Assembly (NCBI GenBank): GCA_965261885.1
Contig: CBDHDY010000043.1
Span: 103,417-167,416, forward strand
Direction: 5' to 3'
DNA length: 64,000 nucleotides
Source: Dehalococcoidia bacterium
GTDB lineage: Bacteria; Chloroflexota; Dehalococcoidia; Lucifugimonadales; UBA3495
In this document: positions 1 to 64,000 of the stretch, in pieces
Position numbering within the stretch: the stretch's first letter is position 1
How the letters are laid out: the number at the start of each line of letters is the position of its first letter
Notes under the pieces: model-generated
The model's input: the letters and a program-made list of their open reading frames with translations, nothing else
Told to the model about the DNA's origin: nothing
Databases searched by the model: none
Translations under genes and position numbers: made by a program

Positions 1-527
1 CAGCCGGAATGGGATATTGCGGCGGCCGGGAGAGGGTCACCGAAATATTTCAGGGCAACCAGCGTGGCGATGGTGAGACCGCCGCCGCACGAGTCCCCGC
101 CGATGACGATGCTGCGGGGCGAGACTCCTTTCTCCAGCAGCCAGCGGTAGGCCGCCAGCGAATCTTCGACCGCAGCCGGGAAGGGGTGCTCCGGGGCCAG
201 CCGGTAGTTGATCCCCAGTACCCGGGCGTTGGAGAACCGGGACAAGTAGGAGAGCGGCGACCGGTGGGTCCGCATTGAACCGATCATGTAGCCTCCGCCG
301 TGCAGGTACATGACCACCCGGTCTTGAGACACTCCCGGGGTGGAAATCCACTCGGCGGAGACGCCTCCCGCTCCCACCTGTTCGACAACAACGTCCTCGG
401 GCAATTCGAACTGGCCTGTGAACCCCTCGTACCAGACTCGGAACTCGTCGACGGTGGTAAAATCCTGCGTTTCCGCCTTGCCCGCCCGGAACATGGCGAT
501 TGCCCGGTCCAATTCTGGTGAGGCCAT
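1..527 (-). CDS. alpha/beta hydrolase fold-3 esterase/lipase (HSL type), N-terminal part; rest lies left of the window
   Basis: Not in the ORF track because no stop falls in the window. Reverse translation from ATG 527-525 gives MASPELDRAIAMFRAG...VVMYLHGGGYMIGS...INYRLAPEHPFPAAVEDS...IVIGGDSCGGGLT. This shows the HGGG oxyanion motif and the GDSxGG nucleophile elbow. Confidence 0.8.
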   Translation of the reverse strand, partial: MASPELDRAIAMFRAGKAETQDFTTVDEFRVWYEGFTGQFELPEDVVVEQVGAGGVSAEWISTPGVSQDRVVMYLHGGGYMIGSMRTHRSPLSYLSRFSNARVLGINYRLAPEHPFPAAVEDSLAAYRWLLEKGVSPRSIVIGGDSCGGGLTIATLVALKYFGDPLPAAAISHSG

Positions 528-584
528 TGTCAAACCCCCGTTAGTGAATGTGGTAAATGACACCGCGACGCAGACCCGGTTGTC

Positions 585-1610
585 CTATCCAGGCAACTCG
601 ACGATCGAAATCCAGCACGGCCCGCTGCCCAGCGCAACGGTCTCTGAACGGTCCAGCGCGCCAGAATCAGCATCAACCCTGAAAATGGCCATCTGGCCCG
701 AATCCTGTCCTGCGGAGTAGATGTAGCGGTCTCCGGGGCCCAGGCAGAGCGCGTTTGGCCTGGCTTCTGATGGGACGATGCCGTTGCCAGTCAGTTCTCC
801 GGTTGCGGTGTCCACCGTGTAGCAGGCGATGCTGTCATGGCCCCGGTTCGGCGCGTACAAGAACCGTCCCGCCCCGCTGATCTGAATCTGGGAGCAGGTG
901 TTTCTCTCGGCAAAGCCTTCCGGCGGAAGAGTGGTGATTGTCTGGAAGAGCGACAGGGTGCCGTTGGCCGTGTCGAGGCGGTAGCCGCTAACGCTGCAAC
1001 CCTGCTCGTTGGAGAAGTAGAGGACGTCCAGCGAGGGATGAAAGCAGAAATGGCGAGGCCCCAGGAATTCTTCAGGCTCCACTAATGGAGGAGAGTTGGG
1101 AGTGATCTGGCCCGTGTTCTCGTCGAACCTGAACTGCCAGACCTGGTTGGGGCCGTTCCCCGCGATGTGAGGCACGAAGGCGTATTGGTTGGTCGGGTCG
1201 GTCTGCATGGCGTGGGCGCCGGTCGCCGTTTCCAACGAAACGACGGGAGGCGCTCCCAACGAACCGTCATCCCCGATGGGATGCACCGCCACGCGCGCGC
1301 CCTGGTAGTAGGACGACAGCACGAACCTGCCCCGGCGGTCAGTGTTGACGTAGACAGGCCAGGAATCCAGCGGCACCGTACCCGTCCGCGTGAGGCCGCC
1401 GCCGGACTGGTCGATGCGGAAGCTGGCCAATTGGGGGGCTTCCCGGCAGCCGGCGTACAGGTGATTGCGGTCCGGGCTGATAGCCAGTGTGAACGGCCCG
1501 CCGTCGACCGGCACATCGTGTTGATGCGTGACACCTCCCGACTGAGGGTCAACGGTAAAGACCGAGATTTTGTTGTCTTCATTCACGGCTACATACATGT
1601 AGTGGGGCAT
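585..1610 (-). CDS. lactonase-family 7-bladed beta-propeller protein (6-phosphogluconolactonase-like)
   Basis: 341-aa ORF with SD AAGGAGGG 4 nt before the ATG. N-terminus MPHYMYVAVNEDNKISVFTVD and repeated blade-like segments are typical of lactonase beta-propellers. Confidence 0.7.
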   Translation of the reverse strand: MPHYMYVAVNEDNKISVFTVDPQSGGVTHQHDVPVDGGPFTLAISPDRNHLYAGCREAPQLASFRIDQSGGGLTRTGTVPLDSWPVYVNTDRRGRFVLSSYYQGARVAVHPIGDDGSLGAPPVVSLETATGAHAMQTDPTNQYAFVPHIAGNGPNQVWQFRFDENTGQITPNSPPLVEPEEFLGPRHFCFHPSLDVLYFSNEQGCSVSGYRLDTANGTLSLFQTITTLPPEGFAERNTCSQIQISGAGRFLYAPNRGHDSIACYTVDTATGELTGNGIVPSEARPNALCLGPGDRYIYSAGQDSGQMAIFRVDADSGALDRSETVALGSGPCWISIVELPG

Positions 1611-1620
1611 AGTTCCCTCC

Positions 1621-2433
1621 TTAATTGGTGAGCGAAGCTACAAACTGGCGCACCTGTTGAGTGCACCACTCCGGGTGGATTGCATTGATCCCGTGGCCCA
1701 GGCCGGGATAGACCACCAGTTGGGAGTCGGGCAACTGTTCGGCCATGAACTGCTGCTGCTCCAGCGTGGAGGTGGGTGACTCCTCGCCCACAAGGAGGAG
1801 CGTCGGGGTTTCGACCTCCTTCAGGTGAGGGCTGAAGTCCAGAGTATCGAGGTATCCCTGCAGGCTCCGCCCGATGGAGGACGGTGTGCGGTCCATCTCG
1901 GCGATGTACCAGTCGATGAGTCCCTGCGACGCCACCCGGGTGTCCAGCCGGTTGTTGATGGTGGCGGTGGACCAGGCGCCCACGCTGCGGCTGAGGGCGG
2001 CGTCCACTTCCTCTCCCCGTCCGGAGCGTTCCCGGCGGGGCAGGCGGCAGGGGGTGTTGCACAGCACCAGCGCGCGGGTGCGTTCGGGGTACCTGTGGGC
2101 GAAATTCAGGCCGATGATGCCCCCGAAGGACTCCCCCACATACACGACGTCCTCGATTTCCAGATGGTCCAGGATGCGCTTCACGTCATCCACAAAAGTG
2201 TCGAGGGAAGGCTCGAACAGGGCCTCATCTATGCTGGTACCGCCCATGCCCCTCATGTCGGGGCGCAGGATGCGGAACTGGCGGGACAGCAGGGGCACCC
2301 AGTTGTACCAGAATCTGCCGTTACGCGAAAACCCGTGCTGTAGCAGCATGGTCGGCGCGGACCGCCAAGGATCGGTGAAATCGTCGTCGTAATAGTGCAG
2401 TTCCACTCCGGGTTCAACGCCGAGGAATGGCAT
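1621..2433 (-). CDS. alpha/beta hydrolase (enol-lactonase-like)
   Basis: 270 aa with a GESFGG nucleophile elbow. GGAGGAG SD lies upstream of the ATG. Confidence 0.85.
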   Translation of the reverse strand: MPFLGVEPGVELHYYDDDFTDPWRSAPTMLLQHGFSRNGRFWYNWVPLLSRQFRILRPDMRGMGGTSIDEALFEPSLDTFVDDVKRILDHLEIEDVVYVGESFGGIIGLNFAHRYPERTRALVLCNTPCRLPRRERSGRGEEVDAALSRSVGAWSTATINNRLDTRVASQGLIDWYIAEMDRTPSSIGRSLQGYLDTLDFSPHLKEVETPTLLLVGEESPTSTLEQQQFMAEQLPDSQLVVYPGLGHGINAIHPEWCTQQVRQFVASLTN

Positions 2434-2518
2434 GGGTGCTCCTCCAACTCACTTGTGTCCAGCCTCAGGAAAGTATGGGACTGTCTTTCGAGAGTATACG
2501 CAGCCGGGGGAAGGGTGG

Positions 2519-2971
2519 TCAGCCCGTTGGGCCGAAGCCGGAGCGTTGCGCCCACCTCAAGCCGTTGGGGTCATGCGCCACCTCGACGGTCTCGCCCTTG
2601 GAGTTCGTCAGCCCCAGTGGATGCTGCACCAGCTCGATCATGTTGCCGTCGGGGTCTTTGATGTAGGTGGAGTGCCCGCCACTGTAGCCACGGACCGTGG
2701 GCGGGGAATACGGGATTTCAAGCGCGTCCAGGTTGGCTATCATTTCATCCCAGTCGTGAATTTCCAGGGCGAAATGGCCCGACGGGTTGGGAGTTGAGGT
2801 CAGGGTGCTGTGTATTTCACCGCTCCCGATCCTTAACTGTAGCTGTCCCTGGTTCAGTTCCGGGCCGCGGTCGAGGTATTCGGCGCCCAGGACTTTCTCA
2901 TACCATTCGCAGGTCCGCTACTTGTCGCTGATCTGGAGATAGATGTGCTGGATCATCGTAACCCTGGACAT
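2519..2971 (-). pseudogene. VOC/glyoxalase-family gene interrupted by an in-frame TAG
   Basis: ATG at 2971 is preceded by GGAAAGGAGGAGAG. Translation reads MSRVTMIQHIYLQISDK*RTCEWYEKVLGAEY...HFALEIHDWDEMIANLD...YIKDPDGNMIELVQ. The TAG is at 2918-2920, in the same frame as track ORFs 2918..3103 and 2519..2743. Confidence 0.7.
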
Positions 2972-3023
2972 GACTCTCCTCCTTTCCGCATGCTGTGATC
3001 TTTTGTCGGTCTGGGTTCGGAAT

Positions 3024-4472
3024 CTATACCCGGCGCAGCAGTTCCTCTTCCAGGCGGTCGGGGTCGAAGGCTTGGGCTGCCGCAGCGACCTGGCCGTCCA
3101 CACCCCTCACCATACGCTCGGCCTCCGTTTCCTCCAGGGCTTCCGGAAGCTCCTCTTCCCGCTCCCGGCGGCGCTGGACGTCGCGGGCGTGCTCCACGAA
3201 GAGCCGACGCATTGCCACCACCACCGAATCGGTGGACGACAGGTACTCGGGAGAGGAGTACTGGACGTATTTCTCGGCATCGTAGTCCTGGTTCCGGAAG
3301 TTAAAGTTCAGCTCCCAGTTCCGGTAGGGCCAGGTCACGCTGCTCCAGAGCCGCCGGGCGATGCCTGGGCGGGTGGCGTACCGCTCCACGTTCAGGTACA
3401 CCATTCGCGTGAGATTTGCTTCAACGGGCACGGCCCAGCGGGTGCTGCGAAAGAACTCGTTGTTGCCGCCGGTGCGGGACATACCGGGAAGGCGGGTGCC
3501 GTTCCACTCGTTGACATCTGGACTGTCGGCCTGCGGGGGTTGGAGCCGCCCCGGCATCTGTCCCCGCCGACGCGCCTTCCGGTCAAAGAACCAAGTCCAC
3601 AACAGCCGCCAGCGGTGCAGGGGCCAGACTCCATCCACGCCGGGGTAGTACATCTGGTACGGGACAACTTCGTTTTCGTCCTCGTAGTACTTTTCCACAT
3701 GGGACTTGCCCTCGCCCGGGCGGTAGTGGACGTTCTTTTCCTTGACCAACGTCACCCGGTAGCCCAACGGAGTCCGCGGGCGGCCTCCCAAGCGGCTCTT
3801 CAGGATGCGCAGCGAATTGCGGTGCACCATGAAGGCGTTGTGGGCGTCCATGGTGTTTTCCAGCACCAGGACCCAGTTGCAGTCGAACATGGTGAACGAG
3901 GACCGGAAGATGTTGTGCTGCTCGAACATCTCCGGCGGGATGTCCTCTTCGGGAGCGACCGGTTCCCCGTCGCCCATCCAGACGAAGATCATTCCCTTGA
4001 TGTTGGCGGTGGGGTACTTGCGGGCCCGCATGCCCGGAGCGCCGGTCATCTTGGAGTCCGGGCCCTCGGTGAGGAAGGCAACGCAATTGCCATCGCCGTC
4101 AAAGGTGGCGCCGTGGTAGGGGCAGGTCAGGAACCCCATGAAATAGCAGCGCCCCATCGACAGGTATACCGAGCCATGGGGGCACATGTCCAACAAGGCC
4201 TGCACCTCGCCTGCTTTATCGCGGAAGAGGACCAGGTCAGTGCCCAGCATCCGCAGCACCTCGGGCCGGTCCTTCCTGACGTCCTTGGCTGGCAGGGCCG
4301 GGTACCAGTATTCCCGGTACCCGGTGGGCGGAATGCGGCTGCGGCGGTCCAGGGGGGCGGTAGGCACTTCAAAGGGAGGAGGACCGTCGACGGCCTGGGT
4401 CCCCCGCCGCATGTGCTTGTAGCCTCCGGGGTAGCCGGACAGCAGCTTGGCCGTTAGCTTCCCGAGTCCCAT
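3024..4472 (-). CDS. Rieske [2Fe-2S] domain oxygenase (ring-hydroxylating alpha-subunit-like)
   Basis: 482 aa. Rieske motif CPHGSVYLSMGRCYFMGFLTCPYHG (CxH...CxxH). Downstream iron-site-like NWVLVLENTMDAHNAFMVH. SD AAGGGAGTGG. Confidence 0.85.
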   Translation of the reverse strand: MGLGKLTAKLLSGYPGGYKHMRRGTQAVDGPPPFEVPTAPLDRRSRIPPTGYREYWYPALPAKDVRKDRPEVLRMLGTDLVLFRDKAGEVQALLDMCPHGSVYLSMGRCYFMGFLTCPYHGATFDGDGNCVAFLTEGPDSKMTGAPGMRARKYPTANIKGMIFVWMGDGEPVAPEEDIPPEMFEQHNIFRSSFTMFDCNWVLVLENTMDAHNAFMVHRNSLRILKSRLGGRPRTPLGYRVTLVKEKNVHYRPGEGKSHVEKYYEDENEVVPYQMYYPGVDGVWPLHRWRLLWTWFFDRKARRRGQMPGRLQPPQADSPDVNEWNGTRLPGMSRTGGNNEFFRSTRWAVPVEANLTRMVYLNVERYATRPGIARRLWSSVTWPYRNWELNFNFRNQDYDAEKYVQYSSPEYLSSTDSVVVAMRRLFVEHARDVQRRREREEELPEALEETEAERMVRGVDGQVAAAAQAFDPDRLEEELLRRV

Positions 4473-4511
4473 TGGTCCACTCCCTTGCTGATGTTCTGTC
4501 TGCCCCCGTCG

Positions 4512-5069
4512 CTAGATGGGCAGCGGCTTTTCGGTGATGCCCTCCGGCAATTCGACACCGAAAGCGTTGACGTTGAAGGCCAGCATGGCGTAGCAGCCCA
4601 TCAGGGTTGTCAGCTCTGTGGCGCCGTTGACTCCGAAGTGGGCCACCACTGCATCGAACGCTTCCCGGCTGACGCGACGGGTGCGGAAGAATTCCCGCCC
4701 GTAATTGACCACCGCCAACTCGTCCTCTGCGGGATTGGGCAATTCCTGTTTGTCGCGAAGGGCATCGACGAGTTCGTCGCGCAGGCCATCGCGCCGCGCC
4801 GGCGGAGCGTGAGCGTTCCAGATGAACTGACAGTCGTTTTCGCGGGCCGCTAGGAGCATTGCCAGCTCCCGGATGCGGGGCGACAGCGACGTGTCGGTGC
4901 GGAGATATGCGGCCAGGCCGAGGGCGCGCTGGGCGACCTCAGGGGCGTTCAGCATGACGGAGCCGGGGCCGGTGGCCGGCACTTCTCCTCGGGCGGCAAC
5001 GAAGGCGTCGAAGGCCTCGCGTTCTCGTTCGGGTACGGATTCCCTTGTAACTGCAGGTGTTCTGGCCAT
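4512..5069 (-). CDS. carboxymuconolactone decarboxylase (AhpD-like) family protein
   Basis: 185 aa with family-typical sequence (..LSPRIRELAMLLAARENDCQFIWNAH..). SD GGAAGGAGG. Confidence 0.75.
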   Translation of the reverse strand: MARTPAVTRESVPEREREAFDAFVAARGEVPATGPGSVMLNAPEVAQRALGLAAYLRTDTSLSPRIRELAMLLAARENDCQFIWNAHAPPARRDGLRDELVDALRDKQELPNPAEDELAVVNYGREFFRTRRVSREAFDAVVAHFGVNGATELTTLMGCYAMLAFNVNAFGVELPEGITEKPLPI

Positions 5070-5170
5070 TCTTGCCTCCTTCCTTGCGAAACCTGTTCCG
5101 ATATTGTATTGCGCCAGTCAAACAGCGTTACTGCAAGGTCCAGGGCCGTTTAGTTGTTCCCTCTCCTTAC

Positions 5171-6862
5171 CCCGAATCCACCGATAGAGGACGTCAGGTT
5201 AGCGACCTGAAGTGGTCAAAGGGTGCTCCTCTGAATCTGGGATAATGGTTTTGCAATAAAAAACCGACCCCAGAAAAGGAGCACCCAATTGATGCTACCA
5301 CGCAACCACCCCGACCGTATTCGCATCGTCTTTGACGACCACCGTCTGGTGGCCAATGCCGGCCTGCTCCTGCCGGCCACTCTCGCCCAACACCTGGGCC
5401 TGGGGGAACTCGTTGACCGTCACCTCAATCTCGGCAGCGCGCCGGGCCGGGCCAACGCCGGCGACAAGATGATGACCCTGGTCGCCTCTGCCCTGGCGGG
5501 CGGCGACTGCATCGACGACGCCGATGCGCTGCGCGCCGGTGGGACGGCCGGTGTTCTCGACTGTAGGGTCAAGGCGCCATCCACCCTGGGCACCTTCCTG
5601 CGCAGCTTCCGGTGGGGCCACGTCCGCCAGCTGGACCGGGTGAGCCGGGAACTGCTGGCCCGGGCCTGGGCCGCTGGGGCGGGACCCGGCGACGGGCCGC
5701 TGACCATCGACCTGGACTCCACCATCTGCGAGACCTACGGTCTGGCCAAGGAGGGCGCACGCCACCACGGCTACACCGGCAAGCGGGGCTATCACCCGCT
5801 GCTGGCCGTGGCCGCCGGCACCGGCGACGTGCTGATGTCCCGGCTGCGCGAGGGCCGGGCCAACACTGTTCGGGGCGCCGCTCACTTCCTGCGCGAGACG
5901 GTGGGACGGGTGCGCTACGCCGGCGCCAGGGGCCGACTCACGGTGCGGGCCGACAGCGGCTTCTATGCCCACGCCATCGTCGCCGTCTGCCGCAAGATGG
6001 ATGTCCGCTACTCCATCACCATCCGCCAACACAAAAGCCTGCGCAATCTCATCGAGGCCATACCCGAGACGGATTGGACGCCCATCCCCTACTGGATGGA
6101 CGGCGCCGCCGATGTGGCCGAGACCACCTACACTCCCTTTGAGAGTGAGCCCGGCGCTGCCCCGGTGCGGCTCATCGTCCGGCGGGTGAAGCCCACGCCC
6201 GGTTCCCAACTGGCCCTGTTCGCCAGCTACAGCTACCACGGCTTCATCACCGACCGGGATGAGGAGACGCTCGATCTGGAGGCTGACCATCGCCGCCACG
6301 CCGAGATCGAGAACGCCATCCGAGACCTCAAGTACGGCGTCGGGCTGAACCACCTGCCGTCCGGCCGATTCGCTGCCAACGGGGCCTGGCTGGCCGTCCA
6401 AGTGCTGGCGCATAATCTGGCCCGTTGGGCAGCGCGCATCGGTCTGGGCGAGCAACTGGTGACCACCAAGACCCTGCGGCGACGCTTCTTCTGCCTGGCC
6501 GGACGGCTCACCCGCTCGGCCCGCCGCCTCACACTGCATCTGCCACAGCGCTGGCCTTGGGAAGCCCAGTTCAGCAGCGCCCTGGCCCGACTGCGAGCCA
6601 CCCCACTCCCAGCCTGACGGCGCTGTCCGCAACCGCCCCAACACCTCCAAACTCGCGTCCGCCCCGCCCGCGAGTGCATCCTGCTGCGTCCGATCTCACT
6701 ATCACGCGATTCCCAGCCTCCATAGACCGCTCTCCAGGTCCGGTGCGGCTACTGAAAACCCTCGCGGGGTCTCATCGGTCCAATGGAGCCCAGGCTTTCT
6801 CCCTTGCAGGCTCCCTCATCCCAATTTGCCCAGCATTCACGCCCCCCATCGGTGGATTCGGG
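5171..6862 (+). mobile_element. intact IS1380-family insertion sequence
   Basis: Perfect 15-bp terminal inverted repeats: CCCGAATCCACCGAT at 5171-5185 and ATCGGTGGATTCGGG at 6848-6862. Flanked by the direct repeat CTTAC (5166-5170 and 6863-6867). Carries a single transposase ORF. Confidence 0.9.
5289..6617 (+). CDS. IS1380-family DDE transposase
   Basis: 442 aa starting MMLPRNHPDRIRIVFDDHRLVANAGLLL, a typical IS1380 N-terminus. An ATG is also present at 5292. SD AGGAG at 5277-5281. Confidence 0.9.
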   Translation: MMLPRNHPDRIRIVFDDHRLVANAGLLLPATLAQHLGLGELVDRHLNLGSAPGRANAGDKMMTLVASALAGGDCIDDADALRAGGTAGVLDCRVKAPSTLGTFLRSFRWGHVRQLDRVSRELLARAWAAGAGPGDGPLTIDLDSTICETYGLAKEGARHHGYTGKRGYHPLLAVAAGTGDVLMSRLREGRANTVRGAAHFLRETVGRVRYAGARGRLTVRADSGFYAHAIVAVCRKMDVRYSITIRQHKSLRNLIEAIPETDWTPIPYWMDGAADVAETTYTPFESEPGAAPVRLIVRRVKPTPGSQLALFASYSYHGFITDRDEETLDLEADHRRHAEIENAIRDLKYGVGLNHLPSGRFAANGAWLAVQVLAHNLARWAARIGLGEQLVTTKTLRRRFFCLAGRLTRSARRLTLHLPQRWPWEAQFSSALARLRATPLPA

Positions 6863-6968
6863 CTTACCGGGAAGGGTCAGGGTGGGGGGAGAAATCCTGG
6901 CAAACAGAAACGCCAAAGCCGCAAGAACTCACTCTCACCCCAGCCCTCTCCCTCAGGGAGAGCGAGAA
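6863..6968 (+). repeat. structured intergenic repeat, copy a (3' part; the 5' hairpin arm is at 5159-5170, separated by the IS1380)
   Basis: Joining 5159-5170 to 6868 onward gives CCCTCTCCttacCGGGAAgGGTcAGGGTGGGGGgaGAAATC...CACCCCAgcCCTCTCCCtcaGGGAGAG. This aligns with copies c and d. Confidence 0.75.
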
Positions 6969-7323
6969 TTAAACGACCCTGCACGCATCGGAGAGGGTCA
7001 TAATTTCTACCCGAACCGATGGCAGGTGACGGCGGAAGACCCCAGAGGGGGTCCTTCGCCAGGGTGTACTCCATCAGCCCAGAAAACAGCCCATAAAACC
7101 TCTGGAACCGCGTGGGTTAGAGGTTTATCAGTAGCTGCGCAGCGGCTTACCCAGGGTCGCTCCGGTGCACACAGTGCCCCCGGCGAAGGTAAACGGGTCG
7201 TTGACGATGAAGAATACGATGCTAAGACTCCAGTCCGGCGGAGGTTGCTTATTCTTTCTGGCTCCGTCGGCTTATCCCGCCAATGGGCATGGCGCGTCCT
7301 CAATCATTTAGGGTCGGCTGGTG

Positions 7324-7941
7324 CTACTCCAACCACTGGACGAAGTTGGATACCGGGGTGCGCTGAGACGGAGGGTCTTCGGCGGGGTAGCCAATGGAGA
7401 GCATGGTTGCCAGCTCCCAATCGTCCTCGGCGCCCAGTGTCTTTGCCAGGTCCGGGTGGCGGGTGGGCCCGCCGGTTTCCCATGTGACAGCCAGGCCCTC
7501 GGCCACTCCGGCCAGGGCGATGTTGTGAGCGGCGCAACAGACCGACGCGTAATTCTCCCGTGTGCCCTCGTCGTCGCGTCCGGGAGTGGAATACATGTAG
7601 ATGATCACCGGGGTCTTGAGCAACGAATCCCGGGTGGCCTCGGCGCGCTGTGCGTTGCCGCTACGTTGCAGGGCGAAGTCATGGGCCATCCCGGCCACTT
7701 TTTCCAGCGCCGCACTCCCCTGCTCCAGGATGAAAAAACGCCAGGGCTCGGTGAGGCGGTGGTTCGGCGCCCAGATTGCCGTATCCAGCATGCGGGCCAG
7801 CGCATCCCTGGGCACCGGCTGGTTCTTGAAGTCCCAGGCCATGCGCCGGCGATAGAGAGCGTCGTAGACGCTGACATTGGTATCAGGGACGGTGCAATCG
7901 TCGAACCCCAGTTTTTTCGTGCTCCTGGGCTCGCTGGACAT
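7324..7941 (-). CDS. nitroreductase family protein
   Basis: 205 aa with ..PVPRDALARMLDTAIWAPNHRLTEPWRFFIL... SD GAGAGGAGG. Confidence 0.85.
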   Translation of the reverse strand: MSSEPRSTKKLGFDDCTVPDTNVSVYDALYRRRMAWDFKNQPVPRDALARMLDTAIWAPNHRLTEPWRFFILEQGSAALEKVAGMAHDFALQRSGNAQRAEATRDSLLKTPVIIYMYSTPGRDDEGTRENYASVCCAAHNIALAGVAEGLAVTWETGGPTRHPDLAKTLGAEDDWELATMLSIGYPAEDPPSQRTPVSNFVQWLE

Positions 7942-8148
7942 AAGGGCCTCCTCTCTTAGATCGAGTTGGTTGAGTTGCCTGGGTTGAGTCGGTTCATCCC
8001 TCCCGTCGCCCCGGAGTTAGTCCCGGAGTTAGTCTCGGATAAACAGATCGAGCCGGTCCCGTTAAATCAAGGACCGGCCCGTCCGGTTGCCTGGCGTTGA
8101 CAGGCCGGGCTTTCAGTGAGCGATTGTGATCATCAGGAGAGCGGGCGA

Positions 8149-9429
8149 TTAGCTCAGTCCGAACTGCTCCCTTGCGTTACCGCCCATCATCCGGGCTATG
8201 ACTGCCCGATCCACGTCTGCCTGGGACAAAGTCTGGATGGCATCCCAGGCGCTGGACGTGTCGTGATGGGGGTAGCGGGACCCCCATACGATTTTCTTTT
8301 CGAAAGAATAGGGAAGCTCTTGGATCAGCCGCTCCTCGGCGTCGAACCCCAGCATCACGCGGCCTTCATCCCAGGTCTCTTCGGGTTCGGTGCTGACGGG
8401 GTAGTAATGCTGGAGCGGAATAACCCGGGTCGAAGCCTCCATTTTTTCCAGCACCTCCTCCATCCAGGAGGCTTTACCGTGAGCCATCACCACTTTCATC
8501 TCCGGGAATCGCTCCATCACGGTATAGCCTATGAGGGTGGAGGCAACGAACAGGTGATTGTCCAGCCAGTTGGACAGAATCGGTGCCAGGGGGTGCCCCA
8601 GCGCGACCATTCCAGTTGCCGGGGACACGCGGTTGCGGTCGTCAGTGCCGCCACCGGCAAATGCTCCGCCGCCGCCGCCGTTCAGGGCAGCGGTCTGCGT
8701 GAGGCGCCCCTTCACCTTTTCGATGAATGGCCCGTGGGAAGTCCATTCGGGGTTCCACAGACCGGCGGTGGGATGCACGGCGGCGGCCAGCCCCAAGCTC
8801 TCCAGCTCCGCCCATAGGGGGTCGTAGTAGGGGTGGGTGAAGTAATGCCCCTCCATGAACATGGGGCGGATGAATGCCCCCCGGAAACAGCGGATACCGG
8901 CGACGCGCCGCAACTCCGCCAAGGCGAAGTCCATGTTCCTGAGGGGAACCATGGCAGCGGCAAACAGCCGATCGGGACCGGCCTGGCAGAAGTCAGCAAC
9001 CCAGTCGTTATAGGCCCGGGCAAGCGCATAGGAAACGTCAGGGTCCTCCACCAGATGAAACCCTTCGGCGAACCAGGTGGGATAGATGAACGCCTTGTCT
9101 ATGCCCATGGCGTCCATGTCCCTGAGCCTCGCCTGCGGGTCAACGGCTCCCTCGCTCATCGGGTGGCGTATGTCCGGGTCCAGATCGCCGACGGCGTCCC
9201 AGGTCATACCGGGCTTCCAGATAGCATGGCGGGGAATGTTTGGGTTGCCGTTGTCCCGGAACACCTGTCCGTTGATCTTCAGGTACGAGTCGAACTGCCC
9301 CTCCTCTCGCCAGAGAGCGTGCTTGCCCAGGACCCGGTATTCGGGCTCCAGGTACTTCTCCCACACTTCGCGGGGCTCCACCACATGGGAGTCGCTGTCA
9401 AATACCTCGAAGTCTTTGCTGGTCGTCAT
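8149..9429 (-). CDS. amidohydrolase_2 family metal-dependent hydrolase (ACMSD-like)
   Basis: 426 aa. N-terminal FDSDSHVVEPREVWEKYLEPEY signature. Tandem with a paralog upstream. Confidence 0.85.
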   Translation of the reverse strand: MTTSKDFEVFDSDSHVVEPREVWEKYLEPEYRVLGKHALWREEGQFDSYLKINGQVFRDNGNPNIPRHAIWKPGMTWDAVGDLDPDIRHPMSEGAVDPQARLRDMDAMGIDKAFIYPTWFAEGFHLVEDPDVSYALARAYNDWVADFCQAGPDRLFAAAMVPLRNMDFALAELRRVAGIRCFRGAFIRPMFMEGHYFTHPYYDPLWAELESLGLAAAVHPTAGLWNPEWTSHGPFIEKVKGRLTQTAALNGGGGGAFAGGGTDDRNRVSPATGMVALGHPLAPILSNWLDNHLFVASTLIGYTVMERFPEMKVVMAHGKASWMEEVLEKMEASTRVIPLQHYYPVSTEPEETWDEGRVMLGFDAEERLIQELPYSFEKKIVWGSRYPHHDTSSAWDAIQTLSQADVDRAVIARMMGGNAREQFGLS

Positions 9430-9454
9430 CGTGACTGTCCCAAGGGTGTTCAGG

Positions 9455-10843
9455 TTACCGGCGCGTCACCGACGACTCCGGCTTGAGTGCATCTCTGATT
9501 TCGTCTTCGTCGGGCCACCAGTCCGGCCGCTGAATCTCGGTCACGCGGTCGCGGATTATCTTCTTGGGCGCCTTGATATTGTAGAGATTCCGGGCATTTT
9601 CTCCCAGGAACCTGGCCTGGTCATCAATGGGCAGCTCGCATTCCTCCATGGTCTCGATGGCCCGCCATGCATCATCCCCATCGTGGTGGTATACGTCGGA
9701 TGCCCAAGCGAGTATGTCGCGGTAGAAGTCGGGCAGCCGAGAAGGCGGCGCCTCGTCTCCCTCGAACCCGGTGACGCAGTGCTGGAAGAAGGTCTCGCTG
9801 GGCATCTGCTTCAGCGGGGGCAGAGTGCGGTCGTTGCGGTAGAGCCGGTAGGTCTTGTCGCATTCGTCGAGCAGGAAGCTGAGCCAGGTGGAGGATGCCT
9901 CGAACACCGCGGCCTTGATTTTGGGGTGCCGCTCGAAGAATCCGGACATCAGCACCATGGTGACCCACAGGGATGCCTCAGCCTGGAAGTTCTGCACGTT
10001 GGACAGGAGGTTATGGGGCAGACCGGAGGTGGTGATGGTCTTCCTGATGAGCTCCGCACCCGAATACTGGTCGGCGTAGCCAGCCGGCTTCGCCAGACCC
10101 GTGGCCGGGAAGGGGTGCATACCGTAGACCAGCCCGGTATCTTCCAGCGCGTTCCACACACCCTCGTACTTGGGCTGAATCGGGTAGTTGCCCATGGCGT
10201 CCATGGGCCTTATGAGGGCCACCCGGCATCCCTTGGCGGCCACGCGATAGACCTCTTCGGCGGCGTACTGCGGGCTCTGCATGGGGATGAGGGCGGCGAA
10301 GAACAGCCGGTCGGGGTCTTCCTGCGTGTACTCATAGGCCCAGTCGTTGTAGGCCTTGCACATGGCCCGTGCGCCCAGGGCGTTCTGCAGCCAGGGATAG
10401 GTATCGATGCTGGTGGGTATGATCATCACCTGGTCGATACCCTGAACATCCATGTCCCGCAACCGCGGCCCAGGCTCGTCGGCCCCGGCGTGGGCCAGGT
10501 AGTCCGACTGCTCCTGGGTGAGGGCGGTCTCCCCCTTGAGGTTGCGTACGTTAAGGGCGCGCTGGATGTCGTGTTTCAGGCCGGGGCCGGCCAGCCTCAC
10601 AATGTCGATCATCCCAGGGCCGGTCTTCGGCGTCGGGGAGAAGCTGTTCACGTCGGCTTTGCCGTTGATCAGCAACTGGTTCGTCCCGGCGTCGTACCAC
10701 ATGGTGGACTTCAGGGCTTCCAGTTCGTCCCTGGTGAGGCTGTCTGCAGCCATCTCCCAGACCCTGGCCGGCTCCACGATATGGGCGTCGCAGTCAAACG
10801 TTGGAAAATCCTTGGTCATTGGCCTGAATCTCTGGACTGGCAC
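9455..10843 (-). CDS. amidohydrolase_2 family metal-dependent hydrolase (paralog)
   Basis: 462 aa with FDCDAHIVEPARVWEMAADSL. Same strand as 8149..9429, 25 nt upstream of it. Confidence 0.85.
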   Translation of the reverse strand: MPVQRFRPMTKDFPTFDCDAHIVEPARVWEMAADSLTRDELEALKSTMWYDAGTNQLLINGKADVNSFSPTPKTGPGMIDIVRLAGPGLKHDIQRALNVRNLKGETALTQEQSDYLAHAGADEPGPRLRDMDVQGIDQVMIIPTSIDTYPWLQNALGARAMCKAYNDWAYEYTQEDPDRLFFAALIPMQSPQYAAEEVYRVAAKGCRVALIRPMDAMGNYPIQPKYEGVWNALEDTGLVYGMHPFPATGLAKPAGYADQYSGAELIRKTITTSGLPHNLLSNVQNFQAEASLWVTMVLMSGFFERHPKIKAAVFEASSTWLSFLLDECDKTYRLYRNDRTLPPLKQMPSETFFQHCVTGFEGDEAPPSRLPDFYRDILAWASDVYHHDGDDAWRAIETMEECELPIDDQARFLGENARNLYNIKAPKKIIRDRVTEIQRPDWWPDEDEIRDALKPESSVTRR

Positions 10844-11006
10844 GTAGGCCCCCTTCTTCGCAACGCGATGGGTTGTTTCGGAACGATATTACGCCTAATC
10901 TAGCAACGGGCATTGCCATTGTCAACGGACTGGCAGGTTTCGCGAGCCGGAATCGTAACGCTGCAATCTCAACGTCGACCTCTAAATTCAAGGGAGCGGA
11001 AGAGCG

Positions 11007-11999
11007 ATGGAATATCGGAGATTCGGGCCAACGGAAATGACGGTTTCGGCCATCGGGTTCGGCTGCTGGGAGATGGGAGGCACTTACGGCGACGTCACCG
11101 AGACGGAGGTCGCCGCCGCCGTCAACCGGGCCATAGACCTGGGCATAAACTGCTTCGACACGGCCCCGGCATACGGGGGCGGCGAGTCCGAAATTCTGCT
11201 GGGCCGCGCCCTGGGCGAGAGGCGGAAAGACGTTATTGTCGTCACCAAATGCGGCGTGGGCTACAACGACCGGCCCAAGGGCCGCGACAGCCGCATGGTG
11301 TCCATCCTCGCCTCCGTCGAGCAGAGCCTGCGGAACATGGGGACGGACTACCTGGACGTGCTGCTGATCCACTGGCCGGACGTCAGCACGCCCTTCGACG
11401 AGTCCATGCACGCGCTGGACAGCCTGGTGCGGCAGGGCAAAGTTCGCGCCGTCGGGGTCTCCAATTTCACCCTCGACCAGATCAAGGAATGCGAGGCAGT
11501 CCGAAGCGTGGACATAGTGCAGTACGGCCTCAATATGTTCGACCGCCGCATGGAGCAGGACATTTTTCCTCACTGCCTGCAACAGGGCACCGGCGTGATG
11601 ACCTACGGCCCCCTGGCCTTCGGCCTGCTTTCCGGCGCGTTCACGGCGGACACCACCTTCGGGAGCAACGACTGGCGCTCCACGGGCGGACGGCCCGGAT
11701 GGAACGTGGGGGTGTTCGCCGAAGAGCACTTCCAGAGAAACCTGCAGGTTGTGGAGGAACTGAAATCCATCGCCGGGATTCGCGGCAAGAACATGCCGCA
11801 CCTAGCCCTGCGATGGGTGCTGTCCAACCCCGCCGTAAGCGTTGCGCTGGTCGGCACCCGCACCGTTCAGGAGGTGGAAGATAACGTTGCCGGGCTGGAG
11901 TGGGCCCTGTCGGGAGTAGATATGGCTCAGATAGACGAGGTGTTTTCCCGCTACGGCGTGGATACCCACCCGGATATAGTCATAGACTCGCCGGAATAG
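11007..11999 (+). CDS. aldo/keto reductase
   Basis: 330 aa starting MEYRRFGPTEMTVSAIGFGCWEMGG...INCFDTAPAYGGGESEILLGRAL. Confidence 0.9.
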   Translation: MEYRRFGPTEMTVSAIGFGCWEMGGTYGDVTETEVAAAVNRAIDLGINCFDTAPAYGGGESEILLGRALGERRKDVIVVTKCGVGYNDRPKGRDSRMVSILASVEQSLRNMGTDYLDVLLIHWPDVSTPFDESMHALDSLVRQGKVRAVGVSNFTLDQIKECEAVRSVDIVQYGLNMFDRRMEQDIFPHCLQQGTGVMTYGPLAFGLLSGAFTADTTFGSNDWRSTGGRPGWNVGVFAEEHFQRNLQVVEELKSIAGIRGKNMPHLALRWVLSNPAVSVALVGTRTVQEVEDNVAGLEWALSGVDMAQIDEVFSRYGVDTHPDIVIDSPE

Positions 12000-12682
12000 G
12001 CAAAATCCATCGCGCCGCTCACGTCAGCGAAGCCCTGCGGCGGCACGCTTGCGTAAGCGCCGGAACATGCCCAGTCCTGCACTGATGTGCGTCTGTGTAC
12101 TATGTAAGTCTGTGTAAATGGAAATTGGGCAACTCAACATTCCCCGAAGTATTCCGATGAAATTTATCGGCAAGGTGACACGGGCCTGGATGCAGGCGAA
12201 TCAGTAGAAGTAATCGGTGAAGACGAGGGACGGAACTTTACCGCTGTCAGCAAACGGGACAGAGGCGGACGCTGCCCCCTTGCGGCGCTCGGGTCTGAGG
12301 GCTGTTCGCATCAGTAGTTACGCTGAACCAAACAGCGAATTGGCCCCGATATATATATGTAGAAAGTGCCCCTGTATTATTGGGTTTTCAAGTTACAGAT
12401 ACGATACGAGCCGTGCTTTGGGAGATTTTACACCGTTTTTGCGTGGTTTTTCAGCGGGAACGCCAGCAGGTCGGCGGTTTAGTTTCGCCTCCGTTGGCTG
12501 TCTTGGCTGGTGATACACGTCGCTGCCGCAGGTCCTGAAAGAGCCGCTGGGGTCCGTACCGTAGTTGCCACACTTCCAGCTCACCATAATGTTCCTCAGG
12601 AGTCGGCGTTGCCGCCAAGGTGCCCACCAACGAGGCCCGGATTTTGGTTTGGTTGCCCGCTCCGAGTACCGTTCAGGGCGTG

Positions 12683-12814
12683 CTGGTAGTCCGAAATCAT
12701 TGCAATGATGGGTTGATTGGTACGGGGCCGTTGCACGGACAAACCTGTTTCACGGAAACGATGGCCGAGCAATCCGGCGTTTCGCCCGTCATTTCAAGGT
12801 TCTTGGTCTACTAG
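12683..12814 (+). mobile_element. MITE-B copy 1 (132 bp including flanking CTGG/CTAG)
   Basis: Non-coding. Termini are CTGGTAGTCC...GGTCTACTAG (about 10-bp TIR). Contains the 14-bp palindrome ATCATTGCAATGAT. Most positions match the reverse complement of 13065-13196. Confidence 0.65.
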
Positions 12815-13064
12815 TTTGTCGAGACTTTGGCCCCGGGTCATCATCAGCTCCAGGCGATCCAATAGTCCCCGGACGCCCCTCAGTTGTTCTCTGACGTTCT
12901 TCAGGTCAAGGTCGTCATGACGCTCTGCAGCTTCCCGCAGGTTGTGAGCCTGCCCTGTGGGCACGACAATGCGATCGTACCCTGTCTGAGCGGCTGCGTT
13001 GCGGACCACCTCGGGGAACTTGCTACGCGTGTCGTATGGCCAGTCCCAGAAAAGGGCAACAGCC

Positions 13065-13196
13065 CTAGTAGACCAACATCCTTGAAATGACGAGTGAAAC
13101 GCCGGATTGTCTGGCCATAGATTCTGTGAGCCAGGTTTGTCAGGGCAACGGCCGCGTACCAATCTACCCATCATTACAATGATTTCGGACTACTAG
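13065..13196 (-). mobile_element. MITE-B copy 2 (inverted relative to copy 1)
   Basis: Termini CTAGTAGACC...GGACTACTAG with CTAG on both sides. Aligns end to end with copy 1 in reverse complement. Confidence 0.65.
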
Positions 13197-13245
13197 CCAT
13201 GTGGTCCGCAGCCGTCACTCGTTTGTCAAGGGTCTTCAGGGTCTC

Positions 13246-13560
13246 TTAATTGTTGCGGGGTAGTCCGATGAGGGATAAGGCCTCCCAAGGTTTCCAGCCG
13301 TAGTGTCGAAGGGCCGCCGATATGTTTTTCACCCCACTCAGCCGCAGCATACCTATCACCAGGTTCCGCAGGGCCGGCAGCAGTTGCGGCGCCGACCCAG
13401 TCCTCACCTGGCTCTGGTCCTGGCCAAAGACCACGTCCCGCATCCAGTGCAGCCGGTTTTCTATGCCCCAGTGCCCACGCCATATCTCCAGCAGCCGGGA
13501 AAGCGCCGCCTCGCAAGCTACACAGAATTCGGAAGACGCATAACGCACCTGCAAGGCTGT
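13246..13560 (-). pseudogene. ISAs1-family transposase, C-terminal fragment
   Basis: Reads ..LLEIWRGHWGIENRLHWMRDVVFGQDQSQVRTGSAPQLLPALRNLVIGMLR.. (HWxIENxLHWxxDVxF signature). There is no upstream catalytic region. Confidence 0.7.
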
Positions 13561-13599
13561 CCCTACCCTCTCCTTTGACGTCCCCACTCCAACCATTTA

Positions 13600-13805
13600 C
13601 TGCCCTCAGTCATCACGTCAGCGGTACACGGTCACGCCGCCCCAGTGGCCCAACATCTCGGCGCCATTGGCACCCCCAGTTAGCGCAGTCTCTGGGGTTC
13701 AGCCGGGAGCGTACCCCGTGCGTGGCCACCTTGAATCACGTGTTTCGCCGCATAGAAGTTGACGCATTCGAGACAGCCCTGGGCCGCTGGGCCAAGAATG
13801 CCTGG
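13600..13805 (+). pseudogene. ISAs1-family transposase, N-terminal-region fragment (opposite orientation)
   Basis: Reads ..LAQSLGFSRERTPCVATLNHVFRRIEVDAFETALGRWAKNAW, resembling the ISAs1 N-terminal associated domain. Truncated and frame-broken. Confidence 0.55.
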
Positions 13806-13934
13806 GGGAGGGGGCAGGGTCTCTTATTCTGTAAACTCAAGAGGTCGGAGAAGCTGAAGTGCCGCTGTCGCGCGATGGTGCCATTCGTTCGGGGACGCCC
13901 CCACCCTAACCCACCCCTGGTAGGTAGGGGGAAC
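13803..13934 (+). repeat. structured intergenic repeat, copy b
   Basis: G-tract GGGGGAGGGGGCAGGG, inner hairpin CTCTT..AAGAG, C-tract CGCCCCCACCC, terminal hairpin CCCCTggtaggtAGGGGGAAC. Confidence 0.6.
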
Positions 13935-14037
13935 AACCAAAAGAACACCAGGCGTCAGGGTGTCCAATTGACTGCCAACGGTGGAACAGTTGACAGTCTC
14001 TACTGAACAGCGAGATAAGGCCTGGGCTGGCTCAAGA

Positions 14038-16467
14038 CTATTCCGTCAGCCCCAGGCTGGCCAGCATGAAGGCATATTCCTCTGCGATTTCGTACCACCG
14101 GGCGGTCCGTCCCGACCTTCCACCGTGTCCGGAACCCATGTCGGTTTTCAGCAGCACCAGGTTGTCGTCGGTCTTGACTGCCCGCAGCTTGGCCACGTAC
14201 TTGGCAGGTTCCCAGTACGTAACCCGCGGGTCGTTAAGGCCCGCCGTAACCATGACCGGCGGATAGTCCCCAGGCATGAGTTGGTCGTAGGGGGAGTAGG
14301 AACGAATGTATTCGAAGGCGTCCTTGTCCTCGATGGGGTTGCCCCACTCGGGCCACTCAGGCGGAGTCAAAGGCAGGTCGGCATTGAGCATGGTGTTGAG
14401 CACATCCACGAAGGGGACCTGGGTGACCATCGCGCCCCAGAGTTCCGGCGCCTGGTTCACCGCAGCACCCATCAGGGTCCCTCCGGCGCTGGCCCCGGAA
14501 ATGGCGATGCGCCCCTCAGAACCGTAGCCCTGGTCTATCAGGTGGCGGGCCACGTCTACGAAGTCGTTGAAGGTATTGGTCCGCTCGAACAGTTTGCCGG
14601 ACTCGTACCAGTGGAAACCCAGGTCGTCGCCTCCCCGTACATGGGCGATGGCGAAGATGAACCCCCGGTCTAGCAGGGACAGACGGGCGGAGGAAAAGTA
14701 AGGGGAAACAGCGCTGCCGTAGGCCCCGTAAGCATAGATATACAGGGGCGCCGAACCGTCCAGCGGCGTGTCCTTGTGGCGCACGATGGACACCGGTACC
14801 TGCACACCGTCCCTCGCCGGAGCCAGTTCCCGGTTCGTCACAAACTGAGAGGCGTCATAGCCGCTGGGAATTTCCTGCACCTTCCGTTGTTCCAGTTCTG
14901 TCGTTTCGATGTGGTAGTCAAAATCCGTCCACGGTGTGGTCATTGAGGTATAGGAAAGCCGGAGCGTGTTGACGTCGAATTCGGGATCGAACTGAATGTA
15001 GGCGGTGTAGGCCTCCTCGGGAAACTCGATGTGCGTCGATTCCCCCGCACGGTCGATGATGCGGACCTGGTCCAGGCCGTCGATCCGTTCCTCGATGGCG
15101 ACGTAATCTTCGGTTACGTGAAAATACTGTATGTACAGGGACTCGGAACCCTGCAGGAGGGTTTCCCATGACTCCTCGGTGGGGTCGTCCTCGGGCGCGA
15201 CTGCGATGCGGTAATTCTGGTGATTGTCGTTGGTTATGATCACGAAGCGGTCGCCCTGGTGGTCAATCGAGTAGTCGTGGCCCGGCCTCCTTGGGGCCAC
15301 CAGCACCGGTTCGGCTGCCGGGTCTTCCGCGGCGATCAGCCGGTACTCTGAGGTGACATGGTCGCCAGCGCCGATGATGACGTATTCATCGGAGTTGGTG
15401 CCGGTTACCCAGACGAAGAATCCTGGGTCGGTCTCCTCGTAAACCACCGTGTCGTCCTCGACCGGGTCACCGAGGACGTGCCGCCGAACCTGAAACGGAT
15501 GCCCGGTTTCGTCCAGGAAGGTGTAGAAGAATGAAGAGTCGTCGCTGGACCAGATGGCCTCTCCTCTCGTTTCCTCGATCTCCTCCTGCATCAATTCACC
15601 AGTCTCAAGATCCTTGACCACCAGGATGTACCGTTCCGACCCGTTGGTGTCGGTGCTGTAGGCCACCTTGGAGCCGTCGTTGCTCACCGAAAGAGATCCC
15701 AGGCGGAAAAATTCCAAGCCCTCCGCCAGCGCGGGCTCGTCCAGGAACACTTGGACGTTGTCGGTGGGGCCCTCCCGCGCGTCCTCGTCGGATTTGGGCC
15801 AGCGCAGCCACTCGCGGTACTCGCTTCCTTCGCCGTACCTCCACTGGTAATACCAGTCCCCGCTCTTCCTGGGCAGGCTGGTCAGTTCCGCGGGTTGGCG
15901 TCCCTCGATTTCCTCGTAGATGGTGTCAATCAGGCCCTGGTGGGATGCCATGCTGGCATCGAAATACACGTTTTCCGCCACCAGGTAAGCCAGCACATCC
16001 TCGTCATCGACCGTCGGGTAGTCCTCATCCTCCAGCCAGTGCCAGGGATCCTCAACCGTAATGCCGTGATGGGTGTAGCTGTAAGGACGTTCCCGGGCGA
16101 TTGGCGGGATGAGTTCGGGGACCTGCGTTGCAACAGGTGTTGGGTCCGGATCTGGAGTAGACTCGGGCGTGGCTTCTGGAGTCGGCTCAGGTGTGGGAGC
16201 CGGAGTAGGCTCCGGCGTCGCTTCAGGAGTGGGAGCCAAAGTAGGCTCCGGCGTCGGCTCAGAGGTGGCCACGGGCGTTTGCTTGGCGGTAGGTTGGGGA
16301 GTTGACGTGGCAGCAGGCTCCGGTGTCGGCGCCAGTGTAGCGGTGGGTTGGGGAGCTATGGTGAGGGCCGAAGAGGGTTGCGTTGGCTCGCTTGCGCACC
16401 CGGCAAAAATGAACGCAGCAAGAGCGAGGGCGGTAAGCACAATCAGTGCGTAGTGGGGACGTGACAA
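14038..16467 (-). CDS. S9A prolyl-oligopeptidase family, oligopeptidase B-like, lipoprotein with Pro/Thr/Glu-rich linker
   Basis: Catalytic GASAGG and N-terminal propeller (..YSYTHHGITVEDPWHWLED..). I prefer the TTG start at 16467 (GGGAGA SD 8 nt upstream), giving LSRPHYALIVLTALALAAFIFAGC (lipobox). The track ATG at 16647 lies inside repeat copy c. Confidence 0.85.
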   Translation of the reverse strand: MSRPHYALIVLTALALAAFIFAGCASEPTQPSSALTIAPQPTATLAPTPEPAATSTPQPTAKQTPVATSEPTPEPTLAPTPEATPEPTPAPTPEPTPEATPESTPDPDPTPVATQVPELIPPIARERPYSYTHHGITVEDPWHWLEDEDYPTVDDEDVLAYLVAENVYFDASMASHQGLIDTIYEEIEGRQPAELTSLPRKSGDWYYQWRYGEGSEYREWLRWPKSDEDAREGPTDNVQVFLDEPALAEGLEFFRLGSLSVSNDGSKVAYSTDTNGSERYILVVKDLETGELMQEEIEETRGEAIWSSDDSSFFYTFLDETGHPFQVRRHVLGDPVEDDTVVYEETDPGFFVWVTGTNSDEYVIIGAGDHVTSEYRLIAAEDPAAEPVLVAPRRPGHDYSIDHQGDRFVIITNDNHQNYRIAVAPEDDPTEESWETLLQGSESLYIQYFHVTEDYVAIEERIDGLDQVRIIDRAGESTHIEFPEEAYTAYIQFDPEFDVNTLRLSYTSMTTPWTDFDYHIETTELEQRKVQEIPSGYDASQFVTNRELAPARDGVQVPVSIVRHKDTPLDGSAPLYIYAYGAYGSAVSPYFSSARLSLLDRGFIFAIAHVRGGDDLGFHWYESGKLFERTNTFNDFVDVARHLIDQGYGSEGRIAISGASAGGTLMGAAVNQAPELWGAMVTQVPFVDVLNTMLNADLPLTPPEWPEWGNPIEDKDAFEYIRSYSPYDQLMPGDYPPVMVTAGLNDPRVTYWEPAKYVAKLRAVKTDDNLVLLKTDMGSGHGGRSGRTARWYEIAEEYAFMLASLGLTE

Positions 16468-16564
16468 ACTGGAACTCTCCCGGTTTTTGGTGTAGGTCGA
16501 GTATTTTATAACGAAACGTTCCAACTGGTCGAATGCAAAGCAGATGTCTCCAGGTATTTTGATA

Positions 16565-16674
16565 CTCCCTCTCTCTCCGGGGAATGGTAGGGTGGGGGTG
16601 AAATCGCGGGATGACACAATGTTGCCGCGACAATGGTGGCGCCCCACCCAGACTCTCTTCCTGAGAGAGGGAAC
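16565..16674 (+). repeat. structured intergenic repeat, copy c
   Basis: CTCCCTCTCTCTCCGGGGAAtGGTAGGGTGGGGGTGAAATCGCGGgatgacacaatgttgCCGCGacaatggtggcgCCCCACCCagaCTCTCttcctgaGAGAGGGAAC. Confidence 0.75.
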
Positions 16675-16828
16675 TATTCACAGACCCAGAGGCTTCTGGA
16701 AGGTTGGCAGTCGCCTCCAACAATCAATTACAGTGGTATCCACGGACTCGACCGTTTGTGAGATTCCGGCAGCCGGTTTGCGGTGAGCTGGCCAAATTAT
16801 CGAGCTTGGGTAGCAGGCGGAGGAAAAG

Positions 16829-17659
16829 ATGATAGTAGTAACCGGAGCGGCGGGAAGGCTGGGACGCAGGGTGGTGCAGTTGCTGATGGACCAGGGCAGG
16901 GACGTCCTGGCGACGGACCAGGTGGATGCCGATGACCTTCCGACGGAGTTCGTGCGATGTGATCTCGCGGACGCCAAGGCAGTTGAGGGCATTCTCAAGG
17001 GTGCCGAGTCCGTCGTTCACATGGGAGCCATCCCTGGACCGTCGCGAGCAGAACCGCGGTTCATTTTCGAGAACAACGTGGCCTGCGACTTCAACGTCAT
17101 GATGTCGGCGGCGGAGTTGGGACTGCGGCGCGTTGTGTTTTCGTCCAGCGCCTTCGGCATGGGGTGGGCCCACGACGGGAACGCCTTCGTGCCGCGGTAC
17201 CTGCCTTTGGACGAGGAACATCCCATGATGCCCTTCGAGCCGTATGGACTGACCAAACAGGTAGGCGAGGACATCGGCCGGATGATCGCCCGCAGTTCAG
17301 CCACCACGGTCGTCAGCCTGCGGTTCACCAATGTGGCGCTTCCCGAGGTCCAGACGGAGTTCCCTTTGCCTGCGCCCACACCGGAGAATCCCCTGACACT
17401 GGTGATGTGGGCCTACGCCGACGCCCGGGACGTGGCCGAGGCCCACGTGCTGGCTCTGGATGCCGAGATAGACGAGTATGAGGCCTTCATGATTGCCCAG
17501 CCTTCCAGCCGCTTCCAAGAGCCGACGATTGACCTTGTCAAGAACAACTTTGGCGACCAGGTGGAGATACGGGAGGGGCTGAGCGGCACCGCCAGCGTAA
17601 TCAGCACGGCAAAGGCGCAACGGTTGCTGGGCTGGACACCCCGCCACGACTGGAGGTAA
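16829..17659 (+). CDS. NAD-dependent epimerase/dehydratase (extended SDR)
   Basis: 276 aa starting MIVVTGAAGRLGRRVV (GxxGxxG). SD GGAGGAAAAG. Confidence 0.85.
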   Translation: MIVVTGAAGRLGRRVVQLLMDQGRDVLATDQVDADDLPTEFVRCDLADAKAVEGILKGAESVVHMGAIPGPSRAEPRFIFENNVACDFNVMMSAAELGLRRVVFSSSAFGMGWAHDGNAFVPRYLPLDEEHPMMPFEPYGLTKQVGEDIGRMIARSSATTVVSLRFTNVALPEVQTEFPLPAPTPENPLTLVMWAYADARDVAEAHVLALDAEIDEYEAFMIAQPSSRFQEPTIDLVKNNFGDQVEIREGLSGTASVISTAKAQRLLGWTPRHDWR

Positions 17660-17709
17660 CAGGCACACGCAAGGCAGCGCGGCGTGCCAGCGCCCGGCCC
17701 TGCGACACC

Positions 17710-19110
17710 CTAAATCCGGGGCCTGATGTTCTGGTTGTGGCTGAACAGGTTCGTCCGGTCGTACTTCTGCTTCAGTACCGCCAACCTCTGGAAGTTGTCT
17801 CCGAAGGCCGCCTGAATCGCCTCCGCTCCTTCATCCTCCTCGGTGCCGACCTGGTTGATGTATGCCCCCGACGAGAATGGGGATATTGCCGCAGCCAGAT
17901 CCCGCACCCATCGGATGTGGACCTCAGACTCCCCCGGGTCCAGGAACACCGCGTTGGTGGCCCACTCGCAGAGGGCGCCCCGCTGCCCAAACGCAGTCTC
18001 GCCGACGGGAATGCGTCGGGCGGCGTTGCCGAGATACTGGAAGAGGATGCTCGAGAGCGGCGAGGTTATCCGGTCGAAATAGTCCACCACGATGTCCACA
18101 ATGTCGTCGCTGACCTGGCTGATGAAGTGGGACTTCAGGTAGTTCTGCCGTCCCTGGGGCGCCACTGCCAGTTTCTGGGCATCGGTGTAGGACATGGGCC
18201 GCACATCGTCGACTATTGGCGGGCCGAACTCCCGCAGCGGACGGATGACCCTCTCCCCCTCCTCGATGGGACCGTGATAGCACATCAGAATGCTGCACGC
18301 CCTCCCGCCCCCATCCGGGAGCGTGTGCAGGAAAGTGATGAAGTTCAATTCATCGGGCATATCGGCGGTCAACTCGTTGACCAGGGCGAAGAAATCACGC
18401 ACCTTGTCGTATGGGTAGATCAGCCAGCCAGCCAGCACATCAGGGCCTACAGGGTGCAGCTGGTACTCGAGCGAGGTGACTATCCCGAAGTTGCCGCCAC
18501 CGCCCCGGAGGCCCCAGAACAAGTCGGCATTTTCGACGGCGCTGGCGGTGAGCGCCCGGCCTTCGGCGGTGACCACGTCGGCGGAAATCAGGTTGTCGCA
18601 ACTCAGTCCGTAGCTGCCGGACAGCCATCCGATGCCGCCGCCCAGGGTGAGGCCAGCGATGCCTGTGTCAACGTCGGTCCCTCCGGGCGCGGCGAGGCCG
18701 AAGGCCTGGGTCTCGTGATCGAACGCTCCCCATTTCGTGCCGCCCTGGGCTCGGACTGTCATGGCCGCCGGGTCGACGCGGACGCCGGTCATCCGCGAAA
18801 GGTCGATCATCAGCCCATCGTTGCAGACGCTGTTGCCCGGAAAGTTATGGCCACCGCCGCGCACTGAAATCAGCAGGCTGTTCTCCCTGGCGAAGTTGAC
18901 CGAGTTGATCACGTCGGCCGTGCCGCTGCAGCGGGCGATCAGGGCGGGCCGCTTGTCGACCATGGCGTTCCAGATCCGCCGGGCGCCGTCGTACCCATCG
19001 TCGCCGGGAAGCAGTGACTCCCCGTGCAGGCTTCCCCTGAAGTCCTCGACTGCCGCCTCGCTGATGACGGTGTAGCCGCCGGAAAGGGTCGCAATACTCA
19101 GGTCTGACAT
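17710..19110 (-). CDS. FAD-linked oxidase (FAD_binding_4 plus BBE-like C-terminus)
   Basis: 466 aa with ..ISVRGGGHNFPGNS... SD AGGAGG. Confidence 0.85.
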   Translation of the reverse strand: MSDLSIATLSGGYTVISEAAVEDFRGSLHGESLLPGDDGYDGARRIWNAMVDKRPALIARCSGTADVINSVNFARENSLLISVRGGGHNFPGNSVCNDGLMIDLSRMTGVRVDPAAMTVRAQGGTKWGAFDHETQAFGLAAPGGTDVDTGIAGLTLGGGIGWLSGSYGLSCDNLISADVVTAEGRALTASAVENADLFWGLRGGGGNFGIVTSLEYQLHPVGPDVLAGWLIYPYDKVRDFFALVNELTADMPDELNFITFLHTLPDGGGRACSILMCYHGPIEEGERVIRPLREFGPPIVDDVRPMSYTDAQKLAVAPQGRQNYLKSHFISQVSDDIVDIVVDYFDRITSPLSSILFQYLGNAARRIPVGETAFGQRGALCEWATNAVFLDPGESEVHIRWVRDLAAAISPFSSGAYINQVGTEEDEGAEAIQAAFGDNFQRLAVLKQKYDRTNLFSHNQNIRPRI

Positions 19111-19268
19111 ACTACTGTCCTCCTGCCTGCTTTTCGACGTTGTCTGATCGATGCCGATTATATGGCCGAAGCAACACTGCCGCCACCTCCGGCGACGCCC
19201 AACATACCGCGTGATATATTGCCCTGTGCCGCCGCGCCCACCGGCGCAGCTTCAAGGAGGTCACGAAT

Positions 19269-20300
19269 ATGGTGGACAAGGAACAGGACTGGGAGTATGG
19301 CCTGCGCACCGAGGGACACGGGACCGAAGGTGCAACCGGGCCGGTAGTGATCGGCGAGAACGACTTCCACTACCGGGTCTCGGGTGAGAACTGGGGCCAG
19401 CTCCCCGAGGGATGCGTCTACCGGGAGGGAACAGCCGTCGCGGTCGATTCCAGGAATCAGGTCTATGTCTTCAACCGCGGCACCATACCGATGATCGTGT
19501 TCGACACCGACGGCAACGTGCTGCGCACCTGGGGTGAGGGGGTGTTCGCCAACCCCCACGGCGTGACTATCGCACCGGATGACACCGTCTTCTGCGTGGA
19601 CAACGGCGACAGCACGGTCCGGCAGTTCACGCCCAACGGCGATCTGCTGATGACCCTCGGCACGCCCCACAAGCCAAGCCCAAAGATGAGCGGCGAGCCG
19701 TTCAGCGTTCCCGCCCACGTGGCCTTCGACAAGCGTACCGGAGAGTTCTACGTGGCCGATGGTTATTCCAACGCCAGGGTGCACAAGTACTCACCTGACG
19801 GCAGGCTCCTATTCTCCTGGGGCGAATCGGGCACCGGCGACGGCCAGTTCAACATCGTCCACAACGTCGAGGTCGACAAGGACGGGTGGGTGTACATCGC
19901 CGACCGCGAGAATCACCGCATCCAGGTTTTCAGCTCCGAGGGGAGATATGAGACCCAGTGGGGTAACCTCTCCCGTGCTGCCGCAATCTGCATCGGCAAC
20001 CAGGCGGGCGAGGAACTGCTCTACATCGGCGAATACTTCTGCGGGATTGCCACCAACGACATCGGGACTGACCTGGGCCCCAGGGTGACGGTGATGAACA
20101 CTAGAGGCGAGGTCCTGGCCAGGGTGGGGCGCGAGAGCTACGGCGACCAGTCGGGCCGGTTCTATTCGCCCCACGGTATAGCCGTGGACTCCAGGGGAGA
20201 CCTGTACGTGGCGGAAGTAGCCTGGACCGACTACGGCCGGCACATGAACCCACCCCGCGAGCTTCGTTCCATGCAGAAGCTGGTCAGGGTTCTCGACTGA
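19269..20300 (+). CDS. NHL-repeat beta-propeller protein (peptidylglycine-amidating-lyase-like)
   Basis: 343 aa with repeated motifs such as YVADGYSNARVHKYSPDGRLL and YIADRENHRIQVFSSEGRY. SD AAGGAGG. Confidence 0.8.
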   Translation: MVDKEQDWEYGLRTEGHGTEGATGPVVIGENDFHYRVSGENWGQLPEGCVYREGTAVAVDSRNQVYVFNRGTIPMIVFDTDGNVLRTWGEGVFANPHGVTIAPDDTVFCVDNGDSTVRQFTPNGDLLMTLGTPHKPSPKMSGEPFSVPAHVAFDKRTGEFYVADGYSNARVHKYSPDGRLLFSWGESGTGDGQFNIVHNVEVDKDGWVYIADRENHRIQVFSSEGRYETQWGNLSRAAAICIGNQAGEELLYIGEYFCGIATNDIGTDLGPRVTVMNTRGEVLARVGRESYGDQSGRFYSPHGIAVDSRGDLYVAEVAWTDYGRHMNPPRELRSMQKLVRVLD

Positions 20301-20362
20301 GCGAATTCCCTCAGAAGCTACCGGCCCCAGGGACGTTTCAATCAGGTGGTATGCACCGTGCA

Positions 20363-20392
20363 GGGGCGGGTTTCAAACCCGCCCTTTCTCTT
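20363..20392 (+). terminator. GC hairpin GGGGCGGGTTTCAAACCCGCCC plus T-rich tail
   Basis: Lies between convergent genes (stops at 20300 and 20467). Followed by TTTCTCTT. The same hairpin recurs at 40857-40885. Confidence 0.6.
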
Positions 20393-20466
20393 GTCCGGGT
20401 CAGGTTCCCTGCTTTGACCACCGTATCCGCAACGCTCTCCGACCTACCTGAGACCTACCGGCGAAG

Positions 20467-21621
20467 CTACTCGGGTATCCCCAGGGCCTTTCGTACCGCT
20501 GTTCCAATGGGCGCCAGCGGGCTTTCTTCGGGAGGGCCGTGGGGGACCATCCGGTTATGCTGGACGGCAACCGCCAGCCGGTGCTGAGGGTCCGCCCAGC
20601 CGAGGCAGCCGCCGGCCCCGTTGTGGCCGAAGGCCAGCGGGTTGCTGCCCATGGCGCCCATTCCCGGACTGCCCGCGAAGTGGAACCCTCCGATGGTTCC
20701 ATGATGGGGTCTGCCATGGACCGGATCGTAATCGCTGGACGGGCGCGGTACATGGAAGGTCCGCACGCGGTGCTCGGACAGGAGGCGCACGCCGTCCAGT
20801 TCACCGCCATTGGCCAGCATGGCGTAGAACCGGGCCTGGCTCCGCGCATTCATGATTCCCTGCGCTCCGGGAATGCAGGCCTGGCGCACATCGGAACGGC
20901 CAAAAACCTCCTGATTGGTTCCCACCTCAGGCGGAGTGGCCCGGAACCGCAGCGAGTCGGGAGGCAGTCCGGGAGCACCGGGAGGGAGCGGCGGTAGATT
21001 GGTAAGCTTGGCCACCCGGGGCTCGACTTCAGGTGGAATGCCAGCCCACAGGCCTGTGATGCCCAGGGGCTGGCAGATTTCATCCTGGATGAACTGGCCA
21101 AAGGGCCGGTGCTTTGGGTCGGTTCGGCGCACCACCTCGCCCACCACCCAGCCAAAGGTGTAGGCCATGTAGCCGCTCCGGGTTCCCGGCTCGAACAGGG
21201 GATGCATCTCCGCGATCTGCCCCACCATCCAGTCCCAGTCACACATCAGCTCAGGCGTAACCCCCACGGGCATCAGGGGAACGCCAATGCGGTGGGTCAG
21301 AGCGTCGAACACAGTGCCCTTGTCCTTGCCGTACTTGCCGAACTCGGGCCAGTACTTGGCCACTGGCTGGTAATAGTCCACCAGCCCCCGCTCCGCCTGT
21401 ATGTGGAGCGCCGTCGCCGTCATAGCTTTTATGTTGGAAAACACCGGGAAGAGGGTGTCCCCGTCGACCTCCCGTCCGGTGGTCTCATCGGCCAGGCCAC
21501 CCCACTGGTCGATCACCAGTTCGCTGTCCAGGTAGGCTGCGACCTGGACTCCGATTTCCCCGCGCTCTCCGATGGCGACGTCGATGGCTTCCTGTACGAT
21601 AGTCTTCGGACTTTCCGTCAT
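20467..21621 (-). CDS. serine hydrolase, beta-lactamase/EstB family
   Basis: SxxK motif FSNIKAMTA. I prefer ATG 21621 (MTESPKTIVQEAIDV, SD GGAGAGG). The track start at 21906 overlaps the neighbouring LLM gene. Confidence 0.8.
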   Translation of the reverse strand: MTESPKTIVQEAIDVAIGERGEIGVQVAAYLDSELVIDQWGGLADETTGREVDGDTLFPVFSNIKAMTATALHIQAERGLVDYYQPVAKYWPEFGKYGKDKGTVFDALTHRIGVPLMPVGVTPELMCDWDWMVGQIAEMHPLFEPGTRSGYMAYTFGWVVGEVVRRTDPKHRPFGQFIQDEICQPLGITGLWAGIPPEVEPRVAKLTNLPPLPPGAPGLPPDSLRFRATPPEVGTNQEVFGRSDVRQACIPGAQGIMNARSQARFYAMLANGGELDGVRLLSEHRVRTFHVPRPSSDYDPVHGRPHHGTIGGFHFAGSPGMGAMGSNPLAFGHNGAGGCLGWADPQHRLAVAVQHNRMVPHGPPEESPLAPIGTAVRKALGIPE

Positions 21622-21758
21622 AGCGGTACCTCTCCGTCGATGATTCTTGCAAAGGCCGGTCCAGTCCAGTTGACCCGGCATTGACGGCAGTTCTAGGGTC
21701 CAAACTCCTCCAGGAGCGGCAGCGAAGTCCTGGAACTGCAGGAACCTGAAACCAAACT

Positions 21759-22811
21759 CTATTGCCGGAACCTCGGCATCACTTTCTTGGAGAAGAGCTC
21801 CATTGAGCGCAGTACCCTGGAGTGCTCCATACTGCCGAAGGACATGCTGGCGCCAAAGTACCCGATGCCATGTTCGTCCCGCAACCTGGTGATTCGCTGC
21901 ACACATTGTTCCGGCGTGCCGAAGTAAGCGGTAGTCTCCAGTTCAGACTCATAGCTCGCCGGCTCGACGGTGCGGGTCCTTCGCCAGTGGTCCAGGTCCA
22001 CGTTGATTTCATCGCCGTGGGTCAGGGTGCGTCGGTAACCACCAAGGTCCCGGACCCAGGTCAGGGACTCCCGGGGATATTCCTGGGCTGCCTGCTCGTC
22101 CTCATCCAGATAAACGAACCGGAAATAAGGCATTTCTTCCAAGGGCAGATTCTTTCCGGCGGCGGCGCAGCGTTCAGCATAAAGGGAAAACAGGCCCAGG
22201 TTATCGGCCTCCGGGGTGGAAAAGCTGGTCAGGATGGGCAGGTCCCGGGAGACGGCAACGTCAACGCTGGCGGGAGTGCGCGATACCGCCAGATACACCG
22301 GTGGATGGGGCTGTTGCGCCGGCCAGGGAGCTATGGTCAGGTCTTTCACCTGGTAATACTCCCCCTGAAAGCTGAAATCGGACTGGGTCCACAGCCCCAG
22401 GATAATTTCCAGGGCCTCCAGGGTACGCGCGTCCCGGGTATCAAAGTCGATGTTAAAGTTGCCGTACTCGTAGTCTGCCGAGCCGCGCCCAACCCCGAAG
22501 TCCAGCCTGCCATTGCTCAGCACATCCAGCATGGCGCTCTCTTCTGCCAGGAAAATGGGATTGTGGAATGGCAGGACGCTGACGCCAGCTCCGATTCGGA
22601 TCTTCTTGGTGCGTGCCGCGATGTGGCTTAGCAGCGGCATCAGAGAGGGACAGATGCCGTACCGGCTCGAGTGATGCTCCGCAATCCAGACCGAATCGAA
22701 GCCCAACTCCTCGGCGTATTCAGCCTGTTCCAGCAATTCACCGAATATCCGGCTTTGGGCACTGGTCTCCTTTTCTGTCCAGGAACCCAACAAAAACAGG
22801 GCAAACTTCAT
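21759..22811 (-). CDS. LLM-class flavin-dependent oxidoreductase (paralog 1)
   Basis: 350 aa starting MKFALFLLGSW...GFDSVWIAEHHSSRYG. Confidence 0.85.
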   Translation of the reverse strand: MKFALFLLGSWTEKETSAQSRIFGELLEQAEYAEELGFDSVWIAEHHSSRYGICPSLMPLLSHIAARTKKIRIGAGVSVLPFHNPIFLAEESAMLDVLSNGRLDFGVGRGSADYEYGNFNIDFDTRDARTLEALEIILGLWTQSDFSFQGEYYQVKDLTIAPWPAQQPHPPVYLAVSRTPASVDVAVSRDLPILTSFSTPEADNLGLFSLYAERCAAAGKNLPLEEMPYFRFVYLDEDEQAAQEYPRESLTWVRDLGGYRRTLTHGDEINVDLDHWRRTRTVEPASYESELETTAYFGTPEQCVQRITRLRDEHGIGYFGASMSFGSMEHSRVLRSMELFSKKVMPRFRQ

Positions 22812-22956
22812 GATCGACAGGGACCTCCTTCAAGCTGGCCTGGAGGGAATTCTACAGGTCTTGGAGAAAGTCTGTCCGCTGAGACATTTGGCGTCGGGCA
22901 TTTACAGCTACTCGGGGATTGTTACTACGAACCTGGATCGAAAAGACGGGCGTCGG

Positions 22957-23058
22957 ATGACAGCAGACAAGGGAGTCGACACCTCTCCCGCTAGGTCGCC
23001 TGATGGTACCCGCATTACCTTTTCCTCAAACAGGGAAGGGCCTTTTCATCTTTGGGTG
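22957..23058 (+). pseudogene. PD40/TolB-like beta-propeller repeat fragment
   Basis: A single repeat, DTSPARSPDGTRITFSSNREGPFHLWV, with no surrounding gene. Confidence 0.3.
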
Positions 23059-23545
23059 TCAAAGGCGGTGCCCATAAGAGCGAGGTTTGCCGGGAGGCGG
23101 GCAGCGTGCGGCGACGGTCCGCCGCCAAATTGGAGGGCACGGCACACAGCAATTGTGCAATAACCAGTTTCAGGAAGCGGCGAATGTGGCCAAGTCCGTT
23201 GCTGTTGCGCAAGGCTGGGAATGCGGCAATCATACGGACTTCAGCGATGTGCTCTACCGGGCCGGGGAACTGCCTGGCAACTCACGCCTGCGAGACCCGC
23301 GCAATAACGCCAGCGACCTGCACGTCAATTGCCACAAGCGCAAAAGGCATCTGGAGGCCATGTACATCGGCGAGGGGTTGAAAGCAGTTGCGGAGTTGCT
23401 GGAACTTCTGGCTCCACTGACCGGCCTGGACTTCGGTGACATCAAAAGCTTATGTGTATGAGCGTTCTTCGGCAGCTCGCTGCAACCAGCAGTCAATCGG
23501 TTTGCAGATAGTCCCCAGACTATCCGCAAACCGCCGTCCTACGGT

Positions 23546-23986
23546 TTAATCCGGTTCCTGTACGCCGACCCCCGGATCGAACTCCACGGCCTCCCCCGGG
23601 TTGACCTTGAACCAGCTTTCGCCCGGCTCCTCCTCAGGTTCGGGCTGCGGTCGCTGCACCACCCTCACCCCCAGCGTCGCCAGCATCCCGTCGATGCGCC
23701 CCACCGTTGCGCCTGACGCTGCCGTTTCCAGGCGAAGAGCCAGCAGCTCCGAGGTCATCCGCAGGGCCAGTTGCACGCCCGACAGGTTCAGGCCCATATC
23801 ATCCACGAAGTGCTTGATCAGCCGCAGCCGGGCCACGTCCTCATCGGAGTAGGTGCGGAGCGCACCCATCCGCAGCGGCACCACGAAGCCGGCGCGCTCG
23901 TACTTGCGCAGCGTCTGCGGGTGCATGTCCAGCGTCTCCGCCACCACGCCTATCAGGTAGATGCCTTGCGGCTGCCGCGTCGTCAT
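23546..23986 (-). CDS. MerR-family regulator, HspR-like
   Basis: 146 aa with YLIGVVAETLDMHPQTLRKYERAGFVVPLRMGALRTYSDEDVARLRLIKHFVDDMGLNLSGVQLALRM. Confidence 0.85.
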   Translation of the reverse strand: MTTRQPQGIYLIGVVAETLDMHPQTLRKYERAGFVVPLRMGALRTYSDEDVARLRLIKHFVDDMGLNLSGVQLALRMTSELLALRLETAASGATVGRIDGMLATLGVRVVQRPQPEPEEEPGESWFKVNPGEAVEFDPGVGVQEPD

Positions 23987-24024
23987 CGTTGGCCTCTCTG
24001 TCCCACGGGTTCCGGCATGCCTGT

Positions 24025-24053
24025 GTTATATCCCTCAGGAAATTTAATGTCAA
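24025..24053 (-). promoter_or_regulatory. sigma70-like promoter for the HspR-like gene
   Basis: On the minus strand: TTGACA (24053-24048), 17 nt spacer, TATAAC (24030-25). About 40 nt upstream of ATG 23986. Confidence 0.55.
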
Positions 24054-24111
24054 CGGTGTATACGGAGTATTATCCAATTATCGCCAGTACTTACATTATC
24101 ACATTTATATA

Positions 24112-24141
24112 TTTGACACAAATCATATCAAGTGTTATAGT
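24112..24141 (+). promoter_or_regulatory. sigma70-like promoter with overlapping HAIR-like dyad
   Basis: TTGACA (24113-18), 17 nt spacer, TATAGT (24136-41). Dyad TTTGACA-N7-TATCAAG (24112-24132) compares with the HspR operator CTTGAGT-N7-ACTCAAG. Confidence 0.55.
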
Positions 24142-24162
24142 CTTACCAAACAGAAGAGAGGA

Positions 24163-24354
24163 ATGAGCGATATGGCAGCGACAGAGATTCAGAACCGCCC
24201 GGCAGCGTTGGCCGAGGACAAGACACAGGAACTGAGCGAAAAGGTGGCCCAGCAGGTTTCGGCGATCGTGGAAGGGGCCGGCCAGCGCGAGAAGGTTGCC
24301 CACCCCGTGCTGGCTTATAGCGTGCCCGGTCCAGGCCTTCGCTACTACTTCTAG
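24163..24354 (+). CDS. small hypothetical protein (63 aa)
   Basis: MSDMAATEIQNRPAALAEDKTQELSEKVAQQVSAIVEGAGQREKVAHPVLAYSVPGPGLRYYF. SD AGAGAGGA lies 21 nt after the -10. No family recognised. Confidence 0.5.
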   Translation: MSDMAATEIQNRPAALAEDKTQELSEKVAQQVSAIVEGAGQREKVAHPVLAYSVPGPGLRYYF

Positions 24355-24511
24355 GGGAAACACGAATCACCACTCCAAGTAGTGAGGGAGAACCCGGCAG
24401 TCAGCTGTTCTCCCTCTGTTGCGTCGCAGCCGCAAACCTGCGACGCCACGATCAGGCCCTTGGCCACCATCACCAGACAGGAACCAAATCTCAACCCCGG
24501 AGAGAAGTCCG

Positions 24512-24790
24512 ATGCCCTACCAAGAGGATAAGACCGACTGCGAGCACCGGCGGTCTCTGAGACTGGCCCTCGACTTCCTCGACGCCTACCACCCGGTGTC
24601 AGGCGAGAGAATGAGCCTGGTCAACGGACTCAGGGACCAGCTGAAGAGCAACCCGACACAGGCTGACGTCTTCACCTTGGCAGACGCCGTGGAAACAACG
24701 GCCTTCACTCTGCGCCGGGGAGTCGTGAAGGCGCTGCCCGGACTGGCAGCCAGGATCCGCCGGGCCGCAATCACCGGCATGACCTCCTGA
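24512..24790 (+). CDS. small hypothetical protein (92 aa)
   Basis: MPYQEDKTDCEHRRSLRLALDFLDAYHPVSG... SD GGAGAGAAG. Followed by a hairpin terminator. Confidence 0.45.
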   Translation: MPYQEDKTDCEHRRSLRLALDFLDAYHPVSGERMSLVNGLRDQLKSNPTQADVFTLADAVETTAFTLRRGVVKALPGLAARIRRAAITGMTS

Positions 24791-24816
24791 ACGGGGGGCA
24801 ATAACCAACCCGCGTT

Positions 24817-24852
24817 AAAGGGGCGCCGCACCGTTGCAGCGCCCCTTTCATT
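24817..24852 (+). terminator. intrinsic terminator
   Basis: AAAGGGGCGC-cgcaccgttgca-GCGCCCCTTT, then CATTT. Confidence 0.6.
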
Positions 24853-25333
24853 TGCCTCCAAACGCTGCGCCTGCCTTGGCGGGTGAAGCGGGCCTGACTG
24901 CACAAGGTGATGTACCCTGACGGCCAGGATTCGCCGGCGCTCTTAAAGCGGTCGTCATCCTGTGCGAAAGAGCAGGATCAGCCACATCCCTGAGGCCGAA
25001 TTCAACCTGCCTGACGTTTTGGACGGGGAGTCTCCGCGGCCGCGAAGCCGATTGTGGCTACTCCGAGTGCCATCCCAACTGGGACCAGGGCCCCGCGGCC
25101 AACACGGGCACATGGCCGACCGAGCCGTTGACCACTGTCCACCAGCGGACTGGCACGCTCACCTCACCCCAGCTTGGTGTTTTTCGTGCTTAACTGTGTT
25201 CCCATTTCGCTGACGGTGTACATTCAACAATGACCACTCTGTTGCCAGGGGTGTCCTTGCAGGCTTCAACCGCGAACGCGGAGCACCCCATATATCGAGA
25301 GTGGGTGAAGGCACAAGCAGCGTCTATACAATA

Positions 25334-25366
25334 ACAGGAGGCGGGATTCTATATTCCGCCTCCTGT
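25334..25366 (-). terminator. hairpin downstream of the collagen-like gene
   Basis: ACAGGAGGCGG-gattctatatt-CCGCCTCCTGT, 44 nt beyond the stop at 25410. Confidence 0.55.
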
Positions 25367-25409
25367 GGATTTCTCAGACGCGTCTGATCCCCCGTACTGG
25401 CATAGGGAA

Positions 25410-26430
25410 CTATTCGCCGAGTTTCTCCACTACGATCGACAGCCGGGCTACCGGATTACGCCAATCGTGCACAGCGGGGTTGAGATCGGACTTTTCGCCC
25501 CCGTGAATCCCAGCGTGAACGTAGATATGCCCTTCGGCTTCTGACTCGTCTTCGGCGTGCTTGCCGCAGGGTGGACCCGGAATGTAGTCGCAGTCCTCGC
25601 TGTTGGCTTCGCTGCCGGCGTCGTAGGCATTCAGGTTGATGGTGCGCGAGCTGGAGACGTCAAGGCCGCTTGCGCCGATGAAAGCGTCGTTGGTAGTAAC
25701 CAGCATACTGGCAAAGGAAACCAAACTGTTTCCGTCGGTGACCTCGAAACTCATTGAAACAGTTGCACCGGGCGGTATGGGACCTTCGTCCAGCGCTACC
25801 ACCATCGTCTCGCTGATGTCGGGGTTGTCCTCCGATGCCCATTCAGACAGCAGGCCGGATGCGTCGGCGTCTTCGGCCATCTTCGCCAAAGAAATGCTGG
25901 CTGGTTCACCAAGCGTGTACAGAGGGCCGGCACCCGCGCCATGCCTTGTCACAAAGACGGGCGATAGTATTTGTCCGCGCGTCAGGTTTGTGATGGACAT
26001 CGTGACCATTACCTGGCTGCTTTCAGCAGGCGACTCCGGAAGGGCAGCATTCCCTGTCTCTCCCTGAGGCCCCTCTGGCCCCGCTGGCCCCGGGGCGCCA
26101 TCCTGACCCACTGGCCCCTGCAGGCCCCGCCTCTCCCTGCAACCCCTGAGGCCCCTGCGGCCCTGCCGCGCCGTCCTGACCCGCAGGCCCCTGCGGCCCC
26201 GCCGCCCCTGCCTCTCCCTGCAACCCCTGAGGCCCCGCCGCCCCTGCCTCTCCCTGCAACCCCTGAGGCCCCGCCGCGCCATCCAGGCCCGCTGGCCCCT
26301 GCGGCCCTGCAGCCCCTTCACTGCCAGCACATGCGGCAACCAAGAGCACTCCCACAGTTAGCAACGAGATAAACCATAGCCGCCCAAGGGCACCTGACAG
26401 AATCCTACCTGAGTAAGCACCAAGCTTCAT
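25410..26430 (-). pseudogene. collagen-like (G-X-Y) lipoprotein with C-terminal spondin_N-like domain, +1 frame break in the repeat
   Basis: Frame A starts at ATG 26430 (SD GGAGG) and gives signal plus lipobox LLVAAC, then GAAGPQGPAGLDG... Frame B (track 25410..26339) continues GPVGQDGAPGPAGPEGPQGETG, then ITNLTRGQILSPVFVTRHGAG... The two frames join if one C of the run at 26115-26118 is removed. Confidence 0.7.
26195..26280. repeat. 36-bp tandem repeat (2.4 units) inside the collagen-like gene
   Basis: GGCCCCGCCGCCCCTGCCTCTCCCTGCAACCCCTGA at 26195-26230 repeats exactly at 26231-26266. It encodes GLQGEAGAAGPQ twice. Confidence 0.85.
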
Positions 26431-26468
26431 GCTTGTCCTCCAATATCCAGCTACCTTCCGAGGCCAAA

Positions 26469-26637
26469 CCCGAATCTACCGAACGAGTGGGTGCAAGAGG
26501 TCTCCTGAAAGCGCCACGAGGTGCTCCTCTGAATCTGGGATATTGGTTTTGAAACACGAAACCAACCCCGGACAGGGAGCACCTCATTGATGCTACACGC
26601 AAGCACCCCGACCGCATCCTTGTCTCTTTCGACGGCA
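26469..26637 (+). mobile_element. truncated left end of a second, diverged IS1380-family element
   Basis: Aligns with 5171-5340, from CCCGAATCTACCGA through GGTGCTCCTCTGAATCTGGGAT to TTGATGCTAC. With a 1-nt deletion it encodes ..HPDRILVSFDGR. Nothing of the element follows about 26640. Confidence 0.75.
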
Positions 26638-26698
26638 GGGTTCCGTATTTTGGCCTTGGTGCGCAAAGTGTCCCCTCCGTCAGTGGGCGAAGGGACGT

Positions 26699-28099
26699 CT
26701 ATACGCCCGGAATCATCCGGTGCTGGGTGGCGGCCTCGTAGGCGTGGCCCACCTGTACAAGCAGCGGCTCCGTCAGGTGCCTGCCGACGAACTGGATGCC
26801 TAGAGGGAGACCCTCGCTGTTCAGCCCGCAGGGCAGGGATATAGTGGGCGCTCCACTGAAGTCGTAGGGTACGGTGAACCGCCCCCAGGTCCATTCCTCC
26901 TCGTCCATAGGGCCGTAGAGCGCCTCCGGCGTGACCCGCTCCGGAGGCGTGGTCATGGAGGGGCAGACCAGCACGTCGATGCCTCCGAATATTTCGGCCA
27001 AGGTCCCGTTGCAGGCCAACCGCTGGTAGCTGGCGGTGGCGTAGTCGGTGGCGCTGTGGCGCAACCCCAGATCCAGCCAGCCCCGGAACCAGGGTCCGTA
27101 TTCGTCGCCCCTGGAGGGGAATGTCTCGCGGTGGGCCGCGGCGGCCTCCGCCGAGCACAACACGCCCCAGGCGAGGGAGTAGGGCTCGGTATCGGGCATT
27201 CGCACCGGCACCAGCACTGCTCCCTGGCTTTCCAGAAGGTGGGCCCCCTCCAGCACGGCAGCGGCCAGCTCGGAGTCGACGCCGTCGGCGATATATCGCT
27301 CGTCTACACCGATGCGGACGCCGCGGACTCCCTGGGCCACTCCTGCCAGCATGTTGGGCACCGGAGCGGTCAGCGAGGTGGGGTCATCTGGATCATGCCC
27401 CGCGATGGCCTGCAGCATGACGCCGGCGTCGGATGCGCTGCGGGTCATGGGGCCGATGTGGTCCAGGGACTGGGCCAGGGCCAATACGCCGTGCCTGCTC
27501 ACCCGCCCCCAGGTGGGCTTGATTCCCACGATGCCGCAGGCGGCCGCCGGAAACCTGATGGAGCCGCCGGTGTCGCTGCCCAGCGACCCGTAGCACAGTC
27601 CGGCCGCGGTCGCGACGCCCGAGCCGCTGGAGGATGCGCCGGACCAGCGGTCGGCGCCCCAGGGATTGACCGGAATCTGGAATTCCGGGTTGTATCCGGC
27701 CATCGCTCCTTCGGTGAGATTCAGCTTGCCGAGAATCACCGCACCGGCGGCGTTGAGCTTCCGCACCACCGTGCCGTCGAAGTCGGGCACGAAGTCCCGG
27801 AGCACCCGGGCGCCGCCCATGGTGGCGACCCCGGTGGTGAAGCACAGGTCCTTGACGGCGATGGGCACTCCATGGAGGCCGCCCCGGTAGTTCCCGGCGG
27901 CGATTTCCTGCTCGGCGACCCGGGCCGAGGTCAGGGCCGAGTCAGCCATTAGCGTGGCGTAGCTCTTCAGGTCGCCGTCCAGACCCTCGATGCGCTCCAG
28001 GATCGCCTGGGTCAGTTCCACGGGCGACAACTCCCTGGACCGGAGGCGGCCGCCCACTTCCGCAATGGTCTGATAGTGCAAAGGCGTATCGGGCATCAT
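26699..28099 (-). CDS. amidase (amidase-signature family)
   Basis: 466 aa with ..WSGASSSGSGVATAAGLCYGSLGSDTGGSIRFPAAACG... SD AGGAG. Confidence 0.9.
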   Translation of the reverse strand: MMPDTPLHYQTIAEVGGRLRSRELSPVELTQAILERIEGLDGDLKSYATLMADSALTSARVAEQEIAAGNYRGGLHGVPIAVKDLCFTTGVATMGGARVLRDFVPDFDGTVVRKLNAAGAVILGKLNLTEGAMAGYNPEFQIPVNPWGADRWSGASSSGSGVATAAGLCYGSLGSDTGGSIRFPAAACGIVGIKPTWGRVSRHGVLALAQSLDHIGPMTRSASDAGVMLQAIAGHDPDDPTSLTAPVPNMLAGVAQGVRGVRIGVDERYIADGVDSELAAAVLEGAHLLESQGAVLVPVRMPDTEPYSLAWGVLCSAEAAAAHRETFPSRGDEYGPWFRGWLDLGLRHSATDYATASYQRLACNGTLAEIFGGIDVLVCPSMTTPPERVTPEALYGPMDEEEWTWGRFTVPYDFSGAPTISLPCGLNSEGLPLGIQFVGRHLTEPLLVQVGHAYEAATQHRMIPGV

Positions 28100-28216
28100 T
28101 CCACTCCTACTTCATTCCGATGGCTCTTCCGCAGAGGATACTGGATGCCAGACCGGTGGTAAACTTGGCCCTGCCCTGCGCGCTTATCCCCGGCCAGGGC
28201 CCAGGAGACGACTCGA

Positions 28217-29137
28217 ATGCGCATCGCGGTACCCGACCTGGTGTCCAACTCCTACTTCCCGGCGGTGGCCGCCGTGGATCTGGGGTTTTTCGAGGCCCAG
28301 GGAATAGACCTGGAGCTGGAGATGGTCTTCCCGGTGGGCCGGGCCATGGAAGCGTTGCGGGACGGCAGCGTCGACTTCGTTGCTGGTCCTGCCCACGCCA
28401 CACTGTCGGCCTTCCCCGGCTGGCAGGGCGCCAAGCTTCTTGCCGCCCTGTCCCAGCATACCTTCTGGGTGCTGGTGTTGCGTGCCAGCCTGGGCGTCCG
28501 GCCCGGAGACGTTGCGGCGCTCAAGGGCCTGCGTATTGGAGCGGCCCCCGGGCCCGACGCCGCACTGCGCCGGTTGCTGGCCGAGGCGGGCATAGACCCG
28601 GCGCAGGACGTGGTGATAGCTCCGGTGCCCGGCAGCGGCGAGCCGGGCGTGTCCTTCGGCGTCCATGTCGCGCAGGCCCTGGAGGAGGGAGTGATCGACG
28701 GGTTCTGGGCCAACGCCATGGGAGCCGAAGTGGCAGTGCGAAGCGGGATAGGCAGCGTGGTGCTTGACCCTCGGCAGGGTCTCGGTCCGCCGACTGCGAG
28801 GGACTATACCTTTGCGGCGCTGGTCACCACCGACAGGCTGATTGAAGAATCCCCAGCCACAGCGGAGGGAGCGGTGCGGGCCGTCGTGGCGGCGCAACGA
28901 GCGCTGCGGGCCGATCCGTCCCTGGCTGCCGAGGTCGGCCAACGGCTGTTCCCGCCTGACGAGGCTGCCTTGATTGAGGACCTGGCGCGGCGGGACGCAC
29001 CCTATTACTCTGCCGACATTTCTCCGGACTCTGTGGCCAGCCTCAATGAGTTCTGCCGGAATATGGGCTGGCTCTCCGGCGACGTGGCTTATGAGCAAGT
29101 GGTGGCCAGCGGGTTTGCCCATCTCTGGACTGAGTAG
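28217..29137 (+). CDS. NMT1/THI5-like substrate-binding-fold protein, no signal peptide
   Basis: 306 aa starting MRIAVPDLVSNSYFPAVAAVDLGFFEAQGIDLELE. SD AGGAGA. Confidence 0.7.
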   Translation: MRIAVPDLVSNSYFPAVAAVDLGFFEAQGIDLELEMVFPVGRAMEALRDGSVDFVAGPAHATLSAFPGWQGAKLLAALSQHTFWVLVLRASLGVRPGDVAALKGLRIGAAPGPDAALRRLLAEAGIDPAQDVVIAPVPGSGEPGVSFGVHVAQALEEGVIDGFWANAMGAEVAVRSGIGSVVLDPRQGLGPPTARDYTFAALVTTDRLIEESPATAEGAVRAVVAAQRALRADPSLAAEVGQRLFPPDEAALIEDLARRDAPYYSADISPDSVASLNEFCRNMGWLSGDVAYEQVVASGFAHLWTE

Positions 29138-30139
29138 GTGCGTTTGATGAAAGTAGACATCAGGGTGCCCGTCGGGCTGCCGGTCAAGGAAACCGCGGAT
29201 TTCATCGCGGGATGTGAGGCCGCAGGGTTTTCAGGGGTCGGAGTCCATGACCATCAGCACAGCGGGCGGGACGTTTTCCTCACCCTTGCCCTGGCCGCGG
29301 AGCGGACCTCGCGGCTCGCCCTTTACCCTGCAACCACCAACCCGGTCACGCGGCATCCGATGGTCCTGGCGTCGCTGGCCCACTCGCTGGAGGAGATCGC
29401 GCCGGAGCGGGTACGCCTGACCGTGGGACCCGGCTACCTCGCCGTCGGCAACATCGGCAGGCCGCGGGCCACGGTGGAGGCCATGCGCCGGGCCGTCCTG
29501 ACCATGCGCCGCCTGCTGCGGGGCGAGCGAGTGGAGTTCAACGGGGTGGAAACCCGGCTGCGCAACCTGAGCGACAAGCCCACACCAATATTCATGACCG
29601 CCGCTGGCCCAAGGATGGTGGAATTGGCCGGGGAGGTTGCCGACGGCGTGCTGCTGCTTGTAGGCCTTCACCCCAAGGCCGTCGAAGCGGCCCGCCGCCG
29701 GCTGGAAATCGGAGCGGCACGGTCCGGACGCAGCCTCGACGGTTTCCAGACGATCTTCATCACCCCGACCACGGTGTCGGATGACGGGCCGGCTGCCCGT
29801 CGCTTTCCCCAGCAGTGGTTCCGGCCTGACCAGCCGTACCTGAAATATCCCAGCGATTCGAACCTCGTGTGGCTGCGGGAAGCTGGCATTGACCTGGCCG
29901 ACGATTTCGTCCCAGAGAGTATTGGAGATGCCCAGGCAGCCGAAATATGCGATGCCTTCGGTCTGTTCGGCACGTCCCGGGAATGTCTGGCCAGACTGAA
30001 GCGGGCCAGGGACGAATCGGGCATCGATCACGTTTTCATCTTTCCCACCCACACCCAGGAGGGTGGTTACGACATGCCGCAGGCCGAGGTGGACGCCTTC
30101 CGGGAGAAAATCATCCCGGGTCTGAGCGCCTTTTCCTAG
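29138..30139 (+). CDS. LLM-class flavin/F420-dependent oxidoreductase (paralog 2)
   Basis: 333 aa from the GTG at 29138; an alternative ATG is at 29147 (MKVDIRVP..). The TAG stop (30137-39) lies inside the CTAG flank of MITE-A. Confidence 0.85.
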   Translation: MRLMKVDIRVPVGLPVKETADFIAGCEAAGFSGVGVHDHQHSGRDVFLTLALAAERTSRLALYPATTNPVTRHPMVLASLAHSLEEIAPERVRLTVGPGYLAVGNIGRPRATVEAMRRAVLTMRRLLRGERVEFNGVETRLRNLSDKPTPIFMTAAGPRMVELAGEVADGVLLLVGLHPKAVEAARRRLEIGAARSGRSLDGFQTIFITPTTVSDDGPAARRFPQQWFRPDQPYLKYPSDSNLVWLREAGIDLADDFVPESIGDAQAAEICDAFGLFGTSRECLARLKRARDESGIDHVFIFPTHTQEGGYDMPQAEVDAFREKIIPGLSAFS

Positions 30140-30291
30140 CAGCCTGTCCGAGGATTAGATTTTGGAGACGAAAAGCGCCACTGTCTAATCGCATTGGTGA
30201 CTAATAGGCTCCAGTACACCAGTATTCTGAATAATTCACGTTATTAACGACGATATTCGCTTAGAACATTGTTTCTCGGACGGGCTGCTAG
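30136..30291 (+). mobile_element. MITE-A copy 1 (148-bp core plus CTAG on each side)
   Basis: TIRs CAGCCTGTCCGAG...CTCGGACGGGCTG. No ORF. Exact reverse complement of 61149-61304. Confidence 0.85.
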
Positions 30292-30620
30292 CGGTTCTCG
30301 AAGGGCTCTTGGTTGTTCGTAGCATTTGAGGGGCAACAGCAACATGAAGCTGAGCCATTCCCGGACTGCTTGTCCCGGACCGTTTCCGGGACGACAGTAG
30401 CGAGTCGACCGGACAGCAGCGGCACGTCCGAAAGGGGCGAGAGTTTCTTTCCCTTTACGGGACCAGACGCCGCCAGCGTCGCTTCGGTTCCGAGCCTGGA
30501 TTCCGGGCCTGTCTGGATGTTGGAATACCCCCGGGCCGTGCCGGCAATCACAGGGATGGGAACGGAAACAAACCAGGAAACGTCGCTTCCAATCTCCATA
30601 CAATCCCCCACTTTCAGCAC
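30288..30620 (-). CDS. hypothetical protein downstream of the DAO-type oxidase
   Basis: 110-aa ORF (or MEIGSDVSWFVSVPIPVIAGTARG.. from 30599). Its stop is the right-hand CTAG of MITE-A. No family recognised. Confidence 0.3.
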   Translation of the reverse strand: MLKVGDCMEIGSDVSWFVSVPIPVIAGTARGYSNIQTGPESRLGTEATLAASGPVKGKKLSPLSDVPLLSGRLATVVPETVRDKQSGNGSASCCCCPSNATNNQEPFENR

Positions 30621-30656
30621 CCCGACAAGTACATAGACGGGTGCAGGATGCGTCGA

Positions 30657-31871
30657 TTATTCATCCACAGCCTGGGCCGCGGGTAGGAAGTCGGCGTCGG
30701 CGAAATTCGAGAAGCGGTCCGGGAGGAATTCGGCCATGTCCGAGATGGCCTGGGTTGAGCCACGGCAGATGTAGTCGGCGATGATGCGGCCGGTGATGGG
30801 GCCAAGGTGGATGCCCTTGGTGGTGTGGCCGGTGGCCAGCAGAACGCCCTCCCAGCCGGGAACCGGTCCGATGATGGGTTTGCTGTCAGGGCTCAGGGGG
30901 CGGGAACCGGCAAGCTGCTGGACCAACTCGGCGCGCTCCAGGTCAGGAAAGACATCTATCGCCCGCCGAAGGAGTTCCAACCGGGCGGTCTCCGTGGGCT
31001 GCCGGTCGAACTCCTCGCCCCAGAAAAGCTCTTTTTGGTCGTAGTCCCGGCCGCCGGTGCTGCCGACGCTGGTGAAACCGTCGGTCCGGCTGATCATGTG
31101 ACCGCGCTTGGGGGAGCTGATCAGAACCGGAAGGGGTTCGCCGGGGTAGTTGAGCAGCAGGCGCTCCCCCTTCATGGGTCGGACGGGCACCGGGAACCCC
31201 AGCCAGGGAGTGAAAGCCCGGCTCCAGGTGCCGGCAGCCACCACCACCGCACCGCAGTGCATGTCCCCGGTGGCGGTCCTCACGCCCGAGATCGTGGTTC
31301 CGCTGGTGACAAGGCCGGTTACCTCCCGGTAGAGGATGCTGGCGCCCTTGAGTTCGGCGCCCCGGCCGAGGGCCAGGTTGAGGCGGTAGCTGTCCAACTG
31401 GGCGGACTCGTCCTCATACACGGCGCCGATGATGGAATGGGAAAGTCGGGGTTCGATGGCCCGCACTTCCCCTGCGTCAATCCAGCGCATCGTGACGTGA
31501 GGCTGCTGCCAGACCATCAGGCTCTTGATCAGTTCGGCCTCCTCATCGTCCAGGGCCAGCCGCAGGGAGGGACGACGCTGATAGAGCAGGTTCATACCCG
31601 TGTCGGATTCCAGCTCCGGGACGATCTGATGAAATTCTGAGTAGGAGGCCCGGGCCATTTCGAAAGACGCCCCGGGGGAGAATTCGGCGCCCAGCAGGCT
31701 GAGGGAGCCGGTGGCGTGAGCGGAGGCCCCGCTGCCGATGGCTTCCCGTTCCAGGAGGGTCACACTGACGCCCTCACGGGCCAGATACCAGGCGACCGAG
31801 CAGCCGACCACGCCGGCGCCAATGACAACTACGTCGGGACTCTCAGGCAAAGCTCTGCTCTCCAATGGCAT
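30657..31871 (-). CDS. FAD-dependent oxidoreductase (DAO / sarcosine-oxidase-beta-like)
   Basis: 404 aa with VVVIGAGVVGCSVAWYLAREGVSVTLLER. Confidence 0.85.
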   Translation of the reverse strand: MPLESRALPESPDVVVIGAGVVGCSVAWYLAREGVSVTLLEREAIGSGASAHATGSLSLLGAEFSPGASFEMARASYSEFHQIVPELESDTGMNLLYQRRPSLRLALDDEEAELIKSLMVWQQPHVTMRWIDAGEVRAIEPRLSHSIIGAVYEDESAQLDSYRLNLALGRGAELKGASILYREVTGLVTSGTTISGVRTATGDMHCGAVVVAAGTWSRAFTPWLGFPVPVRPMKGERLLLNYPGEPLPVLISSPKRGHMISRTDGFTSVGSTGGRDYDQKELFWGEEFDRQPTETARLELLRRAIDVFPDLERAELVQQLAGSRPLSPDSKPIIGPVPGWEGVLLATGHTTKGIHLGPITGRIIADYICRGSTQAISDMAEFLPDRFSNFADADFLPAAQAVDE

Positions 31872-31942
31872 TTTGAGGGATTTTCGTCGTGGGCCGCACG
31901 GGTGTCAATGGCGGTGCGCTATATCCACAGGGCATTTTGATT

Positions 31943-32073
31943 CTCCTTCCCTCTTCAGGGGAGGCCCTTCGGCAGGCTGAGGAGGCGTGGGGATGAAATC
32001 GCAGGTATCGGCACCTCTTAATGCTTCGGAGGTACGCCCCCACCGCAACCCTACCCCAAAGGGGAGAGGGAAC
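31943..32073 (+). repeat. structured intergenic repeat, copy d
   Basis: CTCCTTCCCTCTTCAGGGGAGG...GGAGGCGTGGGGATGAAATCGCaggtatcggcACCTCttaatgcttcGGAGGTaCGCCCCCACCgcaaCCCTACCCCaaaGGGGAGAGGGAAC. Confidence 0.75.
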
Positions 32074-32165
32074 TACTGAAAGACCCTGTCCATACCCGTG
32101 GCCCACTGGCCGGAGCCTTGGATACTCCCGTAAAATAAGCGCCAGCAAGCTGCAAAGGAGAGACC

Positions 32166-33035
32166 ATGACCAGCGTTGAATATAACCCGGCAGCCCGGTT
32201 CGGCGTCGAAATGTCCGACCGGGTCTACCTGGTACACGAGAGCGGCAGCCTGGAGGCCACCATCTATCAGCCCCAGGGCGAAGGGCCCTTCCCGGGTCTG
32301 CTCGACATTCACGGCGGCAGATGGTTCCTGAACGACCGCTCCAGTGACCGTCACATGAACCTGGCCCTGGCGGCCAGCGGCATAGTAGTCGTCGCGATAG
32401 ATTTCAGGTTGGCCCCTGACCATCCCTACCCGGCCCAGATCGCCGACGCGAACTATGCCACCCGCTGGATGAAGGCTCATGCCGGTGAGCTAAAGATAGA
32501 CCCGGCGTCGGTGGGGGCCATGGGCTGCTCCAGCGGAGGCCATACCGTCGCACTGAACGGGATGCGCCCCAGGGATCCTCGCTATGCGGCGATTCTGCTC
32601 CCCGAGGGAGAGGACGTTGACGCTTCGCTGCGCTTCATGCTGTGCTGCTGGCCCGTCCTTGATCCCTATGCCCGCTACGTCTGGGGCTGCGAAATCGGTG
32701 ACGAACGGTTCATCGGCCCGACCGAGTCTTACTTTGCGGAACCCGACAGCCTCCACGAAGGAAACCCCCAGGAGGCCCTGGACCGGGCAGAGGCAGTGGA
32801 GTTGCCCCCTGCGATTATCATCCAGGGAACAAACGACAACAACGTCCCCCTGTCCATTCCCCACAAGTTCGAGGCCTCTTACCGGGCCGCCGGAGGCCAC
32901 GTGGAGCTGGAGCTGTTCCCTGGGATGCCCCACCTCTTCGGCAATACGCCCGGGCCTGAATCCGATCGGGCCATCGATTTGATGAAGGGTTTTATCGCTC
33001 GGCAGCTGTCGCGGCCGGCGGTGGCACAGGTATAG
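32166..33035 (+). CDS. alpha/beta hydrolase fold-3 esterase
   Basis: 289 aa with HGGRWF and a GCSSGGH elbow. SD AAAGGAGAG. Confidence 0.85.
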   Translation: MTSVEYNPAARFGVEMSDRVYLVHESGSLEATIYQPQGEGPFPGLLDIHGGRWFLNDRSSDRHMNLALAASGIVVVAIDFRLAPDHPYPAQIADANYATRWMKAHAGELKIDPASVGAMGCSSGGHTVALNGMRPRDPRYAAILLPEGEDVDASLRFMLCCWPVLDPYARYVWGCEIGDERFIGPTESYFAEPDSLHEGNPQEALDRAEAVELPPAIIIQGTNDNNVPLSIPHKFEASYRAAGGHVELELFPGMPHLFGNTPGPESDRAIDLMKGFIARQLSRPAVAQV

Positions 33036-33107
33036 GGAGTTTGCAATCCGGCGCGCTGCCGGCAGATTTGATGTCGGGGTATTGAAGCGTAGTCCGTAAA
33101 AAGCGAA

Positions 33108-33131
33108 CAGGCGCGATGGTGGCCGCGCCTG
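33108..33131. terminator. bidirectional hairpin between convergent genes
   Basis: CAGGCGCG-atggtggc-CGCGCCTG, lying between stops at 33035 and 33156. Confidence 0.5.
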
Positions 33132-33155
33132 CTTCGTTCCGGATTCCCAGCTGGC

Positions 33156-35156
33156 TCAGCGGTCCGCGCCGTCTCCCACAAAGTGATCGTACTTCCGGCC
33201 CGCCAGGTCCACCACCTCTGGGACGTCCTCCTCCAACAGGTAGCCCTCGGCCACGAGGTCCATCGCGGCGCGGGTCACCTGCTCCAGGTAGTCCTCCCGT
33301 CCGGTGTAGCGTTCCTCGATGGATGCCCGCGGGTCGCCGGTGGACTCGCGCTCGGCCTGGGTCGCGGGCAAAGGGTGGGTCCATCCGGCAAGGCCGCCGG
33401 TGATGCCGATGAAGAGTTCGGGGTTGCCGATGCTCTCGTCGCGAAGGTTCCAGCCGGTGTAGGTGGCCACCGGGACTGTCAGGTCGGGCATGCGGATGCC
33501 GCCCAGTTCGTTGAAGGACTCGTCGAGGTCGGCCACCAGCGCCGGGAATTCCTCTCCCTCTTCGGCGGGCAACTTGGTGGTGCGTCCGAGGTGTGCCTCG
33601 GGGCCGTAGTCCAGCCTGATCGCCCTAGTGGTATGGGTTGGGACCTTCACGCCGGGGAGCTGGGCGAAGCGTTCCAGCAGCGTATGGGACTCCACTGCGC
33701 TGCCGTCGTCCAGGCTGGGATGGCGGCTGGCCGGAGGGTCTTCGCCTGTGGTTACCCAGCGGTCGAGGTTGTCCAGCGCCGCACGCAACAGGGGAGCGTA
33801 GTCCACGCTGTTGAGGGGAAGCTGTCCCCTGATCCCGTCACTGGCGCGGAACTCCAGCGGCGGGAACTCACCCGAGCCGTGCTGGCAACCGGCGAAGTGG
33901 TAGCGGCGGACCGATGGCGACTCCGGGGCGTCGGTCAGGGTCTCCAAATCGGTGTGGATCAGCGCGGCGTCGCCCCGCCAGTACTCGGCGGAGGTATTGG
34001 TGAACATGATCTTCGGCACCTTGCCCCGCCGCTCCAGGGCGTCGAGCAGAGAACCCTGGGCGCCGGTCATCGGGTCGGTCTGGGGAGTGTCGGTGAAGGG
34101 GAACATTTCCGGGATGATGTAGCAGACGTCCTTGGAAGGCTGTCCGAAGCGCATGTTGAACTCGCCGCGCATGCCGCCCGCCACGTGCGGGATGATCCCG
34201 TCGAGAGCCTGCCGGTCCTCCTCGTCCTCATTGATGCCGACGTGGATGTACTGGCGGAGGAAGCGGCCGCTCTGGGAGCGGCCCATGGCGTAGGCGTAGT
34301 CGATGGCCCCGGCGAGCGGGTTCCCCCGTCTCCCGTCAAAAGGGGCCGGGGCGTACTTCAGGAATGAGACCGCATCCCGCATGGCGACGAAGCCCAGCCC
34401 CACGATTCGGCTGCCGGTTGTGGTGTAAACCAACTGGTAAATCCTACCCGGCTCGAACCCGGAGGGCATGTAGATGTGGCTGTGCTGCGGCTCCACGTCC
34501 TCATCCTCGACGCGGACGAAAGACCACTGGCTGCGGTCGACGGGCGTGGCGGGACTGTTGGGCAGGTCCCGCACCGTCAGGGTGGCCTCGGCCTCCTCGG
34601 GGTCGGCGGCGGGATTGGGCAGGTGCTGCCGGTCTGCCAGCAGGAACACCTGGGTGGGTTCATTGCACTGGAACTGGCACATGATCTTGCCTGTCAGAGG
34701 GCCTTGGGGGCCGACAGCTTCCGGTGCCTGAAGTCCGACGAGTCCGGGAGTGGTCGGCACGTCTGCCTGCCAGCCGCCCCAGACCACCGTGTAGCCATGG
34801 CGCATCAGGTAGCCGTTGCCCGCGTCGAGAGGCGCGGTGGCGTCGGTAGGGATGGGGACGCTGTTCAGGGTAAGGGCGGTCTTGCGGCCCCGGTTTACCA
34901 CGTCGAACAGGATGCGGCGGTTGCCCCGGTCGATGTTCACCGGCTGGAGCATGGCGAAGTCCGCCGAAAACTGCACCCTGCCAGCGGAATTGCGGGGCGC
35001 CAGGTCCAGATCGGTTATGCCCTGATTCCGGGCGTGGGACGGGTCCACGGCGTAGTGGGCCGTGCCTTCCAGAAGCTCATACGCGCCCACGTCGCCGAAG
35101 CTCTCGCCGGACGCGAAGCTGGTGCGGCTGGTGATTTCCAGTTCGGTAAGTGCCAA
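33156..35156 (-). CDS. conserved hypothetical protein, probable alpha/beta-hydrolase-like domain
   Basis: 666 aa. TTG start with GGAGGT SD. Contains ..DYAYAMGRSQSGRFLRQYIHVG..; the family assignment is from memory of similar proteins annotated as alpha/beta hydrolase domain proteins and needs a search. Confidence 0.6.
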   Translation of the reverse strand: MALTELEITSRTSFASGESFGDVGAYELLEGTAHYAVDPSHARNQGITDLDLAPRNSAGRVQFSADFAMLQPVNIDRGNRRILFDVVNRGRKTALTLNSVPIPTDATAPLDAGNGYLMRHGYTVVWGGWQADVPTTPGLVGLQAPEAVGPQGPLTGKIMCQFQCNEPTQVFLLADRQHLPNPAADPEEAEATLTVRDLPNSPATPVDRSQWSFVRVEDEDVEPQHSHIYMPSGFEPGRIYQLVYTTTGSRIVGLGFVAMRDAVSFLKYAPAPFDGRRGNPLAGAIDYAYAMGRSQSGRFLRQYIHVGINEDEEDRQALDGIIPHVAGGMRGEFNMRFGQPSKDVCYIIPEMFPFTDTPQTDPMTGAQGSLLDALERRGKVPKIMFTNTSAEYWRGDAALIHTDLETLTDAPESPSVRRYHFAGCQHGSGEFPPLEFRASDGIRGQLPLNSVDYAPLLRAALDNLDRWVTTGEDPPASRHPSLDDGSAVESHTLLERFAQLPGVKVPTHTTRAIRLDYGPEAHLGRTTKLPAEEGEEFPALVADLDESFNELGGIRMPDLTVPVATYTGWNLRDESIGNPELFIGITGGLAGWTHPLPATQAERESTGDPRASIEERYTGREDYLEQVTRAAMDLVAEGYLLEEDVPEVVDLAGRKYDHFVGDGADR

Positions 35157-35309
35157 GATACCTCCGGCCGGCTGGCGACCAAACGCCAGTGGCCTTTCGT
35201 CAATCTCTGGTTGCCAGTATTCGAGGGAATTTTAGCACTTGCGGACTAACCGTGGCCGCGGTATTGGTTTAAGCAGGGCGACACGCCCTCTCCGCAGGCA
35301 TCGGCTACA

Positions 35310-36482
35310 ATGGCCCTGCCAGCCATTTATTCCCGAGTTGGAGGGACCTTGAGAATTGAAACCCTTGCCGTACACAGCGGTCGAAACGTCGACCCCGCCA
35401 CCGGCGCGGTCACTCCGCCGATACACATGTCGACAACCTTCGAGCGCGAGCCCGACGGCACATATCCAACCGGCTTCGTATACGGACGCTCCGGCAACCC
35501 CACCCGCGCGCTCCTGGAGGAGTGCATCAGGGACCTGGAGGGTGGAGAAGCCGCAGCCGCGTTTTCGTCCGGCGCCGCCGCCCTGGCAGCCGTGTTCCAG
35601 TCCCTGGCAGCCGGAGACCATGTGATCGCCCCGCAGGACCTCTACCACGGGACTGCGCTCCTGCTGCGGGAGCGGCTGGCCAGGTGGGGGCTTCACACTT
35701 CCTTCGTGGACATGACGAATATTGACGCCGTCAGTAAGGCAGTAACCCCGGCCACGAAGCTCATCCTGGTGGAGACCCCGTCCAACCCCCTGCTCAAGAT
35801 CACCGCCATCGCCAGGGTGGCGCAGCTGGCCCACGACAGGGGAATCGCCTGCGTCTGCGACAACACCTGGGCCACCCCGGTCCTGCAGCGTTGCCTCGAA
35901 CTGGGGGCAGACATGGTAGTGCACTCGACCACCAAGTACCTGGGAGGTCACGGCGACGTGACCGGGGGAGCAGTGGTCAGCGCTACCGACAGCGCCATGT
36001 TCCAGGAGATTCGCGCCATACAGAGGGACGCAGGCGCCGTTCCGTCGCCCTTTGACTGCTGGCTGATACTACGGGGAATTCGGACGCTGCCCTACCGGAT
36101 GCGGGCGCACTCGGAGAACACCGCCAGGGTGGCAGCCTTCTTGGACGACCACCCGGCAGTCCTGGAGACGTTCTACCCGGGGCTTCCGGGACACGACGGA
36201 CACGAGATCGCCCGCAGGCAAATGAGCATGTTCGGCGGAATGCTGTCCTTCCGGGTCCGGGGCGGGAGGCAGGCCGCCTTCGGGGTTGCGGCCCGCACGT
36301 TGCTGTTCACCCGGGCCACGAGCCTGGGCAGCTACGAAAGCCTGATTGAGCACCGGGCATCCATCGAGGGTCATGGCAGTTCCGCCCCAAGTTCCATCCC
36401 GGAGGACCTGCTGCGGGTGTCGGTGGGCCTGGAAAACGCCGATGACCTGATAGCAGACCTCGACCAGGCCCTGGAACAATGA
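35310..36482 (+). CDS. Cys/Met-metabolism PLP enzyme (cystathionine gamma-synthase/lyase family)
   Basis: 390 aa. PLP-lysine motif HSTTKYLGGHGD. Confidence 0.9.
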   Translation: MALPAIYSRVGGTLRIETLAVHSGRNVDPATGAVTPPIHMSTTFEREPDGTYPTGFVYGRSGNPTRALLEECIRDLEGGEAAAAFSSGAAALAAVFQSLAAGDHVIAPQDLYHGTALLLRERLARWGLHTSFVDMTNIDAVSKAVTPATKLILVETPSNPLLKITAIARVAQLAHDRGIACVCDNTWATPVLQRCLELGADMVVHSTTKYLGGHGDVTGGAVVSATDSAMFQEIRAIQRDAGAVPSPFDCWLILRGIRTLPYRMRAHSENTARVAAFLDDHPAVLETFYPGLPGHDGHEIARRQMSMFGGMLSFRVRGGRQAAFGVAARTLLFTRATSLGSYESLIEHRASIEGHGSSAPSSIPEDLLRVSVGLENADDLIADLDQALEQ

Positions 36483-37180
36483 ATGTGACTGACCCGGAGG
36501 AAAGCAGGGCGTTGCCGAGAGTACAGCACGGGAGGGCAGTTGGGGCACCTATCGCGGCGCCGGTGATCATCGCTGCGTTCATCTTCCTGGCGGCCTGCGG
36601 GGGAGAACAGCCCAGCAGTCCGGCCCAGCCACTGATCGATCCCCGACCGACGGCAACGTCCTTGATGTCCCCGACGGCCGGGCCCACGTGGCAACCATCG
36701 CCCTCCGCCGCATCGGCAGCAACGCCGGCCCCGCCGCCGGCAACAGAGGACGCTGCACCCACGACACTCCCTGCCCTGGAATCAGGCACGCCCCATGGAC
36801 TAACGATCTTCCAGGACAATTGTGCCGTATGCCACGGTGCGGGCGGAGAGGGACAACCAGACTGGCATCTGAAGAAACCGGACGGGATCCTGCCCGCGCC
36901 GCCCCTTAACGGAGACGGACACACCTGGCATCACGGGGACGGGACCCTCTACACCTACGTGAGCCGGGGAGGCAAGGCATACGAGTCCCCCGACATTCCG
37001 TCCTTCAAGAGCGGGATGCCCAGCTTCGGAGAGACTCTCACCCACGAGGATATAATCGCCGTAATCGAGTACGTGAAGAGCCTGTGGGGCGACAAGGTGT
37101 CGCAGGGGCTGGAGCTGTTGCTGCGGGAAACGCAGGCAGTGGTCAGCGAGAACGACCCCTTCCCGTCAGCGCCGCCTTAG
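36479..37180 (+). CDS. membrane-anchored (lipobox) c-type cytochrome
   Basis: 233 aa. Lipobox FLAAC, Pro-rich linker, heme site CAVCHG. Its start overlaps the upstream stop (ATGA). Confidence 0.8.
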   Translation: MNVTDPEESRALPRVQHGRAVGAPIAAPVIIAAFIFLAACGGEQPSSPAQPLIDPRPTATSLMSPTAGPTWQPSPSAASAATPAPPPATEDAAPTTLPALESGTPHGLTIFQDNCAVCHGAGGEGQPDWHLKKPDGILPAPPLNGDGHTWHHGDGTLYTYVSRGGKAYESPDIPSFKSGMPSFGETLTHEDIIAVIEYVKSLWGDKVSQGLELLLRETQAVVSENDPFPSAPP

Positions 37181-37291
37181 CGAAGGCCCAACGGGACTTG
37201 CGGGCACAGGCCGACAGAACTCTGAAGCCTCGACACGGCAACTCCTCTTCGCTATGGCAGGTGGGGCAGCAGTTCCTCAGAATCATCGCTA

Positions 37292-38290
37292 TTACAGGTG
37301 CGGGAGCAGTTCCTCCGAAATGAGTTGCAGGTACCCCAACTTGGCTGGAAACTCCTTGGGCAGATTCAAGCTGGCCAGCCCGATGTAGTCCAGACCCTCC
37401 TCTTCTTTGCATCGATTGATGATTTCGGCGCAGTCCTGCGGGCTTCCGGCCACCGCCCAATCGGGCAGGTCCCGCTGCCCTCCCAGTCCAAAATCCACCG
37501 TCGTGTTCTCCTGCATATTGAAGGAGCTGTACATGCCGGCTTTCTTGGCGGCCATTTCCCTGGCCTCGGTGATGGCCGTTTCACGGTCCTTGGCTATCGC
37601 TATCGAGCGATGAACGCCGATTCGCCCCGCGGGGTCCTTGCCCAGCTCTTCGAGGGCCTCCTTGTACTGGCGGGTCAGTAGGCTGATGTCCTGCCATCCG
37701 GGTTGCGGGCCGAGGATGACCCGGTCGGCAAGGGCGGCGGCTCTGCGCACCGCACCACGGCTCTGCGCCGCAATCCAGATTGGAGGATGCGGCTCCTGCA
37801 CGGGTGTCAGGGCCAGCCTGGCGTCATGCACCTGCCAGTGCCTCCCATCGTAGTTGACCTCCTCCCCGCTCCACAGCAGCTTCATCAGCTCGATGGACTC
37901 CTCGAACCGGCTCACCCGGTCTCTCCGGTTGGTCCCGAATGCAGAGAGCTCCGCTTGCCGGTAGCCCAGGCCCACTCCCAGAATGAACCGCCCGTTGCTG
38001 ATGTGGTCCAGCGTTACCGTCTGCTCGGCGATATCCACCGGGTTGTGGTAGGGGAGCAACAGAATGCCGGTCAGAAGCTGCAGGCCATCGGCGTCGGGAG
38101 CCAGCCGGGCCAGCGTCTGCATGGGCTGCATCCAGACTGTGGGATGGGATATGTAGTGCTGGGGCATGTAGATGACCGAAAACCCCAACGCCTTCGCGCG
38201 ACGGCATACCTCGGCGGCCTCTTCTACTTGCTGGTACATGGGCCGGTCGGGGTCTTCTAGGTAATCGCGAATGTAGAGTCCTACTTCCAT
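37292..38290 (-). CDS. LLM-class flavin-dependent oxidoreductase (paralog 3)
   Basis: I prefer ATG 38290 (MEVGLYIRDYLEDPDRPMY...GFSVIYMPQHY). The track start at 38503 adds 71 non-homologous residues. Confidence 0.8.
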   Translation of the reverse strand: MEVGLYIRDYLEDPDRPMYQQVEEAAEVCRRAKALGFSVIYMPQHYISHPTVWMQPMQTLARLAPDADGLQLLTGILLLPYHNPVDIAEQTVTLDHISNGRFILGVGLGYRQAELSAFGTNRRDRVSRFEESIELMKLLWSGEEVNYDGRHWQVHDARLALTPVQEPHPPIWIAAQSRGAVRRAAALADRVILGPQPGWQDISLLTRQYKEALEELGKDPAGRIGVHRSIAIAKDRETAITEAREMAAKKAGMYSSFNMQENTTVDFGLGGQRDLPDWAVAGSPQDCAEIINRCKEEEGLDYIGLASLNLPKEFPAKLGYLQLISEELLPHL

Positions 38291-38515
38291 GGGCCACCAC
38301 CAAAAATCTTGATATTCAACTGGGACGAATGACCACTCGCAGGCGGTCAGGGTTGGCCCGCCTGGGCGAAGGAGCTCTTCAGGCCGCCGTCGTTTTGTCC
38401 AAGCCTCGTCTTCGCCGTCCGGTCGTACGGGCCATCGCGTTGACCGCTGCCGCGACTGCCAATGGAAGGCTTGAGACCAGGGACGCTGTGCCAGCGTGCC
38501 CAACGGCCCAAGGCA

Positions 38516-39487
38516 TCACACCTTGGACCAGACCTGATCGGCCAGCAGTTCCATATCGCGAATCATCTCTTCTTGGCTGCTGGCCAATTGGGCAACCGGT
38601 ACGAAGGCGGCGATCAAGTGGCTTACTCCCATGTCCTCGTACCGCCTGATGTCCGACGCTATCTGCGCGGCGCTGCCGGTGAAGGTTGGCCGGTCTGGGG
38701 AGTCAGGCATACCGCCGTTGGTGTGGAGGTTGTAGCCATGCATTCGGCAGATAACCTCCACCGAGCCCTGGGGCCTGCTAGCCCGTTCCACGTACCTGTC
38801 CAATCTCTTCATAGCGGCAACGATCTGCGCGGGAGTCGTTAGAGGGAACTGGTTGTTGGTCCCGATCGGTTGCCAGCCGTCGCCCAGCTCGGCGGCGCGG
38901 CGCATGGCCCGGCGGCTCTCGCCGCCCACCCAGATGGGGGGATGCGGCTTTTGCACCGGCTTGGGCAGGAAGGACAGGTCAGAAAAGCTGTGATACTTTC
39001 CTTCAAAGCTCGGGGAGTCGCTGGTCCAGAGTTCCTTGAATATCCGGATGTATTCGTCAGTAACCGCTCCTCGTTCTTCAAAGGGTGGCGTTTGCAGGGC
39101 CTCGAACTCTTTTCGCAGCCAGCCAACCCCGACACCCACGGTCATCCGGCCATTGGACAGCACGTCGATGGTGGACAGTACTTTGGCGGTGAGAACCGGG
39201 GGCCGGTGAGGTACGATCATCACGCTGGTTACCAGCCTGATGGACTCAGTCTGACCGGCCAGAAAGGCGAGCATGGTGAGCTGCTCCGTGGCCTCATTTG
39301 TGTCAGTAGCCGGGAAAACACCGGACTGGGTATAGGGGTAAGGCGAATCGACATCATTGGGCAGAACGACGTGGTCCGGAAACATCATGACCGCGAAGCC
39401 GAGTTCGTCCGCCTTCCTGGCAATGGGGATGATGTTTTCGGGCAGGGCCAAGTCGCCTCTTGAAGGCAACATGATTCCGTATTTCAT
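38516..39487 (-). CDS. LLM-class F420/flavin-dependent oxidoreductase (paralog 4)
   Basis: 323 aa starting MKYGIMLPSRGD...GFAVMMFPDHVV. SD GAGGAGG. Confidence 0.85.
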   Translation of the reverse strand: MKYGIMLPSRGDLALPENIIPIARKADELGFAVMMFPDHVVLPNDVDSPYPYTQSGVFPATDTNEATEQLTMLAFLAGQTESIRLVTSVMIVPHRPPVLTAKVLSTIDVLSNGRMTVGVGVGWLRKEFEALQTPPFEERGAVTDEYIRIFKELWTSDSPSFEGKYHSFSDLSFLPKPVQKPHPPIWVGGESRRAMRRAAELGDGWQPIGTNNQFPLTTPAQIVAAMKRLDRYVERASRPQGSVEVICRMHGYNLHTNGGMPDSPDRPTFTGSAAQIASDIRRYEDMGVSHLIAAFVPVAQLASSQEEMIRDMELLADQVWSKV

Positions 39488-39562
39488 GGCTGGACCTCCT
39501 CTAAACTATCCGCTCCCCAAAGCTGCAGGCGCGGTTGGAGGAATACGTAGTGACTCACCACG

Positions 39563-39598
39563 AGAAATAAAACGGGCGGAATGCAGGCCGATTCCGCC
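39563..39598 (-). terminator. intrinsic terminator inside the 5' region of the LLM gene
   Basis: Minus strand reads GGCGGAAT-cggcctgc-ATTCCGCC followed by CGTTTTATTTCT. It lies 76 nt upstream of ATG 39487. Confidence 0.55.
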
Positions 39599-39943
39599 TT
39601 CACTGACAAGGGCGAGACCTACCACCTAACGAGTCAGTATCCCACCACTGCCTGCCCGATTATACAGCCCAGCCCCTGGGCAGGACTTCGAGATGATGGG
39701 CTGCGACATAGAGATGGGAAATTCGCTGAACATTGCCCCTGATTGGTCCTGGGCTCTGCTAACCAACCAGTTGCCCGCTTGAGTCATCCTGGGTTAGAGT
39801 CCACGCCAGAACAGGCGGATGACCCATAGTCCCTTTCGACACTCCGACTCCGGATGTTGAGCCTCAAATTCCCGCTTGCACGCTCGATAAGAATAAGTCA
39901 GCTTTGAAAATTCCCGGTAAATTCCCGGTGGAGGTAAATAGCA

Positions 39944-40705
39944 ATGCCGTTCTATGAAAGAGGCCCCAGCCGCATTTACTACGAAGAGGCCGGTTCGGGA
40001 TTCCCCCTTATGATCATTCCGGGTGGCGGACTTAATTCCAGCCTTGCATCCCTTACGACGTCGGTGCCCTTCAATCCAATGTTGACCTACAAAGACGACT
40101 TCCGATGCATCGCCGCCGACCTGCGAAATGCCAACGGAGGCCAGTCCAGCGGCCCACTGGAGATCGACCGCCCCTGGGACGCCTACTCCGAGGACCAGCT
40201 TGGGCTGATGGACCATCTCGGCATCGAAAAGTTCGGGGTCATTGGCTTCTGCATCGGCGGGCCCATGATCCACAACCTGCTCAGGCTGGCCCCGGACCGC
40301 ATCGTGGCTGCGGCGTTGATGCAGCCCAGTGGGTTCAGGCCGGAGACGCCGGATATTTTCTACCAGAACAATATCACCGGGTGGGGGCCGCCCCTTTGCG
40401 AGAAACGTCCTGAAATCACGATGGACACGGTCCATGACTTCCTGACCAGTATGTATACCGACCGCGCCGACTTCGTTTTCACCGTTTCCCGCGATTTCGT
40501 GCGTGCCCTGCAGACACCACTGCTGATAGCACCCGACGATGTCCCGGCGCATCCCTACGCGTGCGCGATGGAAGTAGCCAACCTCGCCCCGAACTCCGAG
40601 GTGACAATCTATCCCTGGAAAGACACCCAAGAGCATATCGACGAGGTTGTAGCTCACGCCCGGCGCTTCCTGAAGACCCATCAACCGGCAACGGCAACAG
40701 CCTGA
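39944..40705 (+). CDS. alpha/beta hydrolase
   Basis: 253 aa with ..GFPLMIIPGGGLNS..FGVIGFCIGG... SD GGTGGAGGT. Confidence 0.8.
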   Translation: MPFYERGPSRIYYEEAGSGFPLMIIPGGGLNSSLASLTTSVPFNPMLTYKDDFRCIAADLRNANGGQSSGPLEIDRPWDAYSEDQLGLMDHLGIEKFGVIGFCIGGPMIHNLLRLAPDRIVAAALMQPSGFRPETPDIFYQNNITGWGPPLCEKRPEITMDTVHDFLTSMYTDRADFVFTVSRDFVRALQTPLLIAPDDVPAHPYACAMEVANLAPNSEVTIYPWKDTQEHIDEVVAHARRFLKTHQPATATA

Positions 40706-40856
40706 CAAAACCATACACCCAGACCCATTTGAGACCCCGCCCGCAACCGGCAGCTTCCCGTTTCAGGCAGCCAGGCCAGGGAACCCATCCTTCCAGCACC
40801 GTACGCGCGTATTCCAGTCCTCCGCACCGTAGGGGCGCATTCCAAACCGAAACGGC

Positions 40857-40885
40857 GTAGGGGCGGGTTTCAAACCCGCCCCTAC
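40857..40885. terminator. hairpin GTAGGGGCGGGTTTCAAACCCGCCCCTAC between convergent genes
   Basis: Perfect 12-bp stem. Same core as 20363-20384. Confidence 0.55.
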
Positions 40886-40898
40886 CACTACCACCTGC

Positions 40899-41993
40899 TT
40901 AGGAACGCAGTTCCTGACCCGTGTCCGACGCCTGCTTGAGGGTATCGATGAAGCGGTGCAGGTCAACCGCATCATCGAACGTCGGCGCGCGGTTCTGTCC
41001 GGTTCGGATTGCCTCGGCGAACAGGGTATACAACTGCCCGATGTTGAAGGGATCGCCCTTGGGGAAGTCCGAAGGCACATAGACGAAGCGCTCAGGTATA
41101 TCCAGGTCCTGCAACTCCTGGCTTCCCCTTGCGCCCTGCACCCGCAGCATCTCGCCGCGCTGCGAGGAGACGCTCCCAGTAGTGATCAACGTACCTTCCC
41201 GTCCGTAGATCTCCATTCGATAGCCGCTGCCGGCCCAGGGGGCAGCCCCGACATGGACCGACGCTGCCGCGCCGCTCTCCAACTGTCCGCTGACTCTCAC
41301 ATTGTCCGGGGATGTTACTTCCACAAACTGCTTGGTATCGGTCTCGTACCACTGCTTGGCCTGGGTGCTGACCATGCACGCCACCCGCGCGAAGTTACCA
41401 GCCACGAAGCGCAGGGCGTCGATGACGTGTCCGTTGGCGATGGTCAGTGTATGCGCGCCCAGGCTGGCGTCGCGCTGCCAGGTGCGGCTGGAAGGGCGTT
41501 CCAGCGCGCCGTCGCGCATGGTGATCACTGAACACGAGAGCACCTCGCCCACGTAACCGGCCTCAATTTGCTCCTTGACGAACAGCAGTGCCGGACTGAC
41601 TCGCGATTGCAGGCCCACTGCCGTTTGCACACCCTTGGCCCGGGCCAGGTCTGCAAGCTCCTCGGCTTCGGCGGTATCCTGTCCCAGGGGCCACTCGGTG
41701 AGAACGTGCTTGCCCGCCTCGATGGCGGCCTTGGTTGCCTCATAGTGCGATGGCACCCGCACAACCACGGCCACCGCTTCGATCTCCGGCGACACTGCCA
41801 TTTCCCGGAAATCGTGGAAGGCCAGCTTCGCTCCAAAGGCTTGGCGGGCCTCTTCCGCGCTCTCGGGCCGGGTGGTGCAGACCGCTGTGAACTCTACATC
41901 CGGGCTGGCCAGTAGCGCCGGGAAGTGCGACTGGGTGGCCCAGGTCGAGTTTACGTTCGCACCCACAAACCCCAAGCGAATCTTGTTAGTCAT
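40899..41993 (-). CDS. Gfo/Idh/MocA family oxidoreductase
   Basis: I prefer ATG 41993 (MTNKIRLGFVGANV), with GGAGG 7 nt upstream. The track start is at 42020. Confidence 0.85.
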   Translation of the reverse strand: MTNKIRLGFVGANVNSTWATQSHFPALLASPDVEFTAVCTTRPESAEEARQAFGAKLAFHDFREMAVSPEIEAVAVVVRVPSHYEATKAAIEAGKHVLTEWPLGQDTAEAEELADLARAKGVQTAVGLQSRVSPALLFVKEQIEAGYVGEVLSCSVITMRDGALERPSSRTWQRDASLGAHTLTIANGHVIDALRFVAGNFARVACMVSTQAKQWYETDTKQFVEVTSPDNVRVSGQLESGAAASVHVGAAPWAGSGYRMEIYGREGTLITTGSVSSQRGEMLRVQGARGSQELQDLDIPERFVYVPSDFPKGDPFNIGQLYTLFAEAIRTGQNRAPTFDDAVDLHRFIDTLKQASDTGQELRS

Positions 41994-42421
41994 TACGCGA
42001 CCTCCATTGATTGCTGGCATCCTTCATTATCATTGCTGTAGCGGCGGCCAAAGTGGCGGGCAGCAACCCGAACCGCGTATTCCACTTCAGGCAAGAGGCC
42101 TGCGAAACCCTGTTGTCCCAGACACCAATGGGTGAAGGCCTCACCTTTGATGGCTCCAGCTCCGCGCACGGGGCCGAGATGGCCGGCTGGCGATTGAAGT
42201 CAGATGGGCATTGGCCGGTTTTGTTACAGTCCCGCCGGTAGGACGGCCCCTGCCTGGAATGGGGACTCTGGTACTGATGAAATCGGCTACCCCATTGGCA
42301 GAAGGGCGGGCGGGTGCCCCCACCGTAGTTTTCCTCCCAACTAAAGACGAGTGAGGCGATTGGACTTTGACTACGCAAATCTGCCATCCCACCACCGGGT
42401 CCGTTATCACGGCACAAGGAC

Positions 42422-43555
42422 TTACCCCAGGGATTTGGGATTGATCGGAGTGGACATGGCCTGGACTTCAGGAAGGACTTTCTCGGCGAAGAGTCTGAGG
42501 CTTTTCTCAGCCTTGTCTCTGGGCATCCCACCGTAAAACATGTGGACCACGATCTTCTCCAGGCTGATCGTGCTCTGCAGCGATTTGATCCTTTCGATTA
42601 TCTGGTCCGGCGTGCCGATGGGTTGGGTTGCGCGCCGGGCGGCGAAACTGGCATCGGCGGTACCGACGTCTGCAGTCTGGCGTGCCAGGTATTCCTCGTA
42701 GCCGTGGATGCCTTCGTAGCCCGGATTGTTCCACTCGAAGTAGTGGTGCTGGGCGGCAGTGAGCTGGTTGTGGAAGTAGGTCCTCCCCTCTTCGGCTTCC
42801 TCAGCGGTCTCGGCACAGTACATCCACAATAGAGTGGTAGGCTGGTCGGGGGGAAGGCCGAGTTCTCTCCGAATCGCGTTGAACCGTCTCACCTTGTCGG
42901 TCATCACCTCGACATCGTCGCCGGCAACAAACATCTGCCCAAGGCCGTTTTCGGCGGCCATTCTCGCGGACGCCTCTGTCGTAAACGCAACCTTGATATC
43001 CTTCGTAAGTTCACCCTTATGGCGGGCCTGTGGCCGGATGGTGGTTGGTGGAATGTCGTAGACCTCGCCCTTGAACTCGAACCGCTCCGCCCCATCAGAT
43101 GCCTTGATGGCGTTGATCACATCGTAGAAATACTTGTGCGACTGTTCTATTGGATAGCCCAGCGAGGCATACTCGTGAGGGGCGATGCCACGGCCGATTC
43201 CCAGGTGGAGGCGCCTGCCTTTCAGCAGGACGTCGAGCATGGAAATTTCGGAGGCCAGCCGGACCGGATTCCACCACGGGGCGACGATGACCGCCGTGCC
43301 CACATCAACGCGGCTGGTGCGGCCCGCCCAGTACGCCAAGTACTGCAGAGGGTTGGGCTGCATCGAATAGGCGGATCCGTAGTGTTCGGTTGCCCAGATG
43401 GAATCGAACCCGAGCGGCTCGACCAGCTCCCCCATATACAGGGTGTCATCCAGGTTCGCGGCGTCCGGTACCTCCGGAGGGCGGTCATAGTCTTCCGCCA
43501 TCAGACGAGGCCAGTCCCCTTGGTTGTAACCAGTGACCATCACTCCACAGTGCAT
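42422..43555 (-). CDS. LLM-class flavin-dependent oxidoreductase (paralog 5)
   Basis: I prefer ATG 43555 (MHCGVMVTGYNQGDW...), SD GGAAGGAGG. The track extension to 43942 runs through repeat copy e. Confidence 0.85.
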   Translation of the reverse strand: MHCGVMVTGYNQGDWPRLMAEDYDRPPEVPDAANLDDTLYMGELVEPLGFDSIWATEHYGSAYSMQPNPLQYLAYWAGRTSRVDVGTAVIVAPWWNPVRLASEISMLDVLLKGRRLHLGIGRGIAPHEYASLGYPIEQSHKYFYDVINAIKASDGAERFEFKGEVYDIPPTTIRPQARHKGELTKDIKVAFTTEASARMAAENGLGQMFVAGDDVEVMTDKVRRFNAIRRELGLPPDQPTTLLWMYCAETAEEAEEGRTYFHNQLTAAQHHYFEWNNPGYEGIHGYEEYLARQTADVGTADASFAARRATQPIGTPDQIIERIKSLQSTISLEKIVVHMFYGGMPRDKAEKSLRLFAEKVLPEVQAMSTPINPKSLG

Positions 43556-43716
43556 CCCTGTATTCCTCCTTCCGATCAACATGCTCAATCCAGATGCAGG
43601 TTGATCCTCAGCACGGCAATTCGACATCCCAGTATAACTGTTCCTTCGGGCAACCACCGGGAATCGGAATTCGCATCCCCGTTGGCCTCGAAAGGTATAA
43701 GACAGTGTGCGGCAGT

Positions 43717-43875
43717 CACCAAACCCTCTGGGAGAAGGTTGGGGTGAGGGCATCCCACTGGCTTTGCAGGAACAACGAAGGCGATCCAACCATGGCCTGA
43801 TTAGGTTGGAATTGGTATTTCCCACACCCTCTACGGGCGATAGCCCCGCGAAGGACGCCAGGAGAAGGTGGAATC
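43717..43875 (+). repeat. structured intergenic repeat, copy e (most diverged)
   Basis: AACCCTCTgggAGAAGGTT, GGGGTGAGGG, inner hairpin CCAACC..GGTTGG, CCCACACCCTC, CGGGCgataGCCCG. Confidence 0.5.
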
Positions 43876-44028
43876 TTGGCAGAGACATTACAATGGGGAG
43901 CATCCTACAGAACATGGGGCACGACCCACCTGCCTTTGCCACGAGTTTCGTTGACCAAACGCCGGGATAGGTTGAGCCTGACCCGAGCTGGACCGAGAAC
44001 CCAAAATCGTCAATTCGGAGGCCCTCAA

Positions 44029-45789
44029 ATGCCAGTCAAAGGGACCACGCTGACCAGTTTTCGTCCATTGATGCAGGGCGTCAACGGCATGGTCGTAGCC
44101 AGCCACCCCAGTGCTGCCATGGCCGGTCTGGAAGTCCTGAAAAAGGGCGGAAACGCCATTGATGCCGGGGTGGCTGTTGGCCTGGCGCTGAACGTGGCGC
44201 ATGTCGATGATTGCAGCTTCCTGGGCGTGGCGCCCACGGTCATATACCTGGCTGACCGGAAGGAAGTCACCACTGTTGACGGGCTCGGGGTCTGGCCCCA
44301 AGCCGCTTCGGTCGAGTACTTTCAGAAAAATCACGGCGGCAAGATGCCCGCCGGGGTTCTCACGTCGCTGACACCCGCCGCCGCCGATTCGTGGATAACG
44401 TCCCTGTCCAAATTCGGCACGATGACTTTCGGGCAGGTGGCGTCTGCGGCCATAGACCTGGCTGGGAACGGATTCCCCATGTACCGCTACCTCGCCGGAC
44501 GGTTCAAGACCGCTTTCGACCAGTACAACGCCCACCCATCCACCGCCGAAGTTTACCTGCCCGGCGGTCGCGCCCCCAGGCAGGGCGAGATGTTCTACCA
44601 GAAGGACCTCGCCGCCACGCTTTCCAAGATCGCGGACATAGAGTCTTCGAATGCCGGAAAAGGCCGGGAAGCCGCACTCAAGGCGGCCAGGGACTACATC
44701 TACACCGGCGAACTGGGCCGCAGAATCGTCGCATTCAACCAGGAAATGGGGGGCCTGCTCACCGAGGAAGATCTGGCCCGGTATCACGTCCAGGTAGCTC
44801 CGCCGGTTACGGTTAACTACAAGGGATACGACGTCTACAGCACAGGCCCGTGGGGCCAGGGGCCAACCTTCCCCCAAGCCCTCAAGATCCTGGAGGGATA
44901 CGACCTGGCGTCCATGGGCCATAATTCCGCCGAGTACATCCACACAGTGAACCAGGCCCTAAACCTGGCCTTTGCCGACCGGGAGCAGTACGTGGGCGAC
45001 CCGGACTTTGTGGACGTGCCAATGAACGAAATGCTATCGGAGGAATACCTTGCCAAGCGCCGCTCCTTGATTGACCCGGACATGGCCTGGCCGGGCACGC
45101 CCCCGGCGGGAGACCCGCGTAACGGGAGGGCGACTTTCGACGGCGCCCCGCAGTCTCCAAGAGAGGCAGCTGCCCCGGTCGCCAAAGCGGGAGTCAGCGG
45201 CGGCGGGACTTCCTACTTCGCGGTAATCGACCGGGATGGAAACATCTTCTCCAGCACCCCCAGCGAGGGCACCAAGAACGGCGGGCCAATCATCCCCGGC
45301 ACCGGCTTGGCGTTCTCATTGCGCGGCACCCAGTCCAAGCTGACCGAAGGTCATCCGGCAGCTATTGCCGGAGGCAAGCGCCCCAGGCTCACCCCGGCGC
45401 CGGCGCTGGTGTTGCGGGACGGCGAGGCCGTGATGGCGCTGGGGGCGCACGGCGGCGACCATATCCCGCAGGGAACGCTGCAACTGCTGCTGAACGTCCT
45501 GGAATTTGGCCGCGACCCGCAGGAGTCCGTTGAGGAGCCCCGTTTCTTCAGCTACAACTTCCCCAGTTCCAACTGGGCGTCGAAATACGAACCGGGGATG
45601 CTGCGGCTGGAAGGCCGTATCTCCGATGATGTGGCCGAGGAACTGCGGCGCAAGGGCCACACGATCGAGATGTACCCAGACTGGTGGGAGGGTTCGGCCC
45701 TATACTGTGTCATCACCCGCAACCCGGAGACCGGAGTACTGCAAGGCGGCGCCGACCCGCGCTGTGAGGCCTATGCCGTCGGTTTCTAG
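44029..45789 (+). CDS. gamma-glutamyltransferase family protein
   Basis: I prefer ATG 44029 (MPVKGTTLTSFRPLMQGVNGMVVASHPSAAMAG), SD GGAGG. No signal peptide seen. Confidence 0.85.
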   Translation: MPVKGTTLTSFRPLMQGVNGMVVASHPSAAMAGLEVLKKGGNAIDAGVAVGLALNVAHVDDCSFLGVAPTVIYLADRKEVTTVDGLGVWPQAASVEYFQKNHGGKMPAGVLTSLTPAAADSWITSLSKFGTMTFGQVASAAIDLAGNGFPMYRYLAGRFKTAFDQYNAHPSTAEVYLPGGRAPRQGEMFYQKDLAATLSKIADIESSNAGKGREAALKAARDYIYTGELGRRIVAFNQEMGGLLTEEDLARYHVQVAPPVTVNYKGYDVYSTGPWGQGPTFPQALKILEGYDLASMGHNSAEYIHTVNQALNLAFADREQYVGDPDFVDVPMNEMLSEEYLAKRRSLIDPDMAWPGTPPAGDPRNGRATFDGAPQSPREAAAPVAKAGVSGGGTSYFAVIDRDGNIFSSTPSEGTKNGGPIIPGTGLAFSLRGTQSKLTEGHPAAIAGGKRPRLTPAPALVLRDGEAVMALGAHGGDHIPQGTLQLLLNVLEFGRDPQESVEEPRFFSYNFPSSNWASKYEPGMLRLEGRISDDVAEELRRKGHTIEMYPDWWEGSALYCVITRNPETGVLQGGADPRCEAYAVGF

Positions 45790-45829
45790 TCTCGGAGGCA
45801 AATGCTGACAATTTTTCGGAGGACTACGG

Positions 45830-47188
45830 ATGCCTGATCTGAACGACCTGCTGGACCAAGTCGATGAGATGCGCGACGAGATCGTCGCGCTGGAACAGGA
45901 CATGGTTCGCATCCCCACGGTCAACACTGGCTTCATGCCCACCGGCAACGAGACCGAGTTGTGCCGGTACATCGAGGGATGGCTGGCCGAGGACGGTATC
46001 GCCAGCGAGACCATTGAGTCCGCTCCGGATCGGGGCAACCTGATTGCCCGGCTGGAAGGCAGTTCGGGGCAGGCCGGGCTCATGTTCATGTCCCACCTAG
46101 ACGTGGTGCCGGTGGAAGAAGAGGAGAAGTGGTGGTTCCCTCCGTTCAGCGCCACGGTGGCCGATGGCCGGGTCTTTGGTCGCGGAGCGTCGGACTGCAA
46201 GGCCCTTCTCACCTGCCAGTTGATCGCCATGCGGATTCTCAAGCGGAACGGGGTCCAGCTCAAGGACAGCCTGATCCTGGCCTCCTGCGCCGATGAGGAG
46301 CATGGCGGCCGCTACGGGTTTGGCTGGATGGCCGACAACCACCCGGAGAAGCTGGCGGCTCCCCTGGCCGTGAACGAGGGCGGCGGAGTTCCCATCGAGG
46401 CGGCAGGGAACCTGACCTACCTCCTGGGAGTGGGCGAGAAAGGGCGATTGCAGCTGGAGATCGATGTCCGGGGCTCCAGCGCTCACGCGTCAACCCCGTG
46501 GCAGGGCACAAACGCTCTGTTCGGCCTGTCGGAAGTGGTGAAGCGGATCGAGGCCTACGAGGCAGAGCGGGACACCTCCACCAGCCTGTTCGAGCATCTG
46601 TCGGTTTTTGCCATCGAGGACAGGCCGTCGGCGGCAAACATCGACCAGATAATCGCGGACACCGAGGACAGGAACCCGCGGTTCGCCTCGATCATGCGGG
46701 CGCTGTCACGCATGACCATCACGCCCACCATGATTCAGGGCGGCATCAAGTCCAACAGCGTTCCTGAGTCGGTCCGGCTGACCTGCGATGTCCGGACGCT
46801 GCCGCATCAGGACGAGGCCTACGTCCGGCAGGAGCTGGAGAAGATACTCGAGGGGATTCCGGGGGTCGAGATCGACATTGATTACATGTCGATCCCCAAC
46901 TCCTCTCCCTTTGAGACGGATTTTGCCCAGCGTATCCAGATCAGCACCGCGAGGGCCTTCGGGCGGGACGACATCCAGTGGGTGCCATCGCTGAGCACCG
47001 GGTTCACCGACTCCCGCTTCACCCGCAACCTGGGGACCACCACATACGGCATGGTGGGCTCCCACCCAGACGACGACCCGATGCTGGCCAACATTCACGG
47101 CACCAACGAATCGGTGGGCATCCAGAGCCTGATGAGCGGGTCGCGAATCATGCTGGCGCTGGCCTACGACATACTGGCCGAAGAGTAG
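45830..47188 (+). CDS. M20 family metallopeptidase (ArgE/DapE/CPG2-like)
   Basis: 452 aa with ..LMFMSHLDVVPV..GRGASDCK... SD GGAGG. Confidence 0.85.
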   Translation: MPDLNDLLDQVDEMRDEIVALEQDMVRIPTVNTGFMPTGNETELCRYIEGWLAEDGIASETIESAPDRGNLIARLEGSSGQAGLMFMSHLDVVPVEEEEKWWFPPFSATVADGRVFGRGASDCKALLTCQLIAMRILKRNGVQLKDSLILASCADEEHGGRYGFGWMADNHPEKLAAPLAVNEGGGVPIEAAGNLTYLLGVGEKGRLQLEIDVRGSSAHASTPWQGTNALFGLSEVVKRIEAYEAERDTSTSLFEHLSVFAIEDRPSAANIDQIIADTEDRNPRFASIMRALSRMTITPTMIQGGIKSNSVPESVRLTCDVRTLPHQDEAYVRQELEKILEGIPGVEIDIDYMSIPNSSPFETDFAQRIQISTARAFGRDDIQWVPSLSTGFTDSRFTRNLGTTTYGMVGSHPDDDPMLANIHGTNESVGIQSLMSGSRIMLALAYDILAEE

Positions 47189-47217
47189 GCGCAGTTACGC
47201 TCAAGCCCTGAATTATT

Positions 47218-47260
47218 GACCGGAGGCGGTGCGATGGTTACCGCCTCCGGTCCTTTCTTG
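47218..47260 (+). terminator. intrinsic terminator
   Basis: GACCGGAGGCGGT-gcgatggtt-ACCGCCTCCGGTC, then CTTTCTTG. Confidence 0.7.
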
Positions 47261-47357
47261 AACTACTTCCAGTCAATCCACCGGCGGCCCCACACTGGCA
47301 TCAGGAACCCCTGCTGCCGAATGGCCTATGTGTCGAGGCCGACTTCTTAGAGCCTGT

Positions 47358-47885
47358 TTACAATCTCTTCAGGATTAGCACCGTGAAGGCGAGGACCACC
47401 ATTTGCAGACTGGTATTGAGCTTTCCCTCGCAGTTCTTCCATAGTCGGCGACACTTCTCCAGCCAGGCGAAGGACCGCTCCACCACCCAGCGTTTCGGCA
47501 GCACCACGAAAGTGTGCAGTTCATTGCGTTTCACCACTTCTACCGAGGCTCCCAGCAGGTTCTGCACCGTCGCGGCGAAGGGCTTCCCGGTGTAGCCCCC
47601 GTCGGCCATCACATTCTGCACCCGGCTCAGGTCGGCCCGGCTTTGTTCAAACATCGCCAAAGCCCCGGCCCGGTCGGTAACGTCGGCGGTGGTCACATGA
47701 ATCGCATGAGGCAACCCCTGGCTGTCCACCGCGACGTGGCGCTTGATCCCGGACACCTTCTTGCCCGCGTCATAGCCCTTGTTACCGGCACTGTCGGTGT
47801 TCTTGACGCTCTGGGAGTCCACGATGCAGAAGCTGGTCTGCTCGCTCCGTCCATTGCTTTGTCGGGCCGCGCCAACCGATTTTTT
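47358..47885 (-). CDS. IS5-family transposase, orfB (DDE) frame
   Basis: ..FCIVDSQSVKNTDSAGNKGYDAGKKVSGIKRH...MADGGYTG...VVERSFAWLEKCRRL. This frame is open from 47885 and is +1 relative to orfA. Confidence 0.85.
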   Translation of the reverse strand, partial: KKSVGAARQSNGRSEQTSFCIVDSQSVKNTDSAGNKGYDAGKKVSGIKRHVAVDSQGLPHAIHVTTADVTDRAGALAMFEQSRADLSRVQNVMADGGYTGKPFAATVQNLLGASVEVVKRNELHTFVVLPKRWVVERSFAWLEKCRRLWKNCEGKLNTSLQMVVLAFTVLILKRL

Positions 47886-48150
47886 TTAAGACCTGCTCCA
47901 GAATGGACTCTTCCTGCGGGCCGGGCCGCTCACTCCATTGCCGGAAATACTTGTAGCAGGTGCGCCAGTCCGGGAAGTCCGCCGGGAGCATCCGCCACTG
48001 GCAACCGCTCTTCAGCAAGTAGAGCACGCCGCAGAAAACGTCGTACAGGTCCACGGTGCGGGGCTTGGTCCGTCGGCGGGCCGATTCCAGCATGGGAAGA
48101 ATCCGGGCGAATCGCTCCCGGCTGATGTCGCTGGGATAGGAATGAGACAT
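47782..48150 (-). CDS. IS5-family transposase, orfA frame
   Basis: MSHSYPSDISRERFARILPMLE...GCQWRMLPADFPDWRTCYKYFRQW. The frame runs through the A8 run at 47880-47887. Confidence 0.85.
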   Translation of the reverse strand: MSHSYPSDISRERFARILPMLESARRRTKPRTVDLYDVFCGVLYLLKSGCQWRMLPADFPDWRTCYKYFRQWSERPGPQEESILEQVLKKIGWRGPTKQWTERADQLLHRGLPERQEHRQCR

Positions 48151-48484
48151 GATTACCCTGCCTTGGTAATAGTCTCAACTTAACATATCCCAGAGATCGT
48201 AGACAGGCTCTTAGATCCGCTCGGCAACCGTCTCGAATATCAGTGTTGAAGATTAAAGGAAAACCCCAAGTTGGTTCCAATGGTGGTCCCTCTCCTGCTT
48301 TCCCATTGGGGTTACCGTTACGTCAGAATTAACTCGGAGCTGTCCGCATTGCCGCATATTTTTACCTTGACTTGTGGGACAAAAACCACGGCAGGTACCT
48401 TCCTGCTCCTGGCAAGGGCAGGGTGTTCACGGCGCCACCGACAAGTCCATGTTGCGCTGATTTGGAGACCGCCTTTTTACTAAA

Positions 48485-48823
48485 TTGCCTTTGAAAAGCA
48501 GACGCAAGCCAGATATTACCAAGTCGATTGCCGCGCCCTACGGCACCTGGAAGTCTCCTATCTCTCTGGAGATGGTCGCCCACGACAGGGAAGGTCTGTG
48601 GGAACCCCAGATCCTGCTGGCCGACAACGATTTTCACAGTTCGCCATGCCTCAGCCCCGACGGAAAGCTATTGGCGTGGCTCTACTGGGACCACCCCAAC
48701 ATGCCACGGGGCGGCACTGAGCTGTGGACTGCCCCGTTCCATGCAGATGGCAGTCTGGGAGAGGCGACCTTCGTTGCCGGCGGCGTGGACCTGGCAGTCA
48801 TTCAACCGGAATGGTGCCGGTAA
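48485..48823 (+). pseudogene. S9-family peptidase remnant (N-terminal propeller, internally deleted and truncated)
   Basis: APYGTWKSPISLEMV...SPCLSPDGKLLAWLYWDHPNMPRGGTELW...IQPEW, then a stop. No catalytic domain follows. Confidence 0.6.
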
Positions 48824-48883
48824 ACGATCACGTCCCAGGCGATTTTCCCTGATTCAGCAGCCGGAAATATTGCAGAGAGAAAG

Positions 48884-49891
48884 CTAACCGTGAGCTAGCG
48901 CCGCCTGCTCCTTCTGCCGGCGCGCCAGCCAATTGCGGTCTGCCTCCGACTCGCTGAGTTCGTCGTCAAAGAACCCGTGCCCCCGCTTGACCATGTGCAT
49001 GGCCTCATAGAAGAGCAGCCAAACGATGTGGCGCACCACCTCGTCGGGCACGCCGTTGGCGTAGAAGGAGCGGGGGTTCATATCGGGGTCGGCGTTAACG
49101 TAGTCCACGGCGTAGAACTTGCCGTCCTGGTGCAGGCAGATTTCCGAGGTGAACTTCTTCATTCGGGAGACCCTGGCGATGTCTCGCATGATTCGCCTCA
49201 GGGGTCGAAGGTGATAGGTCCTTACCTCCCCCGGCGTCACCATCTGGTACTCGTGGGTCACGGGATTCCACCAGCACGGTATGACTTCACGGCAGACGTG
49301 AAACATGCGGAACCACGCCACGTGAATACCTAGATCCTTAGGCTCCAGGCGCTTCTGGATCAGGAAGGCATCAGCGTTGGGGGCCTGTTCCGCCGACCAG
49401 AGGAGGGCCTCCTCCGAGTCGGCGTCCACCACCACGCCCGAGTCGCCCCACGCCGGCTTGACCACGTAGGGGACGCCGATCATCGCCTTGGTCTGCTCGT
49501 CCAGCCGGTACGTGCCAATTTCTTCGCGGGGCACCACCACAGTCTGCGGCACCGGCACCCCGTTTTCCACCAGCTTGTTGTGCAAGCGCCCCTTGTGGGC
49601 TGACACGGCCGTGACGTCCGGGTCGTCAATGACATAGCCGCCGTGCTTCTTCACCTCTTTCGCCAGGCGTACGTATGGGTCGGTTTCAAGGGTCTGATTG
49701 GCGGTCAGGTCCAGCAACACCTTGGCCGACACATCACCAGCCACCACCTTCTGGTGGAACTCGTTAACCCAGGTGTCGTTGCAGACGAAAAATGTGAGGT
49801 TATTTTGCCCACACAGCTCCCGCATTTTGTGAGCAAAGAAGTTGTAATTGGGGAATGGGGTCGCCAAGACGATGTCGTAGGATTCGGACAT
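48884..49891 (-). CDS. ATP-grasp domain protein (RimK-like ligase fold)
   Basis: 335 aa with ..HKGRLHNKLVENGVPVPQTVVVP...GVPYVVKPAWGDSGVVVDADS..AFLIQKRLEP... Confidence 0.7.
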   Translation of the reverse strand: MSESYDIVLATPFPNYNFFAHKMRELCGQNNLTFFVCNDTWVNEFHQKVVAGDVSAKVLLDLTANQTLETDPYVRLAKEVKKHGGYVIDDPDVTAVSAHKGRLHNKLVENGVPVPQTVVVPREEIGTYRLDEQTKAMIGVPYVVKPAWGDSGVVVDADSEEALLWSAEQAPNADAFLIQKRLEPKDLGIHVAWFRMFHVCREVIPCWWNPVTHEYQMVTPGEVRTYHLRPLRRIMRDIARVSRMKKFTSEICLHQDGKFYAVDYVNADPDMNPRSFYANGVPDEVVRHIVWLLFYEAMHMVKRGHGFFDDELSESEADRNWLARRQKEQAALAHG

Positions 49892-50004
49892 GACGCACCT
49901 GCTGAATTATTTCGGGTCGGACTTTATCGGTTGCCGCAGGGGAACACCCTGAAGGCAACTCAATGTTAAGGCTCACCCGAACCGCATGTCCCCGCATCGG
50001 GCGA

Positions 50005-50823
50005 TTATTTTTGACAGATGTACATACCCCATCCCAGTTCCTGCCGTTCCACGGCCAGCACCATCTGGTCATAGGCGCGGGAGAGGCCCTCATACACCTC
50101 CGGGTCCTTCTCGCGCTGAGAAATGGCCATTTGAGACAGGCAACCATAGCTCTTGCCCAGGTGCTCGGAAAGATCATGTGCGTCCAGCACCCTGAATCCC
50201 ACCTGCCTCAGCGCGTCCTGGTAACCTGTGAAACTGTAGTCGGTATCGAAGAGCAGCCGGTCGTAAACGTAGCGGCGGGCGTCGTCGCTGATGTCGGGCC
50301 TGGGCTTGGTGAGGTCGTCGAAGACCAGGAGGCCGCCCGGCGCTAGCACCCGATAGGCCTCCTGCAGGGCCTTCTCCTTGTCGTGGATGTGGTAGATGGT
50401 AGCTTGGCTCCAAACGTGGCTGAAAACCCTTTCCCTGAACGGTAGGTCGGTGCCCGAGGCTTTCTCGAACTTCAGTCGGTTCCGCACGTCGGGCGGTTGG
50501 GCGGCCGTGGACTCAATGGCGTTGCTGACGCGGACGCCGCTGAGGTCAATGCCGGTCACGCTGCATCCGGCGCTGCGGCACAGCCAGGTTGAGGCGTTGC
50601 CGTTGCCGCAGCCCATGTCCAGCACAATGGACTCGGGCTGAATCTTGGCCTTCTCCAGCATCACGCGGTTGAGGTTGGTGCAGGCGGCGAGGAAATCGTC
50701 GCCGGTCTGCTCATCGAACCAGCCCCAGTGGAGGCTGCCCTCCCGGTCCCAGAAGGACCGATACAGGGCGTCCTCCGCGTCGTAAAATGCCTCGGTATTC
50801 TGCTCAGAAAAGCGGCTGCTCAT
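50005..50823 (-). CDS. class I SAM-dependent small-molecule methyltransferase
   Basis: VLDMGCGNGNAS motif I. N-terminal FYDAEDALYRSFWDREGSLHWGWF resembles sarcosine/dimethylglycine-type and related methyltransferases. I prefer ATG 50823 (SD AAGGTG, 6 nt) over the track GTG at 50832. Confidence 0.8.
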   Translation of the reverse strand: MSSRFSEQNTEAFYDAEDALYRSFWDREGSLHWGWFDEQTGDDFLAACTNLNRVMLEKAKIQPESIVLDMGCGNGNASTWLCRSAGCSVTGIDLSGVRVSNAIESTAAQPPDVRNRLKFEKASGTDLPFRERVFSHVWSQATIYHIHDKEKALQEAYRVLAPGGLLVFDDLTKPRPDISDDARRYVYDRLLFDTDYSFTGYQDALRQVGFRVLDAHDLSEHLGKSYGCLSQMAISQREKDPEVYEGLSRAYDQMVLAVERQELGWGMYICQK

Positions 50824-50986
50824 ACTTTGCACCTTCTATGGTTTTGATCTATGTGTTCACGAATTTATTGTTTCGGTCAAAGAGGATTATTTTCGGTTTG
50901 ATTGAGTCCTCGGGGACTTCAAATCACATGATGATAAAGCAGTCGCTTTTCGTGCAAAGCCTGCTCCTGCTCTCCGCACCGGCACC

Positions 50987-51385
50987 GTGCCGGGACCACA
51001 CACCGGGCAGGGCGTAAGTCTCCCAGCGCTGTCCGCTTGTAACGTTGCCGATGAGTACCATTTCGTACTCTCACAGGTCCGCAAGATTCATCAGGGCCCG
51101 GTCCATGATCACAGTGATTGGAGTCCACCCTCGCTGCTCTTGCCGCCGTCGGACTGGGGCGTGTTGGCCCGTACCCTGGACAGCATCAACGATGTTCCTG
51201 ACTTTGAGTGGCTGGTGATAGACGCCATCTATATCAATGTGCCTTCCCACGGCGACGGAGCGTGTGGGGACGACCAGTCCAATGATGGGCCGGGCAGTAA
51301 TGTATTGCAAAGCCTGACCGGCAACAAGGCAGACTGTTTGAGGCGGTGGGTACCATCGTGGACATGGGTTGCTCCAGTTCCCTGA
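50987..51385 (+). pseudogene. degenerate IS5-family transposase remnant
   Basis: ..DWGVLARTLDSINDVPDFEWLVIDAIYINVPSHGDGACGDD.. loosely follows the IS5 pattern W..GVW..L...D.EW..IDST.VRAHQHAAGA.GG. Confidence 0.35.
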
Positions 51386-51506
51386 AGGTGAGGCTGCGGA
51401 ACATTCTGGTGATGCGCCGGCGGGGACGATCTGCATATCTCCGGCAAATTTGTTCAATGCCGGATTGAGCGACTGTCAGGAGTCTAATGTCGTTGAAGAG
51501 GAAACA

Positions 51507-52952
51507 ATGTGGGCGAATGAACTCGCTGTGATTCTGGCGATAGCCGGGCTGTTTGCAGCAAGTGTCGCTTGCAGCAATCCTGATGGCGCGGTACCAATTG
51601 GGGGAAGCACTGCTACGGCCGTATCGCAACCCGTACCCACAATCCAGGTTCCCGACGGTTCAACATGGATTCTTCAGGGGCTGGACGGAAGTCCACTGAT
51701 CGAAGGCACTTTTGCATGGCTAAACGTGGACGGGCACACCTTCACCGGATTCGACGGTTGCAACAACTTTGGAGGGAGATCAGAGGACGGGACACCGGTT
51801 GCTGGTGCAGACGGTGAGTTCACCCTTCCGCCCGCCGTCAGTACTTTAATTGGGTGCCAGTTTCCCCATGGAATCCTGGACCAGGCGGACAGCTATCTCG
51901 AGTTGTTGAGGCTGGGTGAGAGGTTCAGCGTTGATGGTGACCTGCTGGAGATTATCGACAGTATGGGCGCGGCGCGGCTGGTTTTCGTCCGGCAAGTATC
52001 CCTCGCCGGTCGTTCTGCAGAACTGCCGGGCACTCAGTGGCAACTGGTGGGGGAAGGCAAGGGTGGCGATGATGTGAAGGCGGCCACCCTTGCCTTCGTA
52101 GACGAACACCTGGTCGCTGGCATGACTGGATGCCGCGGGTATGTGGCATCTTACGGGTCGTCAGGCGGCCAATTGAGTTTCCCTGCAATTTCAATGACGG
52201 AGTACGAAGTATCGTCGTGTTCAGAAGAGATGCGGGAGCGAGAAGGCCGGTTCACCGACGACCTGTCGCAGGCTCTCGAATATTCCGTCAGTGAAGAGGA
52301 AGGGGCGATGCGACTCATGATCCGGACTAGTCGGGGGAAGACGGTGACATTCTCCCCGCTGGCCAATGAGATCGGAAGCGTGTTTGACGTGGAATGGCAC
52401 CTGACAGCCTTCGTGAGCGTGGGTCAGAGGGACTCCGACATGGGTCTGCTGCGGACCTCGAGGCTGATCCCGGGAACGGAGATGACGGTAAGGTTCAGTG
52501 AGGGCGCTGTAGGTGGATCGGCGGGTTGCAACTCCTACGGTTCACAGCCAGAGTCGGGTGGCATCCTGGTCAATGAAGACGGCACCTTCGATCTAGGCGA
52601 TGATATCGGCAGGAGTTTGGGGTTATGTACTGACCCGGCTGGGATTATGGAACAGGAGGAACGCTATATGGAACTTATTCCGAAGTTTGAGCGATATCGG
52701 ATATATGGGAAGCCTGCTTGTGGTCCATACCGAAGACGGCACCATCCTCCTGTTCCAAACCGAACTGTTCCGAGCCGAATAGAAATCGCTTACCTCACCC
52801 AGGGCCTCCAGCAGTCCGGGCCCCCAATCGCCAACATTCCCATCCCACACAACAATCCTCCACACTCCCTGTACATCTCACACGATTATCCAACAACCCA
52901 GACGCCCCTTTCTGCAATTACAAGTCCCTGCGCCCGGGCCAGGGTCTGTTGA
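51507..52952 (+). CDS. triple META-domain (HslJ-like) lipoprotein, frame broken near the 3' end
   Basis: MWANELAVILAIAGLFAASVAC lipobox. Three META-type units (..FTGFDGCNNFGG.., ..MTGCRGYVASY.., ..GSAGCNSYGS..). After ..FERYRIYG the homologous ending SLLVVHTEDGTILLFQTE is in the +1 frame (stop at 52782). Confidence 0.7.
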   Translation: MWANELAVILAIAGLFAASVACSNPDGAVPIGGSTATAVSQPVPTIQVPDGSTWILQGLDGSPLIEGTFAWLNVDGHTFTGFDGCNNFGGRSEDGTPVAGADGEFTLPPAVSTLIGCQFPHGILDQADSYLELLRLGERFSVDGDLLEIIDSMGAARLVFVRQVSLAGRSAELPGTQWQLVGEGKGGDDVKAATLAFVDEHLVAGMTGCRGYVASYGSSGGQLSFPAISMTEYEVSSCSEEMREREGRFTDDLSQALEYSVSEEEGAMRLMIRTSRGKTVTFSPLANEIGSVFDVEWHLTAFVSVGQRDSDMGLLRTSRLIPGTEMTVRFSEGAVGGSAGCNSYGSQPESGGILVNEDGTFDLGDDIGRSLGLCTDPAGIMEQEERYMELIPKFERYRIYGKPACGPYRRRHHPPVPNRTVPSRIEIAYLTQGLQQSGPPIANIPIPHNNPPHSLYISHDYPTTQTPLSAITSPCARARVC

Positions 52953-53170
52953 CATCGATTTGGCTAGTCGATGTACTCTGCCAATTATCAAAATATTGAA
53001 TATATTATGATCATAATCACAATATTGATGCATTCAAATATGTAATAGTTAGATAATTTGTTACGAAAAGCGCTAAATCATAGACCAGCAGCTAACCGGC
53101 TCGAGGACACCGACTGCGTCGGATGTGTCGATTAGCATCAGCCTCATCTAATTTCACATAGGGAGGTACG
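52949..53170 (+). promoter_or_regulatory. AT-rich control region upstream of the ABC importer genes
   Basis: TTGACA at 52949-54. Dyad CATCGA-N9-TCGATG at 52953-52973. 14-bp perfect palindrome ATTATGATCATAAT at 53004-53017. AATATTGA occurs twice (52992 and 53021). Confidence 0.45.
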
Positions 53171-53173
53171 GTC

Positions 53174-54916
53174 GTGTTAGCTAATCGATTCAAAACACCC
53201 AGCGTCTTGGTGATCCGGATCTTCTTTGTTTCAGCGCTCCTGTTTTTCATCCTCGGCTGCGGATCGGGCGACACGCCGTCAACGGACGGGGAGGAGACCG
53301 AGGCGGCTCCGGTATCACAGGACACAAGCACCCCGGTGCCGGGGGCCGAGCCGACCGATGCGCCGCCTCCTGCCGGGTCGCCCCGGTACGGCGGGATCGT
53401 CAACATTCAGAAGCACGGCCCGCCGGGCAAATTGGACCCCCATCCCTCCGTTGCGGGGTTGGATGCCTCCGAGTTTGCCCATGTCTACGACAACCTGGTG
53501 CAATACAACCCCTTTGAACCGACCAATGAGATAGTCCCAGACTTGGCCGAGAATTGGGATATCAGTGATGACGGTCTGGTCTTCACCTTCCACCTCCATG
53601 ACAACGTGGTCTGGTCGGATGGTGAACCCTTCACTGCCGACGACGTGTTATTCAGTCTGGAGCGCATGGTGGAGCCTGGGAAACCGAGACCCCGCGCCGG
53701 TCTGATCCGCCAGTACTACGAGAGTTCCAGGGTGATCGACGATAACACTATCGAGGTAACCCTGGGCTTTCCGGCGGCGGCCTTCTTGAACGTGCTTGGC
53801 ATGGAATACGTCAAGATACTCCCCAGGCACGTCGTCGAGGCTGGTGTAGACATTGACCTGGGCGAAAACATGGTCGGCACCGGCCCGTACAAATTCGTCA
53901 AATACGTCAGGGGCAACCGGTTGGAGTTCGAGAAAAACGAAAATTACTGGCGTGAAGGACTGCCCTACCTGGACGGCATTAACAAGATCATCATTAGCGA
54001 TATCGGTCGCATCATCGCCGCATTCAAGGCGGAACAGGTGATGACGTCCACCTTGGGCTGGACCAACCTGACAGTCCGCGATTACTTGAAGCTGTCGGAA
54101 GACGCCGGGGATATCCTGTCGGTTCCCCGATTGTGTTGCGACCAAGCTGGCTTCGGTCTAATGATGAACGTGAACAAGTCACCAACCGATGACGTGAAGG
54201 TCCGGCGGGCTATCTTCCTTGCCGTGGACCGGGAAGCCATCAACCAGGCAAACATTGCCGGCGAGGGGACGGTCGGCAGTCCGGTTCAGACTTGGGCTGG
54301 GCTTGGTATGAGCCAGGAAGAACTGGCCCAGCAACCGGGATTCCGTGTGAACGCCGACGGCTCAAAACATCCCGATGACCTTCAAATGGCGCGGAACCTG
54401 CTGGCTGAAGCGGGCTACGCGGACGGACTGGATATTACGTTGCGGTTCAGCCTCACTGAAGGTCAGAACCCCGATTCGGCAGCCCTCATTAAGGACCAGC
54501 TGAAAGACGTGGGAATCAATGTGACGCTGGAGGGCCTCGAATACCAAACGGCCCTTGAAGCTTGGAAGTCCGTGGACTTCGAACTCGGAATTCAGGGGAA
54601 CGGGTACGTTGTTCCAGACCCGGATGTGCTGCTCAACGCGTTCTACATGCCTCAGGGGACGAGGAATTACAGCCACTGGTCCCACCCCGGGTTTATCGAT
54701 CTGTACAACCAGCAATCGAGGGCCACCGATCCGGCCGAACGCCTGGAACTAATCAGCCAGATGGAAAACATCATCCTGTTCGACGACACCCCTGCCGTGA
54801 TGCTCTACTACCAACCGTTTTTCTGGCCCTTCAATCACAAGCTCAAGAACTTCGCCGTTCCTCTCACGGTCGCTTCCTCCTACATGCAGTTTGATTCGCT
54901 CTGGCTGGAAGAGTAG
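53174..54916 (+). CDS. ABC transporter substrate-binding lipoprotein, family 5 (peptide/nickel type)
   Basis: 580 aa. GTG start with GGGAGGT SD. Lipobox FFILGC. Confidence 0.9.
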   Translation: MLANRFKTPSVLVIRIFFVSALLFFILGCGSGDTPSTDGEETEAAPVSQDTSTPVPGAEPTDAPPPAGSPRYGGIVNIQKHGPPGKLDPHPSVAGLDASEFAHVYDNLVQYNPFEPTNEIVPDLAENWDISDDGLVFTFHLHDNVVWSDGEPFTADDVLFSLERMVEPGKPRPRAGLIRQYYESSRVIDDNTIEVTLGFPAAAFLNVLGMEYVKILPRHVVEAGVDIDLGENMVGTGPYKFVKYVRGNRLEFEKNENYWREGLPYLDGINKIIISDIGRIIAAFKAEQVMTSTLGWTNLTVRDYLKLSEDAGDILSVPRLCCDQAGFGLMMNVNKSPTDDVKVRRAIFLAVDREAINQANIAGEGTVGSPVQTWAGLGMSQEELAQQPGFRVNADGSKHPDDLQMARNLLAEAGYADGLDITLRFSLTEGQNPDSAALIKDQLKDVGINVTLEGLEYQTALEAWKSVDFELGIQGNGYVVPDPDVLLNAFYMPQGTRNYSHWSHPGFIDLYNQQSRATDPAERLELISQMENIILFDDTPAVMLYYQPFFWPFNHKLKNFAVPLTVASSYMQFDSLWLEE

Positions 54917-54919
54917 CTG

Positions 54920-55882
54920 ATGGGGCAGTACGTCGGAAAGAGGGTCATTCTATTCGTCCCGACCCTTCTGCTGATTTCTCTGATTATCATCATCCTGCTT
55001 CGGGTGATACCCGGCGACCCTGCTTTGGCCATCCTCATGGGAGACCAGGGAGATGCGGGTCAATTCACCCAGGAAGAATATGACGAGGTTCGCCGGCAGT
55101 TGGGAACCGACCGGCCCATCATGGTCCAGTATGGCACGTGGATCGCCGATCTCTTGAGAGGCGAGTTCGGGGAGTCCATGTGGTACGGACAACCCGTCTG
55201 GGACGAACTAAAGGAGAAATTCCCGACCACTTTGGAACTGGTCGTACTGGCGCTGATTCTCAGTTTTGTCGTAGCTGTGCCAGTGGGGATAATTTCAGCC
55301 GTCAGACAGAATACTTGGCCCGACTACGCTGCGAGGGTGTTTGCGATTGCCGGCACGGCGTTTCCAAACTGGTGGATTGGCATCATCGCGATCTACGTGC
55401 TGCTCCGATTCTTTGGTTGGGTGCCTCCGGTGGTCTACGCCAAGCTGTGGGAGGACCCGCTCCAGAACCTGCAGCAATTGATTCTCCCGGCAATCGTCCT
55501 GGGCTATTACAACATGGCGCTCGTCGCCCGGGTGACCAGGTCCTCCATGCTGGACGTTCTCAGAGAAGATTACATTCGTACCGCCTATTCCAAAGGGCTG
55601 CGCGAAAAGGCGGTCATAATCCGACATGCTCTCAAGAATGCTTTTCTGCCCGTTCTCACCATTTCGGGCTGGCAGATCGGAGTTCTCCTGGGAGGGACGG
55701 TTCTGGTGGAACAGGTATTCACGGTTCCCGGCGTCGGGCTGTCTCTGTGGGAAGGCTTTTTCCACCGGGATTTCACCATGATTCAAGGGATTGTTTTCTT
55801 GGTTGCCGGGGGTGTGCTCGTCCTGAACCAGCTGATAGACATCACCTACGGCTGGCTCGATCCGAGAATTCGATTCACCTAG
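54920..55882 (+). CDS. ABC transporter permease (DppB/OppB-like)
   Basis: 320 aa starting MGQYVGKRVILFVPTLLLISLIIIILLRVIPGDP. Confidence 0.9.
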   Translation: MGQYVGKRVILFVPTLLLISLIIIILLRVIPGDPALAILMGDQGDAGQFTQEEYDEVRRQLGTDRPIMVQYGTWIADLLRGEFGESMWYGQPVWDELKEKFPTTLELVVLALILSFVVAVPVGIISAVRQNTWPDYAARVFAIAGTAFPNWWIGIIAIYVLLRFFGWVPPVVYAKLWEDPLQNLQQLILPAIVLGYYNMALVARVTRSSMLDVLREDYIRTAYSKGLREKAVIIRHALKNAFLPVLTISGWQIGVLLGGTVLVEQVFTVPGVGLSLWEGFFHRDFTMIQGIVFLVAGGVLVLNQLIDITYGWLDPRIRFT

Positions 55883-55910
55883 ACCTGAAGATCGGCAATA
55901 AGAGGAAGTC

Positions 55911-56825
55911 TTGACGACAGACTATATTCAAGAAGCTGCCCAAATCCGGCCTATCCAACCGGTTGGTCGCACTTCCGGCGCCGTGCATACGGTATCAGAG
56001 TTTTGGAAGAAGCAGCCCCTCGGCACCATTGGTGCTGTGATAGTCGCCTTTGCAATTCTGGTGGCCGTTCTGGCACCGGTAATTGCTCCCTATGACCCTT
56101 ACGAACCCCATCCCACGGAAGCTTTCGTCGGGCCCAGCAGTGATTACCTGCTGGGCACCGACCAGATCGGGCGCGACGTGCTGACACGGCTAATCTACGG
56201 CGCCCGTATCTCACTCTATGTGGGGATAGTGAGCGTGTTGGTCGGGACCACCATCGGCACAATCATAGGCATTTCCAGCGCCTACTTCGGGGGAATTGTA
56301 GACCTGGTCATTCAACGGGTTCTGGACGCGATCATGTCCTTTCCGGGCATCATTCTTGCCATCGCAATCATGGCCGCGTTCGGTAGTGCCTCCCTGGAGA
56401 ATATCATAATCACTCTGATGATAATTTTTGCCCCCGGAGCAGCGCGAACCATACGGTCTCGCGTCCTGAGTATCAAGGAGATGGACTTTGTATTGGCCGC
56501 CAAGGCTATTGGGGCCGGGGACCGGCGTATTCTCTTTCGGCACCTGGCCCCGAACGTGGTATCCCTGTACATTGTATTCTTCAGCATCACTGTCGGATTC
56601 GCCATCATAGCGGAGGCTTCGCTGAGCTTCCTTGGCATCGGAGCACCGCCCGACGCCCCGTCCTGGGGTGGAATGTTGGCCCAGTCCACTTCGAAAGGCG
56701 TTGACATCGCTCCCTGGATGGCGATATTCCCCGGAATCGCCATTGGCCTGATAGTGTTCGGGTTCAATTTATTTGGCGATGCCCTTCGCGACGTACTGGA
56801 CCCACGATTGCGGGGGACGAGCTAG
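55911..56825 (+). CDS. ABC transporter permease (DppC/OppC-like)
   Basis: 304 aa. TTG start with AAGAGGAA SD. The TAG stop lies in CTAGCAGCCCG. Confidence 0.85.
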   Translation: MTTDYIQEAAQIRPIQPVGRTSGAVHTVSEFWKKQPLGTIGAVIVAFAILVAVLAPVIAPYDPYEPHPTEAFVGPSSDYLLGTDQIGRDVLTRLIYGARISLYVGIVSVLVGTTIGTIIGISSAYFGGIVDLVIQRVLDAIMSFPGIILAIAIMAAFGSASLENIIITLMIIFAPGAARTIRSRVLSIKEMDFVLAAKAIGAGDRRILFRHLAPNVVSLYIVFFSITVGFAIIAEASLSFLGIGAPPDAPSWGGMLAQSTSKGVDIAPWMAIFPGIAIGLIVFGFNLFGDALRDVLDPRLRGTS

Positions 56826-57290
56826 CAGCCCGACCGATGCTTTCCCGGTAGGCTGGCAGGAATCAGTTGGCGACAACTATTCTCGCCGGCCTGTTGCGGC
56901 CGCTGGAATCCCCTTAACCCTCTGGTAGCACTCCGTTCACAAACCCGGCCAATTTCCTGATGTTTTCGGCAGACACCTTTGCCTGTATGCGACGGGCGCA
57001 TCAGCAACGTACCGGGGCAGTTCCGGCAGGTTGTGGCGGAGGCAGATGTGCAGCCATTCCCGATTGACCTTCTCTTAGGCCCGCAACAGAAACTGCCATG
57101 AGCCTAGGCCCAGCTTTATCCGGCCGAACACCCGCTCCACCGGCTCCATCCGCAGCGCTAGGCGCTCCCGCCCGCGTTCTTGATGCCCTCTACCATGGCG
57201 GCGTTTCTGATTCCTCCAACTTTTCGTGGATGAGCCTTCGATACGCTGGCCACCGTCTGGTTGTATCGTAGGCAGTGCCACCGCTCCTCC
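56822..57290 (-). mobile_element. decayed IS (IS5/IS1182-type) remnant whose end resembles the MITE-A terminus
   Basis: The end CTAGCAGCCCGACCGAT compares with the MITE-A end CTAGCAGCCCGTCCGAG. The minus strand encodes a transposase C-terminus, ..MEPVERVFGRIKLGLGSWQFLLRA*EKVNREWLHICLRHNLPEL, with an in-frame stop. Confidence 0.6.
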
Positions 57291-57398
57291 AAATTGACGC
57301 CTTGCTTAACGGGCTCGCAATCACTGGCAGGCTCTTCGCGTTGACATTGTCCGCTTGCGATATCTACACTCGCAGCAAGTACGGACAAAGAGGTTGGC

Positions 57399-58319
57399 AT
57401 GAAGCGTTTCGAATATTTGGAGGCGCGCACACTGCGGCAGGCAATAGGGATGCTGCAACGGCACGGCCCGCAGGCCAGGATCGTGGCGGGCAGCACCGAT
57501 TTCCTGGTCCGGTGGCGCGCCGGGTTCTGGCATCCTGACCACGTGGTGAACATACAGCACATCCCGGGCCTCAGCCGCGTGACCTACAGTCGCCGGAGCG
57601 GACTGCGGCTGGGTGCGTTGGCGACCATCCAGGCGCTGGAGCAGCATCCGGCCATCCGCCAGCATTACCCGGCACTGGCCGCGGCTGCCGCTTCCTTTGC
57701 GGGCGTCCAGGTGCGGAATCTGGCTACGGTGGGCGGCAACATCTGCAACGCTTCGCCCTCGGGAGACACCCTGCCCGCGCTGCTCGCTTACGCGGCTGAA
57801 TGTCGCCTGTCGGGACCGGACGGGCATCGCCAGGTCGCTCTCGACCAGCTCTTCACCGGGCCGGGGCAGACTGTGCTGGCCCACGATGAGGTGCTGAGCG
57901 AGATCACCCTGCCGCCGCCTGCGCCCAATACCGGCGCACTGTACATCAAGCACAGCCCGCGCGGGGCCATGGACATCGCCACCGTTGGGGTGGCATCTGC
58001 AGTGTCGGTGGACCGGTCGGGAGTGTGCACCGGCGCGCGCATCGCGCTCGGCGCGGTGGCTCCGATCCCCCTGCGGGCCCACGCCGCCGAGGAAATGCTG
58101 CTGGGGCAGAGATTGGACGCAGAGTTGCTGCACGCGGCATCCCATCAGGCGATGGCCCAGGCCACTCCGATAGACGATGTCCGCGGCACGGCCGGCTACC
58201 GCCGCCAGATGGTGGGCGTGCTGGCTCGCCGTACGCTGGAACGCGCCGCCGCAGAGGCAACTGGAAGCGCGATCCCCTACGAAGACTACCGGCGGCTCGC
58301 CATCCAGGTGGCCGTCTGA
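57399..58319 (+). CDS. molybdenum hydroxylase FAD-binding medium subunit (CoxM/XdhB-like)
   Basis: 306 aa starting MKRFEYLEARTLRQAIGMLQRHGPQARIVAGSTDFL. Confidence 0.9.
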   Translation: MKRFEYLEARTLRQAIGMLQRHGPQARIVAGSTDFLVRWRAGFWHPDHVVNIQHIPGLSRVTYSRRSGLRLGALATIQALEQHPAIRQHYPALAAAAASFAGVQVRNLATVGGNICNASPSGDTLPALLAYAAECRLSGPDGHRQVALDQLFTGPGQTVLAHDEVLSEITLPPPAPNTGALYIKHSPRGAMDIATVGVASAVSVDRSGVCTGARIALGAVAPIPLRAHAAEEMLLGQRLDAELLHAASHQAMAQATPIDDVRGTAGYRRQMVGVLARRTLERAAAEATGSAIPYEDYRRLAIQVAV

Positions 58320-58375
58320 CCAATCGAGCACCCCCAGAATTGAAATTGATGAAGAACACCCAACAGGACGGCAAT

Positions 58376-58852
58376 ATGAAGAGCGTTGTCCAGATCACCG
58401 TAAACGGAACGGAGCGCACCATTCTGGTTGAACCCTACTACTCGCTGCTGGACATGTTGCGGGACGAGTTGCACCTGACCGGCACCAAGAAGGGGTGCGA
58501 CGAGGGCGACTGCGGCGCCTGCACCGTGCTACTTAACGGCCAGCCTGTGACCTCGTGCCTGGTGCTGGCCCACAGCGCTCACGATGCCGATGTCACTACT
58601 GTGGAGGGTCTGGCCGCGGGCGGCGAGCTTCACCCGGTGCAGCGCAGCTTTGCTGAAAACGGAGGACTCCAGTGCGGCTACTGCACGCCGGGTCTGATCA
58701 TGGCCACGGTGGGGCTGCTGAATGAGAACCCGGATCCCTCCGAGGAGGACGTGAAGTTCGGCCTCGGGGGAAACCTGTGCCGGTGTACCGGCTATTCAAA
58801 GGTGATTGATGCGGTGATGGCCGCTGTTGAGAGTTCGAAAGGGACGGAGTAG
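58376..58852 (+). CDS. (2Fe-2S)-binding small subunit (CoxS-like)
   Basis: MKSVVQITVNGTERT...CDEGDCGACTV...CGYCTPG...CRCTGY. An alternative ATG is at 58349. Confidence 0.9.
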   Translation: MKSVVQITVNGTERTILVEPYYSLLDMLRDELHLTGTKKGCDEGDCGACTVLLNGQPVTSCLVLAHSAHDADVTTVEGLAAGGELHPVQRSFAENGGLQCGYCTPGLIMATVGLLNENPDPSEEDVKFGLGGNLCRCTGYSKVIDAVMAAVESSKGTE

Positions 58853-58857
58853 CAGAG

Positions 58858-61152
58858 ATGGCTGAGTTCAATGTTCTTGGCAAGAGCCTCGTTCGCGTCG
58901 ATGCCTACGACAAGGTAACCGGCCACGCCACCTATGCCGGCGACGTGTACCTGCCCGAGATGCTGATGTGCAAGGTGCTGACCAGTCCTCGCAGCCACGC
59001 ACGCATCGTCAGCATCGACACGTCCGGGGCCGAGGCTCTGCCCGGCGTGAGGGGCGTGATCACCGGCAGGGACTTCCCGGATGTCTTTTTCGGCTCCGGA
59101 GCCCTTCGCGACCGCAGGATCATGGCACGCGATGAGGTCTTCTACGTCGGCGAGCCGGTGGCGGCGGTGGCAGCCGATGACGAGATAACGGCGGTGGAGG
59201 CACTGTCCCTGATCAAGGTCGAATACGAGGATCTTGACCGGGTGGTCGACCCGGTGGCGTCCCTCACCGGCGGCACCACCACCGTTCACCCTGACCTGGA
59301 AAACTTCGAAGGATACGGCTTTGCCCTCGGCGGGAACAACTGCACCATGCTGGACGCCGACCGCGGCGATGTGGACCAGGCCTTCGCGGAAGCCGACCAT
59401 GTTATCGAGGAGACCTACCACACTCAGCCCATCAACCAGGGCTTCCTCGAGCCCATGGCCTGCGTCGCCAATGTGGAGGCCAACGGGCGGCTCACCGTCT
59501 GGGCGTCCACTCAGGGCCCGTACCAGGTGAGACAGCAGCTGGCCTCGGTGCTGGACATGCCCATCGGCAACATCAAGATTATCGCAATGGAAATGGGCGG
59601 TGGCTTCGGTGCCAAACTGCGGCTCGCCCTCGAGGCCTTCCCCGCGTTTCTGGCGATGAAGACGCACCGCCCAGTCAAGCTGGTCAACACCCGTGAGGAG
59701 ACCTTCACCCTGAACGGCCCGCGGCTCGAGACCAACATATACATCAAGACCGCGGTCACCAGCGACGGCAAGATAACGGCCCGGGAGGCCCGCAGCGTAT
59801 TCGATGTGGGAGCCTACCTGGGGGCCGGACCGAACTCCGGCGTCGGCCATGGCCTGGGGGCCTACGAAATACCCAACTTCCGGTTGCGCTCCTACGGCGT
59901 ATACACCAACAAGGTATATGTCGGCTCATACCGCGCCTCGGGCGTCGCTGACATGACCTTTGCCGTCGAGTCTCACATGGACGTCATCGCTCACAAGCTG
60001 GGCCTTGACCCTCTGGAGTTCCGGCGCAGGAACGCCCTGAAGGAGGGCGACGTCGGCGTAAGCGGCGCCCGCATCCCCCGCAACGGTTTGGCCGAGGTAA
60101 TGGATGCGCTGAAGGATAAGATGGCTTCGTCCCGTTCCGGTGGGGACTCGGAGGCGGGCAACGGACGCATGGCCCGGGGTGTGGGCATAGCTGTCGGCGA
60201 ATGGCGCAGCGGCAGCGGGCCATCCACCGCATCGATCAGCGTCAACGAGGATGGCACCGTCGGGCTGCTGACCGGCTCGGTGGACATTTCCGGCAGCGAC
60301 ACTTCGTTGGCACAGATCGCCGCCGAGGTGCTGGGCCTGGAGCTGGAGCAGGTGAATGTCGCCAAGCGCGACACCGACCTCGCTCCCTTCACTGGCCCCA
60401 GCGGAGGCAGCCGCATCGTGTACAGCCAGGGAAAGGCGGTAGAGATGGCTGCCGGTGACACCAAGGACAAGCTGATGGCGCTGGCAGCTGATCGCCTGGG
60501 TGTGCAGGCCGATGCCCTTGACTGCGAAGGCGGCGCGGTCTACGTCATGGACAACCCGCCCCAGTCCATCGGGCTGGGCCAGCTGGCGCGGATGAGTCTG
60601 TCGTCACGCGCCGGTCCCATCGTGGGAACGGCGTCGCTGTCCAGCATGCCTTACAACCCGGTGTTCAACGCCCAGGGCGCGGAGGTCCTGGTCGACCGGG
60701 AGACGGGGCAGGTGCGTGTCACCCGTTTCGTGCAGGCCCAGGACGTGGGGCTGGCCGTGAACCCCATGGGGGTGGAAGGGCAGCTCGAAGGCGGCGCGGT
60801 GCAGGGCATCGGCCGGGCGCTGAGCGAGGAAATCCTCATTGACCGCGACACCGGGCAGGTGCGCAACGCCTCTCTGGCAACCTACCTGATGCCACTGGCC
60901 ATAGATATGCCCGAAATCGAAAACGTACTGGTGGAAGTGCCCAGCGAGGACGGCCCCTTCGGCCTGCGCGCCGTGGCCGAGCCGCCCGGATTCGGTCCGC
61001 CTGCCGCCATCGCCAACGCCATCTACGACGCTGTCGGAGTACGCATCCGCACCCTGCCCCTCAGTGCGGAGCGCGTGCTCGCTGCCATGCAGGGCCGCGA
61101 TCCGGAGGACTACGGCCTGGACGCGGAGGCCCTACGCTCTGCGGAGGCCTAG
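58858..61152 (+). CDS. molybdopterin-binding large subunit (CoxL / aldehyde-oxidase / xanthine-dehydrogenase family)
   Basis: 764 aa. Lies in operon order with the M and S subunits. Its TAG stop lies in the CTAG flank of MITE-A copy 2. Confidence 0.9.
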   Translation: MAEFNVLGKSLVRVDAYDKVTGHATYAGDVYLPEMLMCKVLTSPRSHARIVSIDTSGAEALPGVRGVITGRDFPDVFFGSGALRDRRIMARDEVFYVGEPVAAVAADDEITAVEALSLIKVEYEDLDRVVDPVASLTGGTTTVHPDLENFEGYGFALGGNNCTMLDADRGDVDQAFAEADHVIEETYHTQPINQGFLEPMACVANVEANGRLTVWASTQGPYQVRQQLASVLDMPIGNIKIIAMEMGGGFGAKLRLALEAFPAFLAMKTHRPVKLVNTREETFTLNGPRLETNIYIKTAVTSDGKITAREARSVFDVGAYLGAGPNSGVGHGLGAYEIPNFRLRSYGVYTNKVYVGSYRASGVADMTFAVESHMDVIAHKLGLDPLEFRRRNALKEGDVGVSGARIPRNGLAEVMDALKDKMASSRSGGDSEAGNGRMARGVGIAVGEWRSGSGPSTASISVNEDGTVGLLTGSVDISGSDTSLAQIAAEVLGLELEQVNVAKRDTDLAPFTGPSGGSRIVYSQGKAVEMAAGDTKDKLMALAADRLGVQADALDCEGGAVYVMDNPPQSIGLGQLARMSLSSRAGPIVGTASLSSMPYNPVFNAQGAEVLVDRETGQVRVTRFVQAQDVGLAVNPMGVEGQLEGGAVQGIGRALSEEILIDRDTGQVRNASLATYLMPLAIDMPEIENVLVEVPSEDGPFGLRAVAEPPGFGPPAAIANAIYDAVGVRIRTLPLSAERVLAAMQGRDPEDYGLDAEALRSAEA

Positions 61153-61304
61153 CAGCCCGTCCGAGAAACAATGTTCTAAGCGAATATCGTCGTTAATAAC
61201 GTGAATTATTCAGAATACTGGTGTACTGGAGCCTATTAGTCACCAATGCGATTAGACAGTGGCGCTTTTCGTCTCCAAAATCTAATCCTCGGACAGGCTG
61301 CTAG
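61149..61304 (-). mobile_element. MITE-A copy 2 (inverted)
   Basis: Exact reverse complement of 30136-30291 across all 156 nt. Confidence 0.85.
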
Positions 61305-61360
61305 CGAAACTGTAGCGGTCGGCGCGTGGCAAACCGCGTGGCAAGCCTAGAACAAAATGT

Positions 61361-61400
61361 GGGTCCGGCGACGAAAATCCTCCGTCGCCGGACCCTTTAT
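61361..61400 (+). terminator. intrinsic terminator of the coxMSL-like operon
   Basis: GGGTCCGGCGACG-aaaatcctc-CGTCGCCGGACCC, then TTTAT. Confidence 0.75.
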
Positions 61401-61698
61401 GATTGAGTGGGTCCTCTCCTGATTGGGGATCGGATTTCTTCTCAGGTCGCGGCAAGGCGTAGCTCCGGCGTCGCCTTTTCATGGCAGGTTCCTTACGGGC
61501 GGCGGCCCTGCTTCTGCGCCGGGTTGAACGCCACGCCAGGCCCGGGGGCGTCTGGGCGTCAAAGCCAGGTTTCCCACCGATGGGGCCAGCCGCCATAGTG
61601 TTCAGGTCCGTCATTGCCGGGGCGTAGGTTACCCGCATTCCGTCGGCCTGGTAGGCGCTAAACACTTTACAGGCGGTTCTCAGGCTGACCGGTCCCTG

Positions 61699-62020
61699 TC
61701 ACCGCCCGGGAGAGTGTATCGGCTGTACCGTGGCGGTCCCCGGCTCCTTCACCCGGATCACGCCCCAGAGTTGGTCCAGGTAGCGCCGGATCAATGGGGT
61801 GCCGATGCGGGCCCGGCTCCACATTTCCGGCGGCACGGGAAGTGCGCCCATCTGGAGGGGAGCAAGGCCGACATGGAAGTTGTCTGGACCAGACCGGGCA
61901 TGACAATGTGGTTGCCGGGACCGATGACCTCGGCGTCGGGATGTTGGCGGACTACCTTCCGGAAGAGACCTTCCGCATCGGTCTTCCCGTCTCGCTAGTA
62001 CCGCGCCATCTGCCACCGCC
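61699..62020 (-). pseudogene. amidohydrolase-like N-terminal remnant with frame breaks
   Basis: One frame reads ..EVIGPGNHIVMPGLV and then shifts to ..DNFHVGLAPL...; this compares with the PGxxDxHxH metal-site pattern. No intact ORF. Confidence 0.3.
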
Positions 62021-62158
62021 TCTTCCGAATGGTGTGAGTAACCCTGCAGACGACTTACTTTCTCGAAAGAGTGACAGTGTCATTGAGGTCTCCCCGAATA
62101 CGGACGCCCCGCGTTACTCTGAGCAGTGGAACGATAGGCGCCGGTTTCGTGGGGCCAA

Positions 62159-62740
62159 CTACCGCAAAACTATGTAATTCCAGCCCCGGAACAGGGTGCG
62201 GCCCCGGAAAGTCTGTCCACTCGTGACGTCCACAGCCACCACAACAGGTGGAATCGCCGCCAGGTTGACCGTCGAAAGCGTATTGAAGGCCGCCAATTCC
62301 GGGTCCGGATCGAAGAACCGCCATTCCCGGGTGCGGCTGTCCAACCACCAGATTCTCTCCAGGGTACCTCTACTGATAACGAACTCGAAGAGCTCCCCGA
62401 CTGGTTGCTCGCCGGCCCCAGGCGCGGGAGTCAATGGCCGCTGGGTGGTCGGGATATAGTTCCAGCCCCGGAATAGCCGCAATCCCCGGAACCGCTGCGG
62501 CTGCGGCTGCGTTACATTGACGGCGACAATCGTCGGCGAATCTGACGCCAGGTCGAGAGTCTGAAATGTGTTGAACGGCCGCAGAGTCGGATCAGGGTCG
62601 TAGAACACCCACCGCTGCGTGCGGGCGGATCGTTCGTAAAGGGCGGAGGTAAATTGTCCCGTGCGGGCGGGTAATCTCTGACAAACGGCGGTTGCAAATT
62701 GGACCGTCCGCCGCCATTCATAGGGTTGTAGCCGACCCAT
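62159..62740 (-). CDS. tandem-repeat domain protein of unknown family, 5' end replaced by the IS21 end
   Basis: Two repeats of roughly 55-90 aa: RWVFYDPDPTLRPFNTFQTLDL..VAVNVT..FRGLRLFRGWNYI and EWRFFDPDPELAAFNTLSTVNL..VAVDVT..FRGRTLFRGWNYI. Codons above about 62655 lie in IS21-end sequence. Confidence 0.5.
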   Translation of the reverse strand: MGRLQPYEWRRTVQFATAVCQRLPARTGQFTSALYERSARTQRWVFYDPDPTLRPFNTFQTLDLASDSPTIVAVNVTQPQPQRFRGLRLFRGWNYIPTTQRPLTPAPGAGEQPVGELFEFVISRGTLERIWWLDSRTREWRFFDPDPELAAFNTLSTVNLAAIPPVVVAVDVTSGQTFRGRTLFRGWNYIVLR

Positions 62741-64000
62741 GGATGGTGTGATGGATGTACGAGGTGGACGTATATCTGCGGGTTCGCCGGGCGGTGATGG
62801 TGGAGGGGATGAGCATACGGGAAGCTGCCCGGGTGTTCGGCCTGCACCGGGACACGGTGCGCAAAATGCTGGCCTACTCCGTGCCGCCGGGCTACCAGCG
62901 ACAGACCCCGCCCAGGAAGCCCAAGCTGGAGCCCTTCACAGGCGTCATAGGCCGGATCCTGGAGGACGATCACGGGCGTCCCAGGAAGCAGCGCCACACG
63001 GCCAAGCGCATCTTCGAGCGGCTCAGGGACGAGTACGGCAAGGGCGGCGGATACACCACGGTCAAGGACTACGTCAGAGAGAATCGCCGTCAGACCAGGG
63101 AGATGTTCGTGCCCCTGTCCCATGCGCCGGGACACGCCCAGTGCGACTTTGGCGAGGCCCTGGTGGTCATCGGCGGCGTGGAGCAGAAGGCCCACTGCTT
63201 CGTCATCGACCTGCCCCACAGCGACGGCTGCTTCGTGAAGGCCTACCCGGCGGAGACCACCGAGGCCTTCCTTGACGGGCACGTTTCCGCCTTCGCCTAC
63301 CTGGGCGGAGTGCCTCAGAGCATCCTCTACGACAATACCAGGCTGGCTGTTGCCCGGATCCTGGGCGACGGCCGCCGCCAGCGCGCGAGAGCATTCACCG
63401 AGCTGCAGTCCCACTACCTGTTCGAGGACCGGTTCGGCCGCCCCGGGAAGGGCAACGACAAAGGCAAGGTGGAGGAGCTGGTGGGGTACGTGCGCCGCAA
63501 CTTCCTGGTGCCGGTGCCGTCCTTCGAAAGCTTCGATGCACTCAATGCCCACCTGGAACAACGATGCCTGGAACGAATGGACCGCAAGCTCAGAGGCCAC
63601 ACGGAAACTATCGGTCAGCGTATGGAGCGGGACCTGGACGCCCTGCTGCCCCTGTCTCCGGTGGCCTATCATGCCTGCGAGAAGCAGGCGGGCCGGGTGA
63701 GTTCCCTGCCCTTGGTCCGGTACAGGACCACCGACTACTCGGTGCCGGTGGCCTACGGATACCGGGACGTCCTGGTACGGGGCTACGTGGGCCAGGTGGT
63801 GATCAGCTGCGGAACCGAGGTCATAGCCCGGCACATCCGCTTCTATGAGCGGGACGATTTCGTCTACGACCCCATCCACTACCTGCCTCTCCTGGAACGG
63901 AAGCCGGGAGCCCTGGACCAGGCCGCTCCGCTACAGGCATGGAACCTCCCCGAGGAGTTCGGGGCGCTGCGCCGGCTGCTGGAAGCGCGCATGGGACGCA
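62655..64000 (+). mobile_element. IS21-family element, left part (continues beyond the window)
   Basis: Subterminal direct repeats AAATTGTCCCGTGCG and AAATTGGACCGTCCG lie upstream of istA. The left boundary is approximate (TGTCCC at 62655). Confidence 0.7.
62755..64000 (+). CDS. istA: IS21-family transposase IstA (partial, no stop in the window)
   Basis: Not in the ORF track. Translation from ATG 62755 gives MYEVDVYLRVRRAVMVEGMSIREAARVFGLHRDTVRKML...HAQCDFGEA...LPHSDGCFVKAYPAETTEAFLDGH...ILYDNTRLAV...RPGKGNDKGKVE... Confidence 0.9.
   Translation, partial: MYEVDVYLRVRRAVMVEGMSIREAARVFGLHRDTVRKMLAYSVPPGYQRQTPPRKPKLEPFTGVIGRILEDDHGRPRKQRHTAKRIFERLRDEYGKGGGYTTVKDYVRENRRQTREMFVPLSHAPGHAQCDFGEALVVIGGVEQKAHCFVIDLPHSDGCFVKAYPAETTEAFLDGHVSAFAYLGGVPQSILYDNTRLAVARILGDGRRQRARAFTELQSHYLFEDRFGRPGKGNDKGKVEELVGYVRRNFLVPVPSFESFDALNAHLEQRCLERMDRKLRGHTETIGQRMERDLDALLPLSPVAYHACEKQAGRVSSLPLVRYRTTDYSVPVAYGYRDVLVRGYVGQVVISCGTEVIARHIRFYERDDFVYDPIHYLPLLERKPGALDQAAPLQAWNLPEEFGALRRLLEARMGR

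Follow-up and report, generated by a model that had tools for sequence, protein, structure and literature searches.

Short intergenic repeats in a Dehalococcoidia genome are probably worn-down DNA modules of the BoxC / PIT / TM_ECO class

Five intergenic loci (copies a to e) in the window, by which we mean the whole 64,000-nt stretch of DNA analysed here, raise the question of whether a sequence that recurs between genes and can be drawn as a series of hairpins is a structured RNA or a DNA repeat. An earlier note had read them as a five-copy family in which hairpins are kept while stem sequences change, and the sequences that it quoted were all found where it had placed them. The data presented below show that the dispersed family is real, if smaller than proposed, and make it likely that, judged from sequence, the window copies are worn-down DNA repeats of the BoxC / PIT / TM_ECO type. 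This class was reportedly described in E. coli and other Proteobacteria by Bachellier et al. in the 1990s and by Hoyne et al. in 2000.

Full-length homology, over 140-165 nt, links copies a, c and d (nhmmer E values of 1e-19 to 1e-34), which scored 91-149 bits with a covariance model (cmsearch) of which they are themselves the training sequences. Their extents (Table 1) exceed those given previously, outside which the outer terminal inverted repeats (CAGGG…CCCTG) fall. In the basic module a short loop separates the pyrimidine block CCCTCTCC from its complement, the purine block GGGAGAGG; a further loop of 2-3 nt leads to a G-rich block GGGTGGGGG, which is the mirror of the purine block. A full copy comprises, in order, a left arm (pyrimidine block, purine block and G-tract), a centre and a right arm, which is an inverted module. 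The ~26-nt termini (CAGGGyaTTTTGAT... / ...GAAAGACCCTG), identified by inverted-repeat search and alignment, are 85% complementary between a-left and d-right, and all six arm ends carry similar termini. The centre is exactly 42 nt in the three copies, starts (T/A)GAAATC and retains residual similarity (P 0.01-0.03); the arms are 48-73% identical. The common asymmetric layout and fixed centre length indicate that a unit of ~150 nt was dispersed as a whole. The near-identical G-tract of a, c and d and its complementary C-tract were both correctly described. The same orientation, previously assigned to all copies, is shared by a, c and d alone, and the quasi-palindromic element is hit by its own model on either strand, the forward-strand match being far above the reverse.

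The remaining two loci are not full members, copy b being one half-module and copy e a 28-nt relic; thus b and e are solo modules, while a, c and d are inverted pairs. The homology of copy b is confined to its right half, a single inverted module at 13896-13934 that the covariance model matches weakly on the opposite strand, whereas the left half (13803-13890) lies outside the family and adjoins a DDE_Tnp_1_assoc transposase relic at 13575-13811 (Pfam). No family similarity was found in the remainder of copy e up to 43875; the locus was not above background in the triad test described below and was not matched by the covariance model. Copy d, although complete, has a degenerate left arm with an insertion of ~17 nt.

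Table 1. Positions of the repeat copies, their parts and the inserted element within the window.
Feature	Position	Strand	Basis or remark
Copy a, first 30 nt (including outer terminal repeat CAGGGCCGTTTAGTTGTT)	5141..5170	+	Sequence; intact copy in other assemblies; terminal inverted repeat
Copy a, pyrimidine block CCCTCTCC	5159-5166	+	
Copy a, first-hairpin loop TTAC	5167-5170	+	IS target site
IS1380-type insertion point	5171..5171	.	Empty site in L124, L125, L126
IS1380-type body	5171-6863		Pfam PF13701 DDE_Tnp_1_4, E 4e-59; not part of repeat
Copy a, remainder	6868..6981	+	Alignment; right module matches other-genome module HMM, E 5.5e-5
Copy a, purine block GGGAAGGG	6869-6876	+	Followed by loop TCA
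Copy a, G-tract GGGTGGGGGG	6880-6889	+	
Copy a, 42-nt centre	6890-6931	+	
Copy a, inverted right module and outer terminal repeat	6932-6981	+	
Copy b, single inverted module (CGCCCCCACCC TAA CCCACCCC…GGGGGAAC) and outer flank	13896..13949	-	Weak covariance-model match (E 0.07), confined to the minus strand
Copy c, full unit	16550..16691	+	nhmmer, covariance model, alignment
Copy c, left arm	16550-16598	+	
Copy c, 42-nt centre	16599-16640	+	
Copy c, right arm	16641-16691	+	
Copy d, full unit	31927..32090	+	nhmmer, covariance model, alignment
Copy d, left arm	31927-31993	+	
Copy d, 42-nt centre	31994-32035	+	
Copy d, right arm	32036-32090	+	
Copy e, one-module relic, CCCTCT[about 6 nt deleted]GGGAGAAGGTTGGGGTGAGGGC	43724..43751	+	Module HMM E 0.007

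The genomic context of the copies, within a sample of ~300 kb of this organism, agrees with the earlier description in several respects. The splitting of copy a by an IS1380-type element was borne out by the intact copy (empty site) in three other assemblies of the same species. The first hairpin has the target duplication (TTAC, 4 bp, at 5167-5170 and 6864-6867) in its loop; a second copy of the element elsewhere is flanked by TAAG, and copy b of L125 also contains an IS insertion. The two insertions follow target words proper to each IS (TTAC/TAAG; CTTAG), which are used elsewhere too, rather than the repeat. All five loci lie between called genes, with c, d and e in divergent regions (gene calls, Pfam), and copies a and c do inflate open reading frames with pseudo-peptides, as seen from …HPSPLPQGERE… in copy a and, in copy c, from a mechanical reading frame of 869 aa where the called gene has 809 aa. 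Every strain-level assembly retrieved (three or four) carried copies a, b and c. Between strains copy c differs at 6 of 138 positions, a rate comparable to that of the sequence around it, and the element is missing at the loci of two relatives that have orthologous peptidase S9 genes (~80% amino-acid identity), indicating that it is not gene-specific.

BoxC/PIT/TM_ECO is a G/C-rich intrastrand-triplex motif that is strictly intergenic, occurs solo or as inverted pairs and is not known to regulate genes; five inverted type-B/type-A pairs are described in E. coli, and promoter or terminator activity is lacking (Holder et al. 2015, PMC4666352). The window arms align collinearly with an E. coli K-12 BoxC inverted pair, a-left being ~86% identical to the type-B module over 36 nt and d-right aligning over 40 nt with the type-A module, such that left-right order is kept (0/1000 shuffles in every comparison). 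Similarly, canonical Dehalococcoidia modules (L064) can be aligned with c-left and d-right, and the similarity takes in the flank CAGTAGTTCCCTCTC as well as the tail GGGTGGGGGTGAAATCGC, the latter falling within the alignment of the left arm of copy c (0/1000 shuffles). A module HMM trained on the modules of other genomes, with the window copies left out, matched a-right (5.5e-5), a-left (6e-4) and e-left (7e-3). Used alone, this HMM gave insignificant scores for c, b and d (E 0.66-2.9), and these are linked to the family solely through a, L064 and the pairwise alignments. The published TM_ECO pattern, CCCTCNCCC N3-6 GGGNGAGGG N3 GGGNGAGGG (Holder et al., PMC4666352), is matched exactly by no window module. 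When 2, 2 and 1 substitutions were allowed, four modules were found in the window, and a-left in the intact L124 copy, against a mean of ~0.45 per shuffled window. Elsewhere in the assembly a solo canonical module (L131:1836-1868) is one base off the exact pattern, and a 60-nt deletion derivative (L127:15828-15888, same metagenome assembly) keeps both outer termini. The covariance model of the window also matched paired units with an inner spacer in other genomes (E 3e-8 to 1e-5).

Under the ITxF class II rule (C-G*G, T-A*A and T-A*T triads, a stem of at least 8, at most one mismatched triad and loops of 1-6) no window module qualifies as a triplex motif. There are two mismatched triads in a-left, a-right and d-right and three to five in others; in b-left there is no module. 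Counts of two to three mismatches are rare in the background (P <= 0.0013 to 0.009). The window copies are thus degenerate family members. Among 41 unique modules from many genomes, position 4 of the purine block covaries with the mirrored position 6 of the G-tract (A/A 25, G/G 11, A/G 2 and G/A 0; Fisher 6e-8, or 0.001 at one module per source), a property of the family rather than of the window copies alone, and this R/T mirror covariation could partly reflect two inherited subfamilies. The register is that of a purine-motif triplex, which cannot form in RNA; as single-stranded DNA a stable triplex was shown by CD and NMR for E. coli oligonucleotides, evidence that is in vitro and not in vivo (Holder et al., PMC4666352). 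As this, the sole covariation observed, is at the DNA level, it is plausible that the family in general is under selection for a DNA fold, whereas a structured RNA is not supported.

The view of the earlier note, that the copies are structured RNAs (cis-regulatory 5' elements or small RNAs) with hairpins under selection, is highly improbable in light of these and further data. Copies a and c do fold better than dinucleotide shuffles (RNA z of -4.8 and -3.0, respectively, and -3.4 for c as DNA), but each does so as a single long hairpin, left arm against right arm, instead of the three local hairpins per copy that had been proposed, while b, d (z -0.5) and e display no excess stability. Across a, c, c' and d the consensus fold is paired in 93% of cells, and five pairs are changed on both sides (2/500 shuffles), but shuffling the partners still leaves 88% paired, a baseline due to the composition of the pyrimidine and purine tracts. 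With wobble allowed such tracts, which lie opposite each other in the first and terminal hairpins, pair nearly regardless of sequence, and these hairpins are no evidence of selection on a fold. The inner hairpins do exist in each copy as listed, and the inner stem is longer in one strain variant of c, but they are no better than those of random spacers of the same length and composition (P = 0.53, 0.60, 0.05, 0.33 and 0.04) and, differing in position within the 42-nt centres, are not positionally homologous. Covariation among the five copies was not supported, the RNAalifold energy of -7.3 kcal/mol including a covariation term of +3.3, which is a penalty. The apparent conserved RNA hairpins arise from sequence composition and chance; the blocks are built to fold, but selection of the kind that had been deduced from changing stems was not shown. 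The location of c, d and e in divergent promoter regions would suit a regulatory RNA, but the element scores on both strands, is missing beside orthologous genes and, on the weak evidence of promoter-like sites between it and the minus-strand genes, would lie outside those 5' UTRs at c and d. In Rfam 15 no family reached the gathering score, and none overlapped the copies even at E <= 5. It is barely credible that the G-rich halves instead act as G-quadruplex-forming DNA or RNA elements that modulate transcription of their neighbours. In canonical modules the purine block and G-tract do provide four G3 runs, so that the G-rich half, like bacterial G4 motifs, is a textbook G3N1-7 x4 sequence, and the E. 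coli and Klebsiella versions (yjbD, KP-PGQ-5) have been measured as G4 candidates. In the window, however, the rule describes only a-left (6869-6889) and b-right (13898-13917), two of ~8 modules, the others lacking four G3 runs; NMR of the whole module revealed a triplex and not a G4 (Holder et al., PMC4666352), and the conserved pyrimidine block is left without a role.

A transposon-derived origin is unlikely. Here, the ~150-nt unit would be a MITE moved whole by a transposase encoded elsewhere, which recognises the outer repeats (CAGGGyCnTTTnAGTTGTTCCC), and the triplex-type blocks would merely be part of long terminal repeats. The size and exclusively intergenic location of the copies, their ~26-nt terminal inverted repeats, the shared layout and fixed centre of a, c and d, and the 60-nt derivative with both termini are all consistent with this proposal. 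TCCA occurs on both sides of d, a possible target duplication, but a and c lack any. Furthermore, ~300 kb yielded neither near-identical copies, the arms being 48-73% identical, nor an IS with matching ends, and a, b and c showed no presence/absence polymorphism among the three or four strain-level assemblies. In other genomes the modules also occur solo and in tandem, unlike transposon terminal repeats. A MITE would be compatible with the BoxC explanation. A doubtful further reading is that the paired unit itself (module, spacer starting TGAAATC, inverted module and outer repeats) is a mobile element that moves between phyla, copied by a hypothetical enzyme. This is hinted at by the spacer length, which is fixed per genome at 42 nt in this one and at 29 nt both in E. 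coli and in a delta-proteobacterial MAG, by the asymmetric layout in common and by an 18-nt junction that is identical in distant lineages, an identity qualified below. If true, a long-read genome with strain variants would offer a way into how BoxC-type repeats spread, a question since the 1990s.

The favoured explanation is that the window copies belong to an intergenic DNA repeat, selfish or neutral, of the BoxC / PIT / TM_ECO class. Two modules form an inverted pair around a spacer, as at five E. coli K-12 loci, and outer terminal inverted repeats here flank the pair. Extrapolating from Holder et al. (2015), a module in single-stranded or torsionally stressed DNA, during replication or transcription, could form a hairpin, with the G-tract binding its purine strand as a purine-motif triplex, and paired modules may be extruded as a single long hairpin or a cruciform. 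These structures would be expected to stall replication and to promote small deletions and local variability, and not to regulate neighbouring genes. The window copies are old and decayed, with arms 48-73% identical and two or more broken triads in every module, and are probably inert passengers in tolerant intergenic DNA.

Compared with known systems, the family resembles MITEs and REP/BIME in being short, intergenic, palindromic, dispersed and sometimes paired, with IS landings inside copies, but differs in that no cognate transposase or RAYT gene was seen in ~300 kb and in lacking a consistent target duplication or near-identical copies. The family and E. coli BoxC both have a module of pyrimidine block, loop, purine block, short loop and mirror G-rich block, are strictly intergenic, solo and paired, share direct sequence similarity that includes the flanks, border a spacer of conserved length with type-B-like (left) and type-A-like (right) modules, and have deletion derivatives that retain a hairpin. 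The window family differs in its non-proteobacterial metagenome host, its third block (GGGTGGGGG compared with GGGTGAGGG in BoxC), its 42-nt spacer starting (T/A)GAAATC (18-29 nt in BoxC) and its longer outer terminal repeats, both of which are absent from the published BoxC description, and its departure from the strict pattern and the ITxF rule, with at least two broken triads per module. The Dehalococcoidia MAG OY761449.1 (L064), whose tandem and solo modules, unlike those of the window, pass the triplex pattern, has a GGGTGGGGGTGAAATCGC junction and a CAGTAGTTCCCTCTC flank identical to the window's; here, as in L095, L119 and L060, junction identity exists by construction because the loci were retrieved with a pattern containing the shared 16-mer, and the independent evidence is the module around the 16-mer. 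Paired units with an inner spacer are found in a 'delta proteobacterium' MAG (L095, L119), where the centres are 29 nt compared with 42 nt in the window, and in Rhodanobacter (L060).

The window holds a genuine repeat family, which belongs to the BoxC/PIT/triplex-motif class as a decayed member from outside the Proteobacteria, arranged mostly as inverted pairs; it is not a structured RNA. The earlier note had described five copies (a to e, in window order), and all of the sequences it quoted are found in the window. Its family stands for a, c and d, which are paired units, and needs revision for the other two loci, as b is a right-type module alone and e is a 28-nt relic that resembles an E. 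coli module minus about 6 nt. An HMM built from copies a, b, c and d matches the window at E < 1e-5 at those four loci alone, and copy e gives a weak match to it on the opposite strand. The sequence left of copy b is a continuation of a transposase reading frame of DDE_Tnp_1_assoc type that has been truncated (13575-13811, plus strand). This frame matches the final part of the domain below threshold (E 1e-4, 22.8 bits; cutoff 32.3), looks like the relic of an ISAs1-type transposase and stops exactly where the earlier note began copy b.

A multiple alignment revealed that the homology of a, c and d exceeds the extents first proposed on both sides. In each left arm the outer repeat is followed by a pyrimidine block, a loop, a purine block, a loop of 2-3 nt and a G-tract; the centre is exactly 42 nt and starts (T/A)GAAATC, and the right arm is the left-arm module inverted. 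The outer left and right ends are themselves mutually inverted over 26 nt, with 85% complementarity (inverted repeat I22). Arm-to-arm identity is 48-73%, without clustering into left and right types. Co-evolution of the arms within a copy was rejected, as identities were 0.58-0.70 for same-copy arms versus 0.48-0.73 for different-copy arms. The centres of a, c and d retain weak residual similarity (P 0.01-0.03).

Coordinates and sequence features of the repeats and of other elements (window positions unless a comparison locus, L, is named)
Feature	Coordinates	Description
Copy a	5141-5170 + 6868-6981	paired unit
Copy b	13896-13934	right-type module
Copy c	16550-16691	paired unit
Copy d	31927-32090	paired unit
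Copy e	43724-43751	relic
Left outer end of a, c, d		CAGGGyaTTTTGAT…TCCCTCTC
Right outer end of a, c, d		GAGAGGGAACTAyTsAAAGACCCTG
Solo canonical module	L131:1836-1868
60-nt derivative	L127:15828-15888	retains both outer ends and one hairpin
IS5/IS427-type element	47352-48209	DUF4096 + DDE_Tnp_1 ORFs; inserted at CTTAG
161-nt element	30131-30291 + 61149-61309; also L001:5757-5917	inverted orientation; 99% identity
133-nt inverted repeat	12682-12814 + 13065-13197	86% complementary; encloses about 250 nt; ends CTAGTAGTCCGAAATCATTGCAATGATGGGT…
G+C-rich array	26049-26353	within a long ORF; periods of 9 and 27 nt (…GGCCCCTGCGGCCCC…)

Exact records matched neither the IS1380 transposase, translated from either of two start codons, nor the DAO gene. 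A further ~180 kb of the same assembly, sampled via a multicopy IS5-like ORF, contained two additional family members, a solo module and a shortened derivative. The repeat loci thus number five per 64 kb in the window versus two per ~180 kb elsewhere (L127-L133, a small and non-random sample). As several strain-variable IS insertions share the stretch 5100-32100, this may be a plastic region with clustered repeats.

Selection on a fold had been proposed from hairpins that are kept while their stems differ, a view the folding data do not support. Compared with dinucleotide shuffles, excess stability is confined to copies a and c (RNA z -4.8 and -3.0), whose minimum-energy fold is a single long hairpin in which the left arm pairs with the right; the other three copies fold no better than the average shuffle, or worse. 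The best perfect inner stems of the five copies (4, 5, 6, 5 and 7 bp) lie at differing positions inside equal-length centres and are near chance, being equalled in shuffled spacers with P of 0.53, 0.60, 0.05, 0.33 and 0.04. RNAalifold assigned the five copies a consensus energy of -7.3 kcal/mol, to which covariation contributed +3.3, and an Rfam search gave no match for the repeat copies. The consensus fold of a, c, d and the strain L125 version of c is a long-range palindrome in which 93% of cells pair; after shuffling of partners within columns the figure is still 88%, since with wobble allowed any G/A tract can pair with a C/T tract. Such composition-driven pairing explains the apparent retention of hairpins with changing stems.

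The modules do display a DNA-level signal. In a set of 41 distinct modules drawn from many genomes, the base at purine-block position 4 varies in step with that at the mirrored position 6 of the G-tract (A/A 25, G/G 11, A/G 2, G/A 0; Fisher 6e-8, or 0.001 counting one per source), and the Watson-Crick partner at purine-block position 4 is looser than the mirror partner. Triads of the G*G·C and A*A·T type would produce this register. When triads were scored per module against 1500 background windows, none of the window modules passed the ITxF rule (at most one bad triad, stem of at least 8); the best contain two bad triads, which is rare in the background (P <= 0.0013), and the remainder three to five. 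The window modules are therefore degenerate, and canonical G-quadruplex motifs occur in only two of them.

The interruption of copy a by an insertion sequence, as first reported, is confirmed by an uninterrupted copy in three same-species contigs (L124, L125 and L126). The IS1380-type element (PF13701) has inserted into the first hairpin's loop, duplicating TTAC, and since copy a is intact in other same-species assemblies the window represents a strain variant of, and is non-identical to, ENA contig ERZ25071132 ctg820263_98x_l. An IS thus lies inside copy a in the window strain and inside copy b in L125; the repeat was nevertheless rejected as an IS target, as IS5-like insertions are always at CTTAG/CTAAG and IS1380-type insertions at TTAC/TAAG, in unrelated contexts. 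The paired unit could have been spread by a MITE-like mechanism, which would fit its terminal repeats, its centre of constant length and the asymmetric layout common to the copies, although target duplications, recent copies and insertion polymorphism are all lacking in the sequences sampled.

A role for the repeats in expression of adjacent genes is disfavoured. A function of the copies in terminating or initiating transcription was rejected: none of them contains a terminator-like site, and the promoter scan as a whole was at background level, its two promoter-like sites near c and d lying between the element and the minus-strand genes. A peptidase S9 gene lies between copies b and c, and in two relatives the orthologous gene (~80% amino-acid identity) has the element on neither side; given the differing gene neighbourhoods, this absence is supportive, not decisive, evidence against a gene-specific role. 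The strain versions of copy c differ at 6 of 138 positions, a divergence similar to that of its flanks. The working of the repeat is most likely DNA-level and incidental. Its blocks would fold once single-stranded, and the folded blocks would be sites prone to small deletions, while copies would linger in intergenic DNA with their neighbours not regulated. In the window, what is established is the homology of the copies, how they are laid out, where they lie and that RNA-type evidence is lacking; folding and instability we infer from the E. coli work.

Several other features of the region were observed. The insertion site of the IS5/IS427-type element is empty in comparison loci L002 and L003 and occupied in L004, and the element is present at at least seven other sites in the assembly; in strain L125 a copy lies within repeat copy b. 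Positions 26504-26634 resemble 5206-5337, the 5' end of the IS1380-type element, at 74-81% identity and have no transposase gene after them; they are probably a remnant of an IS, and a weak Rfam match below threshold (Ms_IGR-7, E 4.3) falls on them. The 161-nt element has its own terminal inverted repeats (CTAGCAGCCyGTCCGAG…); it resembles a MITE that was active recently and has no relation to the triplex-motif repeats. One arm of the 133-nt inverted repeat is polymorphic, as strain L125 lacks 13072-13213. The G+C-rich array may, on its minus strand, code for a collagen-like Gly-X-Y repeat; of the 11 G-quadruplex-pattern matches in the window, 5 fall in this array. The peptidase S9 (14038-16467, minus strand) was called at 809 aa, and many orthologues of ~85% identity are 672 aa and cover 83% of it; its first ~137 residues may be non-conserved, or the start mis-called. 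Downstream of the orthologous gene in one relative is a AAATGACTCA(C/A)-type short-repeat array (L142:8790-9010), unrelated to the repeat family.

The main value of these data is as a caution, since pyrimidine/purine-tract repeats of this class mimic covarying RNA hairpins and inflate ORF calls with PSPxGER-type pseudo-peptides; recognizing them prevents false ncRNA and protein annotations in high-GC metagenome genomes. In a text search, the sequences of the blocks pointed to Holder et al. 2015 (PMC4666352), who describe TM_ECO, the older BoxC, named PIT by Hoyne et al., with the pattern CCCTCNCCC N3-6 GGGNGAGGG N3 GGGNGAGGG. There are 3610 TM_ECO in 262 proteobacterial genomes; the 23 in E. 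coli K-12 are all intergenic and five are inverted type-B/type-A pairs (PMC4666352). As single-stranded DNA, TM_ECO forms a purine-motif triplex in vitro, not shown in vivo; it is without promoter or terminator activity and is linked to local genome variability (PMC4666352). A literature search on the G-type blocks returned nothing past this study, and no mention of Chloroflexi was found in it or its supplements.

A scan of genome contigs for relatives used the 16-mer GTGGGGRTGAAATCGC, which is too short: ~500 chance matches are expected (2/4^16 x 1.19e12 positions), and the 119 loci recovered are mostly noise. The 16-mer lies within a real module only in the Dehalococcoidia MAG L064 and in L095 and L119, from a delta-proteobacterial MAG; several other scan loci also contain modules. 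A strict gapped pattern of 23 bases, run against metagenomes, yielded five loci; each is a solo module, and the paired unit has no close relatives among them. Among the retrieved loci, modules are spread over many phyla, and a covariance model of the window copies matches paired units in the delta-proteobacterial MAG and in Rhodanobacter.

When the E. coli inverted pairs were retrieved and aligned to the window copies, the left arm of a was about 86% identical to type B over 36 nt, and the right arm of d aligned with type A over 40 nt with left-right order kept (0/1000 shuffles in each case). The Dehalococcoidia MAG L064 carries canonical modules whose flank CAGTAGTTCCCTCTC and junction GGGTGGGGGTGAAATCGC are common to copies c and d. 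This MAG and a ClpB match of 70% at the nucleotide level to an Anaerolineaceae MAG hint at the lineage of the source. The class known from the 262 proteobacterial genomes (PMC4666352) is thus extended outside Proteobacteria, in a paired form whose fixed geometry and conserved outer ends are relevant to how such repeats propagate.

Follow-up and report, generated by a model that had tools for sequence, protein, structure and literature searches.

A CTAG-targeting MITE family of soil Dehalococcoidia shares its ends with an IS1182-family insertion sequence

Two identical 148-bp sequences lying on either side of a 31-kb block in the 64,000-nucleotide stretch of DNA analysed here (the window) are, with a probability of about 0.93, MITE copies that arose by two independent recent jumps of one master sequence into CTAG sites. 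In its size, non-coding character, terminal inverted repeats (TIRs), duplication relative to the empty site, dispersed copies and possession of ends shared with an insertion sequence (IS), the element is a bacterial MITE. Comparison of its ends with those of transposase-encoding elements further suggests that it is non-autonomous and has an IS1182-family IS of soil Dehalococcoidia (Chloroflexota) as its partner.

Base comparison upheld the exact reverse complementarity of positions 30136-30291 and 61149-61304 that had been noted from the window before this analysis (156 of 156 nt); an automated repeat search gives the inverted pair a length of 161 nt and 99% identity, since it takes in a few adjoining bases that match by coincidence. 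The 148-bp core lies at 30140-30287 on the plus strand in copy 1 and at 61153-61300 on the minus strand in copy 2, the latter being the exact reverse complement of the former. CTAG target-site duplications stand on either side of each copy, at 30136-30139 (left) and 30288-30291 (right) for copy 1 and at 61149-61152 and 61301-61304 for copy 2. The TIRs of the window copies read CAGCCTGTCCGAG and CAGCCCGTCCGAG and match at 12 of 13 positions; in copy 1, a motif search located the first at 30140-30152 on the plus strand and the second at 30275-30287 on the minus strand. The 13-bp family form, CAGCCYGTCCGAG, is kept in all copies compared, and in the window the motif occurs at 0 mismatches only at the four element ends (chance expectation in the window, 0.33 at one mismatch or fewer). 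No ORF is contained in the core, and those that overlap it run in from the flanks. The earlier description of an ORF-less core with 13-bp TIRs and CTAG flanks at both copies was thereby confirmed.

Both insertions proved to be recent and polymorphic between strains, in agreement with the sequence-only reading, which had proposed recent transposition and had predicted an empty site with a single CTAG at copy 1. Indeed, contigs from three samples that are 98.7-99.96% identical to the window (L054, L055 and L056) lack copy 1 and read gccttttcCTAGcggttctc, with one CTAG, and more distant orthologues are collinear across this site. Empty sites in related genomes, likewise anticipated, extend to copy 2: a relative that is ~95% identical (L052) aligns to window positions 56472-61152 and 61295-64000, so that exactly copy 2 (152 bp) is missing. 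Since this nearest MITE-free relative carries TTAG at the site, we infer rather than read the CTAG that would have preceded insertion of copy 2; a more distant orthologue (L053) has CTAG at the coxL stop. Because filled and empty sites lie between strains that are >99.9% identical in their flanks, the element is a marker of very recent strain divergence. Metagenome mis-joins can yield perfectly identical short repeat pairs, and one copy might on that account be an assembly or collapse artefact. The chance of this is negligible, given that copy 2 is present with the same junctions in an independent assembly of a 99.5% strain (L001), that the unique flanks of each copy are contiguous elsewhere after removal of exactly 152 bp, and that dozens of other copies share the structure.

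These other copies were recovered with a 19-mer of the element end, which matched GTDB genomes at 47 loci, 46 of them in Dehalococcoidia/Chloroflexi MAGs. A locus labelled "delta proteobacterium" (L045) was rejected as a family member, being a chance match within coding sequence, and a scan of JGI metagenomes with the end 19-mer gave only two matches, both by chance and inside coding sequence. The copy search in relatives, which had been suggested at the outset, found a multi-copy family: MAGs of 8 Dehalococcoidia species contain at least 30 further intact copies of 148/150 bp, each standing between two CTAGs. The flanks of the 30 intact copies are distinct, placing them as dispersed insertions at unrelated loci. 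A single MAG (46fc19e4) holds ~21 family copies together with a full-length IS (L023, 3738-5301). Ten such full-length elements (1480-1561 bp) were found, with identical TIRs and CTAG flanks, and all 40 complete elements, MITE and IS, have CTAG at both sides. Alignment of the copies revealed conserved ends and a variable middle. Inside other genomes, identical copies form groups of 3, 4 and 3, which indicate what were probably recent bursts.

The 10 full-length elements encode a 488-aa transposase and have the same 19-20-bp ends as the MITE. Against the IS1182 family model NCBIfam NF033551, the partner transposase (L013 and others) scored 378.1 bits (cutoff 270), while the next-best family model, IS5_4, reached 82 bits (cutoff 140) and the other IS5 models also stayed under their cutoffs (26/140 and 25/275). 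Pfam recognised DUF772 and DDE_Tnp_1_6/DDE_Tnp_1 in the protein, and neither the family-model nor the Pfam searches gave an IS630 or DDE_3 match. Of the two affiliations considered initially, the IS1182 candidate was thus supported by a model above its cutoff, and the IS5-type assignment failed on all IS5 models. Copy 1 has the IRR-type end of its parent IS (CAGCCTGTCCGAGGATTAG) at 30140 and the IRL-type end (...TGTTTCTCGGACGGGCTG) at 30287. MITE and IS have only these ~19-20 bp in common at each end; the MITE interior is AT-rich, non-coding and unrelated to the IS, with an interior alignment score at the level of shuffled sequence. On plasmids of Alicyclobacillus and Bradyrhizobium, distant IS1182 elements likewise combine GAGCNTGTCCGAG-type TIRs with CTAG flanks (CTAG-GAGCGTGTCCGAG...CTCGGACACGCTC-CTAG in Alicyclobacillus and CTAG-GAGCTTGTCTGG...CTAG in Bradyrhizobium), and the closest plasmid-borne transposases are only ~49-52% identical to the partner transposase.

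The window itself holds no intact IS1182 transposase gene. Its sole IS1182 coding trace is a 50-aa remnant on the minus strand (57009-57158), which matches parent transposase residues 383-432 at 62% identity and is also present in relatives. Two other transposase loci were rejected as parents: a DUF772 transposase at the end of L001, whose ends differ, and the window IS at 47346-48215, which is IS5/IS427-like (DUF4096 and DDE_Tnp_1), has the TIR GAGCCTGTTTAC and a TTA duplication, and has only AGCCTGT in common with the MITE.

Mobilisation in trans would start with an IS1182-family DDE transposase, supplied by a full-length element, binding the MITE ends; the enzyme would then make cuts staggered by 4 nt at CTAG in the target, repair of which would leave CTAG duplicated. 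Strain polymorphism and identical copies within genomes lend indirect support to trans-mobilisation. The proposed CTAG target duplication agrees with the filled and empty sequences of the copy 1 site, and the sequence alone also fits a TA duplication. Under an IS630/Tc1-like mechanism, the element would be 150 bp long (G...C) and only the central TA of CTAG would be duplicated; filled and empty sites read identically under the two models, and as all 40 complete elements are CTAG-flanked, there is no informative non-CTAG target. We nevertheless regard this mechanism as quite unlikely, because elements with these ends encode IS1182-family rather than IS630-family transposases and captured IS1182 members give 4-bp direct repeats (PMC3281130, PMC11578231), among them ISPse1 (1653 bp, IR 16/16, DR 4 bp; PMC3281130). 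An explicit CTAG target for IS1182 was not found in the literature searched, and flanks were read from the plasmid relatives instead.

The CTAG target also accounts for the position of both copies on stop codons. The LLM/Bac_luciferase gene (29147-30139, plus strand; 330 aa from ATG) and the gene for a coxL-type molybdopterin dehydrogenase large subunit (58858-61152, plus strand) each end inside the left CTAG of a copy, which supplies their TAG stops at 30137-30139 and 61150-61152, as originally described. The LLM protein is identical in MITE-free strains; it was the 330-aa ATG form that matched, and a GTG-start form had no exact database record. By regenerating the stop, the duplication would leave the protein unchanged and allow the insertion to persist, presumably as a neutral one. 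The right CTAG of copy 1 does close a minus-strand ORF (30288-30620), as had been pointed out, but the convergent gene seen in this ORF was rejected: the reading frame is an orphan, unsupported as a gene because it has no homologue beyond its own copy in the sister strain. CTAG, which is uncommon in this GC-rich genome, contains a TAG on each strand, and many available targets are therefore stop codons. An enrichment of insertions at stop codons was rejected, since CTAG ended ORFs of at least 150 codons at 6 of 38 elements (16%) versus 40 of 320 background CTAG sites (12.5%), a share that matches background.

Downstream of coxL, copy 2 lies, as first reported, between the gene and a GC-rich hairpin of terminator type (61361-61395; 16-bp stem, read on either strand). 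In a MITE-free relative this hairpin stands ~60 nt 3' of coxL, and copy 2 has displaced it by a further 152 bp. Because of its place between coxL and the hairpin, copy 2 is probably co-transcribed, which would suit a 148-bp sequence maintained mainly by selection on the host, for example as a promoter cassette, as a small RNA, or as a stabilising or terminating element in the 3' UTR, with identity kept by selection or gene conversion. With its TIRs paired, the element can also fold into a long hairpin (-29.8 kcal/mol as DNA, z = -5.7), and it contains a weak sigma-70-like match. Such a host function is nonetheless very unlikely. An Rfam scan of the whole window matched 0 families, and none of the 34 base pairs predicted for the fold showed compensatory change when 14 diverse copies were compared (covariation term +0.44, unfavourable), so that a conserved RNA structure of the element was rejected for want of covariation. 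Conservation is instead concentrated at the transposase-binding ends, insertion contexts across the family are heterogeneous, and copy 1 is missing from strains that are 99.9% identical, in which the neighbouring proteins are unchanged.

The remaining matter is whether the two MITE copies bear any relation to the 31-kb block between them. With perfect identity over 148-156 bp and opposite orientations, they would in principle suffice for RecA-dependent inversion, and nearby DNA is indeed inverted when compared with more distant relatives; the copies could thus act jointly, as the ends of a composite transposon or as recombination arms that invert the block. However, a MITE-free contig of 3.84 Mb (ctg820263) is collinear with the window, carrying LLM at 374613-375605 (+) and coxL at 405179-407473 (+) in the same order and orientation and with equal spacing of ~31 kb, and at each empty site the two flanks join without interruption. 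The block therefore predates both insertions and stands in its ancestral orientation. In addition, the older inversion breakpoints lie near 30350 and 42060 rather than at the MITEs, and L001 has the parental junction at copy 2. A MITE-mediated inversion behind the rearrangement relative to 87%-identical relatives was rejected, as the MITE-free sister strain shares that rearrangement. Joint action is accordingly highly improbable. Of the inversion substrate that the sequence-only reading had seen here, the identical inverted repeats stood and an inverted block, or one marked as a unit, did not; given the collinear MITE-free sister, the 31 kb is ordinary resident DNA. It is neither a composite transposon nor an inverted segment, and treating it as a mobile unit or an inverted one would be mistaken.

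A role at the level of the host, for the pair or for single copies sitting in 3' UTRs just past stop codons, is unlikely as well, whether as RecA flipping of the 31 kb in a strain switch, as hairpin effects on the stability or termination of coxL and LLM transcripts, or as a guild of CTAG elements that use stop codons as safe havens. The proposed guild comprises the present family, a second CTAG-flanked repeat of 125 bp (12682-13197) and an IS that, in another strain, has inserted at this coxL stop.

The independent recent insertion of MITE copies into CTAG sites is of value chiefly for annotation. It defines a MITE family and an IS1182-family partner with a strict CTAG target in uncultured soil Dehalococcoidia, and it explains how elements can sit exactly on stop codons without gene damage. 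ORFs that run into the element should not be called.

Among known systems, the IS5 group of the IS5 family duplicates 4-bp YTAR/CTAG-like targets and uses a DDE transposase. The present family resembles it in its 4-bp palindromic, TA-centred duplication and in a DDE transposase of the same superfamily, but differs in that the partner transposase reaches only 82 bits on the IS5 model (cutoff 140). Correia elements of Neisseria, RUP and Nezha are TIR-bounded non-coding repeats of 100-160 bp with short TA-containing duplications; MITEs of this type are often gene-adjacent and co-transcribed, and for Correia elements regulatory effects through promoters and RNase III sites are documented. In contrast to the window MITE, they derive from other parent IS families and have other sequences. 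With IS1182-family IS, the window MITE has GAGCNTGTCCGAG-type TIRs and CTAG flanks in common, but it lacks a transposase gene and shares only ~19-20 bp per end. A close counterpart is MITEPye1, a 159-bp MITE of Paracoccus yeei that derives from the IS1182 family and has 4-bp direct repeats (PMC11578231). Both elements are short and non-coding (159 versus 148 bp), have TIRs that match an IS1182-family IS, are flanked by 4-bp direct repeats, lie mostly between genes and are able to form a long stem-loop (PMC11578231). They differ in host, MITEPye1 belonging to Alphaproteobacteria and the window MITE to Chloroflexota/Dehalococcoidia, and their sequences are unrelated; the TIRs of the window MITE, at 13 bp, are shorter than the 18-bp TIRs of MITEPye1, and the copy numbers of 1-3 for MITEPye1 compare with ~21 in one MAG for the window family, which is further set apart by its strict CTAG target and documented empty sites. 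IS1182-derived MITEs with 4-bp repeats have thus already been described, and to these the window MITE adds a new sequence rather than a new mechanism.

Read directly, the regions at 30136-30291 (copy 1) and 61149-61304 (copy 2) were exact reverse complements, as the sequence-only reading had claimed; the repeat finder's call for the inverted pair was 161 nt at 99%, as it took in a few adjoining bases that also match. Each copy consists of a 148-bp core between two CTAGs, and the core ends in 13-bp inverted repeats (CAGCCTGTCCGAG and CAGCCCGTCCGAG), a motif that occurs in the window, at zero mismatches, solely at the four element ends. A gene for a luciferase-like monooxygenase (LLM) ends at the TAG within the left CTAG of copy 1, and a coxL-type gene has its stop in the equivalent CTAG of copy 2. 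Rfam gave no match across the whole window.

Three contigs, each from a different sample, encode an LLM protein identical to the window's (330 aa) and match the window at 98.7-99.96% identity over as much as 10 kb on either side. At the copy 1 site all three read ...gccttttcCTAGcggttctc..., where the window has ...gccttttcCTAG[148 bp]CTAGcggttctc...; this single CTAG, precisely the empty site that had been predicted, proves that copy 1 is a net 152-bp insertion with CTAG duplication. Remoter orthologues (87% nucleotide identity) also run collinear through the site, where their stop is TAA. At the copy 2 site, locus L052, from a relative with a 99% identical CoxL (~95% nucleotide identity in the region), matches window 56472-61152 and resumes at 61295-64000; it reads ...ggaggcTTAGggaaactg... 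and is thus without exactly the copy 2 element. Another contig, L001 (99.5% identity), has copy 2 with identical junctions, and in the remoter orthologue L053 coxL ends in CTAG. From these empty and filled sites, both insertions are independent, recent and polymorphic among close strains. The perfect identity of the copies, earlier ascribed to recent transposition or gene conversion, needs no gene conversion as an explanation. The 3.84-Mb contig of the MITE-free sister matches the window at 99.6-99.9% identity over 19115-40291 (copy 1 side) but at only ~95% over 49967-64000 (copy 2 side), where L001 is 99.5% identical; this mosaic relatedness suggests recombination import, which may have brought in copy 2. 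The ABC-transporter segment at 53409-56472 showed only 72-76% identity.

Scanning one genome per GTDB species with the end 19-mer CAGCCYGTCCGAGGATTAG returned 47 loci, 46 of them in Dehalococcoidia/Chloroflexi MAGs. The one other locus, L045, was rejected as a family member, being a chance match within coding sequence, and a much larger JGI metagenome scan with the same 19-mer gave nothing beyond this chance match. Intact 148- or 150-bp elements with CTAG on both sides, all with differing outer flanks, were present at 30 of the 47 loci and spread over 8 MAG species, and 10 of the 47 held 1480-1561-bp elements with termini and CTAG flanks identical to those of the short ones. The MAG isolate 46fc19e4 carries ~21 copies and a full-length element (L023, 3738-5301). 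Identity to the window copies is 82-93% for those from other species, a divergent 150-bp subfamily excepted, and several genomes have sets of 3-4 identical copies, a pattern that indicates recent bursts. Family members hardly vary over their first ~40 nt and last ~35 nt, whereas the middle is variable, and no compensatory change was found among predicted base pairs. Both the conservation pattern and the zero compensatory pairs speak against a structured RNA; together they are the signature of a MITE, the ends presumably kept for transposase binding. The window element is a real, cleanly documented MITE, found with its IS1182-family partner in a Dehalococcoidia lineage not yet cultured.

The protein encoded by the long elements (488 aa, Pfam DUF772 and DDE domains) scored 378 bits against NCBIfam NF033551 (IS1182-family transposase; cutoff 270) and stayed under cutoff for all IS5 models, which refines the parent family to IS1182. 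Short and long elements are alike only over the outer 19-20 bp of each end, and the short-element interior scored no higher against the IS than shuffled sequence did. Of this transposase type the window contains a single trace at 57009-57158, a remnant of 50 aa that is 62% identical to residues 383-432; CTAGs occur at 57104 and 57158. The remnant sits between opp-like transporter genes and cox genes and is also in L001, L051 and L052. Mobilisation in trans has the best support as the mechanism: an IS1182-family DDE transposase would recognise the common 19-20-bp ends and insertion at CTAG would yield the 4-bp duplication. An alternative chemistry, duplication of TA within CTAG by a G...C-ended element, is possible.

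The counterparts of the copy 1 and copy 2 regions (L054 and L052) lie on the one 3.84-Mb contig, with the LLM gene at 374613-375605 (+) and coxL at 405179-407473 (+), ~31 kb apart and with neighbouring genes matching the window's. Since order, orientation and spacing are the same in this MITE-free contig, the block was in place, in the same orientation, before either MITE came; it is no composite transposon and has not been inverted between the MITEs. Homologous inversion between the copies, for which the identical pair had been proposed as substrate, is physically possible, but nothing supports it and the orientation is unchanged in the MITE-free contig. A true inversion is seen against 87%-identical relatives (L049, L050), whose LLM-GFO_IDH_MocA-abhydrolase order appears reversed at window 42028-39771; by this older inversion or rearrangement (segment 30350-42060) the genes after the LLM gene, GFO_IDH_MocA and abhydrolase, were inverted and moved ~10 kb away from it. 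Its breakpoints, ~30350 and ~42060, fall in what was once the intergenic region between LLM and GFO. The MITE-free sister strain has the same rearrangement, which has nothing to do with the MITE pair.

The window is markedly poor in CTAG: it has 34 sites where base composition predicts 223 and a Markov estimate 80. An ORF of at least 150 codons was terminated by 9 of the window's 30 background CTAGs and, across the fetched loci, by 40 of 320 (12.5%). Of the 38 complete elements located elsewhere than in the window, 6 (16%) were at such an ORF end, among them the L041 element, which is wedged between two convergent long ORFs. The elements do sit on the LLM and coxL stops, a position explained by CTAG being the target and by the CTAG distribution; at 16% against 12.5% an extra stop-codon preference was rejected. 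LLM and CoxL proteins are identical with and without the element across strains because the duplication restores TAG. The single CTAG once thought to be shared by two convergent stops at copy 1 is present in the empty site, but the minus-strand ORF at 30288-30620 is an orphan: against 1.84 billion representative proteins it matched only its own copy and two weak low-complexity sequences, and its last codons fall in sequence that is intergenic in relatives. Copy 2 does part coxL from its proposed terminator, lying between the gene and a strong hairpin (61361-61395) that is ~60 nt past the coxL stop in the MITE-free relative. Gene calls at 61305-62158 (~0.85 kb 3' of coxL and copy 2, hairpin included) are inconsistent between assemblies, with none in L001 and a 206-aa ORF in L052. 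The stop-codon and 31-kb-block aspects turn out unremarkable, and the sequence-only reading was essentially correct.

An ~870-bp IS5/IS427-like insertion sequence at 47346-48215 has a TTA duplication, the TIR GAGCCTGT(T/C)TAC... and two overlapping ORFs (DUF4096 then DDE_Tnp_1), with a 99.7% identical copy at L001 9947-10814. The ~1.7-kb IS at 5165-6864 (DDE_Tnp_1_4 transposase; TIR CCCGAATCCACCGAT...) has an 81-86% similar solo end fragment at 26504-26617, and in another strain (L051) a copy of this IS occupies precisely the coxL stop (TTAG), where MITE copy 2 lies in the window; this suggests that elements have landed at the stop more than once. A further family of short repeats (~125 bp, CTAG on either side, ends TAGTCCGAAATC... 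and ...GGTCTA) has two inverted window copies 250 bp apart (12682-12814, 13065-13197) and one in the sister genome (L052, 17890-18024); it is probably another CTAG-targeting MITE. A GC-rich array with 9/27/36-nt periodicity (26049-26353, minus strand) codes for the collagen-like Gly-X-Y part of a protein with a Spond_N domain, whose gene varies in length between sister strains (328 aa in L054, 213 aa in L055).

IS1182-family elements of Alicyclobacillus and Bradyrhizobium plasmids have a transposase ~50% identical, the same terminus type (CTAG-GAGCGTGTCCGAG...) and the same CTAG flanks. Captures of the IS1182 member ISPse1 gave 4-bp direct repeats (PMC3281130), and MITEPye1 is a 159-bp IS1182-derived MITE whose TIRs span 18 bp and whose repeats are 4 bp long (PMC11578231). 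IS1182-derived MITEs are a kind already described, of which the window family is a further example.
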